Part shown: piece by piece, positions 1 through 42,512 of the stretch
How positions within the stretch are numbered: the stretch's first letter is position 1
Layout of the letters: each line of letters opens with the position of its first letter
Assembly: GCA_003567955.1 (NCBI GenBank)
Contig: PWYF01000231.1
Span: 1-42,512 of the forward strand
Direction of reading: 5' to 3'
DNA: 42,512 nt
DNA from: Thiotrichales bacterium
GTDB lineage: Bacteria > Pseudomonadota > Gammaproteobacteria > UBA5335 > SLRW01
Translations under genes and position numbers: made by a program
Notes under the pieces: model-generated
What the model was told of the DNA's origin: nothing
Databases searched by the model: none
The model's input: only the letters and a program-made list of their open reading frames with translations

Positions 1-2
1 CG

Positions 3-341
3 CAGCAGCCACCCGACGGCGCGCCGGGTGAAGTCGTGGACGTACGACAATTTAACAACAGCGAAGCCATGCTGAACTGGCTGGGGACCCGGTCGATTGA
101 TCCCGGGGCCGTGGGGCTCGTGGGCGGGCAGTTTCTGACTGCGGAAATGCTGACCGAGATCAGCCACAAAAGCGGCCTGGAACAATTACCGCATGCCCCT
201 GAACCACCGGGGTATTACGACAGCCAGAGCGGCGCGGCGATCAGCCACTTCCTGAGCCAGCCGGGCCCGCAATACCTGCTGCATGTGAACGGCGAATGCG
301 GCGGCGCGCGCCTGGCTGTCATGCTCGTGCGCCGGCTTTAA
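3..341 (+). CDS. hypothetical protein, C-terminal part (5' end outside window)
   Basis: The frame of ORF 36..341 stays open back to nt 3, so the gene probably starts left of the window. I recognise no motif. Confidence 0.35.
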   Translation, partial: QQPPDGAPGEVVDVRQFNNSEAMLNWLGTRSIDPGAVGLVGGQFLTAEMLTEISHKSGLEQLPHAPEPPGYYDSQSGAAISHFLSQPGPQYLLHVNGECGGARLAVMLVRRL

Positions 342-369
342 TCATTCCTCACGTCTCAGAGAGTTCTTT

Positions 370-635
370 AAGGAAACGCTGATTAATTCGTCACGTCTCA
401 GCGGGTCCTGCGGCGTCCATATGCAAGGCGCCGTGCGCAGTCGAAGGCTGGTTGCCTTTGCAAGCACGGCAACGCCGCAGATGGGCGCCGCAGGACCCGC
501 CCTTCGGGGCTTTGCCAGCAGGCCAGTCTCTGCGTTGCGCCTTTTCACCGTATTCTCGATACGCTTTCAAAGTCGCGCCTTGATTCTGGCCTGCTGGCAA
601 AGCCTGAGGCGCGACGAATTAATCAGCGTTTCCTT
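370..635. repeat. structured nested-palindrome element (MITE-like or structured-RNA-like)
   Basis: Outer 32-bp inverted repeats at 370-401 and 604-635 match at 30/32 positions. There are two inner perfect stems: 401-415 with 486-500 (15 bp) and 509-526 with 586-603 (18 bp). The motif cacgtctcag also occurs at 349-358. Confidence 0.6.
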
Positions 636-1641
636 TAACCTCGTCGCTGTGCAGCCACTGGCGCAGTTGCGCCCACACCTCGGCCTCGCGCGCCGAACAA
701 TCCCGCAATAAATCCGCCAGGGTTTCTATGTTCATGTCGCTGCGCTTGCGACTGACCCGGGCCGCCGCCAGCGCAAACTCACGCCAGCGATCACCCGCGG
801 CCGTCAGAGCCGTGGCGGCATCAGCCAGGGCCTGGCTGTCCAGCTTTTCCGCCGACTCCTGCAGAAAAGAGGCATAGAGGAAGCGAAACCCGGCGCCGCC
901 GGTGCCGATTTCCTCCTGCATGCGCACGATGTGGGCCAGGTACAGAGGCAGACGCTTGCGAGCATCACGCCGGCGGCTGGTGCGAATGAGATTGTCCGCC
1001 AGGTAGCGAATCCCGCGCACACCCAGCACCCGGAATGGCGCGTGTGCCATGATTTTTTCGTTGAGCCGGATCGCGGCCGGGACCTTGCTGGCGTAGTCGA
1101 TTTCCTGTGGCACATGTACCGGATAGTAGAGCAGGCCTTTGGCCGCCAGCGCCCCTTTGGCAAAACGCGCGCGCTGCAAGTCCGCAGCGGGGCAGCGCAC
1201 CGGCGCCTCGAACACCGGATCACTGATCAGATAATCATCGCCCTCGCGGCCATAGACGAGCAGGTTGTGCGCATTGAAGTGAAAGCGCATTTCATCCGGA
1301 AAGTAGGGCAACCAGAAAACAGAGGTCTGCAGGCCCACAACCCGGCCTTCATCGAGCAGCCGGTCCAGCGCCGCCATGCCCCGCTTCTGGTTGCGGAATG
1401 TCTTTGACGCAAACCGCACGCCCAGACGCTTGCTGGCCTTGCGGATAATCCAGCGCGGCGGCATGCGATAAGCGATCAGGGGCATGCCGCCGATCTTGAC
1501 GAAGGGCAGATAGGCGAAGCTCAGGGCGCTGGCCAGGCCAAAGGCCATGGGCTCACTGATTGGCAAGCCATGATGACTGAGCATGGCCGAAACCACACCG
1601 CTTTCACAGTGAGCCGCCTGGCGGTGGCAAAATTCGCTCAT
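619..1641 (-). CDS. BtrH N-terminal domain / DUF4872-like protein (papain-fold, ACP-dependent acyltransferase-like)
   Basis: The N-terminal HRQAAHCESGVVSAML motif resembles the catalytic-Cys region of BtrH_N family proteins. The protein is 340 aa. Its start overlaps the upstream gene's stop by 4 nt. It is the last gene of the minus-strand dar operon. Confidence 0.6.
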   Translation of the reverse strand: MSEFCHRQAAHCESGVVSAMLSHHGLPISEPMAFGLASALSFAYLPFVKIGGMPLIAYRMPPRWIIRKASKRLGVRFASKTFRNQKRGMAALDRLLDEGRVVGLQTSVFWLPYFPDEMRFHFNAHNLLVYGREGDDYLISDPVFEAPVRCPAADLQRARFAKGALAAKGLLYYPVHVPQEIDYASKVPAAIRLNEKIMAHAPFRVLGVRGIRYLADNLIRTSRRRDARKRLPLYLAHIVRMQEEIGTGGAGFRFLYASFLQESAEKLDSQALADAATALTAAGDRWREFALAAARVSRKRSDMNIETLADLLRDCSAREAEVWAQLRQWLHSDEVKGNAD

Positions 1642-2057
1642 AAATCACGACTCCGGCGCGCGGGCAGTCGGGTGAGTGTGGCTACATCAAGGCCCAGCGC
1701 CTCGGCGTAGCGTTGCAGAATACGGCGCGGCAAGCGCGCAAAGCGGCTGGGGTCAAAGTGGCGACGCACCCGCCAGCGCCAGATACCGCTGGCCCCGGCC
1801 AGCAGGGGCACATCCATGCGCCGGTCATACATATGCACTTCCAGCGGCGAAGTCAGACCGTTGTGAGCCCGCAACCAGGCCTCGTCACGCAGCGTCTCGA
1901 ACTCTTCAATAGCCAGCCGGGTAGCCTCGGATTCAGCCTCCCAGCCCTGTGATTGCACGCCGGTATAGTGACCGGCATCGTCCACGGCATAGACCAGTTT
2001 ACGATGGCCGCCGTAGGTGCTGCGCTCGGCATCCTGGGGGACTTCCCGACGCTGCAT
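1638..2057 (-). CDS. hypothetical protein, possible helix-turn-helix segment
   Basis: 139-aa ORF packed between darB-like (1-nt gap) and BtrH-like (4-nt overlap). Segments MDVPLLAGASGIWRWRV and ILQRYAEALGLDVATLTRL look HTH-like. No firm family assignment. Confidence 0.45.
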   Translation of the reverse strand: MQRREVPQDAERSTYGGHRKLVYAVDDAGHYTGVQSQGWEAESEATRLAIEEFETLRDEAWLRAHNGLTSPLEVHMYDRRMDVPLLAGASGIWRWRVRRHFDPSRFARLPRRILQRYAEALGLDVATLTRLPARRSRDL

Positions 2058-2058
2058 T

Positions 2059-3213
2059 TCAGACCACCGTCAGGCACATGAAACAGGTGGAGAATCGCCC
2101 GCTCTCGGGGATATAACAAAGCACCCGCTGACCCGGCTCAAGCTTGCCCGAATGAAACAGCTCTTCCAGCATGATATAGATCGACGCCGAGCCGGTGTTG
2201 CCCTTCCACGGCAAATTGGTAAACCAGCGCTCGAAGGGAATCGGCATGCCGGCATTTTGCAGGCCCTCAAGCACTTTCTCGCGGAAATAGCCGGAGGAAT
2301 AATGCGGCACGAACCAGTCGAAATCATCCGCCTCGACCCGGTGTTTGTCACGCAGCATACGCACCGCGCGCTCCACTGAATATTCCACAATATGCTCGTT
2401 GAGCAGTTTCACATCCTGTTTGATCGCCATCACCGACTGCGCGGCCCGCTCGCGCTGGGAATGCAGCAGCCAGCTGCGCAGCCGGCGATCCTCGCCCTTG
2501 GTGGCGCCGGCATACATACAGGTTTCCATCTCGCCGGCGTAGGACACCAGCTCCATCCAGTCCACCCGCAAGCTCACCGGCCCGGGGCCGGGTTGAGGCT
2601 GTAACAGCACAGCACCGGCGCCATCGGAGAGCATCCAGCGCAGAAAATCCTTTTCAAAGGCCAACTCGGGCTGCTTTTCCAGCGCCTGCACCAGGGCCTC
2701 GTTCTCGGCCTCGTAGTTAACCGATCGCAACATCGCCGAGGCCAGCTCCGAGCCGGTGGCCACAGCGTTGTCATGCAGGCCCGAGAGCACCGACATCCAG
2801 GCGTAACGAAACGCCCCCATGCCGGCCAGACAGATCCCGGCATTGCTGACGACCTCACAGGCCGGCAGGCCGAGTTCGCCATGCACCATCAGACCATGGC
2901 CCGGCGCCAGCTGGTCCGCCACAGTGGTCCCGCAAGCCAGGCTCTGGATTTGCGCCAGATCAAATCCCTCACCCACCAGCCCGCGCACGGCCTCGGCGGT
3001 CAGCGTGGCATTGGTATGTGTGTATTCCAGGGTTTCGGGGTCAATCGCATAGTGGCGACTCTGGATGCCATTACTGCGCAACACGGTGCGCCGGGCGCGC
3101 GAGGGGCGTTCGCCCACCTGGCCCAGAATCCGCTCCATGTCGTCATTACCCACCGGCTCATTGGGCAGACAGGCCGCCACGCGGGTGACAAATACGTCTC
3201 TGGCAGAACTCAT
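2059..3213 (-). CDS. darB: FabH-like beta-ketoacyl-ACP synthase III (DarB-type dialkylresorcinol synthase)
   Basis: KAS III features are present: NAGICLAGMGAF (Cys region) and C-terminal WKGNTGSASIYIMLEE. The protein is 384 aa. It overlaps the DarA-like gene by 4 nt. Confidence 0.75.
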   Translation of the reverse strand: MSSARDVFVTRVAACLPNEPVGNDDMERILGQVGERPSRARRTVLRSNGIQSRHYAIDPETLEYTHTNATLTAEAVRGLVGEGFDLAQIQSLACGTTVADQLAPGHGLMVHGELGLPACEVVSNAGICLAGMGAFRYAWMSVLSGLHDNAVATGSELASAMLRSVNYEAENEALVQALEKQPELAFEKDFLRWMLSDGAGAVLLQPQPGPGPVSLRVDWMELVSYAGEMETCMYAGATKGEDRRLRSWLLHSQRERAAQSVMAIKQDVKLLNEHIVEYSVERAVRMLRDKHRVEADDFDWFVPHYSSGYFREKVLEGLQNAGMPIPFERWFTNLPWKGNTGSASIYIMLEELFHSGKLEPGQRVLCYIPESGRFSTCFMCLTVV

Positions 3214-4166
3214 GTGTTGTTATTTCCGGCTTCTCCGGCCTCCCCGGAGGGGGCCGCATAATAGGCCCTTTGCCGGGCAGTACGCCCGCGCATCAGGGGT
3301 GCGATCAGCCGCTTGATGATCGCCGTTACGGGCACCACGGTGATAATCATGGTGACAAGAAACACCACGTAAAGTGCCAGCACCAGCCGCCGCTGCGGGC
3401 TGCCCGGGCGGCCCACACGCCGCAAAAGGGCGCCCCAGAGGCGGAAACTGCGGTGCGCGATACGCTCCGAGGCAATCAGGCGTTCGTTAATTTTAACAGC
3501 CCCCAGCCCCCGCAGCATAGGTGAGTCGTCGTCATCTGCGCGCTCGGGCAGCTGTCGGGCGATAGCCTCACCAAAGCGTGAAGCGGCCCTGATTTCGCCG
3601 GCTTCAATACCCGCTGCCGGCACCAACCCGCCCAGAAAGGGTCCGCGCCGGCCGGTGAGCATCCAGGCCGGGGTGGAAATAAAAGTCGCCGCGCTATGCG
3701 AGGAATCCGTCAACACCACATTGTCCACCAGCCGCGCATCCAGCTCACGCAGGCGCTGCTTGAATGTCTCCTGCGCCATCAGCCACATGTTGCGGCAACC
3801 AATCAGTGTCATCACCCGCCTGCCCCGCACCAGCCGCCGGCCACGCTCACTCTGGAGAAAGGCGGTGATGGGCATGGCCGGCGACAGAAACCAGACCTGC
3901 CAGGCGAGGATCACCAGGTCATAGTCGCCATCCTCGGGCAGGGCGCTTTCATCAATCGGCGCCGGGTCTTCATGCACGGTCTCGGGGAAAGTGTCGAAAA
4001 AGCGCCAGAAAGACCAGGGAAAGGGAAACGGCTCCACAGGGCGCAAGGGCACACGCGTCACCACGATCTGCGACGATTGCTCCAGGGGCGCCAGCACTGA
4101 ATCGAGCAGCGCGTCAAGCTGCCCGGTCTGTGACCAGCCGACTGCCAGCACCTTTTTCGCCGTCAT
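3210..4166 (-). CDS. darA: DarA-like dialkylresorcinol condensing enzyme partner
   Basis: 318 aa with a flavodoxin-like N-terminus (KKVLAVGWSQTGQL) and a C-terminal TM helix (LVLALYVVFLVTMIITVVPV). It sits immediately upstream of and coupled to the FabH-like gene, as in darAB loci. The family call is from memory. Confidence 0.5.
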   Translation of the reverse strand: MTAKKVLAVGWSQTGQLDALLDSVLAPLEQSSQIVVTRVPLRPVEPFPFPWSFWRFFDTFPETVHEDPAPIDESALPEDGDYDLVILAWQVWFLSPAMPITAFLQSERGRRLVRGRRVMTLIGCRNMWLMAQETFKQRLRELDARLVDNVVLTDSSHSAATFISTPAWMLTGRRGPFLGGLVPAAGIEAGEIRAASRFGEAIARQLPERADDDDSPMLRGLGAVKINERLIASERIAHRSFRLWGALLRRVGRPGSPQRRLVLALYVVFLVTMIITVVPVTAIIKRLIAPLMRGRTARQRAYYAAPSGEAGEAGNNNT

Positions 4167-4462
4167 GATTCGCTCTCCTGATCAAGCTTCAGTCGCCCGC
4201 GCACCAGCAACTGCTGATCACGCCGGCAACTGAAACTCACCGTATCACCGCCTGGCTCGCCGAGCTCAATATCAAATTGTTCCCCGGGGTACAGCGGCTG
4301 CATGAACTTGACCTTCTTCAGCCCGGTAATGTTCACAGTCGACAGTTGTGCGCGCGCATGCGAGAGCACTGCGCCCAGAATCACCACCGCCGGCACCACC
4401 GGATGGCCCGGAAAATGCCCCGGTAACGCCGGATGGTCTGCCGCTATTTGCGTTTGCATCAT
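4163..4462 (-). CDS. small hotdog-fold 3-hydroxyacyl-ACP dehydratase (ApeI-type)
   Basis: Motif DHPALPGHFPGHPVVPAVV. I prefer the ATG at 4462 (MMQTQ, preceded by gaggcagg) over the ORF-track start at 4591. It overlaps darA-like by 4 nt. Confidence 0.7.
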   Translation of the reverse strand: MMQTQIAADHPALPGHFPGHPVVPAVVILGAVLSHARAQLSTVNITGLKKVKFMQPLYPGEQFDIELGEPGGDTVSFSCRRDQQLLVRGRLKLDQESES

Positions 4463-4682
4463 ACCTGCCTCTGTCCACCCTGTTGCCCACCGGGGCCGTG
4501 CTGGAACAGGATAGTCAACACTGGCCTGATGGCGCCATGTTCTATAGGATAACGGCACCAGATTGAAAACCCGGCCCATGCCGTCGCGCATCCGCCCCGG
4601 GGCCGGGGCGCAAAACTAATCGATTGAGGCGTTACTGTACAGAGACGGCATGGCCGCATGTGCTGTCGCGGGTTAAGAGACT

Positions 4683-4934
4683 ATGGACAACAATCGCGAA
4701 CAAATCATGAACGAGCTGACCCGGATTCTGGTCGAGATGTTCGAGGTCGACGAGGACGAGGTTGTCCCCGAGGCCCGCCTGTACGAGGATCTGGACATAG
4801 ACAGCATTGATGCCATCGACATGGTGATCCGGCTCAAGGAAATTACCGGCAAGAAGGTCTCGCCCGAGGATTTCAAGTCCGTACGCACGGTCGAGGACGT
4901 GGTCGAGGCCACCATGAAATTGCTCGAGAACTGA
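4683..4934 (+). CDS. acyl carrier protein
   Basis: 83 aa. DLDIDSIDAIDMV contains the DS phosphopantetheine attachment motif. Confidence 0.9.
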   Translation: MDNNREQIMNELTRILVEMFEVDEDEVVPEARLYEDLDIDSIDAIDMVIRLKEITGKKVSPEDFKSVRTVEDVVEATMKLLEN

Positions 4935-5497
4935 TGGCGCGTTTGCTTGGCCCGCTGTTTGTTATTGTTGCCGCGGGCTATCCACTGCTGGTGTATTTTT
5001 CCCTGGATCATCTGCCCCCCGCCGCGATGGCGCTGATCCTGCTCGCGCTTGCTGTCACCCGCCTGGCCCTGTGGGGCCGCCTTCCGGGCGATCGCCTGCT
5101 CCTGGTGACCGGCATCGTGGCCATGGTGGCCGTGGCGGTAATCACGCTGCTCAGCAACAGCAAGGAGGGTCTGCGTTATTACCCGGTGGTGATCAATGCT
5201 GCCATGCTCGTGCTCTTTGCCTGGTCTCTGACCCAGCCCCGCACCATTATCGAGCGCCTGGCGCGCCTGTTCGAACCGGAGCTGCCGCCCGAGGGGGTGG
5301 CGCATACCCGCCAGGCCACCTGGGCCTGGTGCGTATTTTTTACCCTCAATGGCAGCATTGCCCTGTGGACCGCAATCGCCGCAAGCTGGGAAATCTGGAC
5401 ACTTTATAACGGGCTGATTGCCTATATCCTCATGGCCATGCTGTTTGCCGGCGAATATGCCCTGCGCCAGCACCGCAAAAGGAGACTGGCCTCTTGA
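4934..5497 (+). CDS. small integral membrane protein of APE clusters (COG4648-like)
   Basis: 187 aa with several hydrophobic helices. Its ATG overlaps the ACP stop codon by 1 nt. The position matches the membrane protein conserved next to the ACPs in APE loci. Confidence 0.6.
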   Translation: MARLLGPLFVIVAAGYPLLVYFSLDHLPPAAMALILLALAVTRLALWGRLPGDRLLLVTGIVAMVAVAVITLLSNSKEGLRYYPVVINAAMLVLFAWSLTQPRTIIERLARLFEPELPPEGVAHTRQATWAWCVFFTLNGSIALWTAIAASWEIWTLYNGLIAYILMAMLFAGEYALRQHRKRRLAS

Positions 5498-7194
5498 AGC
5501 CGGATTTCACCCGACTGCAAAGCTTGCACCTGGTCCGGCGTGAGGATGCCCAGGTGCTGTTTGTGCATGAAGAGCGCGAAATCACCTGGCCGCAATTGCT
5601 GGCCGATGTTGCCGCCTTGCGCGTCCGCCTGGCTGACTCGCCGGCGCGCGACTGGGCGGTATTTGAGGAACAGGCCTACCCCTTCAGCGTGGCATTGCTG
5701 GCCCTGCTGGGCAGCGGCCGGCGACTCTGGCTCCCCGCCAATGCCACCGCAGAAACCGCCGAACGTCTGAGCCGGCACTGCGGGGGCTGGCTGGGCGCGC
5801 AATGGCCCGGGGGCACCCCCGTACCGATCGCTCAGAAGCATCCGGCCGAAGCGCTTTCACCCCTTAGCGGGGAGGTGGTGGTATTTACATCCGGCTCGAC
5901 CGGTGAGCCCAGGGCTATTACCAAAAAACTGCACCAGCTCGACGCCGAAGTGGCCTCGCTGGAACAACTCTGGGGCGAACAACTTGGAGACGCACAAATT
6001 CTGGGCACGGTCAGCCACCAGCATATCTACGGTCTGCTGTTCCGGGTCTTGTGGCCACTGTGCGCCGGGCGCACCAGCCACAGTGAGATGCTGCCCACAG
6101 TCGAGAGCGTGCTGACCCGGGCCGGGGTTTGCGCGCACGCCGCCTGGGTCAGCAGCCCGGCACATCTGCGCCGCCTTGAAAATACAGCGCCGTGGTCAGG
6201 GGCCCGCTCAAAACTGGCTGCCATTTTCAGTTCGGGCGGCCCGCTGCCAGCGGAATCCGCCACTCAATGTTATGAGTTAAGTGGCCACTGGCCGATTGAG
6301 GTATTTGGCAGCTCTGAAAGCGGCGGCATCGCCTGGCGCACCCAGGCTGACGGCAATCGCCTGTGGACCCCGCTGCCGGGGGTGGAAACCGCAGCCGCCG
6401 ATGACGGCCGGCTGCAATTGCGTTCCCCCCACTTGCCGGATCAGCAATGGCTGCGCATGGATGATGCCATCACTCACGAGCAGGACGGCCGTTTCTCGCT
6501 CGGCCCCCGGCTTGACCGTATCGTCAAGGTTGAAGGCAAGCGGCTGGCGCTGCCGGAACTGGAACAATGCCTGGAGGCCCATGAATGGCTCAGCGAAAGC
6601 CGTGCACTGCTGCTGCGCCGCCGGCGCGAAACCGTGGCCGTGGTGGCGGTCCCCAGCCCCGGCGGACAACAGGCGCTGTCGTCGCTGGGCCGTCATGGCT
6701 TTGCCCGGCAATTGCGCGCATCGCTGCAAGCACACTTCGAGCCCGTCACCTTGCCGCGGCTATGGCGTTTCGTCGATCAGTTGCCGGTCAACAGTCAGGG
6801 CAAGGTGAGCCAGCAAACCCTGGCGGCGCTGTTCGAGCGTCACACGAACGGCACCATGCCCCCGGCGCAGCTCCTGCACAAGGATGCCGAATCGGCTGAA
6901 CTGCGCCTGGAAATCACCCCGGAGCTGGCCTGCTTCGAGGGCCATTTCCGTGATATGCCGATTGTCCCCGGCATGGCCCTCGGCGGCTGGGCCGAGTATC
7001 ATGCCCGCCAGCGCCTGCCGGTACACGGCGATTTCCGTCGCTTGCAGAAACTGAAATTCCGCCGTCTGGTCCGCCCGGGACAGACATTACGCCTGCAGCT
7101 CACGTACAATCAGGCTCGCACAAGCGTTATCTGGCGCTTTGAAAATGAAGCCGACGGCACGATATGTGCCTCGGGTGAACTGGTATACGAATAA
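5494..7194 (+). CDS. AMP-dependent aryl-acid:ACP ligase fused to a C-terminal hotdog dehydratase domain
   Basis: Adenylation motifs are FTSGSTGEPRAITKK, GPRLDRIVKVEGKRLALPELE and NSQGKV. The C-terminal ~110 aa carry CFEGHFRDMPIVPGMA (HFxxxPxxPG hotdog motif). The TTG start at 5494 overlaps the upstream stop by 4 nt and has aggag upstream. Confidence 0.8.
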   Translation: MKPDFTRLQSLHLVRREDAQVLFVHEEREITWPQLLADVAALRVRLADSPARDWAVFEEQAYPFSVALLALLGSGRRLWLPANATAETAERLSRHCGGWLGAQWPGGTPVPIAQKHPAEALSPLSGEVVVFTSGSTGEPRAITKKLHQLDAEVASLEQLWGEQLGDAQILGTVSHQHIYGLLFRVLWPLCAGRTSHSEMLPTVESVLTRAGVCAHAAWVSSPAHLRRLENTAPWSGARSKLAAIFSSGGPLPAESATQCYELSGHWPIEVFGSSESGGIAWRTQADGNRLWTPLPGVETAAADDGRLQLRSPHLPDQQWLRMDDAITHEQDGRFSLGPRLDRIVKVEGKRLALPELEQCLEAHEWLSESRALLLRRRRETVAVVAVPSPGGQQALSSLGRHGFARQLRASLQAHFEPVTLPRLWRFVDQLPVNSQGKVSQQTLAALFERHTNGTMPPAQLLHKDAESAELRLEITPELACFEGHFRDMPIVPGMALGGWAEYHARQRLPVHGDFRRLQKLKFRRLVRPGQTLRLQLTYNQARTSVIWRFENEADGTICASGELVYE

Positions 7195-7268
7195 ACGCCC
7201 CGCCCGCACATCAAAGCGGGCGCGTGGCATGATCCAACCGTGGCTGAAGCCCGTGGAGAAACCACCCC

Positions 7269-8849
7269 TTGACCAGACCGCATAACAACCCTTCTGCTTT
7301 CGTTGCACCTCTGGCGGACGGCCCCGTGCTGTTTGATGGCAGTGCGCTCAGCGCTGCGCAAATTGCAGCCATCGCCCGCGGCGAGCGCGGCAGCGCCCTG
7401 TCCGACAATCCGGAGTTCGTCCGGCGCATTGACCGGGGGGCCGAATTTCTTGATCGCCTGTGGCAGGAAGAAGGCGTCATTTACGGTGTGACCACCGGTT
7501 ATGGCGATTCGTGCAGCGTCAATATCCCGCCGCATCTGGTCGAGGAATTACCCCGCCACCTCTACACGTTCCACGGCTGCGGCATGGGCGAGATATTCTC
7601 ACCGGTACAGACCCGCGCCATTCTCGCCGCCCGTCTCGCCAGCCTGGCCCGGGGTTATTCCGGGGTGCGTTATCTGTTGCTGCAACAATTGCACCGTCTG
7701 CTGGCCGAGGACATCCTGCCTGTCATCCCCCAGGAAGGTTCGGTCGGCGCCAGCGGGGATTTGACCCCGTTGTCCTATGTCGCAGCGGTACTGGCAGGGG
7801 AACGCGAGGTGCTCTACCAGGGCGAGCGCCAGCCCACCGCCGAGGTATTCAGACAGCTTGGCATCGAACCCCTGGTGCTTCGGCCCAAGGAAGCACTGGC
7901 GGTGATGAATGGCACGGCTGTGATGACCGGCCTGGCCTGCCTGGCCCTGGTCCGTGCCCGTTATCTGTGCCTGCTTTCGGCCCGCATCACCAGCCTGGCC
8001 GTCCTCGCCATACAGGGCAATGCCGGCCACTTTGAACCCCGCCTGTTCGAGGTCAAACCGCATCCGGGGCAGGGGCGTATCGCGCGCCTCATCCACGAAG
8101 ACCTTGGTGGCAGCAGCAACGAACGACAGAGCTCACGCCTGCAGGACCGCTACTCCCTGCGTTGTGCTCCACACGTGATCGGTGTAGCCGAGGACAGCCT
8201 GCCCTGGCTGACGGAGATGGTGGAAACCGAACTCAACAGCGCCAACGACAACCCCATCATCGACCCCGAACAGGAACGCGTGCTGCATGGCGGGCACTTT
8301 TACGGCGGCCATGTGTGTTTTGCCATGGATGCACTCAAGAATACCGTGGCCAATATCGCCGACTTGCTCGACCGTCAGCTCGCCCAGTTGGTAGACCCCA
8401 AATTCAACCATGGCCTGCCCGCCAATCTCACCGGGGCCACGGGAGAACGCCAATCCCTGAACCACGGCTTCAAGGCCGTACAGATCGGCACTTCGGCCTG
8501 GGCCGCCGAAGCCCTCAAGCTGACCATGCCGGCCAGCGTGTTCTCACGCTCCACCGAATGCCATAACCAGGACAAGGTGAGCATGGGCACCATTGCCGCC
8601 CGTGACTGTCTGCGGGTGCAGACCCTTACCGAACAGGTGGCTGCGGCCACTCTGATGGCGGCCTGCCAGGGCTTGCGTCTGCGCCAGCGAGAAGGGCTTG
8701 ATACGGCGACACTGACCCCGGGCGTCAAACACACCCTGGCGGAAATCGACGCGCTTTTCCCGCTGCTGGAGGAAGACCGCCCGCTGGAGGCCACCCTGCG
8801 TGAAGTCTGCCAGCAGATTCGCAACCGGGGGTTCGAGCTGGATGAGTGA
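7269..8849 (+). CDS. MIO-dependent aromatic amino acid ammonia-lyase (HAL/TAL/PAL family; tyrosine ammonia-lyase suspected from context)
   Basis: GSVGASGDLTPLSY contains the Ala-Ser-Gly MIO triad. TTGYGDS is near the N-terminus. The protein is 526 aa, with a TTG start and ggaga upstream. Confidence 0.85.
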   Translation: MTRPHNNPSAFVAPLADGPVLFDGSALSAAQIAAIARGERGSALSDNPEFVRRIDRGAEFLDRLWQEEGVIYGVTTGYGDSCSVNIPPHLVEELPRHLYTFHGCGMGEIFSPVQTRAILAARLASLARGYSGVRYLLLQQLHRLLAEDILPVIPQEGSVGASGDLTPLSYVAAVLAGEREVLYQGERQPTAEVFRQLGIEPLVLRPKEALAVMNGTAVMTGLACLALVRARYLCLLSARITSLAVLAIQGNAGHFEPRLFEVKPHPGQGRIARLIHEDLGGSSNERQSSRLQDRYSLRCAPHVIGVAEDSLPWLTEMVETELNSANDNPIIDPEQERVLHGGHFYGGHVCFAMDALKNTVANIADLLDRQLAQLVDPKFNHGLPANLTGATGERQSLNHGFKAVQIGTSAWAAEALKLTMPASVFSRSTECHNQDKVSMGTIAARDCLRVQTLTEQVAAATLMAACQGLRLRQREGLDTATLTPGVKHTLAEIDALFPLLEEDRPLEATLREVCQQIRNRGFELDE

Positions 8850-9261
8850 TCCACGCTGGCAAACCGAGATCACTATTGAAGTGCCTTTCCACGACGTGGA
8901 TATGATGGGCATCGTCTGGCATGGCAATTACGCCCGATATTTCGAGATCGCGCGCTGTGCCCTGCTGGACCAGATCGACTACAACTACCTGCAGATGAAA
9001 GATTCCGGCTACGCCTGGCCGGTGATCGACATGCAGATCCGCTATGCCCGACCCCTGACCTTCCAGCAACGCGTCAAGGTCAGAGCCTGGATCGCGGAGT
9101 ACGAAAACCGCCTCAAGATCAAGTTCGAGATTCGCGATGAGGCCACCGGCGAACGTCTGAGCAAGGGCCACACCTCGCAGGTGGCGGTCAGCATGCCCGA
9201 TGGCGAGATGTGCTTTGCCTCGCCGGATATCCTGCTGCAGAAACTGGGAGTCGACAGATGA
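8842..9261 (+). CDS. 4HBT/YbgC-type hotdog acyl thioesterase
   Basis: VPFHDVDMMGIVWHGNYARYFE motif. I prefer the ATG at 8842, which overlaps the lyase stop (ATGAGTGA), over the ORF-track start at 8800. Confidence 0.8.
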   Translation: MSDPRWQTEITIEVPFHDVDMMGIVWHGNYARYFEIARCALLDQIDYNYLQMKDSGYAWPVIDMQIRYARPLTFQQRVKVRAWIAEYENRLKIKFEIRDEATGERLSKGHTSQVAVSMPDGEMCFASPDILLQKLGVDR

Positions 9262-9866
9262 TTCGGCCCGGGGCGGCGCTGATGCTTGTTGTTCTGTGGT
9301 GGCCGCTTGCAAGCCTCGCAGCCGGCGATACAGACATCCCCCTGCCTGAACTCGACGCCCATGACATCACCCGCGGTGAATTCACACAAATACGCCAGCT
9401 GCCCGAACTCACCCGACCCCTGCGTTCAAGCGGGCGCTTTGTGCACGATGTGGACCGGGGCATCCTCTGGCAGGTGGATGAACCGGCGCCTTCGACCCTG
9501 GTGATCACACCGGGCGGTCTGTACCGCAACGGCGAACGACAAAGCGGCGCCAGCCCGATGACCACCCTGCGGCCGGTCTTCCGGGCCCTGTTCAGTGGCG
9601 ACATGGCGCGGCTGCAGGACCATTTCGAGGTCACCACCAAAGCCGTGGATGTCGGCTGGGAACTTGAACTCAGCCCGCGTGACAGCAGTCTTGCCGACGC
9701 CCTGGCGACCATTACCCTCAGCGGCGATGAATATCCGCACAAGGTGGTGATTGAAGAAGGCGAGGGCGGGCGCACCGAATTGCGCTTTGCCGCCATCGAG
9801 CACCCCGAGACACTGGACGAGCAGACACAACAGGTTTTCGAGCGTGTCGGCAAGGCTGCGCCGTAG
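9258..9866 (+). CDS. LolA-like outer-membrane lipoprotein carrier family protein
   Basis: Signal peptide MIRPGAALMLVVLWWPLASLAAG. ATGA overlap with the thioesterase stop and gggag upstream. The position matches the LolA-like gene of APE loci. Confidence 0.65.
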   Translation: MIRPGAALMLVVLWWPLASLAAGDTDIPLPELDAHDITRGEFTQIRQLPELTRPLRSSGRFVHDVDRGILWQVDEPAPSTLVITPGGLYRNGERQSGASPMTTLRPVFRALFSGDMARLQDHFEVTTKAVDVGWELELSPRDSSLADALATITLSGDEYPHKVVIEEGEGGRTELRFAAIEHPETLDEQTQQVFERVGKAAP

Positions 9867-12177
9867 CCTCTGGCCGGGGCTGATGGCCCTGGCCGGCGTC
9901 GTGCTGCTCATGCAGCTTGGCAGCGGCGCCCGGCTGCAAACCGACCTGCATGCCTTGCTGCCGGACGGCCCGGGTGACCCCGGCGTGGTCGCGGCCCGCC
10001 AACAACTGACTGAACCCTTTGCCCGCGCCACCCTGTGGCTGACCGGCGCCCGCAGCCCGGGCGAGGCCGCCAGCGCCGCCCATGAACTGGCGACAAGACT
10101 GGATGACAGCGGTCTGTTCAGTGAAATCCACACCGAAATTGACAGCACCCCCATGCGCGAAGCCTGGCGGGAGCTGCTGGCGTGGCAGCAGGTATTGCTG
10201 GCCCCCGCGGATGCCCGGGCCCTGCGGGATGATCCCGAGACCTTTGTGCAGCACCGGCTGACCGAACAATACGGCCTGGCAGGCGAAACCGGAATCGTGC
10301 GGCTGGCCGAAGACCCGCTGGGTCTGTTCCGGCGTTACCTGTCGCCCATGCTGGAAAGTCCGGGCGCCGCCGTGGTCGATGGCATGATGATTGTGGACGC
10401 CTCGGCCGAACGGGACGAGGAATACTACTTTGCCGTATTGCATGCCAGCGTGGCCGAAGCCGCCTTCGCTGTCAGCATGGACCCCCCCTTGCTGGCGCTG
10501 TGGCAGGAGGCCATTGAATGGGCGGCGCAGGAAAATATCACCCTGCATGTCACCGGCGCACCGGTTTTTACCGCCTGGGGTTCCGCCAGCGCCAGTCGCG
10601 AAATCACCCTGATCGGCGGGGTTTCCCTGCTCGCCATTGTGGCGCTGCTGCTGTGGCGTTTTCGCTCGCCGCGGCCATTGTTGCTGACCCTCACGGTGAT
10701 TGGCGCCGGGCTGCTCGGCGGCCTCGCAACCAGTCTGCTGGTTTTCGGTCAACTGCACCTGATCACTCTGGTCTTTGGCGCCACTGTCATCGGCGTCTCG
10801 GTGGATTACGCCTTTCATTACCTGTGTGACAGCCTGCGCCCGGACTGGACCCCGCAGCAGGGCCTCCGGCATGTCCTGCCGGGGCTGCGCCTGGCGCTGG
10901 TGACCAGCGTACTGGCTTTTCTGTCGCTGGCCATCGCCCCATTCCCGGCCCTGCGGCAGGTGGCCGTATTTACCGCCAGCGGCCTGATCTTCAGCTGGCT
11001 GACCGTAGTCTGGCTGCTGCCCCTGCTGACCCGCCCGGCCCGCGCCGCCGCACCCCGGATGCGGCTGCCCGTGCGGCGTATCCGCTGGGTCTGGATCTGC
11101 CTGGCACTAATGGCCGCATGCCTGCCCGGGCTGTTCATGCTGGAAGCGCGTGATGATATTCACCTGCTTTATGCCGCCCCTGAAAGACTGCTGGCGGACG
11201 ACCGCCTGATCGGTGACCTGCTGCAGCGCACCGAAGGCAGTTATTTCATCCTCGTCAGCGCGGCCGACGAAGAAACCCTGCTGCAACGCCAGGAGGCCCT
11301 TTTGCCCGGGCTTGAGGCCCTGCGCGAGGAGCAACATCTACAAGCTTATCGGGCGCCGGTGCAGGTGATTCCTTCACGCCGGCAGCAAACGGAAAACGCC
11401 GCGCTGACCAGCCAACTGGTCAGCAGCGGCCTTCTGACAAGTTATATGGCACAGTTGGGGCTGGGCGAGGACCACGCCCGGACCCATGAAGCCCGGATGA
11501 GCGCCCCGCCGCAGTGGTTGCCTGTCGAAACCGCACTGCGTCATGTTGACCCGCGCTATCGTCAGCTCTGGCTGGGCTGTGATGACGAGGCCTGTCGCGC
11601 CCTGGTCACGGTGCAGGGGCTGGGAGATGATGCTGAACCGGCGCTGGAAGCACTGGCTGCGGAACATCCCGGCGTGCAATGGGTCAATTATGTCGGGGAT
11701 ATCAGCCAGGGCATGCGCGAACATCGACGCCTGAGCCTGGTGCTGCTGGCGCTGGCGCTGGTGGTGGCCACCGCAGTCCTGGCGCTGTTGCTGGGCTTGC
11801 GCCAGGCGCTGAGAGTCATCAGTGTCCCGGTCATGGCCATCATGGTGAGTCTGGCCATCGTCGGCTACAGTGGCGCGCTGTTCAGTGTGTTCAACCTGAT
11901 GGCCCTGCTGCTGATTGCCGGTGTAGGCATTGACTACGCCCTGTTTTACCATTGCGCCGACCGTGACGGCCGACGCAGTGCCGGGCTGGCGATCACGATG
12001 GCGGCGACCACCACGGTCCTCGCCTTCGGGCTGCTGGCCTTTTCCAACACCCCGGTAATCAGCGCCTTTGGTATCACGCTGGTGCCGGGACTCGTGGCCG
12101 CCTGGCTGCTGGCGCTGCTGGCCCGGCCACCCGAAGCTTCTGGCACAGGAGAAATACCGGATGAGCCATCCGTATGA
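9844..12177 (+). CDS. MMPL/RND-superfamily exporter (COG4258-like)
   Basis: About 780 aa with two blocks of multiple TM helices separated by soluble loops. The start is uncertain: GTG at 9844 or ATG at 9883. The ORF-track start at 9751 would lie deep inside the LolA-like gene. Confidence 0.75.
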   Translation: MSARLRRSLWPGLMALAGVVLLMQLGSGARLQTDLHALLPDGPGDPGVVAARQQLTEPFARATLWLTGARSPGEAASAAHELATRLDDSGLFSEIHTEIDSTPMREAWRELLAWQQVLLAPADARALRDDPETFVQHRLTEQYGLAGETGIVRLAEDPLGLFRRYLSPMLESPGAAVVDGMMIVDASAERDEEYYFAVLHASVAEAAFAVSMDPPLLALWQEAIEWAAQENITLHVTGAPVFTAWGSASASREITLIGGVSLLAIVALLLWRFRSPRPLLLTLTVIGAGLLGGLATSLLVFGQLHLITLVFGATVIGVSVDYAFHYLCDSLRPDWTPQQGLRHVLPGLRLALVTSVLAFLSLAIAPFPALRQVAVFTASGLIFSWLTVVWLLPLLTRPARAAAPRMRLPVRRIRWVWICLALMAACLPGLFMLEARDDIHLLYAAPERLLADDRLIGDLLQRTEGSYFILVSAADEETLLQRQEALLPGLEALREEQHLQAYRAPVQVIPSRRQQTENAALTSQLVSSGLLTSYMAQLGLGEDHARTHEARMSAPPQWLPVETALRHVDPRYRQLWLGCDDEACRALVTVQGLGDDAEPALEALAAEHPGVQWVNYVGDISQGMREHRRLSLVLLALALVVATAVLALLLGLRQALRVISVPVMAIMVSLAIVGYSGALFSVFNLMALLLIAGVGIDYALFYHCADRDGRRSAGLAITMAATTTVLAFGLLAFSNTPVISAFGITLVPGLVAAWLLALLARPPEASGTGEIPDEPSV

Positions 12178-13411
12178 CGCAGTCATTATTGGCGCCGGAC
12201 CTTCCGGGTCTATCGCCGCCGCCCTGCTGGTCAAGCGCGGCTACAAGCCCCTGGTGCTGGAACGCGCCGTTTTCCCCCGCTTCTCCATCGGCGAAAGCCT
12301 GCTGCCCCAGTGCATGGCCTTTATCGAGGAGGCCGGAATGATGGAGGCCCTGCAGGCAAACGCCGACCGGCTTGGCTTTCAGTTCAAAAACGGCGCCGCC
12401 TTTGACCGTGGCGAGCAACACGACTTTTTCAATTTCGAGGAAAAATTCACGCCCGGCTGGGGCACCACCTTCCAGGTGCGGCGGGCCGAGTTCGACAAGC
12501 TGCTTGCTGATGAAGCAGAAAAGGCCGGCGCGGAAATCCGCTATCAGCAGGAAATTACCGACGTCAATATCGACGGAGAACTGCCCGAGCTGACCGTGCA
12601 TGACCATGCCGAAGAACGCGAATACAAGGTCAGCGGGCAATTTTTGCTTGATGCCAGTGGCTTTGCCCGCGTGCTGCCGCGCATGCTGGGGCTGGAGGCG
12701 CCATCAAACTTCCCCGTTCGCCAGGCGATTTTCACGCATGTCGAGGACCATATCAGCAGCGCCGATTTCGACCGCAACAAGATACTGATAACCGTGCATC
12801 CAGAGCACGTGGACTGCTGGTACTGGCTGATCCCCTTCAGTGACGGACGCTGTTCGCTGGGTGTGGTGGCCGAGGCGGACTTTCTTGCCCGGGTGCCCGG
12901 CGATGAACCGGGCGACAAGCTGCGCCAACTGGTCAGTGAAGCGCCGGATCTCAAGCGTCACCTGGCCAACGCGGTTTTTGACACGCCTTTCAACCACATC
13001 ACCGGCTACAGCGCCAACGTCAAATCACTGACCGGGCGCAACTACGCCCTGCTCGGCAATGCCGGCGAATTCCTTGACCCGGTCTTTTCTTCCGGCGTCA
13101 CCATTGCCATGAAGTCCGCCAGCCTGGCCGCCGAGACCCTGGACCGGCAGCTGCGCGGCGAAAGCGTGGACTGGCAGCAGGATTTCGCCGAACCGCTCTC
13201 GCATGGCGTGCAGACTTTCCGCACCTATGTCAGTGCCTGGTATGACGGCAGCTTTCAGGATGTGATCTTCCATCCGGAGAAGCCCGAAGAGATCAAGGCC
13301 ATGATCTGTTCCATTCTCGCCGGCTATGCCTGGGATGAGAACAACCCCTACGTGCGTGACCACCAGCGTCGACTTAATGTGCTGGCCCGGGTATGTCAGC
13401 CCGATCGCTGA
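12161..13411 (+). CDS. FAD-dependent halogenase-like oxidoreductase
   Basis: The N-terminus YDAVIIGAGPSGS is a GxGxxG FAD fold. FPRFSIGESLLP is present. CWYWLIPF matches the WxWxIP motif of flavin-dependent halogenases. The ATG at 12161 is preceded by aggag. Confidence 0.65.
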   Translation: MSHPYDAVIIGAGPSGSIAAALLVKRGYKPLVLERAVFPRFSIGESLLPQCMAFIEEAGMMEALQANADRLGFQFKNGAAFDRGEQHDFFNFEEKFTPGWGTTFQVRRAEFDKLLADEAEKAGAEIRYQQEITDVNIDGELPELTVHDHAEEREYKVSGQFLLDASGFARVLPRMLGLEAPSNFPVRQAIFTHVEDHISSADFDRNKILITVHPEHVDCWYWLIPFSDGRCSLGVVAEADFLARVPGDEPGDKLRQLVSEAPDLKRHLANAVFDTPFNHITGYSANVKSLTGRNYALLGNAGEFLDPVFSSGVTIAMKSASLAAETLDRQLRGESVDWQQDFAEPLSHGVQTFRTYVSAWYDGSFQDVIFHPEKPEEIKAMICSILAGYAWDENNPYVRDHQRRLNVLARVCQPDR

Positions 13412-13977
13412 TCAGCATGGTCACGGTGGCTCTGCTGGCGGCCGCCTGCACCAGCCCGGTTGAACGTCAGCTTGCTGAAAGCACGCGCGCGCTGGCCCCG
13501 GCCGCCGCGGGCGGGGAACGCATCTTTGAACAACTGATTACCATCAGTCACGAAGCGCACAGCCAGCGCTTTATCGCCGCCGGCGAGATTTGTGACGGCG
13601 CCATGACGCTGGCACTGCTGAGTCCCGAAGGCCTCGAGGTTCTGCGTCTGCGCCATGATGCCGCAGGGGTGCATACGCGGGTACGCCGGGAATTACCGGA
13701 ATGGCTGGATAGCGAAGCAATTCTTGCCGATATGCAATTGGTATTGTGGCCGGCTGAAGCCCTGGAACAGGCCTGGGGGCCGTCATGGTCATTGCGCGAA
13801 GATGCGGGGGGCAGAACGCTGCTGCGTGACGGCCAGGCGTGGTCACGCGCTGACTTTGACAGCGACCCATGGCAAAGTGGCGCCCGGCTGGAACACCTCC
13901 GCTTTGGCTACCGGCTGGAGATTCGTACACTGCATCATGACATTGTGGACACCGACAGCGAACAGCCATGCCGGTAA
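13393..13977 (+). CDS. lipoprotein (DUF3261-like, APE-cluster associated)
   Basis: Lipobox VALLAAAC at the N-terminus. 194 aa. Conserved position after the exporter in APE loci. Confidence 0.65.
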   Translation: MSARSLISMVTVALLAAACTSPVERQLAESTRALAPAAAGGERIFEQLITISHEAHSQRFIAAGEICDGAMTLALLSPEGLEVLRLRHDAAGVHTRVRRELPEWLDSEAILADMQLVLWPAEALEQAWGPSWSLREDAGGRTLLRDGQAWSRADFDSDPWQSGARLEHLRFGYRLEIRTLHHDIVDTDSEQPCR

Positions 13978-13989
13978 AATACGCCAGAG

Positions 13990-14454
13990 ATGAATACCCG
14001 AGACAAATACAAGCCGGCTGAACTGTTGCCTCATTCCGGGGCCATGATGTTGCTGGACCGCATTATTGAGGTCGGCGACGAGCATTTGCGAGCGGCTGCG
14101 TGCGTGCGAGCACAATGCCCGCTGAGTCGCCCCGGCGACACCGGTCTGCCAGCCTTCGCCGGGCTCGAATTCATGGCCCAGGCCGCCGCCGCCTGGGCCG
14201 GCTATCGGGAGCTGGCCGCCGGTCGGAGTGTGCGCCCCGGCCTGCTGCTGGGGACCCGGCGTTTTGACAGTTCGCAGCCATGGCTCAGCGAGGGGCTGGC
14301 GCTGGACATTCATATTGAACGCATGCTGGAGGACGAATCCGGCATTGGCGCCTTTGACTGCCGAATTGAAGCGCCGGGGCTGCGCCAGCAGGCGCGGATC
14401 AAGGCCGTCATGCCGCGCAGCATGGAAGAATTCATGCAACTGGGGGGGTACTAG
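13990..14454 (+). CDS. FabA/FabZ-like hotdog dehydratase (ApeP-type)
   Basis: N-terminal LLPHSGAMMLLDRIIEV motif typical of APE-cluster dehydratases. 154 aa. Confidence 0.7.
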   Translation: MNTRDKYKPAELLPHSGAMMLLDRIIEVGDEHLRAAACVRAQCPLSRPGDTGLPAFAGLEFMAQAAAAWAGYRELAAGRSVRPGLLLGTRRFDSSQPWLSEGLALDIHIERMLEDESGIGAFDCRIEAPGLRQQARIKAVMPRSMEEFMQLGGY

Positions 14455-15179
14455 TGGAGAGCATACTGATTACAGGATCCAGCCGTGGTATCGGCCGGGC
14501 CATTGCCCTGCGCCTGGCGCGAGACGGGTTCCAGGTCGTGCTGCACTGTCGCAGCCAGCGCCAGCAGGCCGAAGCGGTTGCCGAAGAAATCACAGCCGCC
14601 GGGGGCGCCGCGCCGCGCATTCTCCAGTTTGATGTCGCCGAACGCGACGCTGCCCGCGAGGCCCTTGAGGCAGACACCGGCGAACACGGCGCCTATTACG
14701 GGGTGGTATGCAATGCCGGCGTGACCCGCGACGGTGCCTTCCCGGCGCTCACCGGCGAGGACTGGGACAGCGTGATCCATACCAATCTGGATGGTTTCTA
14801 CAATGTCCTGCAGCCGCTGATCATGCCCATGGTCCGCCGCCGCCAGCCGGGCCGCATTGTCACCATGGCGTCGGCGTCCGGCATCATGGGCAACCGCGGC
14901 CAGGTCAACTATTCCGCCTCCAAGGCTGGTATCATCGGCGCCACCAAGGCGCTGGCGCTGGAACTGGCCAAGCGGCGCATTACAGTCAATTGTGTAGCCC
15001 CGGGCCTGATTGAAACCGACATGACCGAAGAACTGCCGCTGGAACAGATGCTGCCCATGATCCCGGCGCAGCGCGCCGGTACGGCCGATGAAGTCGCCGG
15101 GGCTGTGAGCTTTCTCATGAGTGAAGATGCCGCCTATATTACCCGTCAGGTGATCTCGGTAAACGGGGGCTTGTGCTGA
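14454..15179 (+). CDS. 3-oxoacyl-ACP reductase (SDR, FabG-like)
   Basis: TGSSRGIGRAIA cofactor motif and YSASKAG catalytic motif. The GTG start shares 1 nt with the upstream stop. Confidence 0.9.
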   Translation: MESILITGSSRGIGRAIALRLARDGFQVVLHCRSQRQQAEAVAEEITAAGGAAPRILQFDVAERDAAREALEADTGEHGAYYGVVCNAGVTRDGAFPALTGEDWDSVIHTNLDGFYNVLQPLIMPMVRRRQPGRIVTMASASGIMGNRGQVNYSASKAGIIGATKALALELAKRRITVNCVAPGLIETDMTEELPLEQMLPMIPAQRAGTADEVAGAVSFLMSEDAAYITRQVISVNGGLC

Positions 15180-16408
15180 TGCGGCGCGTGGTAGTCACCG
15201 GCATGGCAGGGGTGTCATCCGTGGGCCAGGACTGGACCACGGTACGGGAGAACCTGCGCGCGGGTCGCAGCGGTATTCGCTACATGGATGAGTGGGACAT
15301 CTACGAGGGCCTGCTGACCCGGCTTGGCGGCCCGGTGGATGCATTTGAACGGCCTGAGCATTACCGTCGCAAGGCCACCCGCAGCATGGGCCGGGTGGCG
15401 CTGATGGCCACCCGCGCCACCGAGCTGGCGCTGGCCGATGCGGGGCTGCTGGAAGAAAAAGAGATCCTTGGCAGCGGCCGGGCCGGCGTGGCCTATGGCT
15501 CTTCCACCGGCAGCACCGACGCGCTGACTGATTTTGCGGGCCTGCTGATCAACCGCTCGACCAGCGGCATTACTGCCACCACGTATATCCGCATGATGTC
15601 GCACACGGCGCCAGTCAACGTGGGCGTGTTCTTCGGCCTCAAGGGCCGCATCTATACCACCTCCAGCGCCTGCACCTCGGGCAGTCAGGGCATCGGCTAT
15701 GCCTATGAAGCGATTCGCAGCGGCGCCCAGGACATCATGATCGGTGGTGGCGGGGAAGAACTCTGCCCCACCGAAGCCGCTGTATTTGACGCCCTGTTTG
15801 CCACCTCCACCCGCAATGACGCAGCCCACACCACACCGCGACCCTATGACCGCGACCGTGACGGGCTGGTGATTGGCGAAGGCGCCGGCAGCCTGGTGCT
15901 GGAAGAACTGGAGCACGCCCGGGCGCGAGGCGCGCATATCCATGCCGAGGTGGTGGGTTTTGGCACCAATTCCGACGGCCGCCACGTCACCCAGCCCGAA
16001 GCCACCACCATGCAGATTGCGCTGGAGCTGGCGCTGGCCGACGCCGAGCTCGATCCGTCAGCGATCGGCTATGTCAGCGGCCATGGCACAGCCACCGATC
16101 GCGGGGATGTCGCCGAGAGCATTGCCACCCGGGAAACCTTCGGGCGGGCCGTACCCATCAGTGCCTTCAAGAGCTATACCGGCCATACCCTGGGCGCCTG
16201 CGGTGCACTGGAAGCCTGGGTGGCTATTCACAGCATGAACGAGGGCTGGTTTCACCCCACGATCAATCTTGAAAATCTTGACCCGAACTGCGCCGAGCTC
16301 GACTACATCACCGGCGAGGGCCGTGAACTCGACTGCGAATACATCATGAGTAACAACTTTGCCTTCGGCGGCATCAATACCTCGCTGATCTTCCGCCGCT
16401 GGCAATAA
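15179..16408 (+). CDS. beta-ketoacyl-ACP synthase (FabB/F-like KS)
   Basis: Active-site TSSACTSGSQ, GHGTATDRGD and YTGHTLGACGALE (Cys-His-His). The ATG at 15179 overlaps the fabG-like stop by 1 nt. Confidence 0.9.
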   Translation: MRRVVVTGMAGVSSVGQDWTTVRENLRAGRSGIRYMDEWDIYEGLLTRLGGPVDAFERPEHYRRKATRSMGRVALMATRATELALADAGLLEEKEILGSGRAGVAYGSSTGSTDALTDFAGLLINRSTSGITATTYIRMMSHTAPVNVGVFFGLKGRIYTTSSACTSGSQGIGYAYEAIRSGAQDIMIGGGGEELCPTEAAVFDALFATSTRNDAAHTTPRPYDRDRDGLVIGEGAGSLVLEELEHARARGAHIHAEVVGFGTNSDGRHVTQPEATTMQIALELALADAELDPSAIGYVSGHGTATDRGDVAESIATRETFGRAVPISAFKSYTGHTLGACGALEAWVAIHSMNEGWFHPTINLENLDPNCAELDYITGEGRELDCEYIMSNNFAFGGINTSLIFRRWQ

Positions 16409-16437
16409 CCCACACCGACCGGAGCGGGCCATCTGGC

Positions 16438-16878
16438 ATGGACATCCTTGATCGCGACGCCATTGCCGCCATGATTCCTCATGCCGGTGAGATGTGCCTG
16501 CTGGAAGCGATCACCGCCCATGACGCCCGCTGTATCACCGCCCGCGCCACCAGCCACCGGGCGCCGGACAACCCGCTGCGGCGTGATGATTGCCTGCCGG
16601 TGGAAGCCGGCATTGAATATGCCGCCCAGGCGATGGCGGTACATGGCGGACTGGCCGCCGGCGAGGGGCCGCCGCGCCGCGGCTTTGTCGCGGTTATCAA
16701 CCGCGTCGAGTGGCAATGTCAGCGGCTGGATGACCTGGATGCCGAACTGCTGATCCATGCCGAAGCACTGCAAAGCATGGCGGACAGCCGCAATTATGCT
16801 TTCAGCCTGAGTTGCAATGACCGCACCCTGCTCGAAGGCGAGGCCATGGTCGTGCTGGAAGCGCTGGAGGCGGACTGA
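16438..16878 (+). CDS. second FabA/FabZ-like hotdog dehydratase (ApeP-type paralogue)
   Basis: MIPHAGEMCLLEAITAHD parallels the motif of the 13990-14454 product. 146 aa. Confidence 0.65.
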   Translation: MDILDRDAIAAMIPHAGEMCLLEAITAHDARCITARATSHRAPDNPLRRDDCLPVEAGIEYAAQAMAVHGGLAAGEGPPRRGFVAVINRVEWQCQRLDDLDAELLIHAEALQSMADSRNYAFSLSCNDRTLLEGEAMVVLEALEAD

Positions 16879-16881
16879 CCC

Positions 16882-17619
16882 ATGCATCCTCTGCGCTTCG
16901 CCATCAGCCACTGGGCGGCCTGGGCCCCGGGCGTGGAGACCCGTGCCGACTGGCAGCAATGGCTGGTCGAAGGTGGTCAGGTGGATGCAATCCCGACCGA
17001 ACCGGACAAGCCCCGCCTGGATTTCATGCCGCCCATGCTGCGCCGACGCGCCAGCCGGGTCAGCCGCGCCGCATTGCGTGTGGCGTGGGAATGCAACGAA
17101 CCGGACCACAACACCCGCATGATCTTTGCCTCACGTCACGGCGAATTGCATCGCAGCAGTGAGCTGCTGGCCGATCTCGCCCGTGAACAACCACTGTCAC
17201 CCAACGCCTTCAGCCTGTCGGTACACAATAGCGCCGCCGGCCTGTATTCCATTGCCACCGGCAATCGCGCAGGGGCCACGGCCCTGGCCGCCGGAATGGA
17301 CAGCCTGCCGAGCGCGATCATTGCCGCTGCCGGTTATCTGCAGCGCGGCGAATCCGCCGTGACCGTGGTTATGGCCGATGAACGTCCGCCTGAATTTTAT
17401 CGCCGCTGGGCCGACTACCCTGTGGGCGTTTTTGCCCTGGGTCTGCGCCTGGTGGCGGCAGATGAGTCTGCCGGCTGGCGTTTGTGTGGCACTGAAGATG
17501 CACCCCGCACATCAACCTCACTGCCCGTCGAGATCGCGCTGCTCTCCATGCTGGCCGGCGATGTCGAACATCTCACTGTAGCGGGCGAAAATCACCGCTG
17601 GCTCTGGGAACGCAATTGA
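16882..17619 (+). CDS. KS-like protein lacking active-site Cys (chain-length-factor type, ApeC-like)
   Basis: 245 aa. The N-terminus FAISHWAAWAPG is typical of the truncated KS N-terminal-like proteins of APE loci. I see no CxS KS active-site motif. Confidence 0.65.
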   Translation: MHPLRFAISHWAAWAPGVETRADWQQWLVEGGQVDAIPTEPDKPRLDFMPPMLRRRASRVSRAALRVAWECNEPDHNTRMIFASRHGELHRSSELLADLAREQPLSPNAFSLSVHNSAAGLYSIATGNRAGATALAAGMDSLPSAIIAAAGYLQRGESAVTVVMADERPPEFYRRWADYPVGVFALGLRLVAADESAGWRLCGTEDAPRTSTSLPVEIALLSMLAGDVEHLTVAGENHRWLWERN

Positions 17620-18392
17620 AGTCACTCAATTACTACTGGCGGCTGCTGGCCACCGGCTATAACTTTGTCAGCTTTGGCATTGGTGCGCTGATTTTCAGTC
17701 TGACCATCATGCCGGTGGTGCGCCTGTGGCCCGGCAGCCGTGAGCGGCGCGAAGCCCGCGCACGCCAGGTCATTCATCTGGTGTTCCGGCTGTTCGCCTG
17801 GCAAATGCGCATGAACGGGGTGCTTTCCCTGAGCGCCGAGGATGTGCAACGATTGCGCCGGGAAGCCGCCGGCCGGGTGGTCATCGCCAACCATCCCTCG
17901 CTGGTTGATGTAGTACTGCTGATATCATTGCTGCCGCGCAGTGGTTGCGTGGTCAAACAGGCCATGTGGCGCAACCCCCTGACCTACGGCATGGTCCAGG
18001 GCGCCGGCTTTATCAGCAATGCCAGTGACTCGGCCACGCTGCTGGAGCGCAGCAAACGCGTACTCGACGCCGGAGATCCGCTGGTGGTGTTCCCTGAAGG
18101 CACGCGCACGGTGCGCGGCGAGCCCGTAAAATTCCAGCGTGGCGCGGCCAATATCGCGGTGCGTAACAATGCGGAAATACTGCCGGTGGTGATTCGTAAC
18201 GCGCCGCCCACACTGAGTAAACAGGAGCGCTGGTACAACATACCGCCAGAGAAAACCCGTTACACCATCACGCCGCAGGATCCAATCCGCATTGAAGATG
18301 TCGTGGATGCCAGCGGCGGCCCGGCGCTGACAACGCGGCGCCTGAACCGTTATCTTGAAAACTATTACAGGAGCATACTTGCCAATGAGTGA
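17616..18392 (+). CDS. lysophospholipid (PlsC-type) acyltransferase
   Basis: HX4D motif NHPSLVD and a FPEGTRT motif. There is an N-terminal TM segment. The TTG start overlaps the upstream stop by 4 nt. Confidence 0.8.
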   Translation: MKSLNYYWRLLATGYNFVSFGIGALIFSLTIMPVVRLWPGSRERREARARQVIHLVFRLFAWQMRMNGVLSLSAEDVQRLRREAAGRVVIANHPSLVDVVLLISLLPRSGCVVKQAMWRNPLTYGMVQGAGFISNASDSATLLERSKRVLDAGDPLVVFPEGTRTVRGEPVKFQRGAANIAVRNNAEILPVVIRNAPPTLSKQERWYNIPPEKTRYTITPQDPIRIEDVVDASGGPALTTRRLNRYLENYYRSILANE

Positions 18393-18645
18393 CCTGGCGC
18401 AGGAAATAAAAGAACTGATTATCGATTGTCTGGATCTTGAGGACATCACGCCCGACGACATCGGCGACGATGACCCGTTGTTTGTGGATGGCCTGGGGCT
18501 GGATTCCATCGATGCCCTGGAACTGGGCATGAACATCCAGAAAAAGTACAACATCAAGCTCGATGCCAATGACGAGGCCAACAAGGAACACTTTGCCTCG
18601 GTCAGTGCCCTGCGCCGGTTCATCGAAAGCCACCAGGCCGGCTGA
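18385..18645 (+). CDS. acyl carrier protein (second copy)
   Basis: GLGLDSIDALELG Ser attachment motif. I prefer the ATG at 18385 (MSDLAQEIK), which overlaps the acyltransferase stop. Confidence 0.85.
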   Translation: MSDLAQEIKELIIDCLDLEDITPDDIGDDDPLFVDGLGLDSIDALELGMNIQKKYNIKLDANDEANKEHFASVSALRRFIESHQAG

Positions 18646-18675
18646 GCCGCCACTGGCGGCGGGGGGAGCATCCCG

Positions 18676-20355
18676 TTGGCATTCAGGCCCTGCCTTGTTG
18701 TGCCCTGCTACAACCACAGCCGCCAGTTGCGCGATACCCTCGCCGCACTGGCGGCAACGGGCCTGCCATGCCTGCTGGTCGATGATGGCAGCGACAGCGA
18801 CAATGCCCGCGCCCTTGAAGCGCTGGCCGATGAACACGACTGGCTGGAGCTGGCCCGGCTGCAACGCAACCGTGGCAAGGGCGTAGCGGTGATACACGGC
18901 ATGCGCCTGGCCGCCAGCCGGGGCTACACTCACGCCCTGCAAATTGATGCCGACGGCCAGCATGATCCGGCCGACATCCCCGCCCTGCTTGAAGCCGCCC
19001 GCGCCGAACCCGAAGCCCTGATCAGCGGCCGCCCGCGCTATGGCGACGACATCCCGCGCGCGCGCCTGTACGGGCGCTACCTCACTCACGCCATGGTCTG
19101 GCTGCAAACCCTGTCGTTCTCGATCAAAGACTCCATGTGCGGTTTTCGTGTCTATCCGCTGGCGCCGACGCTGGCGCTGCTGGAGCGCAGCCGGGTCGGC
19201 CGGCGCATGGATTTCGACACCGAGATCATGGTGCGGCTTTACTGGCAGGGCACCCCGGTGCGCTTTGTAGATACCCGTGTGGTGTATCCGCCGGGCGGGG
19301 TTTCGCACTTCGCCGTACTCGCTGACAACCTGCGCATCACCGCCATGCATACCCGTCTGGTGCTGGGCATGTTGTGGCGGCTGCCGCGGTTGCTCAGAGG
19401 CCGCCACGACGTACAACACTGGTCCCATCAGCCCGAACGCGGCAGCTGGTGGGCCCTGTGGCTGGTCTTCCAGATTTACCGCCTGCTCGGCAGCCGGGTC
19501 ATCAAGCTGCTGCTGTATCCGATGATCGGCTATTTTTTTCTCACCAACCGGGAAGCACGCCAGACCTCGCGTGATTTCCTGCAACGGGTGCATGAGCAGG
19601 GCGGGGCACTGCCCCGGGCGCCGGATAACCGTCTGGTCTACCGCCACCTGTACAGTTTCGGCGACGCTATCGTGGACCGCCTGGCCTGCTGGCAGGGGCG
19701 ACTGCGCCACGAACATATGCGTTTCCACAACCAGCGTCTGTTGCTTGACCAGCGCGACAGTGGTCAGGGCGCGGTGATTCTCACCTCCCATCTGGGCAAC
19801 ATGGAAATGACCCGCGGGCTGATGACCGACATCGAGTTCATCAAGCTCAACGCGCTGGTCTACACCCGCAACGCCGCGCATATCAATGACATTATCCGCC
19901 GCAACAACCCGCGCGCCGGCAGTGACATCATTGATATCGCCCATTTCGGCCCCCAGACCGCACTGGTGCTGGATGAAAAAATCCGCCGCGCCGAGTTCAT
20001 TGCCATCGCCGCGGATCGCACCCCGCCCGGTCAACAATCCCGGCTGATGCCGGCGCGCTTTCTGGGCGAGGAGGCCCTGTTTCCGGCCGGGCCCTTTATT
20101 GTCGCCTCGCTGTTGCATTGCCCGGTGTATTTCATGAGCTGCATCAAGCATGACGACGGCATTTACGATATTGAAGTCAAACCCTTCGCCGAGCGTATTA
20201 ATCTGTCACGTGCCCGGCGGGAAGCGGACCTGGCCGGCTGGATCCAGCAATACGCCGATGAACTGCAGCAGCTGGCCTTGCGCGCCCCCCTGCAATGGTT
20301 CAACTTTTATGACTTCTGGGCCGGAACCGGCCACGAGGAGGCACCGGAGCCATGA
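18676..20355 (+). CDS. family 2 glycosyltransferase fused to LpxL/HtrB-like lipid acyltransferase domain
   Basis: The N-terminal half has VVPCYNH, VDDGSDSDN and QIDADGQHD (GT2 DxD). The C-terminal half has SHLGNMEM (HX4E, as in lipid A late acyltransferases). The start codon (TTG at 18676) is uncertain. Confidence 0.7.
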   Translation: MAFRPCLVVPCYNHSRQLRDTLAALAATGLPCLLVDDGSDSDNARALEALADEHDWLELARLQRNRGKGVAVIHGMRLAASRGYTHALQIDADGQHDPADIPALLEAARAEPEALISGRPRYGDDIPRARLYGRYLTHAMVWLQTLSFSIKDSMCGFRVYPLAPTLALLERSRVGRRMDFDTEIMVRLYWQGTPVRFVDTRVVYPPGGVSHFAVLADNLRITAMHTRLVLGMLWRLPRLLRGRHDVQHWSHQPERGSWWALWLVFQIYRLLGSRVIKLLLYPMIGYFFLTNREARQTSRDFLQRVHEQGGALPRAPDNRLVYRHLYSFGDAIVDRLACWQGRLRHEHMRFHNQRLLLDQRDSGQGAVILTSHLGNMEMTRGLMTDIEFIKLNALVYTRNAAHINDIIRRNNPRAGSDIIDIAHFGPQTALVLDEKIRRAEFIAIAADRTPPGQQSRLMPARFLGEEALFPAGPFIVASLLHCPVYFMSCIKHDDGIYDIEVKPFAERINLSRARREADLAGWIQQYADELQQLALRAPLQWFNFYDFWAGTGHEEAPEP

Positions 20356-21542
20356 GTGCCACAGCCTGTTATCTCAATGCCCTGGGCATGATCAACGCCA
20401 TGGGCGATGACAATGCCGAAATCCTCGCCAGCCTGCTGGCGGGCAAGGCGCCCGGCATGCGCGCGTCGGATGGCTGGATACCCGGCCGCAGCGTGCATAC
20501 CGGCGCCGTGGATGCCGAACTGCCAGCCTGGCCGCAACACCTGGCCCCCCAGACCTCACGCAACAATCGCCTGCTGGCCGCCGCCTGCACCCGGATCCAC
20601 GATGAGATCGAAGCCGCCCGCAACCGCTACGGCGCAGCGCGTATTGGCGTGGTGCTGGGCTCCAGCACCTCCGGCATTGCCGAGGGTGAGGCCGCCATTG
20701 CCGCGCATGAGCACGGCGAAGCGCTTCCCGCCAGCTTTGATTACCGCCAGCAGGAAATGGCCAGCCCCGCGCTGGCGCTGGCCGCACTGATGGAACTGGG
20801 CGGGCCGGCCTGGACCATCTCCACCGCCTGTTCCTCCAGTGCCCGCGCCTTCATGGAGGCCCGTCATCTGCTGGAAATGGAGCTGTGTGATGCCGTGCTG
20901 GTGGGCGGCAGCGATTCCCTGTGTCGGCTCACGCTGAACGGCTTTGCCGCGCTTGATGCCATCGCAACAGGCCCCACCCGGCCCTTTTGCGCCGGTCGTG
21001 ACGGCATCAATATTGGCGAGGGCGCCGCGGTATTTCTGATGACCCGCGAACCGGGCCCCGTGCGCCTGGCCGGGGCCGGCGATGCCAGTGATGCGCATCA
21101 CATCTCCGCGCCACAGCCGGAGGGCGAGGGCGCCGAAGCCGCCATGCGCATGGCGCTGGCTGATGCCGGGCTGGATGCCGCAGAGATTGACTACATCAAC
21201 CTGCACGGCACCGGCACGCCACTGAATGACGCCATGGAAAGCGCGGCAGTCAGCCGCGTCTTCGGCACCGGCACGCCCTGCAGCTCCACCAAGACGCTCA
21301 CCGGTCACACACTGGGCCCGGCCGGCGCCATCGAGGCCGGCCTGTGCTGGCTGCTGCTGTCGGCACAAAACCGTGATCACATCCTGCCGGCCCATATTTT
21401 CAATGGCGAACGCGATCCGGAACTCGCGCCCATCGGCTTGCTGGAGCATCCCGCAACCCTGCCCACGGACCGCACGCGCTACTGTCTGAGTAACTCCTTT
21501 GCCTTTGGTGGTAACAACTGTACCTTGATTCTGGCTGGCTGA
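20352..21542 (+). CDS. beta-ketoacyl-ACP synthase (second KS)
   Basis: TISTACSSSARA (Cys), LHGTGTPLND and LTGHTLGPAGAIEA. ATGA overlap with the upstream gene. Confidence 0.9.
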   Translation: MSATACYLNALGMINAMGDDNAEILASLLAGKAPGMRASDGWIPGRSVHTGAVDAELPAWPQHLAPQTSRNNRLLAAACTRIHDEIEAARNRYGAARIGVVLGSSTSGIAEGEAAIAAHEHGEALPASFDYRQQEMASPALALAALMELGGPAWTISTACSSSARAFMEARHLLEMELCDAVLVGGSDSLCRLTLNGFAALDAIATGPTRPFCAGRDGINIGEGAAVFLMTREPGPVRLAGAGDASDAHHISAPQPEGEGAEAAMRMALADAGLDAAEIDYINLHGTGTPLNDAMESAAVSRVFGTGTPCSSTKTLTGHTLGPAGAIEAGLCWLLLSAQNRDHILPAHIFNGERDPELAPIGLLEHPATLPTDRTRYCLSNSFAFGGNNCTLILAG

Positions 21543-21557
21543 CGCCAGCCAGAATCC

Positions 21558-21624
21558 GTGGTTACGTGGTTACGTGGTTACGTGGTTACGTGGTTACGTG
21601 GTTACGTGGTTACGTGGTTACGTG
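21558..21624. repeat. perfect tandem octanucleotide repeat (GTGGTTAC) x 8 plus GTG
   Basis: Counted directly. Eight uninterrupted units span 21558-21621, followed by a partial gtg. The repeat lies between the last KS stop (21542) and the selO start (21702). Confidence 0.95.
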
Positions 21625-21701
21625 AACAGCATTCCCTTGGTGTGAACGGGGTGGCATGCGAATGGTCTGTATCTGTGCCACATCCGTTTTAGCGGTGGAA
21701 A

Positions 21702-23195
21702 ATGAATCTGGAACAGCTTCCCTTTGAGCATAGCTACGCCGGTCTGCCGGCGCATTTCCATGCGCGGGTGGCGCCCACACCGGTCAGCAAGCCGCGGCTG
21801 GTGCAGCTCAATCGCCCGCTGGCGCACTACCTGGGGCTGGACCCGGCGCTGCTTGAAAGCGAGGCCGGTGTGGCCATGCTGGCCGGGAACCGTTTGCCGG
21901 AGAGCGCGCTGCCGCTGGCCATGGCCTACGCCGGGCATCAGTTTGGCCATTTCGTGCCGCAACTCGGTGATGGCCGGGCAGTGCTGCTGGGCGAACTGCT
22001 GGCCCGCGACGGCATCCGCCATGACATCCAGATCAAGGGCGCCGGACGCACGCCCTTCTCTCGCGGCGGCGACGGCCGCGCCGCCCTGCGGCCCATGGTG
22101 CGTGAATATCTGGCCAGCGAGGCGATGGCCGCGCTGGGGGTACCGACCCAGCGGGCCCTGGCCCTGCTGGAAACCGGCGAGGAAGTCTGGCGCGAGGAGG
22201 CCGAGCCGGGCGGTTTGCTGATCCGGGTGGCCCGCAGCCATATTCGCGTGGGCACCTTTGAGTATTTTTTCCGTAACGGTGATCACGAGGCCGTACGCAT
22301 TCTTGCGGATTACGTCATCGACCGGCATTACCCTGATGTGCGCGAGGCCGCCAACCCTTACCTCGCCCTGCTGAAGGGGATCAGCGAACGTACTGCCGAT
22401 CTCATCGCCGACTGGCTGGCGGTGGGTTTTATCCACGGCGTCATGAATACCGATAATCTGTCCGTCACCGGTGAGACCATCGACTACGGCCCCTTCGGCT
22501 TTATGGATGAATTCGATCCGGGGCAGGTCTACAGCTCCATCGACCGTGGCGGTCGCTACGCTTACAACCGCCAACCCGCCATCGCCCACTGGAATCTGAC
22601 GCGCCTGGCCGAAACCCTGCTGCCGCTGCTGGATCCCGACGAGAAAAAGGCGGTTGCCACGGCGGAGCAAAGCCTTGATAGCTTCGCACCCCGTTTTGAA
22701 GCTGCCTGGCAGGCGGCGCTGCGGCGCAAACTGGGCCTGACCGGCGGCCAGGCGGATGATGAAGCCCTGGTTACAGAATTGCTCGGCTGCATGTCCGAGC
22801 AGCGCGCCGACTACACCCTGGTGTTCCGGGCCCTGTCCTGGCTGCCCGATGACCCGTCCAGCGATGACGGCGCGGCCGATGAAACCCTGCGCGCCCTGTT
22901 TGCCAATACCCACCGCCTGGATGCCTGGCTGACACGCTGGCGCGCGCGGCTGGCGCAGCAGGCCACCCCCGAAAGCGAACGCCAGCAGGCCATGCAGGCC
23001 ACCAACCCGGCCTATATCCTGCGCAACCACCTCGCCGAACGCGCCGTGGACCAGGCCGCAGAAGGCGATTACAGCACTTTCAACGACCTGCTCACCGTCC
23101 TCGGCGACCCCTTTAGCGAACACCCCGGCTACGAGCACTACGCCCGCCCGCCGAAACCGGATGAGCGGGTGGTTCAAACGTTCTGTGGAACTTAA
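21702..23195 (+). CDS. selO: protein adenylyltransferase SelO (YdiU family)
   Basis: YAGHQFGHFVPQLGDGRA, KGAGRTPFSRGGDGRA, HGVMNTDNLSVTGETIDYGPFGFMD. 497 aa. Confidence 0.95.
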   Translation: MNLEQLPFEHSYAGLPAHFHARVAPTPVSKPRLVQLNRPLAHYLGLDPALLESEAGVAMLAGNRLPESALPLAMAYAGHQFGHFVPQLGDGRAVLLGELLARDGIRHDIQIKGAGRTPFSRGGDGRAALRPMVREYLASEAMAALGVPTQRALALLETGEEVWREEAEPGGLLIRVARSHIRVGTFEYFFRNGDHEAVRILADYVIDRHYPDVREAANPYLALLKGISERTADLIADWLAVGFIHGVMNTDNLSVTGETIDYGPFGFMDEFDPGQVYSSIDRGGRYAYNRQPAIAHWNLTRLAETLLPLLDPDEKKAVATAEQSLDSFAPRFEAAWQAALRRKLGLTGGQADDEALVTELLGCMSEQRADYTLVFRALSWLPDDPSSDDGAADETLRALFANTHRLDAWLTRWRARLAQQATPESERQQAMQATNPAYILRNHLAERAVDQAAEGDYSTFNDLLTVLGDPFSEHPGYEHYARPPKPDERVVQTFCGT

Positions 23196-23658
23196 CCCGG
23201 CTTCGCCGGGAGTTGTAAGTCTCAGGTCTAAGGTTGTAAGACGCCGGGCGCCTGATGGGGTTGCGGGCCTGGTCGGGATGCGTGTGGGGTGTATTTGGTG
23301 TGGGTTGTTTGTTTCGCGCAAAGCTCGCCAAGATCGCAAAGAAAAATCAAAAGCTAAACATGAAGGATGGAAGGGCTTGAAGAGTCAGGGAGTATGAGTT
23401 GGCTTTTGGTGTCGTCGTTCCCGCGAAGGCGGCGACCCAGGGAGGCTTCGGGGAGTTTCTGGATTCCCGCCTGCGCGGGAATGACGGAGAGCGCCCAATA
23501 CAGGCCACCCTCAGCTAACTGAGCCGCCAGACTATCCGGGCATCCGCCCCCGAAACATCAACCACCCCCAACAAATCCCCCTTCATGAGCTTCACGCGCT
23601 TCATGGTTCAAGCTTTTTGATCTTTAACTTAGCGCTCTTGGCGAGCTTTGCGCGAAAC
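23196..23658. repeat. mosaic nested-palindrome intergenic element, copy 1
   Basis: Arms at 23311-23337 and 23632-23658 match at 26/27 positions and extend as imperfect catgaag-rich arms. Internal hairpin modules are ttcccgcgaaggcggcga (23419-23436) and attcccgcctgcgcgggaat (23463-23482). The segment 23401-23487 closely parallels 29985-30070. Confidence 0.75.
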
Positions 23659-23685
23659 CCTGTTTTCCCGAGCCGAAGGCGCGGG

Positions 23686-24540
23686 TCAGGAAAAGACAAT
23701 CGTGCGATTGCCGTGCAGCAGCACGCGGTCCTCGAGGTGATAACTCAGGCCGCGGGCGAGCACCTGCTTTTCCACATCGCGGCCCTGGCGGGCCATCTGG
23801 TCGGCCGTGTGGCCGTGGTGCACGCGGATCACGTCCTGCTCGATGATGGGCCCGGCGTCGAGGTCTTCGGTGACGTAGTGACAAGTAGCGCCGATGATTT
23901 TCACGCCGCGTTCGGCGGCCTGGGCATAGGGGCGGGCGCCGGAAAACGAGGGCAGGAAGCTGTGGTGAATGTTGATGATGCGGCCCGCGTAATCGCGGCA
24001 CAGGGCCGGGGGCAGGACCTGCATGAAGCGCGCCAGCACCATGACATCGCCCCGGCATTCCTCGTACAGTTCGCGAATGTGGGCAAAATCGGCCTCGCAC
24101 TGCGCCCGGCGCACCGGCACATGGTGGAAAGGCACACCGTGCTGCTCCACCAGCGGGCGCAGATCGTCATGATTGGAAATCACGGCTGGTAATTCAAAGC
24201 GCATATCGCCGCTGCGCCAGCGATAGAGCAGATCGGCCAGGCAATGATCCTGGCGACTGGCCAGGATCACCACCCGTTTGGGCTGGTCGGAGGCTGTCAC
24301 AAACCACTGCATTTCAAGCGGCCCGGCCACGGCCTGAAATTCACCCCGAAAAGCGGCCAGATCCAGCGCCAGGGTCTCGGCGCGAATCTCGTAGCGCATG
24401 AAAAACCAGCCACTGACCGGGTCCAGATGCTGGCTGGCCTCGCAGATACTGCCGCCGTGGCCGGCAATAAAGCCGCTCACCGCGGCAATAATGCCGGGGC
24501 GATCGGGACACTGCGCACACAGGGTAAAAGTCGTACTCAT
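23686..24540 (-). CDS. purU: formyltetrahydrofolate deformylase
   Basis: N-terminal ACT-like domain (CPDRPGIIAAVSGFIAGHGGSI) and a formyltransferase core (INIHHSFLPSFSGARPY). 284 aa. Confidence 0.95.
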   Translation of the reverse strand: MSTTFTLCAQCPDRPGIIAAVSGFIAGHGGSICEASQHLDPVSGWFFMRYEIRAETLALDLAAFRGEFQAVAGPLEMQWFVTASDQPKRVVILASRQDHCLADLLYRWRSGDMRFELPAVISNHDDLRPLVEQHGVPFHHVPVRRAQCEADFAHIRELYEECRGDVMVLARFMQVLPPALCRDYAGRIINIHHSFLPSFSGARPYAQAAERGVKIIGATCHYVTEDLDAGPIIEQDVIRVHHGHTADQMARQGRDVEKQVLARGLSYHLEDRVLLHGNRTIVFS

Positions 24541-24592
24541 GGGTTCAGCCTGACTCCGGGCATGGCAACAACATGCGTGTCGGGAGGACAGA

Positions 24593-25249
24593 TCATACCT
24601 GAAGGTGAATGCGATAGACCCGTTCGGTCAACGCGCTGATCCCTCGTTCGGCGAAGCCGGGGAATTCCGGCAAAGCTGCGTACTCGGCCAGCAATTCCAC
24701 AGCACCGCCGGCAAACAGCTGCCGGACTTCTTCATCACCCACGCTGAAAGGCGGCCCGGGCATTTCCTCCTGGGGGTATGCCATCGTGATCAGCAGCAGG
24801 GGACAGCCGACGGGCACTATGCGGCGCATATGGGCGACGTAATCCGCGCGCATCTCCGGAGGCAGGGCGATCAGGGCGGCGCGATCATAAACCGCTGCGA
24901 CATCGCGGAGATGCCCGGACTCAAGTTGGAAAAAATCCCCCTGATACAGACAATAACCCTCGGCAATGGCGACTTCGAACGGCGGCGCGCTATGCCATTG
25001 CAACGGCAATTGGTGCGTTTCGCCGAAGTCCTTCAGCGCCAGCTCCGAAAGCTCAATCCCCACCACCGGATGACCCTGCTGGCGCAACCAGACCATATCC
25101 AGGCTCTTGCCACACAAGGGCACGAATACCGCGCCGCCCGGCGCAATCTGCATGGCCGGCCACCATTGCTGCAGGCGCGGGTTAAAGTCGCTGCGGTGGA
25201 AGCCGATTTCGTTTTTTTGCCAGCGGCGATGCCAGAAGTCACTTTGCAT
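24593..25249 (-). CDS. tpm: thiopurine S-methyltransferase
   Basis: The N-terminus FWHRRWQKNEIGFH and VFVPLCGKSLDMVWL are characteristic of the TPMT family. 218 aa. Confidence 0.85.
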   Translation of the reverse strand: MQSDFWHRRWQKNEIGFHRSDFNPRLQQWWPAMQIAPGGAVFVPLCGKSLDMVWLRQQGHPVVGIELSELALKDFGETHQLPLQWHSAPPFEVAIAEGYCLYQGDFFQLESGHLRDVAAVYDRAALIALPPEMRADYVAHMRRIVPVGCPLLLITMAYPQEEMPGPPFSVGDEEVRQLFAGGAVELLAEYAALPEFPGFAERGISALTERVYRIHLQV

Positions 25250-25381
25250 GGGCTCATCTCACCACAGACCAGGGCCAAAACATACTGACACAGCCGACGA
25301 ACAGAAGGGGGGCAATTCGTCGCAGCAGGACCGAACGCTATAAGATGCCAGCAGAGCATACAAGCAACGGGAGCGGGCAAT

Positions 25382-26791
25382 ATGCGCAAGGTGAAACTGG
25401 TGGTCATCGGTGCCGGAACGGCGGGGCTGACCGCCCTGACCGAAGCAAAGCGGGTCACCGAAGATGTGTTGCTGATCAACGACGGCCCCTATGGCACGAC
25501 CTGTGCCCGGGTCGGCTGCATGCCTTCCAAGGCCCTGCTGGCAGTGGCGCATGGCTACCATGCCCGGAGGTTTCTGGGCCGTGCGGGCGTCACGGGCACC
25601 GACCAGATGGCGGTGGACCTGCCGGCGGTCATGCGCCATGTGCGCGAATTGCGTGATCAATTCACCGCCGGCCCCATTCGCGCCAGCCAGCCCGGCGAAC
25701 ACAGCATTGCCGGGCGCCCGCGTTTTGTTGATGCCAACACCCTGGAGGTGGGCGGTGAGACCATTCGTACCGAGGCCACGATCATCGCCACAGGCACCCG
25801 TCCGGTGATACCACAACCCTGGCAGGCCCTGGGGGACCGGGTTGTCAGCTCGGATACGTTTTTTGAGCTGCAAGACCCTGGCCAGCGCGTGGCGGTGATC
25901 GGGCTGGGCGCGATTGGCGCGGAACTCGGCCAGGCGCTGGGCCAGCTTGGCGTTGAAGTGCATGGTTTTAATCGCGGTGAGCAGGTCGGCGGGCTGGGCG
26001 ACCCCGAAATCAGCGCCGCACTGGCCGAGGGACTGGCCGAGCACATGCAACTGCACCTGGGCGCGGAGGTCGAGCTGGAAGACGCTGGCCAGCGTGTCCG
26101 CGTCAAAGCCGGCAACACCACAGTGGAAGTCGACCGCGTACTCGCCGCGCTGGGGCGACGGCCCAACCTGGAAGGGCTGGGGCTGGAAACGCTGGGCGCT
26201 GCCCTGGATGATCGCGGTATCCCCGAATTTGACGCCGCCACGCTGCGCCTGGGCGAGCTGCCCGTATTCATCGCCGGCGATGTCAACAATGTGCGCCCGC
26301 TAATGCACGAGGCCGCCGACGAAGGGCGTATTGCCGCCTATAACGCCCTGCATCCGGGCGCCGAATGCCTGGCCCGCCGGGCGCCGCTGGCAATCGTATT
26401 TACCGCGCCCAATGCGGCCCGGGTGGGCCTGGGCTGGCGGGAGCTGCCCGCGGACGTGATCATCGGCAGCGCCGATTTCCGCAAGCAGTCCCGAGCTGTC
26501 ATGACGGAGGAAAACCGGGGTCGGCTGCATGTGTATGCCGAGGCCGACAGCGGACGACTACTGGGCGCGGAAATGGCCGTCCCTGAAGGCGAACACCTGG
26601 CCCATCTGCTGGCCTGGGCCATCCAGCAAAAGCTGGATCTGGACCAGCTGCTGCAAATGCCCTTTTATCACCCGGTGGTGGAAGAAGGCCTGCGCACGGC
26701 GCTGCAATCGGCTCGCAAGCAACTCGGCCCGCGCCGTGAATCACCCGACCTGCCTCTGTGCCGCGAGGCCATCGACTGGGCCCTGGGCTGA
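25382..26791 (+). CDS. class I pyridine nucleotide-disulfide oxidoreductase (dihydrolipoyl dehydrogenase family)
   Basis: VIGAGTAGL FAD motif, redox-active GTTCARVGCMPSK (CxxxxC) and a C-terminal HPVVEEG dimerisation/His-Glu motif. Confidence 0.8.
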   Translation: MRKVKLVVIGAGTAGLTALTEAKRVTEDVLLINDGPYGTTCARVGCMPSKALLAVAHGYHARRFLGRAGVTGTDQMAVDLPAVMRHVRELRDQFTAGPIRASQPGEHSIAGRPRFVDANTLEVGGETIRTEATIIATGTRPVIPQPWQALGDRVVSSDTFFELQDPGQRVAVIGLGAIGAELGQALGQLGVEVHGFNRGEQVGGLGDPEISAALAEGLAEHMQLHLGAEVELEDAGQRVRVKAGNTTVEVDRVLAALGRRPNLEGLGLETLGAALDDRGIPEFDAATLRLGELPVFIAGDVNNVRPLMHEAADEGRIAAYNALHPGAECLARRAPLAIVFTAPNAARVGLGWRELPADVIIGSADFRKQSRAVMTEENRGRLHVYAEADSGRLLGAEMAVPEGEHLAHLLAWAIQQKLDLDQLLQMPFYHPVVEEGLRTALQSARKQLGPRRESPDLPLCREAIDWALG

Positions 26792-26793
26792 CC

Positions 26794-27281
26794 AAAATGA
26801 AGGGGGGCGTGTTCAGTTTGAAGTGCTGGTCATTCCCGCGCAGGCGGGAACCCAGAAACCCCGCCAACCCTTGCCCGCGCTCGTTGATATAGCCACCGAA
26901 CTCACCGAAGGACACCGAAAAACATCAAGTGTTTCTCTGTGTACTGTGTGGTGAATTAAATACCGTCTTGCCGACCGCTAATAACCAACCACAAAGCACA
27001 CAGAGTTCACGGAGTTAATAAACAGAGACCACTCGGTGCATTCGGTGTCTTCGGTGGCTACAAATGCGTCCGGGCAGTGCCTCTGGTATTCCCGCCTGCG
27101 CGGGAATGACGGCACCAAAACCTTTCATACTTCATGCCCTTTATCCACTGCATGGTCTTCATGTTCAGCTTTTCAGCTGCTCTGGCTTCATCCCGACGCC
27201 ATCCCGACAGGCCCCAACCACACCAGTCATCGCCGTCTGAAAACCGAAAACTGAACACTGAAAACGCCCCCGACAGGGGGC
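26794..27281. repeat. mosaic nested-palindrome intergenic element, copy 2 (giant imperfect palindrome plus tail)
   Basis: There is a perfect 22-bp inverted pair at 26829-26850 and 27089-27110. Nested inside it are caccgaa-repeat arms at 26891-26919 and 27032-27059, and inner arms ctctgtgtactgtgtggtg / aaccacaaagcacacagag. The tail carries ctgaacactgaaaa (27251-27264) followed by the hairpin gccccc-gaca-gggggc (27266-27281). Confidence 0.8.
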
Positions 27282-27292
27282 CATTATTTTGT
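27266..27292 (+). terminator. possible intrinsic terminator inside repeat copy 2
   Basis: Stem gccccc/gggggc with loop gaca, followed by cattattttg. It lies about 470 nt downstream of the nearest plus-strand stop, so its function is uncertain. Confidence 0.35.
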
Positions 27293-27371
27293 GGCGCCGG
27301 CCAATATGTTTTAGGCTTAATGGCACGTCAGGCCCGAAAAACAACAGCAGCTACGGAACAGACTGCAGGGG

Positions 27372-28268
27372 GTGAACATGGGCACGGCGGTTTCAGGGAT
27401 TTGCGAGCTGGCCCCGGGAGTTCCCGAAGCCGACTATTCTGCCATTGAGCAGCGGCGCAGCGCTGCCGGGCTGGGCCTGGAGATGGCGGAAAGCACCGGT
27501 GAGCCCGGCGAGGTCATGGCGCTGCCACTGCAGTATCTGGTGCTCAGCCAGGCCATCGGCCATTCCTTCCATTACCGTTGTGACCTGGGTGCCGGCCGTT
27601 TTTCGGGCCAGGGTATGCCCCTGGATTTCGTGCTGGTCATGCCCAATGCCCATACCTGGTGCCAGATCAACAATCCGCACCGCTTGCGTTTTCTCGGCAT
27701 CCCCCTGTCGCTGGCGCGACACTTGCTTGATCGCTCTCAGGATGATCCGCTCGATTTTGGCGTGCTTCATACCCGCCACAACCGCGACCCTTTTATCGCC
27801 CACACCCTGGAGGCCCTGTGGCAGGAACTGGCCCGGCATGACCGGACCTCGCAACTGTTTCTCGAAACCGCAGTGGCCAGCATTCTGGCCCGGCTCGAGC
27901 GCCTCTCGGAACAGGCCCGGGAACACCAGGTATGCAATGGCGGATTAACCGCCCGGCAATCTGCCCGGGTGCTGGATTACATGCGCGAGCATCTGGCCGA
28001 AACCATCGCCCTGAGTGAACTGGCTGGCCTGGTGGGCCTTTCGCCCTGGCATTTTGCCCGCGCTTTCCGCCAGAGCCACGGTCTGCCCCCCCATCGCTAC
28101 CTCACCCGGCTGCGCCTGGAAAAAGCCCGTGAACTATTGGAGCACAGCCAGTTCAGCATTACCGACATCGCCATGATGACCGGTTATTCATCCCAGCATC
28201 TGGCGCGCCATTTTCGACACCATCTGGGCTGTTCGCCCAGGGAATATCGGCGCCTCAACGGACACTGA
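27372..28268 (+). CDS. AraC family transcriptional regulator
   Basis: C-terminal double HTH: LSELAGLVGLSPWHFARAFRQ and ITDIAMMTGYSSQHLARHFRHHLGCSPREYRR. The start is either GTG at 27372 or ATG at 27378. Confidence 0.9.
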   Translation: MNMGTAVSGICELAPGVPEADYSAIEQRRSAAGLGLEMAESTGEPGEVMALPLQYLVLSQAIGHSFHYRCDLGAGRFSGQGMPLDFVLVMPNAHTWCQINNPHRLRFLGIPLSLARHLLDRSQDDPLDFGVLHTRHNRDPFIAHTLEALWQELARHDRTSQLFLETAVASILARLERLSEQAREHQVCNGGLTARQSARVLDYMREHLAETIALSELAGLVGLSPWHFARAFRQSHGLPPHRYLTRLRLEKARELLEHSQFSITDIAMMTGYSSQHLARHFRHHLGCSPREYRRLNGH

Positions 28269-28383
28269 CTTTTGGCCTTCCGGCGCAAGCGCCGTTCAAT
28301 CACAGCAAGATCAGACACGCATTAACGACAGCCCGGACCCTAGACTGCAAAACGTCATGGTTTTTTGAGGGGAGGACACCATC

Positions 28384-29928
28384 ATGATCACAAGACACCC
28401 GGCACCATTGATTCTGTTGTTTTCGCTTGCCGTGTTCATGACCGGCTGCGAGCGCGAGGTTGATGAGACGGTCAGCCCGGAGCACGATGATCAGGCGCTG
28501 GGCGTGGTCACCTTCGCGCCCGCCTGTGACGAGGCGGCCACCCGACAGTTCCAGCGTGGCCTGGCGCTCAAGCATCACATGATGTATCAGCAGGCGCGCG
28601 CCACCTTCCGCGAGCTAACTGAAACCGCGCCGGATTGTGCCATGGGCCATTGGGGCGTGGCCGCCACCTACTTCCAGCCGCTGTGGCCGGAGCGCCCTGA
28701 CGAAGAAACGCTGGCCACAGGGCGTCAGTACATCGAACAGGCCCGGGCCGCCGGTCCGGACGATGACAGTGAAGCGGCCCTGATCAACGCGGTGGCCGCC
28801 TTTTTTGAGCAGGAGGAAACGCTCGGCTATCGCGACCGTATAACGGCCTGGGCCGAAGGCATGGACAAGGCGTATGCCGAGCATCCGGATAATCCCGATA
28901 TCGCGGCGCTGTACGGCCTTTCGCGCCTGTCACTGGCCATGGGTGCGGATTCCGACACCCTGAATGACCTGCATGACGAGGCCGAAGCCATTCTGCGGGC
29001 CGTCTGGGAGGCAGAACCCGGGCATCCCGGGGCTATTCATTACAGCATCCACGCCACCGATGTGGACGGCCGTGCCGGGAATGCCCTGGAGATGGTAGAG
29101 GCCTATGCCGACATCGCCCCCAGCGTGCCGCATGCCCTGCACATGCCCTCACATATCTACGTGCGCCTGGGTCACTGGGACGAGGTGATTGAATGGAACC
29201 GGCGCTCGGCTGATGCCGCCCGCGATCACGAGGTCAACGGCGCCATTTCTTTCCATTACATCCACGGGCTGGATTACCTGGTTTATGGCCACTTGCAGAA
29301 GGGCAACGAAGACCAGGCAAAAGCCGTGTGGGAGGAAGCGCAGGAAGTCGAGCGGCATCAGCCCGGCTTCGCTTCCGCTTTCCACATCGCGGCTATGCCG
29401 GCGCGTATTGCCGTGGAGCAACGCGACTGGGAAACAGCCAGGGCACTGCCGGTGCGCAAGCCCGATTACCTGCCCTGGGACAACGCGCACTGGCCGGAAG
29501 GCCTGAGCTGGTACGCCCGCGGGCTGGGGGCCATTCATACCGGCGATGATGAGTTGGCAGAAGCGGCCGAGGCACGGCTGGCGGAACTGCGCGACGCCGC
29601 CGAGGAGGCCGGCGAATCGCGCTATGCCACCAATATCGAGGTGGACCGCAAAATTCTTGCCGGCTGGATCAGCCATGCCGGGGGCGACAATGAGCAAGCC
29701 GTTGCCCTGATGAAAGCAGCGGCTGAACTCGAAACCACGGTGGAAAAGGACCCGATCACCCCGGGCGCCCTGTATCCGCCTTATGAGGCACTGGGTGATC
29801 TGTTGCTGGCGCTTGAGCGCCCGGAGGCGGCCGTGGCGGCCTATGAGGCCGGCGATGAAATCTGGCCCAATCGCCGCAACACCCGGCAGGGCATGCAACA
29901 GGCCCGGGAACAGCTCGCCGGCCTGTAA
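28384..29928 (+). CDS. TPR-like helical-repeat lipoprotein, function unknown
   Basis: Lipobox LAVFMTGC. 514 aa, helical and Ala/Glu rich. Histidine clusters at HPGAIHYSIHATD and PHALHMPSHIYVRLGHWDE. gaggggagg precedes the ATG. Confidence 0.6.
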   Translation: MITRHPAPLILLFSLAVFMTGCEREVDETVSPEHDDQALGVVTFAPACDEAATRQFQRGLALKHHMMYQQARATFRELTETAPDCAMGHWGVAATYFQPLWPERPDEETLATGRQYIEQARAAGPDDDSEAALINAVAAFFEQEETLGYRDRITAWAEGMDKAYAEHPDNPDIAALYGLSRLSLAMGADSDTLNDLHDEAEAILRAVWEAEPGHPGAIHYSIHATDVDGRAGNALEMVEAYADIAPSVPHALHMPSHIYVRLGHWDEVIEWNRRSADAARDHEVNGAISFHYIHGLDYLVYGHLQKGNEDQAKAVWEEAQEVERHQPGFASAFHIAAMPARIAVEQRDWETARALPVRKPDYLPWDNAHWPEGLSWYARGLGAIHTGDDELAEAAEARLAELRDAAEEAGESRYATNIEVDRKILAGWISHAGGDNEQAVALMKAAAELETTVEKDPITPGALYPPYEALGDLLLALERPEAAVAAYEAGDEIWPNRRNTRQGMQQAREQLAGL

Positions 29929-30311
29929 AAGCTAACCATGAAGAAAAGAAGGGCATGAAGGATCAGGGTCAGGGAGGATCAGCTGGCTTTGGGTTTCGTC
30001 GTCCCCGCGAAGGCGGGGACCCAGGGAGCTTCGGATGATTACTGGATTCTCGCCTGCGCGGGAATGACGGGATAAAGCCACCGAATACACCGAAAGCACC
30101 GAATTCTGGATAAGTAATTATCTCGGTGTATTCGGTGATTTCGGTGGCTGCGCATTTGTGCGGAAATAATAACCCTTCATGCGCTTCTTTTCTTCATGGT
30201 TAGCTTTTTACAGCCTTAATGCGCCCCCACAGCGCTCCCGACCAGGCCCCAACCACGTCAGGCGCCCCCATCTGAACACTGAAAAATGAAAACGCCCGGG
30301 CCTTCGGCCCG
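29925..30311. repeat. mosaic nested-palindrome intergenic element, copy 3
   Basis: Terminal arms at 29925-29961 and 30173-30211 differ by one mismatch and one 1-nt indel. Internal modules are tccccgcgaaggcgggga, attctcgcctgcgcgggaat (30046-30065) and caccgaa arms at 30075-30103 and 30122-30149. The tail has ctgaacactgaaaa (30272-30285) and a hairpin. Confidence 0.85.
30275..30311 (-). terminator. probable intrinsic terminator of the betaine methyltransferase operon
   Basis: On the minus strand, cgggcc-gaa-ggcccg is followed by ggcgttttcatttttcag. It lies 8 nt downstream of the stop at 30319. Confidence 0.5.
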
Positions 30312-30318
30312 ATCCTGA

Positions 30319-31161
30319 TCAGGCCTGCTTGCGGAAATGGAAGATGCCCCAGGCGAGATAACCTTTTTTGCCGCCATCGACCCAGTGCTGCAGACCCTTT
30401 TTCATACGATCAATATAGGCCTGGCTGACACCGGCGTTACGGACTTCCTGTTCACGCGCTTCGAGTTCTTTCAGCACGCGCCAGTAGTGCTGGGTGAGCT
30501 GGGCGCTCTGTTCGTCAAACTCAAGCTCCTCCAGACCCAGGCGCTGGCCCTGTTCACGGTAAAAACCGGGCGAGCCCAGCGTTTCCAGATGAATGCGGTC
30601 AAGAATGGGCTGCAGGACACCCTCGGGGCAGTCATCGGCCTGCATGGGGTCGGTGAAAACAAACTCGCCGCCGGGCTTGAGTACCCGGGCGACTTCCTCA
30701 ACCACACGCACACGATTGCCGCTGTGGAGCATGGAATCCTGGCACCAGACGACATCGAAGCTGTTGTCGTCGTAGGGCAGGTCCTCGAAATTGCCGTCGA
30801 CGACATTGATCAGGTGATCCAGGCCCTGTTCACGATTGAGCTCGCGGTCGCGCTGGTTTTCCACTTCGCTCAGGTTCAGCGCCTCACACTGGCAACCGAA
30901 CCTCGCCGCCAGATAGCGCATGGCGCCACCATAGCCGGCGCCGATATCCAGCACCCGGCTTTGATTGTCGAGCCCGGAGAGTTTGGCAGCGACGCGCTCT
31001 ACCGTACGTCGGCTGGCATCACGAATCGGTTCCATGTCGGATTCATAGGTGCCGACATGGATATCCTCCCCGCCCCAGACCGTACTGTAGAATTTGTCGG
31101 CGTCCTCGCTATTGTAATAATCGCGGGCCGTAGAGACGGCCGTTGAGTAATTACCGCTCAT
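30319..31161 (-). CDS. sarcosine/dimethylglycine N-methyltransferase (SDMT)
   Basis: ARDYYNSEDADKFYSTVWGGEDIHVG, VLDIGAGYGG, FTDPMQADDCPEGVLQPILDRIHLE and GYLAWGIFHFRK closely recall the Halorhodospira/Aphanothece SDMT sequences (from memory). Confidence 0.85.
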   Translation of the reverse strand: MSGNYSTAVSTARDYYNSEDADKFYSTVWGGEDIHVGTYESDMEPIRDASRRTVERVAAKLSGLDNQSRVLDIGAGYGGAMRYLAARFGCQCEALNLSEVENQRDRELNREQGLDHLINVVDGNFEDLPYDDNSFDVVWCQDSMLHSGNRVRVVEEVARVLKPGGEFVFTDPMQADDCPEGVLQPILDRIHLETLGSPGFYREQGQRLGLEELEFDEQSAQLTQHYWRVLKELEAREQEVRNAGVSQAYIDRMKKGLQHWVDGGKKGYLAWGIFHFRKQA

Positions 31162-31218
31162 GCTGCTGATCCTGTCCTGCCTGTTACCTGATTTACTGCG
31201 AAGCCTGCCGGCGTTGCT

Positions 31219-32115
31219 TCAGTCCTTGCTCCGGTAGCCGGCCGACCCCTGGCCGTCCTTGTCGTAACCCTCGTCATCCGGCTTGTAGAGCTTTTCGGCG
31301 ATGTGGATGAAGAAATCCGGCTCCGAATCCCGGTATGACGCCTGGAAGTCGCCATAGGTATCGAGCCTCTGGAAACCGACCTCACGCATCAGCCGGCGTG
31401 TGTAGTCCTTGCGCAACGGGAACATGTTGAGGTGATAGACATGGCCGCCGGGGAACTCGTAGCGGAAGCGTGCCAGCCCCTCGTCCACGTGCTCCGGCTC
31501 GGCAGAGACCTGGTCACCGCAGTAGTAATACTTGTGCTCGGAGGAAAAGCCGTGATCCAGGATGGAGTCATAGTTGCGCTGGTCCATGATCAGGATGCCG
31601 TCATGGTCGAGCGCGGCATAGAATTCCGCCAGCGCCTTGCGCCGGTCGCGTTCGTTGAACAAATGCGTGAACGAGTTGCCCAGACAGATGACGGCATCGT
31701 ATTCGCCATGCACGTCCCGATTCAGCCAGCGCCAGTCGGCCTGCACCGTGCGCAGGATATGGCCCCGTTTACGACCGTTCTCGAAGGCCTTGGCCAACAT
31801 TTCCGGGCTGCCGTCGGCGCTGACCACATCAAAACCGGCCTCGATCAGGCGCACGGAGTGAAACCCGGTGCCGGTGGCGACATCCAGGATGCGCTTCGCA
31901 CCACGCTCCTTGAGTTTACGGATGAAAAAATCACCCTCGCTTTCCCAGCGCTTGTCCCAATCGATGAGTTCGTCCCAGCGCTCCACAAAGCTGGTAACGT
32001 ACTCTTCCTTGTAGTGATCGGTCTCGCGGACTTCGACGGGATCATCGCCGAATGATTGCTGTGTTCGTGCCTGGATAAGCCTGCCCTCATTAATTTTTGC
32101 TGTGCCGGATCGCAT
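31219..32115 (-). CDS. glycine/sarcosine N-methyltransferase (GSMT)
   Basis: VRETDHYKEEYV, ILDVATGTGFHSVRL, GHILRTVQADWRWLNRD and LNMFPLRKDYTRRLM recall the characterised GSMT (from memory). The start is uncertain: ATG at 32115 is chosen, and the ORF-track start at 32193 gives an N-terminal extension absent from known GSMTs. Confidence 0.85.
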   Translation of the reverse strand: MRSGTAKINEGRLIQARTQQSFGDDPVEVRETDHYKEEYVTSFVERWDELIDWDKRWESEGDFFIRKLKERGAKRILDVATGTGFHSVRLIEAGFDVVSADGSPEMLAKAFENGRKRGHILRTVQADWRWLNRDVHGEYDAVICLGNSFTHLFNERDRRKALAEFYAALDHDGILIMDQRNYDSILDHGFSSEHKYYYCGDQVSAEPEHVDEGLARFRYEFPGGHVYHLNMFPLRKDYTRRLMREVGFQRLDTYGDFQASYRDSEPDFFIHIAEKLYKPDDEGYDKDGQGSAGYRSKD

Positions 32116-32333
32116 GAGACACGGGTTCAGGTGCCGGCTGCATGCGTCCGGAAAACCAATACGCGGCCACACGGGCGCTGGCCTGGTAGCCAATGCCGAT
32201 GTACGGCCTGCTTGTCGTCTCGGGAGAACTCATACCGTACTGACTCAAATGCCCGGGTTCAAGAGGGTGCAAAAAATGACAGCCGCTCAGCAAGCGGTTA
32301 GAATGCGTGCCGGCGCCGCACCGGATAACGATC

Positions 32334-33092
<759 letters not shown>

Positions 33093-33170
33093 TAACAAGC
33101 CTCTGGCCAACAACGGCCCCCTCTGGCAAGCTTGTTGCCCTCAAGCAAACCATGGAACGGGGAGTGGCCC

Positions 33171-34079
33171 ATGAAAATCCTGCGTACGCCTGACGAGCAA
33201 TTCACCAATCTGCCCGATTATGCCTTCGAGCCGAACTATCTGGAAATCCCCTCGGGCACGGGCGAATCGCTGCGGATTCATTATGTGGATGAAGGGCCAC
33301 GCGAGGCCGCGCCGGTTTTGCTGCTGCATGGCGAGCCCACCTGGTCGTATCTGTATCGCAAGATGATCCCGCCGCTGGTTGCGGCCGGGCATCGGGTCAT
33401 TGCACCGGATCTGGTCGGCTTTGGCCGCTCCGACAAGCCCTCGGAAGTCGCCGATTACAGCTACCAGCGCCATATGGACTGGCTGCATGCCGTGGTGGAT
33501 GAATTGCAGATCAACAACATCAGCCTGTTCTGCCAGGACTGGGGCGGGCTGCTGGGGCTGCGCCTGGTGGCAGAACGGCCGGATGATTTCGCCCGCGTGG
33601 TAGCAGCCAACACCTTCCTGCCCACCGGCGACCGTCATCCCGGCGATGCCTTTTTGCAATGGCAGAAACTCTCGCAGGAGATCCCGGTATTCGAGACCGG
33701 CAAGCTCATTCGCGGCGCGTGTGCGAGGCATGTGCCGGATGAAGTGCGCGATGCCTATGACGCGCCCTTCCCGGAAGAGCACTACAAGGCCGGAGCGCGG
33801 GCCTTCCCGATACTGGTGCCGACCTCGCCCGATAACCCGGCATCACCGGCCAATCGCAAGGCCTGGGAAGTGCTGCAGGAGTTCAACAAGCCCTTTCTGT
33901 GCGCCTTCAGCGACAGCGACCCCATCACCCGGGGTGGCGAAAAGGTATTGCAGAAGCTGATTCCCGGTTGCGCCGGCCAGCCCCACACCACCATTGAAAA
34001 CGCCGGCCACTTCCTTCAGGAAGACGCCGGCGAGGAACTGGCGCGAGTGATCAACGACTTTATTGCCCGCACCTCGTAG
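33171..34079 (+). CDS. haloalkane dehalogenase, DhlA-like (HLD-I alpha/beta hydrolase)
   Basis: IRTPDEQFTNLPDYAFEPNYL, LLLHGEPTWSYLYRKMIP, VIAPDLVGFGRSDKP, QDWGG nucleophile elbow and C-terminal NAGHFLQED. This closely recalls Xanthobacter DhlA (from memory). The ATG at 33171 follows ggggag. Confidence 0.85.
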   Translation: MKILRTPDEQFTNLPDYAFEPNYLEIPSGTGESLRIHYVDEGPREAAPVLLLHGEPTWSYLYRKMIPPLVAAGHRVIAPDLVGFGRSDKPSEVADYSYQRHMDWLHAVVDELQINNISLFCQDWGGLLGLRLVAERPDDFARVVAANTFLPTGDRHPGDAFLQWQKLSQEIPVFETGKLIRGACARHVPDEVRDAYDAPFPEEHYKAGARAFPILVPTSPDNPASPANRKAWEVLQEFNKPFLCAFSDSDPITRGGEKVLQKLIPGCAGQPHTTIENAGHFLQEDAGEELARVINDFIARTS

Positions 34080-34090
34080 TCAGGAGCGGA

Positions 34091-36100
34091 TCAGTCGCCG
34101 GAGGCCGATTTCTTGCCGCCGGCTTTGCTTTTGCCGGCCGGTTTCTTGCTCGCGGCACGCTTTTTGGTCCCGGCGGCCGCCGGTGACTTGCGTTTGCCGG
34201 AGGCACCATCACCCGAGAGTTCCAGCAGCAGCCGGTTAACTCGCTGGACATAACTGGCCGGGTCCTTGAGTGATTCCCCGCCGGCAAGCCGCGCCTGGTC
34301 ATGGATCACGCTGATCAGGTCATCCGCCCGCGTGTCATTGGTTTCACTGTTCAGCCGCTGCAGCAGCGGATGCTGCGGGTTGATCTCCAGCGTGGGCTTG
34401 CTGTCGGGCACGCTCTGACCGGCCGCTTCCAGCATACGGCGCAGCTGCGGCCCCATGTCGTATTCACCAATCACCAGGCAGGCCGGCGAATCCGTCAGGC
34501 GATGCGTGGTGCGCACCCCGGCGACCTCGTTCTCGAGCTTTTGGGCAATGCGTTCGGTGAGCCCGGCCCAGGCCTTGTCGCTTTCCTCCTGGGCCTGCTT
34601 GTCCTGCTCATCCTCAAGCTCGCCCAGATCCAGTTCGCCTTTGCTGATATCGCTGAATGACTTGCCGTCATATTCATGCAAGTGGGTCATCAGCCATTCG
34701 TCCACCACTTCGGAGAGCAACAGCACCTCGATGCCTTTCTTGCGGAAGACCTCCAGATGCGGACTGCCAGCGGCGGCTTCATGGCTGTCGGCAATGATGT
34801 AATAGATGTGCTTCTGGCCGTCCTTCATGCGCCCGACATAATCGGCCAGGCTCACGCTCTGGCGGCTGTCACCGGTATGGGTGCTGGCAAAGCGCAGCAG
34901 GCCGGCCAGAGACTCGCGGTTGTCCGGGTCCTCGCCCGGGCCTTCCTTGAGTACCGCGCCGAACTGATCCCAGAACGCCTGGTATTTATCGGCATTATTA
35001 CCAGCGAGTTGCGCCAGCATTTTCAGCACGCGTTTGGTCAACGCCTTGCGCAGCGAATTGACGGTGTGATCATTCTGGAGAATCTCGCGCGAGACATTCA
35101 GCGACAGATCATTGCTGTCGATCACACCCCGGACAAAGCGCAGATACAGGGGCAGGAACTGCTCGGCGTCATCCATGATGAACACGCGCTGCACGTAGAG
35201 CTTGAGGCCGCGCCGGCCCTCGCGCTGCCACAGATCAAAGGGGGCGCGTTCGGGAACGTACAGCAGCGAGGTATAGTCCAGCGTGCCCTCAACCCGGTTG
35301 TGCGCCCAGCTCAGGGCGTCACCGAAATCATGTGAAACGTGACGATAGAAATCCTGGTATTCCTCGTCGGAAATCTCAGACGGATTACGGGTCCACAGGG
35401 CAGTGGCGGTATTGACCTGCTCCGGTTCAGCGGGCTTGTCATCCTCGCCGGCTTCAGCGGCCATCATCACCGGCACTGAAATATGGTCACTGTACTTGCG
35501 CACCAGGGTCTTCAGTCGCATGGGCTCGAGGAATTCGTCCTCGTCCTTTTTCAGATGCAGCACGATTTCGGTGCCGCGCACCGCGCGCTCGGCCTGGCCA
35601 AGCTCGAATTCGCCGCTGCCCTCGCTGGCCCAGTAAACCCCTTCACTGGCGGGCAAACCGGCCTTGCGGGTGAACACTTCGACCCGGTCGGCAACGATAA
35701 AGCTGCTGTAAAAACCGACCCCGAACTGGCCGATCAAGCGTGAATCCTTGCGCTCATCGCCGCTCAGGTTTTTCAGAAACTCCATAGTGCCCGAACGGGC
35801 AATGGTGCCGAGATTCTCCACCACCTCGTCACGACTCATGCCGACGCCGTTGTCGCGCACGGTGAGGGTGCGCTGGCTCTTGTCGACTTCGATATGGATC
35901 TGCAAGTCCGGATCACCCTCAAACAGGCTGTCATCCTTGAGCGCCAGGAAATGCAGCTTGTCGGCGGCATCCGAGGCATTGGAGATCAACTCGCGCAGGA
36001 AAATCTCCTTGTTGGAATACAGCGAATGCACCATCAGGTGCAGCAGCTGGTTGACTTCCGCCTGGAAGGGGTGTTTTTGGGTATCGGCAGTATCGGTCAT
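34091..36100 (-). CDS. htpG: molecular chaperone HtpG (Hsp90) with basic C-terminal extension
   Basis: [34 protein letters not shown] is the N-terminal ATPase signature. The ATG at 36100 lies about 35 nt downstream of a sigma-32-type promoter. The ORF-track start at 36211 is rejected. Confidence 0.95.
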
Positions 36101-36135
36101 ATTCAGGCCCCTGTTGTGTTCTTCCTGTCCCCTCG

Positions 36136-36163
36136 AAATGGGGACGTGCCGCGATTTTTCAAG
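36136..36163 (-). promoter_or_regulatory. sigma-32 (RpoH) heat-shock promoter of htpG
   Basis: The minus strand reads CTTGAAA-(13 nt)-CCCCATTT, matching the CTTGAA / CCCCATNT heat-shock consensus. It is positioned just upstream of the htpG ATG. Confidence 0.75.
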
Positions 36164-36878
36164 CGCCGGTGCTGAGACGGATAAACGCGGCCTCGGCATC
36201 GCTGGCGCCACTGCGGGCCAGCAGCTCGGGCAGGGTGCCGCTGGCCACCACCTGCCCCGCCGCCAGCATCACCACCTGGTCGCAGAGCTGTTCCACCTCA
36301 TGCATCAGGTGCGTGGACACCAGCACGCAGTGGCCTCGAGCGGCCAGTTCGCGCAGTGTCTGGCGCAGGGCGCGGGCCGCCGCCACATCCAGCCCCGAGG
36401 AGGGCTCGTCCAGCACCAGATTCCGGGGTGAATGCACCAGCGCCCGGGCCAGCGCCACGCGGGTTTTCTGGCCGTGGGAATAGCCGCCGGCGCGGCGGTC
36501 AACAAAAGCGCCCATATCCAGTTGCGTCACCAGTGCCTCGGTACGCCTTTGGGCTTGCGCCGTATCAAGGCCGTGCAGACGGGCAAAATAAGCAATGTTC
36601 TCGCGGCCGCTGAGGCGCGGATACAGCGCCGTACTGTGGGGCAACACACCGAGTCCGGCGCGCACCGCCAGGGCCTCGCTCACACTGTCCCGGCCGTCGA
36701 CCGTGACCCGGCCGCTGTCGGGGCGCAGCAGGGTGGCGATGATGCGCATCAGCGTGGTCTTGCCGGCGCCATTACCCCCCAGCAAACCGGTAATACAGCC
36801 ATCGGCGGCAGTGAAAGCAACCCCGCGCAGGGCCTGTACCTCGCCAAAGCGCTTGTGGACTGCCTCGACGCTGATCAT
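36159..36878 (-). CDS. ABC transporter ATP-binding protein (ABC-2 type)
   Basis: Walker [10 protein letters not shown], a degenerate signature YSHGQKTRV, Walker [12 protein letters not shown] and an H-loop STHLM. Confidence 0.9.
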
Positions 36879-38320
36879 GAGGCCGGTGCGTTCAGATTAA
36901 GCATGGGCGGCGGCGCGGAAAGCTGTTCCACGCAATCCATGTCCAGGTCCCCGGCAGCCCCGGCATCAAAAAAGGCGCGCACCCGCTCGGGCAGACAGCC
37001 CCGGATACTGACGATATGCCCCTGCCCCGGCGCTGTTACTGCCCGCCACTTCTCTACACGCCCGGCCAGCGCGGTGACCGGCCCGGGGGGTGTCACCGGG
37101 TCATATTCCCCAGAGAGCATCAGCATGGGTACGGACTCCGGCAGCGGTTCATCAAAGGCCGGCCGCGCCGGCACATCCCAGACTTCACAAGCCTCGGCCA
37201 GATGACCCAACTCGCGCGAGCCTTTCACCACCGTCTCCGGGATCCGGGGCAAATCCTCCCGGCACAACACCGACAGGTGCGCCAGCCAGTTGATACGCTG
37301 GTCCAGGCTGGACTCAAAATCATGCGCCAGCGCCACCAGGGGTGCGAGCTGCCCCTCGCTGGCGCGATGGACCAGAATCGGGATCATGACCCGGGTTTCG
37401 GGCTGGTAGGCCAGCAATCGCAGCATGCGTCGCAGGCCACCGGCCGCCACCGGCAGGCTGCGTACTTCACCCGTGCGCGGGTGTTCGAATTCAACCTCGC
37501 GGGGCGTCGCTTCCAGCGCCTCCAGCAGCGCCTGATAGCGTGCCGCCAGCGCCGGAAAAGCCTTATCGCATGCGGCTTGTTCACTGCACCGGGCCAGTTC
37601 GTCAGCGATTACCTGATTGGCGCTCTCGTCCACCGTCGCCCCCAGCGCCACCCCCAGTGGCAACACCGCATCCATGACCACGCTGCGGGTGTGGTCGGGA
37701 AAACGGGCGGCATACAGCTGCGCCACCCGCGAACCGTAGGAAAAGCCGTAGAGATTCCAGCGGGCATAGCCCAGCGCCTGGCGAACCGCTTCCAGGTCCG
37801 CGACCGCCGCATCGCTGTTGAAATGACGGGGATCGTGGTCCAGTTGTTCACGACAGCGGGCAATGCGCTGCATGGCCAGCGTGGTATCGGCGCGCAGGGC
37901 AAACGGGTCATCCACCACCGCATGCGGGCAGTTCAGGGGCGCGGATGCCCCGGTGCCGCGCTGATCCACCACCACGATATCGCGACGTTCACTCAGAGCC
38001 TGGAAAAGATGACGCAGTTCCACCAGGCTTTCGCTGGCACTTTGCCCCGGCCCGCCGGAAATCAGCACGACGGGCGCTTCTGCGGCGCGGGACGAGCGCG
38101 CACCAATCACGGCTACATGCAGGCTGATTTGGCCTGTCTCCGGCTCAGCATGATCCAGTGGCACCGCCAACGTGGTGCAGTGGGCCGGCACGCTGGCTGA
38201 AGTAGTAGCAGAGCTCAGCCTGCAAGGCTCGAATAGCACTTTGCCGGCCACACCCGGCGCTGGCGCCGATAACACCAGCAGGGCGGCAAGAACCAGACTG
38301 GCGTGGCGGCAAAAACGCAT
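36875..38320 (-). CDS. secreted alpha/beta hydrolase (S33 / tripeptidyl-aminopeptidase-like)
   Basis: Signal peptide MRFCRHASLVLAALLVLSAPAPGVAG, nucleophile elbow GFSYGS, and HGG-like VLISGGPGQS. 481 aa. Confidence 0.65.
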   Translation of the reverse strand: MRFCRHASLVLAALLVLSAPAPGVAGKVLFEPCRLSSATTSASVPAHCTTLAVPLDHAEPETGQISLHVAVIGARSSRAAEAPVVLISGGPGQSASESLVELRHLFQALSERRDIVVVDQRGTGASAPLNCPHAVVDDPFALRADTTLAMQRIARCREQLDHDPRHFNSDAAVADLEAVRQALGYARWNLYGFSYGSRVAQLYAARFPDHTRSVVMDAVLPLGVALGATVDESANQVIADELARCSEQAACDKAFPALAARYQALLEALEATPREVEFEHPRTGEVRSLPVAAGGLRRMLRLLAYQPETRVMIPILVHRASEGQLAPLVALAHDFESSLDQRINWLAHLSVLCREDLPRIPETVVKGSRELGHLAEACEVWDVPARPAFDEPLPESVPMLMLSGEYDPVTPPGPVTALAGRVEKWRAVTAPGQGHIVSIRGCLPERVRAFFDAGAAGDLDMDCVEQLSAPPPMLNLNAPAS

Positions 38321-39288
38321 CAGCCCAGCCGCGCTTCCAGTTCGCGTTTGAGGTGCTCGGCGGCCGGCTTTGCCTGGCTGAATATCTGCTCATAGCGGTA
38401 AAACTCAAGTACCCGCACATCGGTGACTTCCGGCGCCAGAAAGATATCCGGTTCGGCCAGGCGGCGGCGCTGGGTGATAATGGCATGCTGCATAACCTTG
38501 AAGGTGTTGAAGAGGCCATCCATATAGCCGGTGTCTTCATCATTGTCAGGCTTGCTGCGCTTGCCCAGCACATCCACCGCTACAGTGAGCCCGCCGTCCC
38601 TGGTGACATGCTCAAAGGGCACCGGGTTAACCATGCCTCCGTCGACCAGCACCCGGTCCTGATAGTGCACGGGCTGGAACACTCCGGGCATGGCCGCACT
38701 GGCCAACAACGGACGTAGCAACTCCCCTTCGGTGAAGAGCACTTCCTCACGCGCCCACAGATCCGTCGCCACCACAGTGAGCGGGATCTCCAGCGCACCG
38801 AATGTCTTCGCGCCGAGCAGATCGTCCAGCACCGCCATGGCCTCGTCGGGCTCAAACACATTCACGTTTTCCAGCCCCGGACGCAACATGGCGAAGGCCT
38901 TGGCCCAGTCCCGGTTAAACAGGGCGCCCAACCACTCCCGGCCGTTGCTCGGCACCAGCTCAATCACCATTTCGCGGATTTCCCGACCCGACATACCACT
39001 GGCATAGAAGGCGCCGAGCAGGGCGCCGATACTGCTGCCGGCAATATGCCGGGGGCGGATACCAAGCTCATCCAGCACCTCGAAAACCAGGATATGCGAG
39101 AGCCCGGCAGCACCCCCCGAGCCCAGCGCCAGCCCCAGCCCTTCGCCCGGCAATTGCCGGGGTTCACCACTTTGCGAGGCGGTTTCCGCACGCACTGCAC
39201 TTGCCGCGCCCAACCCCAGCGGCAAGGTACTGGCCGCAGCCAGCATCCACTTCAACACCGTTCGCCTGTCGGGTTGTTCATTCGCCAT
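38320..39288 (-). CDS. patatin-like phospholipase with Tat-type signal peptide
   Basis: GSGGAAG oxyanion motif, GSSIG (GxSxG) and DGGMVNPVP (catalytic Asp). The N-terminus DRRTVLKWMLAAAS...AVRA resembles a twin-arginine signal. I prefer the ATG at 39288, 9 nt after ggggag. Confidence 0.85.
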   Translation of the reverse strand: MANEQPDRRTVLKWMLAAASTLPLGLGAASAVRAETASQSGEPRQLPGEGLGLALGSGGAAGLSHILVFEVLDELGIRPRHIAGSSIGALLGAFYASGMSGREIREMVIELVPSNGREWLGALFNRDWAKAFAMLRPGLENVNVFEPDEAMAVLDDLLGAKTFGALEIPLTVVATDLWAREEVLFTEGELLRPLLASAAMPGVFQPVHYQDRVLVDGGMVNPVPFEHVTRDGGLTVAVDVLGKRSKPDNDEDTGYMDGLFNTFKVMQHAIITQRRRLAEPDIFLAPEVTDVRVLEFYRYEQIFSQAKPAAEHLKRELEARLG

Positions 39289-40018
39289 GATCATGGGCTC
39301 CCCGGGTTTGTGCGCCCGTGTTGTCGACAGGATCAGCCGGGCTGATCTGTGGTGACTCACCATGGTACTGCAACTTGTCCGGCGCCACCGTGCCGCCGGT
39401 CATAATGAAGGACATGGCCTCGTCCACCGACCAGTCGGTGGAGACCACATGTTCCACCGGCACGATTTCCAGGTAGCCGGAGGTGGGATTGGGCGTGGTG
39501 GGCACATACACCGCCGCCAGTTGCCGCCCGGTTTCGGCGTCGTTGAACACGCGGGTCACAAACCCGATGACTTTCATCTGCTCGGAGGGGAAGGGAATCA
39601 TCACCACCCGTTCCACATGCTCGGGCTGCTGTTGCAGGGCCGAAATCAGCTTGCGGGTGCCGCCATATATGCGCTCGGCCAGGGGAATGCGGCGGATCAG
39701 GTTATCAACGATCTCCAGCAATTTACGGCCCAGCACACGGGTGGTGAGCCAGCCCAGAAGGATCAACACGGCCAGCGTCAACAAGACTGCACAGGCAAAC
39801 TGGAACCAGGGGTGTAGCAACCAGGCCGAGAGCGCCGGCGAGAGCGGCTCCACCGCCCGTCCGGCAGCACGCACCCAGGGGGTGCCGAATCTGGAGAGCT
39901 GGTTGAGAATGAAGGTAAAAACCCACCAGGTGATCCACAGCGGGATCACCGTGAGAATACCGGTGATCAGCCAGCGCCTGAGCTGGCGTCCGGTATGGCG
40001 GGTGCGCTCCAGTGCCAT
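39278..40018 (-). CDS. DUF502 family membrane protein
   Basis: The N-terminus LRRWLITGILTVIPLWITWWVF is typical of DUF502. There is a second TM helix and a soluble C-terminal domain. Confidence 0.7.
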   Translation of the reverse strand: MALERTRHTGRQLRRWLITGILTVIPLWITWWVFTFILNQLSRFGTPWVRAAGRAVEPLSPALSAWLLHPWFQFACAVLLTLAVLILLGWLTTRVLGRKLLEIVDNLIRRIPLAERIYGGTRKLISALQQQPEHVERVVMIPFPSEQMKVIGFVTRVFNDAETGRQLAAVYVPTTPNPTSGYLEIVPVEHVVSTDWSVDEAMSFIMTGGTVAPDKLQYHGESPQISPADPVDNTGAQTRGAHDHGE

Positions 40019-40047
40019 ATGGCTGGTCCCTGACGAGCCGGCGCGCC

Positions 40048-40713
40048 TTATGCCTCCGCTTCGCCGCCGGCTTCTCTCGTTACCAGCTCATCCAGCAAGC
40101 GGAAGAAATCCTGATAAGTGCCCACCATCGAAGGTGAGGTCATATAACGGCCATTAACCACCACGGATGGCGTGCCGCGAATGCCATATTCACTGTTGAG
40201 CTGCCGTGCCCGGCGCAGCTGCGCATCCACGGCGAAGGACTCCCAGGCGCTGTCGAAAGCTTCCGGATCCACGCCCTGTTGTTCAAAAAAATCACGCAAC
40301 TCACGGCGCTGGTTAAGGCGCTGGCCACCCTGGTGGATCGCATCAAAGACGGGCCCGTGCAATTCATCGGCCTTGCCCAGGGCCTGCGCGGTGTACCAGG
40401 CCTGGGCATGGGTTTGCCAGCCGCGGTTGACCAGGGCCGGCAGGCGCACCAGGCGCACGCGTTCGCTGTTGGTCGCAATCCAGTCATCCAGCATGGGCTT
40501 GAAGGTGTAGCAGTGCGGACAGCCGTACCAGAAGACATCGGCAATCTCCACGCCCTCGCCATCACGCACCGTCCTGGGCTGATCAATCACCCGATAGTGT
40601 TCACCGGCCCGGAACTCGCTGGCCGGCACCGGCGCAGACCAGACCAGTGCAATTAGCAGCACCAGGCTGAGCAGCCAGGTAACGGGTTTTGCGGCCAGAT
40701 TCTGTTTCATCAC
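40048..40713 (-). CDS. dsbA: thiol:disulfide interchange protein DsbA
   Basis: Signal peptide, FWYGCPHCYTF (CPHC active site) and GTPSVVVNGRY. Confidence 0.95.
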   Translation of the reverse strand: MMKQNLAAKPVTWLLSLVLLIALVWSAPVPASEFRAGEHYRVIDQPRTVRDGEGVEIADVFWYGCPHCYTFKPMLDDWIATNSERVRLVRLPALVNRGWQTHAQAWYTAQALGKADELHGPVFDAIHQGGQRLNQRRELRDFFEQQGVDPEAFDSAWESFAVDAQLRRARQLNSEYGIRGTPSVVVNGRYMTSPSMVGTYQDFFRLLDELVTREAGGEAEA

Positions 40714-40789
40714 GATGGTTCTCCCTGCTGTTCAGACAATGACCCAATGTAACCCACAGTGATCGCGCTGCCCATCCCCGTCTACCCAC

Positions 40790-40822
40790 AAAAAAGGGGC
40801 GACCCGGCGTCGCCCCTTTTTT
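40790..40822 (-). terminator. intrinsic (bidirectional-looking) terminator after cytochrome c4
   Basis: aaaaaa-ggggcgac-ccggc-gtcgcccc-tttttt. On the minus strand the hairpin is followed by a T6 run, 22 nt past the stop at 40845. Confidence 0.8.
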
Positions 40823-40844
40823 GACTGTCCCGGTTGCCTGCGGT

Positions 40845-41462
40845 TCAGTGCAGCCCTTCCATATACGATGAAACCGCCTGGATCTCCTCGTCGCTCATGC
40901 GTTCGGCAATGGACTGCATCATCTCGGCGTTCATCGTACCGTTGCGCTCGCCATTGGCGTAGGCGCGCAGGGCAATCGCATTATAGGCCGCGTGCTGACC
41001 ACTGACCGCAGGGTAGCCGGCCGGGGCATTGCCGCTACCGGAGGGGCCATGACACGCCATACAGGCGGAAACGCCGGTCTCCGGGTTGCCGCCACGATAA
41101 ATCTGCTCACCCAGCTCGACCAGCTCCGGGTCCGCGCTGCCAATCTGCTTGCTCTGGCCAGCGTAATAGGCGGCCAGATCGGCAATATCCTGATCACTGA
41201 GGTTGGCCACCTGGCCCATCATCAGCGGATCCTGCCGCCGGCCATCACGGTAGGCCTTGAGGGAATCACGCAGATATTTTTCGTTCTGGCCGGCAATTTT
41301 CGGCCACTCGGGGTTGGCGCTGTTGCCATCCACACCGTGACAGGCTGCGCAGGGTTGCGACAGCGCCTCGCCCGCCTCCGGATCACCGGCGAGTACCGGC
41401 CACGCCAGCATTCCGAGTATCATTGCGGCGGGGGCCGCCATCACAAGCCATTTCTTGTTCAT
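40845..41462 (-). CDS. dihaem cytochrome c4
   Basis: Two CxxCH motifs (CAACHG, CMACHG) and signal peptide MNKKWLVMAAPAAMILGMLAWPVLA. I prefer the ATG at 41462 over the ORF-track start at 41606. Confidence 0.9.
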   Translation of the reverse strand: MNKKWLVMAAPAAMILGMLAWPVLAGDPEAGEALSQPCAACHGVDGNSANPEWPKIAGQNEKYLRDSLKAYRDGRRQDPLMMGQVANLSDQDIADLAAYYAGQSKQIGSADPELVELGEQIYRGGNPETGVSACMACHGPSGSGNAPAGYPAVSGQHAAYNAIALRAYANGERNGTMNAEMMQSIAERMSDEEIQAVSSYMEGLH

Positions 41463-41620
41463 AGCTGAAATTGCCTCTTGCGGGCGCGACCTTGCGCCGC
41501 CTGTTGTAGGATATCGCCGGACACAACGCTTGCACGCTGCCAGTAAAGGGCGGATTTTACACCGGGATTGCGGTAGAGGGTCAACTTTAGCCGTCCCCCG
41601 ACACACTGGAGTACCGGCAC

Positions 41621-42256
41621 ATGAGCGGTCTGGATTACACCCGCGCCTGTTTTGTCAAAAGCGCCAGCCGCCTGTCCGACCTGCCCCCGGACAGCGGCGT
41701 CGAGGTTGCCTTTGCCGGGCGTTCCAATGCCGGCAAGTCCACCGCCATCAACACCATCACCGGGCGCAAGGGGCTGGCCCGTACCAGCAAAACGCCCGGC
41801 CGCACCCAATTGATCAACACCTTTGAACTGGTTCCAGACGGCCCGCGGCTGATGGACCTGCCCGGCTATGGTTTTGCCAAAGTCCCCGAACGGGTCAAGC
41901 AACAATGGGCCGGCTTGCTCGACGGCTATTTCCGCAACCGCCAGAGTCTGCGCGGCCTGGTCCTGATGATGGATGTGCGTCGCCCGCTCACCGATTTCGA
42001 CCAGCAGATGCTGGCCTGGTGCAGCGACGCCGGCCTGCCCTGTCATGTGCTGCTGACCAAGGCCGACAAACTCAGCCGCGGCGCCGGCGGCGGCGCCCTG
42101 CAAAAAACCCGCGCCGCCCTGGCGAAGCTACCGGGCGAATTCAGCGCGCAGCTTTTCTCCGGCCTCAAGCGCACCGGCGTCGAAGAGGCCCGACAAAAAC
42201 TCGATGAATGGCTTGACCCGCGCGATGCGCCGGAGTTTTCAGACGGTGGCGCCTGA
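41621..42256 (+). CDS. engB: ribosome-biogenesis GTPase EngB/YihA
   Basis: GRSNAGKST (G1), [15 protein letters not shown] (G3) and TKADK (G4). It is divergent from cytochrome c4-dsbA, as in many gammaproteobacteria. Confidence 0.95.
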
Positions 42257-42306
42257 AGTTGATGGTGGCCTGACCGGGATGGCGCCGGGGTGCAGACAGG
42301 CCGGAT

Positions 42307-42512
42307 AAAAGCCTGAACCATGAAGAACATGAAGCTCATAAAGGAAACAAAAAGTCGAATATATTTTTGATAAATAATGCATTTCCCCTTCATGTCCTTC
42401 TTTTCTTCATGGTTGGCTTTTTGCCCGTCCTCAATCGACCACGGGAATATCCCGTTCAGGCCCCGCCAGTTTCAGCTGCCCCTTCTGAAAACTTTAAACT
42501 GAACACTGAAAA
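42307..42512. repeat. mosaic palindromic intergenic element, copy 4 (runs to window edge)
   Basis: Arms aaaagcctgaaccatgaagaacatgaag (42307-42334) and cttcatgtccttcttttcttcatggttggcttttt (42388-42422) surround an AT-rich loop. The tail ctgaacactgaaaa lies at 42499-42512, as in copies 2 and 3. Confidence 0.7.

Follow-up and report, generated by a model that had tools for sequence, protein, structure and literature searches.

The DarH/DarG pair of the locus analysed here is also found in two clusters that yield an ester of a polyene and a dialkylresorcinol (DAR): that for flexirubin in C. pinensis and that for arcuflavin in Azoarcus (where the two proteins are named DarE and DarD). Arcuflavin, the characterised betaproteobacterial hybrid, takes its starter from the chorismatase XanB2 and not from a tyrosine ammonia-lyase (TAL); the combination of aryl polyene (APE), DAR and TAL that an earlier note on this DNA had extended to the betaproteobacterial hybrids does not describe it. 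In Xenorhabdus, ApeD and ApeJ attach the polyene to a GalNAc-phosphoglycerol lipid, and the roles given below to the Ape proteins are those of PMC8358021 and the APEL preprint. Furthermore, "flexirubin-type, fused" clusters, with a PAL/HAL-domain gene and DAR genes, had already been tabulated in Gammaproteobacteria in 2014, and marine Pseudomonas was noted in 2023 to carry APE-DAR hybrids, so that the novelty claimed in the earlier note was overstated.

In the window, i.e., the whole stretch of 42,512 nucleotides that was analysed, we find what is probably (at roughly 0.78) an intact flexirubin-type biosynthetic gene cluster, in which an E. coli/Xenorhabdus-type APE type II PKS and its export genes are joined to a DarA/DarB/DarG/DarH DAR module, in an uncultured gammaproteobacterium of soda lakes or saline soils. 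Its product, as predicted from the genes, is probably a flexirubin-like membrane pigment, an aryl polyene esterified to a dialkylresorcinol.

Gene Content and Organization

The ORF map and HMM searches bear out the gene list of the earlier note: all 23 genes are present as long ORFs at the coordinates stated there, with matching families, and chance matches are excluded by E-values as low as 1e-215. As had been described, two closely packed operons diverge from a common spacer; neighbouring genes show overlaps of 4 nt. A consensus scan of this spacer for a sigma-70-type promoter gave no match. The spacer and the genes of the plus-strand operon are:

4463..4682, no strand: divergent intergenic spacer between the dar and ape operons (ORF map)
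4683..4934, plus: ACP, ApeF orthologue (PP-binding; PRK05350, 120 bits; 54% identity to E. coli ApeF)
4934..5497, plus: membrane protein, ApeG orthologue (46% identity to E. coli ApeG; weak IspA-like match)
5494..7194, plus: ApeH-like adenylating/ACP-loading enzyme fused to an ApeI-like dehydratase domain (AMP-binding and ApeI-like; 33% to E. coli ApeH over 432 aa, 33% to ApeI over the C-terminal 101 aa)
7269..8849, plus: MIO-dependent aromatic amino acid ammonia-lyase, predicted TAL (Lyase_aromatic, 544 bits)
8842..9261, plus: 4HBT thioesterase, ApeK orthologue (4HBT_2; 56% identity to E. coli ApeK; longest ORF from 8800)
9258..9866, plus: LolA-like carrier, ApeL orthologue (LolA_3; 29% identity to E. 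coli ApeL; longest ORF from 9210)
9844..12177, plus: MMPL/RND exporter, ApeM orthologue (MMPL; 31% identity to E. coli ApeM over 784 aa; longest ORF from 9751)
12161..13411, plus: predicted FADH2-dependent halogenase (Trp_halogenase, 72 bits; GAGPSG, WYWLIP; longest ORF from 12068)
13393..13977, plus: DUF3261 lipoprotein, ApeN orthologue (98 bits; 24% identity to E. coli ApeN; N-terminal lipobox-like LAAAC)
13990..14454, plus: ApeP dehydratase (ApeP-like, 56.5 bits; 30% identity to E. coli ApeP)
14454..15179, plus: ketoreductase, ApeQ/FabG2 (TIGR01831 FabG2, 394 bits, cut-off 339; 62% identity to E. coli ApeQ)
15179..16408, plus: FabB-like ketosynthase, ApeR orthologue (PRK09116, 714 bits; 61% identity to E. 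coli ApeR)
16438..16878, plus: second ApeP-like hotdog dehydratase, 146 aa (family-level matches)
16882..17619, plus: CLF-like protein, ApeC orthologue (Ketoacyl-synt_2, 205 bits; 32% identity to E. coli ApeC, full length)
17616..18392, plus: lysophospholipid-type acyltransferase, ApeD orthologue (Acyltransferase, 64.5 bits; HPSLVD; 40% identity to E. coli ApeD)
18385..18645, plus: ACP, ApeE orthologue (PRK09184, 90 bits; 54% identity to E. coli ApeE; longest ORF from 18355)
18676..20355, plus: GT2 glycosyltransferase fused to LpxL-like acyltransferase, ApeJ orthologue (Glycos_transf_2 and Lip_A_acyltrans; 45% identity to E. coli ApeJ over 552 aa)
20352..21542, plus: ketosynthase, ApeO orthologue, partner of the CLF and last cluster gene (PRK09185, 512 bits; 48% identity to E. 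coli ApeO)

Each E. coli gene from apeC to apeR thus has a full-length or near-full-length orthologue here (24-62% identity), in an order unlike that of E. coli, as already noticed. The longest-ORF starts of the thioesterase, LolA, MMPL, halogenase and second ACP genes are probably too far upstream, judging from gene lengths in relatives (the ApeK orthologue, for example, has 139 aa in the closest MAG). Both ACPs carry the DSI motif, and both ketosynthases keep the active-site Cys and His residues in alignments with E. coli ApeR and ApeO. The ApeC orthologue, previously called "Cys-less", contains two Cys, while the ketosynthase active site is indeed absent. The motifs reported for the halogenase (WxWxIP, as WYWLIP), the MIO lyase (ASG) and the HX4D acyltransferase (HPSLVD) were likewise found. 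Beyond the ape core and the DAR module, the locus holds the ammonia-lyase, the flavin halogenase and a second pair of ApeI-like and ApeP-like hotdog proteins; in agreement with the earlier reading, the locus contains no gene for a methyltransferase or for a chorismatase forming hydroxybenzoate.

The minus-strand operon starts with a small hotdog gene, which is followed by the dialkylresorcinol module DarA-DarB-DarG-DarH; a partial gene lies beyond the operon at the left edge:

4163..4462, minus: small ApeI-like/FabA-like hotdog protein of 99 aa, at the head of the dar operon (FabA, 25 bits; weak ApeI-like match; 28% identity to E. coli ApeI)
3210..4166, minus: darA, dialkylresorcinol condensing enzyme/aromatase (named homologues)
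2059..3213, minus: darB, FabH-like ring-forming (cyclohexanedione/resorcinol) ketosynthase (NF005293 StlD/DarB family, 586 bits, cut-off 450)
1638..2057, minus: darG, small protein conserved in the DAR module (NF053536 DarG_fam, 157 bits, cut-off 70)
619..1641, minus: darH, BtrH-related acyltransferase (BtrH_N and DUF4872; NF053550 DarH equivalog, 485 bits, cut-off 300)
3..341, plus: 3′ end of a conserved gene facing darH in convergent orientation (tblastn with the protein of L001, the locus of the closest MAG)

The HMM placement proposed in the earlier note held for the APE set (the curated models FabG2, PRK09116, PRK09185, PRK05350 and PRK09184), for StlD/DarB, for the DarG family and for DarH, but not for DarA, for which HMM searches gave no match. 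DarA was placed by its homologues (1927 in all), the named ones of which, at about 60% identity, are annotated "dialkylresorcinol condensing enzyme"; 63 of its positions are at least 97% conserved across 81 sequences. DarB scores 484 bits in the resorcinol_DarB exception model (cut-off 550), and DarG 118 in the flexirubin DarG equivalog (cut-off 170). In DarH, the HCExG motif is invariant and accompanied by conserved His, Asn and Asp residues, the positions at least 97% conserved among 68 homologues being H11-C12-E13-x-G15, H121, N123, H125 and D141.

As to the 146-aa protein, the earlier assignment as a second dehydratase is upheld at the level of its family. Its ORF has no direct HMM or Pfam match; it matches the ApeP of the window by BLASTP (E = 3e-5), 12 of 30 homologues match PF22817, and the family profile, in which P14, H15 and E60 are invariant, matches PDB 6qsr_B at 1.5e-10. 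It co-occurs with the 99-aa ApeI-like protein in 34 loci, and the latter is its probable partner.

Of the limits previously set at 619 and 21542, the right one is correct, since SelO is the next gene (21702-23195), whereas on the left the DAR module extends past base 1. Bases 3-341 encode the C-terminal ~112 residues of a ~295-aa protein without a Pfam or NCBIfam match; its 295-aa counterpart in L001 shows 61% identity over 112 aa to window positions 3-338. Downstream of this gene, the closest MAG has a KS, an ACP and one more gene, truncated where the locus ends, whose sequence suggests an ABC-2-type permease. The mapped loci have a KS on the opposite strand, ~0.9-3 kb past darH; the window edge cuts the module, so that its ACP and KS are visible in relatives only.

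Proposed Pathway and Alternative Explanations

From these gene identities we infer the following chemistry. The MIO lyase would deaminate L-tyrosine to 4-coumarate, and the ApeH-like domain would adenylate the aryl acid and load it onto the ApeE-type ACP. At whatever stage, the flavin halogenase would chlorinate or brominate the phenol ring. ApeO:ApeC and ApeR, with ApeQ and the ApeI:ApeP-type dehydratase, would build the conjugated polyene by malonyl extension. DarB would join two fatty-acid-derived thioesters into a cyclohexanedione, which DarA would aromatise to the 2,5-dialkylresorcinol; the KS and ACP that lie just past the window edge may help to supply these substrates, possibly together with the second hotdog pair. 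DarH, as a BtrH-like Cys-dependent acyltransferase, would then transfer the polyene acyl group from its ACP to a resorcinol hydroxyl. Finally, ApeD, ApeJ and ApeK, followed by ApeG, ApeL, ApeM and ApeN, would serve to attach the lipid and to move the product to the outer membrane.

Since ApeD and ApeJ orthologues are present, an acceptor other than the DAR is possible. The locus might then make two products and no ester: the plus strand, an APEL-type glycolipid as in Xenorhabdus, with the polyene transferred by ApeJ to a sugar-phosphoglycerol lipid; the minus strand, free dialkylresorcinols acting as antioxidants or signals, with DarH serving, e.g., in hydrolysis or editing. The separate divergent operons and the intact genes for both lipid-attachment enzymes would fit this scheme, and none of the papers found gives biochemical evidence that DarH catalyses the esterification. 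Nevertheless, acyltransferase and LolA/MMPL genes likewise occur in flexirubin clusters, whose product is an ester all the same, the hotdog-darABGH genes are physically linked to ape genes in many unrelated lineages, and the DAR of Azoarcus was found only within the pigment, undetected as a free compound. BtrH, namesake of the DarH fold, is an ACP-dependent acyltransferase. Altogether, two separate products seem quite improbable, and the ester is preferred.

Two further steps of the ester pathway call for a similar discussion. The lyase scores below all NCBIfam HAL, TAL and FlxA cut-offs, so its substrate is predicted from two residues and context. Its top-scoring NCBIfam model is a HAL subfamily (408 vs. 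524), the loading enzyme matches the 4-coumarate ligase model weakly (89 bits, cut-off 335), and ApeH orthologues are known to load 4-hydroxybenzoate; the lyase might thus use histidine or phenylalanine, or primary metabolism might provide 4-hydroxybenzoate as the starter, as it does in E. coli, while the lyase would serve a side branch. We regard this as unlikely: beside the ASG at 161-163, the lyase has, at the tyrosine/histidine-selective position where PAL has Phe, a His that lines up with His93 of SgTAM, and it has NQD, with Gln instead of Glu, in place of the HAL-specific QED; window HMM searches found no hut genes nearby; the lyase gene adjoins that of the ApeK thioesterase in the 4 lineages with both in the fetched flank; flexirubin-type polyene clusters were recognised in 2014 by a PAL/HAL-domain gene as the marker; and TAL activity was demonstrated for the C. 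pinensis enzyme. For the halogenase, lower-scoring matches to geranylgeranyl reductase and monooxygenase models, a score of 143 against the CmlS equivalog cut-off of 900, and a closest structure (3nix, 360 bits) deposited merely as a "flavoprotein/dehydrogenase" would suit a flavin monooxygenase or reductase with the polyene or the resorcinol as its substrate, and hence a product without halogen. This is rather unlikely, as all three halogenase motifs are present: GxGxxG, the halogenase-specific WxWxIP, and the Lys of FQFKNG aligned with the catalytic Lys of CndH (FPIKRG). Moreover, the eight PDB matches after 3nix, CndH, Bmp2, PltA and CmlS among them, are all halogenases, mostly bona fide flavin-dependent, and chlorinated flexirubins and brominated xanthomonadins are known; 3nix itself is a protein of Cytophaga hutchinsonii, which produces flexirubin.

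Host, Distribution and Biological Role

The GSMT and SDMT genes of the window are real by HMM searches; the Chromatiales/Ectothiorhodospiraceae host read from them in the earlier note is unsupported. HtpG has its best named relatives, at 70-72% identity, in Salinispirillum, Natronospirillum, Alcanivoracaceae and Marinobacter, and those nearest to the cluster itself are MAGs from soda lakes that bear the label Gammaproteobacteria or Pseudomonadales; both argue against Chromatiales. Judging by these two lines, the host is an uncultured soda-lake/saline-soil gammaproteobacterium of an Oceanospirillales-type lineage (Pseudomonadales in GTDB).

All 80 genome loci kept from 357 matches contain the DarABGH module, many with ape genes within 10 kb. 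The layout in which hotdog-darA-darB-darG-darH and the ape genes run divergently, and a convergent KS follows beyond darH, is seen again in many genome loci. One carrier of this cluster type is Halioxenophilus sp. WMMB6 (locus L026). The cluster type is thus already known and catalogued in many Proteobacteria, and this locus is a predicted further example. Outer-membrane pigments of such a type protect against oxidative and photo-oxidative stress, a role that the predicted pigment may share.

The aryl polyene operon and its limits

The two divergent operons that share the spacer 4463-4682 constitute an aryl polyene (APE) cluster joined to a dialkylresorcinol (DAR) cluster, a reading to which we give a probability of about 97% and which agrees in its essentials with the earlier note: the locus is real and had been correctly read. 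On the plus strand, the 18 genes that it had listed between 4683 and 21542 were recovered by the ORF map and by Pfam and NCBIfam scans, together with every motif quoted: GAGPSG and WYWLIP (halogenase), ASG (ammonia-lyase), HPSLVD (acyltransferase) and DSI (both acyl carrier proteins, ACPs). A DNA search with the ketoreductase (KR) and ketosynthase (KS) genes, which located the E. coli ape cluster in 825 of 5426 complete genomes of that species, supplied the reference cluster (locus L084), all of whose proteins were then compared with those of the window by BLASTP. Each of the E. coli proteins ApeC to ApeR is matched in the window over its full or nearly full length, with identities of 24-62%.

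Window orthologues of the E. coli Ape proteins, with identity to the E. coli sequence
ApeQ, 62%
ApeR, 61%
ApeK, 56%
ApeE, 54%
ApeF, 54%
ApeO, 48%
ApeG, 46%
ApeJ, 45%
ApeD, 40%
ApeH, 33%
ApeI, 33% (C-terminal domain of the ApeH-like protein)
ApeC, 32%
ApeM, 31%
ApeP, 30%
ApeL, 29%
ApeN, 24%

These orthologues place the KS, chain-length factor (CLF), dehydratase and ACP set in the ape families. Moreover, BLASTP found in the window all the core genes of the APEL preprint, namely the KSs apeO/apeR, the ACPs apeE/apeF, the CLF apeC, the dehydratases apeI/apeP, the KR apeQ and the transporter apeM. Both KSs match E. coli ApeR and ApeO at the Cys (within TSSACTSG and ISTACSSS) and at the His residues, and the CLF, which is devoid of the KS active site, aligns over its full length with ApeC. 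ApeA and the ApeB methyltransferase found no match in the window at E <= 0.01.

Along the plus strand the genes run F, G, H-I, lyase, K, L, M, halogenase, N, P, Q, R, a 146-aa hotdog gene, C, D, E, J and O. It departs from the canonical ape order, as had been remarked: the blocks are kept, shuffled into four collinear blocks plus J and O. Neither the canonical order nor ApeB defines the family; both are features typical of the E. coli subtype.

The right limit at 21542 is confirmed. The next gene, 21702-23195 (+), encodes SelO (Pfam 425 bits; YdiU family 583 bits), so the cluster ends there, and a continuation was rejected since SelO, PurU and a thiopurine S-methyltransferase (TPMT) follow. 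A 573-aa ORF at 21618-23339 (-) was rejected as a gene, being antisense to SelO, skewed in composition towards G, A, R and Q and without a family match. The TPMT family gene itself (24593-25249, -; 225 bits) was rejected in the role of the missing methyltransferase, since it stands on the opposite strand at a distance of 3 kb, behind housekeeping genes, and has no relationship to ApeB. Neither this gene nor a haloalkane dehalogenase family gene at 33132-34079 (+; 484 bits, cut-off 265) has an evident link to the pigment cluster. Further along, the gene at 28384-29928 (+) encodes a 514-aa protein with C-terminal TPR repeats as its only domains and no NCBIfam family, adjoined by an AraC-type regulator gene (27372-28268). 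Scans for promoter and terminator consensus gave no more matches than shuffled sequence, and the window holds no tRNA genes and no Rfam families.

The dialkylresorcinol operon and an open left border

The ORF map and the Pfam and NCBIfam scans also bear out the minus-strand genes, in order from the spacer:

4163-4462, minus strand, FabA/ApeI-like hotdog protein of 99 aa, first from the 4463-4682 spacer
3210-4166, minus strand, putative DarA of 318 aa, by the names of its homologues
2059-3213, minus strand, StlD/DarB-family FabH-like ketosynthase (NF005293, 586 bits, cut-off 450)
1638-2057, minus strand, DarG-family protein (157 bits, cut-off 70)
619-1641, minus strand, DarH, with BtrH_N and DUF4872 (NCBIfam DarH equivalog, 485 bits, cut-off 300)

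The assignment of the genes at 2059-4166 to the DarAB families is upheld, for DarB by NF005293 and for DarA by homologue names. The product of 3210-4166 had no HMM match in Pfam or NCBIfam, libraries that hold no DarA model; its homologues number 1927, and the named ones, at about 60% identity, are dialkylresorcinol condensing enzymes, by which the 318-aa protein is identified as DarA. The two genes overlap by 4 nt in the ORF map. DarB falls below the cut-off of the narrower resorcinol_DarB exception model (484 against 550).

Across 68 DarH homologues, HCExG is invariant and His, Asn and Asp residues are conserved, which would fit a papain-like acyl-enzyme mechanism as in BtrH. BtrH, the namesake of DarH, is an ACP-to-amine acyltransferase. 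No demonstrated DarH activity was found in the literature searched, and an exact-sequence look-up of the window DarH returned no record.

On the left, by contrast with the right, the proposed limit at 619 has to be given up. A gene at 3-341 (+) encodes, in 3-338, the last 112 residues of a conserved protein of about 295 aa, which has no Pfam or NCBIfam family and is 61% identical to its counterpart in the closest metagenome-assembled genome (MAG), L001. There (13529-16334) the next genes after the 295-aa gene encode a KS of 387 aa and an ACP of 89 aa, and one more gene, truncated by the end of the locus, is suggested by its sequence to encode an ABC-2-type permease. A dedicated ACP (DarC) and an extra KS are not present in the window and would lie beyond its edge, as both come after the 295-aa gene in this MAG (85-90% amino acid identity), and in the loci mapped an opposite-strand KS stands about 0.9-3 kb beyond darH. 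Since the end of the 295-aa gene is at 3-338 and relatives continue with KS and ACP, the window edge cuts the cluster and 619 is not its true border. The extra KS, ACP and ABC transporter genes of relatives have counterparts in the dar clusters published for Chitinophaga pinensis and Azoarcus. Compared with KS and CLF proteins, the 295-aa protein has a sole match, the neighbouring KS, whose E value of 0.0055 in a tiny database represents a faint similarity; it might be a degenerate KS partner. Between this gene and the convergent darH there is a 277-nt gap (342-618) in which no ORF has a family match, and in the closest MAG the same two genes overlap by about 23 nt.

Starter unit and halogenation

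The ammonia-lyase matches Lyase_aromatic with 544 bits and falls below every curated NCBIfam cut-off for histidine (HAL) and tyrosine (TAL) ammonia-lyases, FlxA and aminomutases. It carries the MIO-forming Ala-Ser-Gly at 161-163, a His at the selectivity site, where it aligns with His93 of the tyrosine aminomutase SgTAM, and NQD at the histidine ammonia-lyase QED site, so that the HAL-specific Glu is absent, a combination that corresponds to a TAL. According to the literature on RsTAL, SgTAM and HAL, enzymes specific for Tyr or His have a His at the position of SgTAM His93, and phenylalanine ammonia-lyases have a Phe. Given this His, the NQD and the lack of hut genes near the lyase, tyrosine would be the most likely substrate, and we regard a tyrosine-derived starter as quite probable. 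TAL-initiated aryl polyenes outside flexirubin were not found in the literature searched. A XanB2-type chorismatase, recognizable by its YjgF-like domain, was found in none of the locus ORFs by Pfam or NCBIfam; this, together with the missing ApeB match, agrees with the earlier remark that the locus encodes neither a methyltransferase nor a chorismate-derived hydroxybenzoate synthase.

The best solved relative of the halogenase is 3nix (360 bits), presumably a structural-genomics protein from the flexirubin producer Cytophaga hutchinsonii, followed by CndH, Bmp2, PltA, ChlB4 and CmlS. The enzyme has the GxGxxG, the WxWxIP and the catalytic Lys of flavin-dependent halogenases, the last in FQFKNG, aligned with the lysine in FPIKRG of CndH. 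On balance we lean towards a halogenated product.

A second hotdog pair

The 146-aa ORF at 16438-16878 (+) had no direct HMM match, and a single-sequence AlphaFold2 model was discarded (mean pLDDT 45); it was read instead through a family alignment, Pfam scans of the members and a PDB profile search. It matches the window ApeP in BLASTP (E = 3e-5), 12 of 30 homologues match PF22817 (ApeP-like), and the family profile matches 6qsr_B (1.5e-10), deposited as a FabA/FabZ-type dehydratase; we take 6qsr to be the Xenorhabdus ApeI:ApeP dehydratase entry. These three matches sustain its description as a second dehydratase.

The 99-aa ApeI-like and the 146-aa ApeP-like genes tend to occur as a pair: among the loci counted, which include L007-L059, both are found in 34, a single one in 7 and neither in 29. 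In 29 of the 34 loci with both, the genes stand side by side in divergent orientation, separated by 36-366 bp, and their usual place is the head of the dar operon. In the window they are split by about 12 kb (4163-4462, -, and 16438-16878, +); the pair has been separated by rearrangement here and in the closest MAG. On the model of ApeI:ApeP, this distribution suggests a second heterodimeric dehydratase specific to hybrid clusters. That such a dedicated enzyme would build a distinct unsaturated acyl chain, as a DAR substituent or a conjugated fatty acyl, and that the product, given the retention of ApeD and ApeJ alongside DarH, would be a halogenated, tyrosine-derived polyene lipid of greater complexity than flexirubin or the Xenorhabdus APE lipids, we consider unlikely.

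Host and distribution

A 7.7-kb contig from JGI metagenome 3300000366 (SS_3KL_010_SOIL) is 98-100% identical to the window at the protein level. The next relatives are two 'Pseudomonadales' MAGs and the MAG 'Gammaproteobacteria bacterium CSSed165cm_587' (GCA_007130745.1), which shows 67-89% amino acid identity over the shared cluster genes (85-89% for its Dar proteins). The best named relatives of HtpG, at 70-72% identity, belong to Salinispirillum, Natronospirillum, Alcanivoracaceae, Isoalcanivorax and Marinobacter. The nearest MAGs and the HtpG relatives therefore point to an uncultured Oceanospirillales-type (GTDB Pseudomonadales) lineage of soda-lake or saline habitats as the probable host, and not to the Chromatiales/Ectothiorhodospiraceae type that had been proposed from the betaine genes. 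The latter are real, adjacent genes at 30319-32193 (-) for a glycine/sarcosine N-methyltransferase (510 bits, cut-off 350) and a sarcosine/dimethylglycine N-methyltransferase (465 bits, below the cut-off of 550). As a de novo route to glycine betaine they are consistent with a halophilic host, but do not identify its family.

A DarA scan of 185,579 species genomes gave 357 relatives, from which 80 loci were kept. All 80 encode darA and darB; of those long enough to include the next genes, almost every one also has darG and darH. The taxa represented are Zhongshania, Halioglobus, Halioxenophilus, Marinobacter, several genera of the Pseudomonas group, Thiopseudomonas, Steroidobacteraceae, Caulobacter, Brevundimonas, Hirschia and others. 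In many of them ape genes are found in the flanks of 10 kb, as a rule in divergent orientation to the hotdog-darA end. The lyase occurs in soda-lake MAGs, Halioxenophilus sp. WMMB6, Brevundimonas sp. FT23042 and one MAG labeled Verrucomicrobiaceae, and its gene directly adjoins that of the ApeK thioesterase wherever both are in the fetched flank (four lineages). Orthologues of the halogenase (60-63% identity) exist in Halioglobus and Thiopseudomonas loci, and the window block order is common only to the soda-lake MAGs L001 and L006. In the Verrucomicrobiaceae-labeled MAG (L048, CAZEVP010000003.1) the APE-DAR cluster is complete, of proteobacterial type, and includes the lyase; its identity to the window is 46-75%, and its presence there could reflect horizontal transfer or a binning error.

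Comparison with known systems

With the ape clusters of E. coli CFT073, Xenorhabdus doucetiae and Acinetobacter baumannii, the locus shares two KSs, a CLF, two ACPs, the KR, ApeI/ApeP, ApeD/ApeJ and ApeG/L/M/N, and the E. coli blocks F-G-H-I, K-L-M-N, P-Q-R and C-D-E are collinear with it. Unlike E. coli, it lacks ApeA and ApeB, has its blocks rearranged, and adds the ammonia-lyase, the halogenase, the second hotdog pair and the whole Dar module. The names 'ApeH-Nt' and 'ApeH-ApeP (DH)' used for A. baumannii (PMC8358021) suggest that the fusion of ApeH to a dehydratase is not unique to this locus.

The flexirubin clusters of Bacteroidota (C. pinensis flx/dar, Flavobacterium johnsoniae) resemble it in the ammonia-lyase start, the type II polyene PKS, LolA/MMPL export, DarA/DarB with DarG/DarH, an additional KS with an ACP, and a gene for an FAD-dependent enzyme, and the DarH equivalog cut-off is passed. 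In contrast, the window proteins fall below the flexirubin models FlxA (328 against 700), FlxB (282 against 340), DarG (118 against 170) and LolA2_flexi (30 against 125), the loading enzyme is ApeH-like and not the FlxY 4-coumarate-CoA ligase, and the genes for the PKS and for export belong to the proteobacterial ape type. Judging from its genes, the locus would work like a flexirubin cluster while standing outside the Bacteroidota equivalog families.

Arcuflavin, from Azoarcus sp. BH72 and arcuflavin-type clusters of Betaproteobacteria, is likewise a proteobacterial polyene-DAR hybrid. Its dar cluster comprises DarA, DarB, a conserved hypothetical, a BtrH-like protein, ABC transporter genes, an ACP and a KS, and the DarH/DarG pair is present in the dar clusters of both C. 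pinensis and Azoarcus. The arcuflavin starter is 3- or 4-hydroxybenzoate made by a XanB2-type chorismatase, and its xanthomonadin-like polyene genes are unlinked to the dar genes, whereas the window has a lyase, no chorismatase, and fused polyene and dar genes. The missing XanB2-type chorismatase also separates it from xanthomonadin.

The degree of novelty claimed in the earlier note was too high. The class 'flexirubin-type, fused', defined by a PAL/HAL-domain gene together with dar genes inside or next to a polyene cluster, was tabulated in 2014 (Schoner, Table S7) for the gammaproteobacteria Pseudomonas fulva 12-X, P. mendocina NK-01 and Actinobacillus suis, and also for Arcobacter and Sulfurospirillum. 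Uncharacterised hybrid APE-DAR clusters (V1-V3) of marine Pseudomonas were described in a 2023 paper; one species that it cites, P. chaetocerotis, belongs to our DarA loci (L081). The gammaproteobacterial clusters, none of them chemically characterised, are of the same predicted class as the window and differ in that the window lineage is uncultured and haloalkaliphilic. The class is thus already known, and the window is a further example from an uncultured haloalkaliphile.

Predicted pathway and product

The identities of the genes, their orthology to Ape and Dar proteins, the conservation of catalytic motifs and the repeated linkage of the APE and DAR modules are matters of observation, and along these lines a route can be proposed. 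The lyase would convert tyrosine into 4-coumarate, the ApeH-like domain would load the aryl acid on the ApeE-type ACP, and the phenol ring would be halogenated. ApeO:ApeC, ApeR, ApeQ and ApeI/ApeP would then extend the chain into a polyene, with the roles assigned to these proteins in PMC8358021 and the APEL preprint. In turn, DarB and DarA would form the resorcinol and DarH the ester, while ApeG/L/M/N with ApeD, ApeJ and ApeK would serve export and lipid attachment.

A polyene-DAR ester is accordingly predicted as the likely product, and DarH and DarG, both above their cut-offs, are encoded beside darAB as is characteristic of polyene-DAR ester clusters. Some weight must be given to the main rival, in which the two modules would yield separate products, an APEL-type glycolipid and a free DAR, and which is favored by the intact apeD and apeJ genes. 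For the ester that we prefer, no chemically described example from a gammaproteobacterium was found in the literature searched.

Flexirubin-type pigments still serve as a chemotaxonomic marker of Bacteroidota. The window and the related loci indicate that Proteobacteria of marine and saline habitats commonly carry a hotdog-DarABGH module joined to ape genes, and the window provides an intact example, with lyase and halogenase, from an uncultured haloalkaliphile. This does not constitute a new kind of biology; its use lies in genome annotation and in the choice of a cultured strain for structure work.

Follow-up and report, generated by a model that had tools for sequence, protein, structure and literature searches.

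In the window analysed here (the whole stretch of DNA, 42,512 nt, contig PWYF01000231.1), two adjacent minus-strand genes, darG and darH, quite possibly provide the two subunits of an acyl-transfer enzyme of the dar module that depends on a carrier protein and whose likeliest reaction in this organism would be the formation of a polyene-to-resorcinol ester. What supports this is membership of the family, the fold, a conserved triad, the linkage of the genes and a favourable complex prediction; from there we infer that the enzyme depends on a carrier protein, which molecules serve as donor and acceptor, and what a basic helix of DarG does. It should be noted that darGH in this window is an ordinary, already named gene pair in its standard context. 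The pair was listed in the dar clusters of Azoarcus and Chitinophaga in 2014 (PMC3949708; naming according to PMC12968099) and the family already bears the name DarH acyltransferase, so the gene is not an unrecognised one. In the literature we found neither experimental work on the function of DarH or DarG nor a paper assigning the enzyme that joins polyene to resorcinol. The new elements are the fold match with CtaG, CcbD and AziU3, the prediction of a DarG-DarH complex, the co-occurrence in gammaproteobacteria and the part of the module carried by contig C107. The features concerned are the following:

3..341, plus strand: final 112 codons (C-terminal part) of a conserved ORF of the dar module (~295 aa), convergent with darH
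367..638, strand not applicable: nested inverted repeats separating the convergent genes; the final codons of darH and its stop codon overlap the outer arm
619..1641, minus strand: darH, 340 aa, BtrH_N + DUF4872; putative carrier-protein-dependent Cys12-His125-Asp141 transacylase
1638..2057, minus strand: darG, 139-aa partner protein, NF053536
2059..3213, minus strand: darB, StlD/DarB-family ketosynthase (resorcinol ring cyclase), NF005293 with 586.4 bits (cut-off 450)
3210..4166, minus strand: darA, putative aromatase partner of DarB
4163..4591, minus strand: FabA/ApeI-like hotdog dehydratase, first gene of the dar operon, PF07977 with 24.3 bits and a weak ApeI-like match; start codon uncertain
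4683..4934, plus strand: ACP, first gene of the divergent aryl-polyene operon, PF00550 with 42.4 bits; candidate acyl donor carrier
17616..18392, plus strand: PlsC-type acyltransferase, PF01553 with 64.5 bits and a TIGR00530 match; alternative candidate for polyene transfer
18355..18645, plus strand: second ACP of the aryl-polyene operon, PF00550 with 38.1 bits; candidate acyl donor carrier
18676..20355, plus strand: fusion of GT2 and a lipid-A-acyltransferase-like domain, PF00535 with 63.2 bits and PF03279 with 28.4 bits; alternative candidate for polyene transfer

The two ORFs of 340 and 139 aa described in the initial annotation are both present, and the gene upstream of them, read there as a DarB-like KAS III, is indeed a StlD/DarB ketosynthase; the narrower resorcinol_DarB model gave 484 bits with it, under its cut-off of 550. 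The same annotation linked DarB to the 340-aa gene through 4-nt overlaps. This holds for darG/darH (ATGA, 1638-1641), but the stop codon of darB (2059-2061) and the start codon of darG (2055-2057) are 1 nt apart. Other 4-nt overlaps join darA to darB (3210-3213) and the hotdog gene to darA (4163-4166). No family match for darA appeared in Pfam or NCBIfam. In 67 of 80 loci the gene immediately preceding darB is 38-66% identical to it, and homologues of the hotdog gene occupy the equivalent position in 8 of the 80. The dar operon is divergent from an aryl-polyene operon primed by a tyrosine ammonia-lyase. An ORF at 4673-5473 on the minus strand and several other minus-strand ORFs within the polyene operon, all of them devoid of family matches, were taken as spurious because they overlap plus-strand genes that do have such matches. 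In the intergenic repeats, the arms pair at 367-401/604-638 (91% complementary), 401-424/477-500 (92%) and 508-526/586-604 (100%).

The truncated ORF at the start of the window has its N-terminal part at the end of contig C107 (L084 6212-6758); in loci L002, L004, L006, L007, L009, L011 and L076, homologues of the two halves adjoin each other, with the same frame direction. Contig C107, which abuts the window, carries an ABC ATPase, an ABC-2 permease, the ACP DarC and the ketosynthase DarD. The missing ABC-DarC-DarD part of the dar module is supplied by this contig.

The DarH product starts with MSEFC-HRQAAHCESGV, and the BtrH_N-type region that had been recognised in this N-terminus was confirmed by the profile searches: PF14399 BtrH_N covers residues 11-142 (168.5 bits) and PF16169 DUF4872 residues 154-326 (178.2 bits), both far above their gathering scores. 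Furthermore, the protein reached 485.3 bits (cut-off 300) with the NCBIfam equivalog NF053550, "BtrH-related acyltransferase DarH", with residues 3-326 aligned to positions 1-324 of the 325 in the profile, and the search of the whole genome gave the same result; the acyltransferase activity in the name of this family is itself a prediction. The search for a conserved cysteine and a Cys-His pair was likewise positive, since in 40 diverse DarH homologues (27-57% identity) Cys12, in the HCESG motif, and His125 are invariant; Asp141 is conserved in at least 90%.

The AF2 model of DarH (pLDDT 95.8) had its best structural match in AziU3 (Z 25.4 over 309 residues, 16-17% identity), and it also matched CtaG (Z 24.4, 295 residues, rmsd 3.4) and CcbD (Z 21.6, 305 residues); the modelled fold would therefore place DarH among the carrier-protein-dependent transacylases. 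The PDB sequence search with DarH or its profile returned only designed coiled coils, and AziU3 at E 0.4. CtaG (closthioamide), CcbD/LmbD (lincosamides) and BtrH (butirosin) are thiotemplated papain-like ligases. In CtaG, which passes acyl groups from one carrier protein to another, the triad is Cys11/His128/Asp144 (PMC12865890), and CcbD follows a carrier-protein-dependent ping-pong with Cys-His-Glu (PMC12945683). Like DarH, both present a papain-like N-domain and a helical C-domain, with about 300 residues aligned, and the sequence identity of DarH with them is just 9-13%. Compared by residue number, the triad positions C11/H128/D144 of CtaG run parallel to C12/H125/D141 of DarH, and the spacing from His to the acid is 16 residues in both. 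There are also differences. The ligases of the CtaG/CcbD/BtrH type use amine acceptors and make amides; the product of DarH would be an ester with a phenol. To our knowledge, the characterised relatives of DarH are all amide-forming or, in the case of AziU3, aziridine-forming, and acylation of a phenol is known for none of them. A small XRE-like partner has been reported for none of CtaG, CcbD/LmbD and BtrH. CcbD binds its carrier protein at an Arg cluster in the last helix; no obvious cluster of this kind is apparent there when the DarH sequence is read. AziU3, from the AziU2-AziU3 complex of azinomycin aziridine formation (PDB 8GS1, 7WUW), works in a heterocomplex with a second protein, as we propose for DarH, but it has been described as functionally unrelated and aziridine-forming (PMC12865890), unlike the role proposed here.

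The next tier of fold matches (Z ~12) comprises the N-domain only and includes C39/PCAT peptidase domains. Since C39 domains work together with their transporters, and ABC genes are found directly after darH in 32 of 73 loci, DarH could be seen as an export-associated processing enzyme acting with the ABC-2 transporter, or else as an enzyme that anchors the polyene or the resorcinol on a membrane lipid. It is generally held that aryl-polyene clusters fix their product in the envelope, and the one present here includes LolA-like, MMPL and DUF3261 genes. We consider this explanation improbable: the full-length matches are with soluble biosynthetic transacylases (Z 21-25 versus ~12 for the C39 tier), neither a DarH-transporter fusion nor a gene for a peptide precursor or substrate was evident among the 80 loci, and for lipid anchoring the cluster already has acyltransferases of the PlsC and LpxL types. 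An assignment of DarH as a C39/PCAT bacteriocin-processing domain was rejected; the alignment is restricted to the N-domain, and DarH, at 340 aa, stands as a protein of its own and has DUF4872 in addition.

Regarding the partner protein, the profile scores indicate that it is a member of the DarG family placed outside the flexirubin-specific equivalog, with 156.6 bits for the subfamily NF053536 DarG_fam (cut-off 70; residues 1-131 on positions 1-130 of 131) and 118.1 bits, under the cut-off of 170, for the equivalog NF053545 flexirubin_DarG. In its model (pLDDT 86.8), an N-terminal beta-hairpin and a long helix are followed by an XRE-like five-helix domain, and residues 93-100 form a conserved basic helix. 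Residues 65-135 align with many domains of the XRE/lambda-repressor type (Z 6-9.4, rmsd 2-3, a middling range for helical folds). The HTH-like segments attributed earlier to this protein find support at the level of the fold, but not in Pfam, where DarG had no match to any HTH family; the PDB sequence search with DarG gave nothing useful.

The complex prediction for DarG and DarH reached an ipSAE of 0.94, against 0.24 for the best control, values that express model confidence and not a measurement. In the benchmark, 58 of 80 solved complexes reached the mark for this score, and so did 2 of 110 mismatched pairs. Three runs shared at least 97% of the contacts, with a partner pLDDT of at least 90. 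In addition, darG immediately precedes darH in 79 of 80 loci and overlaps it at 57 of the 78 junctions that could be scored (38 of them by 4 nt), and there is one fused DarG-DarH protein of 482 aa (P0129), situated 304 nt from a contig end. Fusion as a common form was discarded (0 of 79 loci), and the long open frames seen by darH are mere stop-free stretches upstream of the gene. The initial annotation had offered the 139-aa protein as a regulator or an accessory subunit; the complex prediction, the overlaps and the fused protein favour the accessory subunit. AziU2 was absent from the DarG matches, whether by fold (Foldseek, VIA) or by sequence, and therefore AziU2 and DarG appear unrelated, an absence that is not proof of difference.

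It is very improbable that neither protein is biosynthetic, DarG being an XRE-type transcription factor of the locus and DarH a papain-like peptidase or toxin neutralised by DarG. The XRE-like alignment and the basic helix of DarG would fit such a system, as would some papain-like toxin/immunity pairs to which the DarH N-domain has weaker fold matches. However, besides the missing Pfam HTH match, part of the helix-turn-helix face of DarG (residues 79-91) lies inside the predicted interface with DarH, the enzymes HEPD and HppE contain the same fold as a domain that does not bind DNA, and darGH keeps a fixed place in the darAB operon across many phyla, unlike mobile toxin-antitoxin pairs.

If DarG and DarH act together in acyl transfer, the reaction would follow a ping-pong course, in which the acyl chain of an ACP thioester would pass to Cys12 with the assistance of His125 and Asp141, and would then be removed by a nucleophilic acceptor. 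The N-terminal hairpin and the long helix of DarG are predicted to span, like a clamp, the cleft that separates the two domains of DarH, near the active-site loops, leaving exposed the basic helix, which may dock an acidic carrier protein. In this organism, the finished aryl-polyene would be released from its ACP onto a phenolic hydroxyl of the dialkylresorcinol, giving an ester of the flexirubin/arcuflavin type. We regard as possible, though somewhat doubtful, that DarG-DarH is the first two-subunit, ester-forming ligase of the CtaG/BtrH/CcbD class, with the XRE fold of DarG repurposed for carrier-protein docking or substrate gating. The joining of polyene to resorcinol is a reasonable job for DarGH among other possibilities, and two further acyltransferases in the cluster (17616-18392 and 18676-20355) could attach the polyene instead.

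The expected co-occurrence with darAB was observed. Most of the 80 related loci, distributed in many phyla, keep the order darA-darB-darG-darH (DarG in 79, DarB in 74, DarA in 67), and in two gammaproteobacterial samples DarH is adjacent in 49 of the 51 genomes with DarB. In the class sample, the 14 DarH genomes all have an adjacent DarB and a PF13723 match; in the Pseudomonadaceae sample, DarH is present in 35 of 36 DarB genomes and PF13723 in all 36. DarH is confined in these samples to genomes having both DarB and an aryl-polyene marker (49 of 49), and, among enzymes of the acyl-transfer type, it alone occurs in step with the resorcinol genes. The marker PF13723 is present in every sampled DarB genome (51 of 51), leaving no contrast between DarB genomes with and without polyene genes, and for this reason co-occurrence cannot single out the polyene. 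The earlier proposal of an esterification candidate therefore retains its domains, conserved Cys and His, linkage and fold, but its co-occurrence is not specific for the polyene and the family had already been named acyltransferase.

In fact, the association of DarGH with the ABC-2/DarC/DarD unit is at least as close as that with the polyene: darH lies within 6 kb of DarC in 62 of 73 loci and of DarD in 58, the ABC ATPase comes directly after it in 32, and in this genome the unit is found on the contig abutting the window. This would agree with an alternative that we consider unlikely, yet deserving of attention, in which DarG-DarH serves DarC and not the polyene, as a shuttle of acyl or beta-ketoacyl groups, in the release of a DarC-bound carboxy-cyclohexanedione left by DarB, or in the acylation of some acceptor with a chain built by DarC/DarD, followed by ABC-2 export. 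CtaG, a close structural relative, transfers acyl groups between two carrier proteins (PMC12865890). Two darAB-only loci (L082, L083) lack darGH as well as ABC, DarC and DarD, and in two Desulfobacterota MAGs DarGH and ABC-2 appear without DarB or clear polyene markers (L076, which also has DarC/DarD, and L032, which ends after the permease). Five non-gammaproteobacterial genomes (G405, G706, G707, G708 and G710, MAGs of unstated completeness) carry DarGH without clear aryl-polyene markers, with no match for ApeP-like or DUF3261 and none or a weak partial one for PF13723; G706 and G707 had no DarB match either. On the other hand, ketosynthases are normally self-priming, so there is no obvious need for a shuttle. 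In E. coli, DarA and DarB suffice for free dialkylresorcinols (PMC13748660; PMC3949708), and therefore DarGH is not required for the ring; DarB alone yields the free cyclohexanedione acid from SNAC thioesters (PMC13748660), so an extra release enzyme is not strictly required. Moreover, the polyene marker accompanies DarH in all 49 gammaproteobacterial genomes mentioned before, and without DarGH the ester-forming enzyme of the known hybrids is unaccounted for. In Azoarcus no free resorcinol was found, and the pigment is a polyene-resorcinol ester (PMC3949708). The location of the loci without darGH (L082, L083) apart from any polyene genes also favours the ester reading.

The locus resembles the dar sub-clusters of flexirubin and arcuflavin producers, where the pair corresponds to darG/darH in C. 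pinensis, '98'/'97' in F. johnsoniae and darD/darE (azo0291/azo0290) in Azoarcus sp. BH72. The same families, NF053536 and NF053550, occupy the same place directly after darA-darB, the module includes an ABC ATPase, an ABC-2 permease, the DarC ACP and the DarD ketosynthase (here on contig C107) and, as for flexirubin, the neighbour is an aryl-polyene cluster with an ammonia-lyase starter. Unlike in those sub-clusters, the ABC/DarC/DarD unit is convergent on darH instead of placed after it and the host is a gammaproteobacterial MAG; also, DarG does not reach the equivalog cut-off (118 vs 170 bits), in contrast to the flexirubin DarG of Bacteroidota.

If the proposal of DarG-DarH as ester synthase is true, the coupling step would be assigned for flexirubin, arcuflavin and the many polyene-resorcinol hybrids that have been predicted, those of HACEK bacteria among them. 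DarH as the coupling enzyme would extend a recently recognised class (CtaG, CcbD, BtrH) from amides to esters, and would provide a handle for engineering or blocking pigment assembly. Flexirubin-type pigments are chemotaxonomic markers. In a published Cellulophaga table the flexirubin-negative species are without G/H, and so is the sole KOH-positive strain (PMC12968099). We set this table aside as a natural experiment: its gene calls come from genome-wide BLASTP at E<1e-3, for which reason the 'darA/darB' calls may be FabG/FabH. Very many Gram-negative bacteria appear to encode polyene-resorcinol hybrids, and the related dar loci include those of the human-associated Aggregatibacter and Haemophilus (L075, L080).

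At the left end of the window, the minus strand carries a tightly packed operon of five genes, the dar operon:

4163-4591 (-), hotdog dehydratase gene
3210-4166 (-), 318-aa gene (DarA-like)
2059-3213 (-), 384-aa ketosynthase gene (darB), StlD/DarB family, 586 bits
1638-2057 (-), 139-aa gene (darG), NF053536, 157 bits
619-1641 (-), 340-aa gene (darH), NF053550, 485 bits

The translation of darH begins with MSEFC-HRQAAHCESGV, as the initial annotation had described, and the proposed domain check placed Pfam BtrH_N at residues 11-142 and DUF4872 at residues 154-326, with E-values near 1e-50. Of the 4-nt overlaps claimed to couple the genes, the one between darG and darH (ATGA) was recovered, but darB and darG are separated by a 1-nt spacer. 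The observation was confirmed, and darG and darH are ordinary members of families already named: their products exceed the cut-offs of the NCBIfam equivalog NF053550 “BtrH-related acyltransferase DarH” (300) and of NF053536 “DarG family dialkylresorcinol biosynthesis protein” (70). The flexirubin-specific DarG equivalog was not reached (118 bits vs a cut-off of 170). Although NCBIfam models exist for DarB, DarG and DarH, the DarA-like protein matched no Pfam or NCBIfam model; it is kept beside darB in 67/80 of the loci compared. In the work on the arcuflavin of Azoarcus sp. BH72, the pair is listed as darD/darE, a “conserved hypothetical” and a “BtrH-like peptidase” (PMC3949708), and the Chitinophaga naming, darG/darH, is used by PMC12968099. 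In the literature searched, no experiment on DarG or DarH was found.

An aryl-polyene operon is transcribed divergently from the dar operon, and comprises:

ACP; AMP-ligase fused to a hotdog domain; aromatic ammonia-lyase; thioesterase
ApeP-like dehydratases; ketoreductase; ketosynthases; PF13723 chain-length-factor-like protein
LolA-like protein; MMPL exporter; flavin halogenase; DUF3261 lipoprotein
PlsC-type acyltransferase; second ACP; GT2/LpxL-like fusion

The ammonia-lyase (7269-8849, +; 544 bits) and the tryptophan-halogenase-type flavin enzyme (12068-13411, +) point to a coumarate-type starter and, possibly, to a halogenated aryl head group.

The usual downstream half of the dar module was seemingly absent from the window, which is an entire contig of a 2.3-Mb MAG with 270 contigs. 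It was found on another contig of the same MAG, C107 (locus L084, genome G000, 1-6758), where an ABC ATPase, an ABC-2 permease, the DarC ACP and the DarD ketosynthase are encoded together with a 3'-open ORF. This last continues as a 5'-open ORF at window positions 3-341, and the whole ORF of about 295 aa matched no Pfam or NCBIfam family. Since in seven related loci the homologues of both ORF halves lie side by side and end directly after darH, C107 abuts the left end of the window and the dar module is complete. The ABC/DarC/DarD half thus converges on darH across a gap (367-638) filled by three nested inverted repeats, whose arms of 35, 24 and 19 nt are 91-100% complementary. The outer arm takes in the stop codon and final codons of darH, and the contig breaks off just past the repeats. 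They may act as a terminator, or they may be a repeat element that interrupted the assembly.

An AlphaFold2 model of DarH, built on a 40-sequence alignment with members 27-57% identical to the query, reached a pLDDT of 95.8. Over about 300 residues its fold matches AziU3 (Z 25.4), CtaG (Z 24.4) and CcbD (Z 21.6). At Z about 12 follow C39/PCAT peptidase domains, phytochelatin synthase and cathepsins, whose alignments are confined to the papain-like N-domain. In the alignment, C12 and H125 never vary and D141 is conserved to at least 90%. CtaG, a papain-like ligase with the triad Cys11/His128/Asp144, makes amide bonds that join carrier-protein-bound substrates, and BtrH and AsbE are cited as its homologues using carrier-protein-bound donors (PMC12865890); the His-to-acid spacing of DarH is likewise 16 residues. 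CcbD/LmbD follow a carrier-protein-dependent ping-pong mechanism with a Cys-His-Glu triad (PMC12945683). On the basis of the fold matches and the conserved C12, H125 and D141, DarH was classed as a putative carrier-protein-dependent cysteine transacylase.

The initial annotation had proposed DarG as a regulator or an accessory subunit. In the DarG model (pLDDT 86.8), a beta-hairpin (20-36) and a long helix (40-65) precede a five-helix bundle (71-128). For residues 65-135, nearly all top fold matches are XRE/lambda-repressor domains, an assignment that is only probable because their Z of 6-9.4 is middling for helical folds; the matches also take in the non-DNA-binding XRE-like domains of two enzymes, HEPD and HppE. 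That DarG/DarH act as a regulator or toxin is very improbable in our judgement. Overlapping genes, a natural fusion (P0129, below) and a complex prediction all link DarG physically to DarH. Of the 78 darG/darH junctions that could be scored, 57 overlap, by 4 nt in 38 cases. The DarG-DarH complex prediction scored 0.94 (best control, 0.24), a mark reached by 58/80 solved complexes and 2/110 mismatched pairs, with a possible memory effect of the solved AziU2-AziU3 complex, though AziU2 is unlike DarG in searches. The runs had at least 97% of contacts in common, with partner pLDDT of at least 90, and support the binding of DarG to DarH. The predicted interface on DarH includes triad-adjacent residues 8-10, 115-121 and 143-145 and C-domain helices 232-298. 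The conserved basic helix 93-100 of DarG is absent from the named interface, and might dock the acidic carrier protein. As a mechanism class, a two-subunit Cys-His-Asp transacylase is well supported, and we infer its dependence on a carrier protein.

Two unusual arrangements of the pair were observed. P0129 (L085, 305-1753) is a natural 482-aa DarG-DarH fusion, its DarG part 43% identical over residues 1-128; on its 134-kb contig, 304 nt separate the gene from the end, and non-dar genes are downstream. In a Sulfurovum MAG (L028, 7595-10978), a roughly 2-kb AMP-ligase-like gene lies between darG and darH, the sole split pair among the 80 loci.

Across 400 gammaproteobacterial genomes, DarH above cut-off was found in 14, DarB in 15 and the polyene marker PF13723 in 88 (three of them unpublished, G039, G141 and G296, all without DarB/DarH; no claim depends on them). 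In 14/14 DarH genomes DarB adjoins DarH and PF13723 matches. Among 301 Pseudomonadaceae genomes, 36 carry DarB, 35 of these with an adjacent DarH and all 36 with PF13723. Furthermore, the order darA-darB-darG-darH is mostly kept in the 80 loci, which come from many phyla and include Campylobacterota, Desulfobacterota, Verrucomicrobiota, Acidobacteriota, Spirochaetota, Aggregatibacter and Haemophilus. The two sampled genomes with DarB and no DarH, both gammaproteobacterial, have bare darA-darB loci distant from the polyene genes (G144 contig 17, L082, 8552-10669; G573, L083, 8532-10626). In their vicinity no darG, darH, ABC genes, DarC-type ACP or DarD was found, and the aryl-polyene marker is present elsewhere in the genome; these strains may be free-resorcinol producers.

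In E. coli, DarA and DarB suffice to make free resorcinols (PMC13748660), and Azoarcus contains none in free form, its resorcinol being bound to the polyene as an ester (PMC3949708). Together with the distribution, these results fit the proposal of the initial annotation that DarH joins the polyene-ACP thioester to the resorcinol hydroxyl. An O-acyltransferase DarGH of this kind is the best single hypothesis for this locus, which we hold tentatively. The samples give no contrast for the polyene link, since no DarB genome in them lacked the polyene marker. Moreover, the polyene cluster encodes two other acyltransferases, which counts against a polyene-specific role, and we know of no phenol acylation by characterised DarH relatives.

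DarGH tracks the ABC-2/DarC/DarD unit no less closely than the polyene: DarC lies within 6 kb of darH in 62/73 loci, and the unit is absent along with DarGH from the darAB-only loci. In five non-gammaproteobacterial MAGs with DarGH (G405, G706, G707, G708 and G710), PF13723 is absent or weak and partial, no ApeP-like or DUF3261 match was found and, in G706 and G707, no DarB match; because their completeness is unstated, the markers are not proven to be lacking, but the finding recurs. The function of DarGH might instead centre on the DarC/DarD carrier system of the module itself, a reading more doubtful than polyene transfer to the resorcinol. The loci of these MAGs show DarG-DarH with an ABC-2 transporter: in a Desulfocapsa MAG (L032, 4969-9148) it is accompanied by a methyltransferase, the locus ending after the permease, and in a Syntrophaceae MAG (L076, 8936-10327) by DarC/DarD. 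The other neighbours are unrelated genes, and for L032 and L076 neither darA/darB, in the locus or the rest of the assembly, nor a clear aryl-polyene marker was found. Export-linked or lipid-anchoring roles are unlikely; the remaining probability we assign to roles not yet thought of.

In the HACEK group, Aggregatibacter segnis (L075) and Haemophilus sp. (L080) carry the full darA-B-G-H-ABC-DarC-DarD module beside aryl-polyene genes. Their native product may be a polyene-resorcinol hybrid, and not just the free resorcinols described in recent reports of heterologous expression.

Follow-up and report, generated by a model that had tools for sequence, protein, structure and literature searches.

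Repeats of the STRR and heptamer type have, to our knowledge, had no known function since 1990. REP, BIME and REPIN elements, by comparison, are extragenic GC-rich palindromes that lie at gene 3' ends, often as inverted doublets; work by Nunvar in 2010 and by Bertels and Rainey in 2011 is said to connect them with RAYT transposases, and we know of no REPIN that has tandem-repeat arms. The closest known counterparts of the repeat analyzed here are the heptamers of Xanthomonas and Nostoc, the cyanobacterial STRR and the intervening sequence (IVS) of the Coxiella 23S rRNA. The heptamers GGGAATC (Xanthomonas) and GGGGAYT (Nostoc) occur genome-wide, are over-represented in non-coding DNA, and form arrays of about four units that lie next to stop codons and are rare in divergent spacers (Rehm et al. 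2015, PMC4692102). G-quadruplex formation was offered as the reason for the four-unit preference, most of the repeats were found to be transcribed, and a role in phase variation was judged unlikely (PMC4692102). The STRR are lineage-specific, hairpin-capable 7-bp tandem repeats found at many intergenic sites, for instance between hupS and hupL, and a part in translational coupling or in the stability of transcripts has been proposed for them (PMC2670836). In the Coxiella burnetii IVS, a 28-bp terminal stem cut by RNase III encloses an S23p ORF, beside which tandem heptamers of the unit GACAGAT vary in number among strains (PMC4990558). Finally, the 7-nt repeat (ATCTTTC)n upstream of Haemophilus influenzae hmw1A acts via a 5'-UTR hairpin that is processed by RNase III (PMC12721329).

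The window analyzed here, a stretch of 42,512 nucleotides, comes from the draft genome of a Thiotrichales bacterium (G000; 2.32 Mb in 270 contigs, 61% GC), which is apparently a metagenome bin. The collections that we searched hold two genomes of this genus, the second being a 1.3 Mb assembly of a congener that is 80% complete (G001). In the window, as assembled in this 270-contig draft, an octamer tract of 8.5 copies occupies the spacer between the last ketoacyl synthase (KS) gene of a pigment cluster and selO, with period 8, 100% matches, no indels and a TRF score of 136 (Table 1), which agrees with the eight uninterrupted copies and partial ninth described by a first-pass annotation. TRF reports the unit in the phase CGTGGTTA; in the alternative phase, the tract reads as GTGGTTAC repeated eight times at positions 21558-21621, followed by GTG. 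It is 68 bp long, has unique flanks and is oriented in the sense of the upstream KS gene, whose product carries the ketoacyl-synt N and C domains. The first GTGGTTAC unit starts at the 16th nucleotide past the KS stop and 77 nt lie between the tract end and the selO ATG, so that both distances given by the first-pass annotation agree with the ORF coordinates. Its observation that the window contains no second array of this unit was also borne out by our search of the 42.5 kb. No inverted partner arm was found for the window tract, and neither a core module nor an ORF of the S23p family (PF05635 / TIGR02436) was found at it.

Table 1. Features of the KS-selO spacer and its flanking genes in the window.
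Feature	Coordinates	Strand	Basis
Last beta-ketoacyl synthase (KS) gene, aryl-polyene type cluster	20352..21542	+	ORF list; Pfam PF00109 and PF02801
13-bp hairpin with the KS stop in its loop (ATTCTGGCTGGC TGAC GCCAGCCAGAAT)	21527..21556	+	RNA fold
KS stop TGA	21540-21542	+	ORF list
Octamer tract	21557..21624	+	TRF
77-nt spacer before selO	21625..21701	+	Alignment with G001; RNA fold
selO (protein adenylyltransferase SelO family)	21702..23195	+	Pfam PF02696, E 3.5e-127

In the sense orientation, the RNA of the spacer is predicted to fold into three successive hairpins, comprising the KS-stop hairpin, the self-paired array and a third stem followed by UUUUA. The tract alone is predicted to form a 29-bp hairpin with G.U pairs in the sense RNA, at -27.7 kcal/mol versus -11.1 kcal/mol for the antisense RNA. 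The third stem and the ensuing TTTTA fall within the 77-nt spacer, which also contains a purine-rich stretch ahead of the selO ATG. Since the KS-stop hairpin has no U-tract, it looks like a conserved 3'-end structure and not like a terminator. Between positions 21300 and 21900, neither a sigma-70-like promoter nor a canonical terminator was predicted, and an Rfam scan of the KS-selO spacer and of four element loci returned nothing besides one miRNA match (E 0.73) that we judged to be due to chance. A DNA hairpin was rejected as a special driver of slippage, because the single-stranded DNA of the tract folds no better than shuffled sequences. Searches of metagenomes with patterns for the left and right junctions of the tract locus gave 0 matches. 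Elsewhere in the window, two intergenic segments, one downstream of selO (23401-23619) and one downstream of a later gene (29997-30072), match a 200-300 bp dispersed repeat that, according to BLAST, also adjoins octamer-array elements in G001 and on many contigs of G000.

The first-pass annotation had taken perfect tracts of this kind to be rare in bacterial chromosomes, a premise that fails for this genome. The exact trimer of GTGGTTAC is present on nine contigs, a tolerant scan for the degenerate unit GTGRTTAN identified 91 arrays with three or more units, spread over 44 contigs, and TRF detects 259 arrays of at least three copies genome-wide. The units involved are led by GTGGTTAC (96 occurrences), GTGATTAC (72), GTGATTAA (49) and GTGATTAG (44). 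Strict runs comprise 429 single units, 25 runs of two, 39 of three, 27 of four, five of five, five of six, one of seven and two of eight; the preferred array size is three to four units, with the window tract as an outlier at eight. It is also the sole run of eight identical units, followed by five copies of GTGGTTAA and four of GTGGTTAC. Across the genome, 23% of adjacent units are identical, versus 15.4 ± 2.1% after shuffling, with none of 2000 shuffles reaching the observed value. The TRF arrays are dominated by periods 7, 8 and 9 (94, 95 and 47 rows of at least three copies, respectively, versus 0-8 for the other reported periods), and other long perfect arrays in G000 include TTAGACC (8.9 copies), CGTGTTC (8.3 copies) and AGCGGGAA (7.2 copies). 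Several unrelated unit families are represented among them, such as AAAACCT, AAAACTG, AAGGGCATG and AAGACTT, and examples of arrays with periods 7-9 can be seen at C124:1169-1230, C200:1851-1908 and C83:1-58. A literature search with the octamer sequence returned primer matches only.

To place the arrays relative to genes, we used our own gene calls, based on codon usage (1992 genes, 85% coding). The 3' end of the neighboring gene faces 47 of the GTGRTTAN arrays, mostly from a distance of 2-30 nt, and a 5' end faces 24. At 12 further arrays, the neighboring gene (e.g. C57:16309-17055 or C208:2721-3602) has its stop codon within the first unit, GTGATTAA or GTGATTAG, and hence the repeat itself supplies the end of the reading frame. 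Where genes are present on both sides, 33 arrays lie in tandem spacers, 18 in convergent and three (of 54) in divergent spacers, which make up 23% of the intergenic length; paired arrays are not independent, and these spacer and gene-end counts overstate the sample size accordingly. The window tract fits the family, being located 16 nt past a stop in the sense orientation with a hairpin ahead of it, apart from its missing inner module and partner arm. These results show that the tract is a member of the dispersed GTGRTTAN family, with a position and orientation typical of it.

The family thus resembles the Xanthomonas and Nostoc heptamers in its modal size of three to four units, its scarcity in divergent spacers (3/54) and its distance of 2-30 nt from stop codons. 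It differs from them in belonging to another lineage and in its unit, which is 8 nt long, contains no G-tract (GTGGTTAC included) and cannot form a G-quadruplex. That the same rules are reproduced by a unit incapable of forming a G-quadruplex argues against the quadruplex explanation of these rules. Like the STRR, the octamer arrays are numerous, dispersed, lineage-specific, non-coding and close to stop codons; unlike them, they are built on an octamer, occur in a gammaproteobacterium and mostly form arms around REP-like or other conserved modules.

Twenty-nine inverted pairs of GTGRTTAN arrays delimit elements of 113-581 bp in G000. A long quasi-palindrome results, with the paired arrays as its outer stem and, in some elements, a bidirectional terminator-like hairpin at its center. 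Two recurrent modules accompany the arrays. Module A, which adjoins them, spans about 50 nt with the invariant blocks GTCGCGGGA, GTTGCAG, CTGA and ACGCGCCGA; a looser pattern recovers 63 copies in G000 (e.g. C23:5409-5456 and C188:51-97), 49 of them beside arrays. At C93, C154 and C106 the order is array, module A, array, and the module often lies within arrays in this manner, as if inserted. Module B is a REP-like hairpin of the form GGTGTGCGGC NNN GCCGCACA. Neither module has a match in Rfam. A reading of module A as a structured RNA was discarded, given that its consensus fold comprises only invariant CGCG pairs and displays no covariation. By eye, module A shows a GG and a GC at a ten-base spacing that partially matches sigma-54 promoters. 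The sigma-54 and DnaA-box readings of both the octamer unit and module A were set aside, their by-eye matches being partial.

Comparison of the two genomes revealed two elements in which the segment enclosed by inverted arrays has changed orientation. Between C246:11401-11590 in G000 and its counterpart on C139 of G001 (L057:2431-2588), this segment is flipped: the 102-bp core is identical at 98 of 102 positions when aligned inverted relative to its flanks, versus 64 of 102 when aligned collinearly. The core is better conserved than the adjacent coding DNA, and the arrays stay with the flanks. The segment between the arrays at C14:111-691 is likewise flipped relative to C51 of G001 (L052); no hidden S23p ORF was found in this 581-bp element. 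In terms of the features expected of MITEs, the elements have inverted arms; no target-site duplication was seen in the flanks that we read, and no clean empty site was recovered. Although module B resembles a REP hairpin, the family differs from REPINs in that we found no cognate RAYT flanked by octamers. The two RAYT-like Y1-transposase ORFs that we did identify (193 aa each, C219:1830-3630, L010) lie in an AT-rich stretch and are flanked by REP hairpins of their own, GGTGCGGTC...GACCGCACCCTAC and GTAGGGCGGGATG...CATCCCGCC; a RAYT link to the octamers was rejected, as these ORFs carry other REPs and have no octamer arrays.

At least one of the elements precedes a gene. The minus strand of C106:2-121, within C106:1-301 (L071), codes for the N-terminal 40 residues of a PF05635 / TIGR02436 / NF008912 protein of the S23p four-helix-bundle type, cut by the contig end; the remainder of the gene is missing from the G000 assembly. 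Ahead of the fragment lie, in order, GTGATTAA GTGATTAC GTGGTTAC, module A, GTGATTAC GTTGTTAA, and a leader that includes a ribosome-binding site. In sister genera (G002, G003 and G004), each of the four PF05635 genes lies between inverted arrays whose 7-8 nt unit is specific to the cassette, and one protein of G003 is 63% identical to the C106 fragment, with arms that begin with GTGATTAA. G041, an unrelated, array-rich metagenome-assembled genome, yields 14 PF05635 matches; most of the 11 inspected are bracketed by inverted arrays, and at least five have clearly inverted arms, with the units GGGATCAC, GTAATTGA, GATTTGGT, GTTTATC and TTATTAGG. PF05635 had no match in Paracidovorax citrulli, which has one isolated array. 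The solved structure closest to the cassette protein is that of XCC0516 from Xanthomonas campestris (2GSC, E 3e-19), which is also the species of the GGGAATC repeats described by Rehm et al.; the link to S23p cassettes is seen here and was not made in that study (PMC4692102). The G000 cassettes are nearly all gene-less; at least the one on C106 precedes an S23p-type gene. They resemble the Coxiella IVS in the succession of arrays and S23p gene fragment at C106 and in the 29 inverted pairs, but differ from it in lying between protein genes instead of within rRNA and in being almost always gene-less, and the window tract differs further in being a single arm with no ORF.

Among the relatives that we searched, the dense GTGRTTAN family is specific to the genus. 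Three consecutive units matched 145 times in G000, 25 times in G001, once in G003 and not at all in 38 other relatives, and a reversed-pattern control gave no matches in any genome; module A shows the same restriction to the genus. In a scan of one genome per species, three copies of GTGGTTAC appeared sporadically in unrelated taxa, including Duganella spp., Paracidovorax citrulli (eight copies), a Saprospiraceae MAG and a MAG labelled Bacteroidaceae, which indicates that the unit arises repeatedly. The last of these, G041 (CAYVTV01, L019-L043), has about 40% GC and carries GTGGTTAC arrays on at least 13 contigs, adjoining arrays of GAGTAATT, GGGATCAC and GGGACGAA. In three Duganella genomes (L022:2921, L031:130 and L035:5909), three to four copies of GTGGTTAC follow a common flank, gattacggcg...ctaatccgccc[ct]ac, and the number of units differs among the three.

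The congener provides the comparison that bears most directly on the window tract. The KS-selO junction is present in G001 and both of its flanks align, at 79% identity around the spacer, but it is 56 bp shorter and reads GATC-CGTGGTTACGTG-AACAGC, that is, one unit plus CGTG (1.5 units versus 8.5). The 77-nt spacer before selO is largely alignable. The KS-stop hairpin is also predicted in G001, where the stop is TAA instead of TGA, and three of its stem pairs differ in both partners, with two T-A to C-G replacements and one from C-G to G-C; the third predicted stem, before TTTTA, is not reproduced. Fourteen of the 22 G001 arrays lie at sites orthologous to G000 arrays. Two of these 14 pairs have the same series of units and 12 have different series, and the number of units differs in four, as at C246 (seven units versus three). 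For the solo array at C101, the G001 assembly, which is 80% complete, contains no ortholog. In G003, a genome from another genus of the same family, the neighbor of selO is a divergently oriented ABC-F ATPase gene; the adjacency of the KS gene and selO is genus-specific and young.

Taken together, these observations suggest that the window tract is probably a single-arm, gene-less array of the octamer repeat of the genus, in which one unit has recently been expanded by slippage and which has no dedicated function. Typical arrays of the family comprise three to four units, follow stop codons closely and are often paired in inverted orientation as the arms of hairpin cassettes. At this locus the starting state would have been the single unit CGTGGTTACGTG, still present in G001, which replication slippage probably amplified to 8.5 units, with CGTG, a 4-nt sequence that recurs at a distance of 8 (CGTG...CGTG), as its seed. 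The expansion appears much younger than the split between the two species: all of its units are identical, and an old eight-unit array would have diverged internally, given that series differ at 12 of 14 orthologous arrays and that local identity is 79%. We infer the direction of change, expansion here instead of contraction in G001, from the identity of the units in a comparison of two genomes. Lying in the spacer behind the KS-stop hairpin, the tract is presumably transcribed and near-neutral, its only likely effect being incidental and at the RNA level, where the sense transcript could form its 29-bp G.U hairpin in the interval separating selO from the pigment operon. Against the absence of function, the preference for three to four units suggests some constraint on arrays generally, and eight identical units, as the extreme of the family, could reflect selection instead of drift.

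SelO is a conserved intracellular enzyme and not a typical phase-variable gene product; phase-variable genes usually have a surface, restriction-modification or host-interaction role. The proposal of the first-pass annotation that the tract is a slipped-strand contingency locus holds to the extent that identical units here and a single unit in G001 bear the signature of expansion. Its other half, a singular switch of the selO promoter, lacks support in the face of some 90 sister arrays that avoid divergent spacers and of no predicted sigma-70-like promoter around the tract, and a contingency switch of selO is not supported by our data. The tract is, as in simple-sequence switches, an uninterrupted repeat, but its repeat is not specific to the locus, since 91 arrays lie behind unrelated genes. 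A contingency locus in a wider sense would be a length-tunable RNA element that belongs to the pigment-operon 3' UTR as well as to the selO 5' leader, which we consider unlikely, together with its corollary that the hairpin is cut by RNase III, or blocks read-through or exonucleases, and that unit number sets the coupling of selO to the operon. The sense RNA is predicted to form the 29-bp hairpin where the antisense RNA and the single-stranded DNA are not, we detected no promoter that would serve selO alone, the two species differ in copy number, and both the hmw1A 5'-UTR hairpin (PMC12721329) and the Coxiella IVS stem (PMC4990558) offer precedents involving RNase III. The hmw1A repeat is similar in being a perfect intergenic repeat of a 7-8 nt unit upstream of a gene, with a long RNA hairpin possible (here by prediction), but the window tract is one copy of a genome-wide family and the gene next to it encodes a conserved enzyme. 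Moreover, we estimate that about 8% of random octamers would self-pair as arrays when G.U pairs are allowed, which makes the fold weak evidence; a single unit suffices in the congener, SelO is no usual target of such control, the sister arrays sit behind unrelated genes, and for the Xanthomonas and Nostoc repeats a role in phase variation was judged unlikely (Rehm et al.).

The inverted cassettes raise the alternative that the arrays are a DNA binding or recombination array for an S23p-type protein, a recombinase or a regulator, with the solo tract as a landing pad or leftover arm. The arrays form inverted cassette arms whose core has flipped between species at C246 and C14, S23p genes sit inside such arms, and the blocks of module A are conserved in the absence of covariation, as befits recognition by a protein. 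Yet the window tract has neither partner arm nor core module, the single unit and conserved flanks in G001 leave no visible scar of cassette insertion or excision, and inversions between short inverted repeats can also arise by template switching, with no dedicated protein involved. We know of no protein that binds GTGRTTAN arrays, and regard this reading as doubtful. The first-pass annotation had further proposed that the tract modulates the selO promoter, by changing promoter spacing or operator number, or marks the edge of a horizontally acquired pigment cluster. The tract does border the cluster and precede selO, and the different neighbor of selO in G003 shows the adjacency to be young; but no -35/-10 pair was found around or across the tract, arrays of the family are rare in divergent spacers, the 77 nt ahead of selO are largely alignable with the congener, the G001 version of the KS-selO junction carries a single unit, and the unit is a dispersed repeat of the genome's own that is not duplicated at the other border of the cluster. 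These are the least supported of the functional readings, and we deem them very improbable. It is hardly credible, lastly, that the copy number is an artefact of a short-read assembler misresolving a short-period repeat. The draft consists of 270 contigs, and 22 of the 91 arrays lie within 300 nt of contig ends, which indicates that repeats of this family do disturb assembly; this tract, however, spans only 68 bp and is anchored by unique flanks within a contig of 42.5 kb, the G000 assembly contains other perfect arrays about as long, and the unit itself is present at the orthologous site of the independent genome G001.

A bolder combination of these elements can be envisaged, in which a hitherto undescribed class of cassettes, S23p-containing or gene-less, would use GTGRTTAN arrays as working arms for spread and core inversion, and in which the solo tract is actively expanding, its length tuning the coupling of the operon to selO via an RNase III-sensitive hairpin as in hmw1A. 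We regard this as speculative and quite unlikely. On the reading that we favor, a recent slippage expansion within a family of cassette arms, the tract itself is a by-product, and annotating it as a phase-variation switch of selO would mislead. What the family contributes lies elsewhere: it ties short tandem repeats to cassettes with the S23p gene known from rRNA intervening sequences, and this genus, which offers about 90 arrays, a congener to compare with and core inversions that can be seen, is one in which the function of such repeats could be tested in practice.
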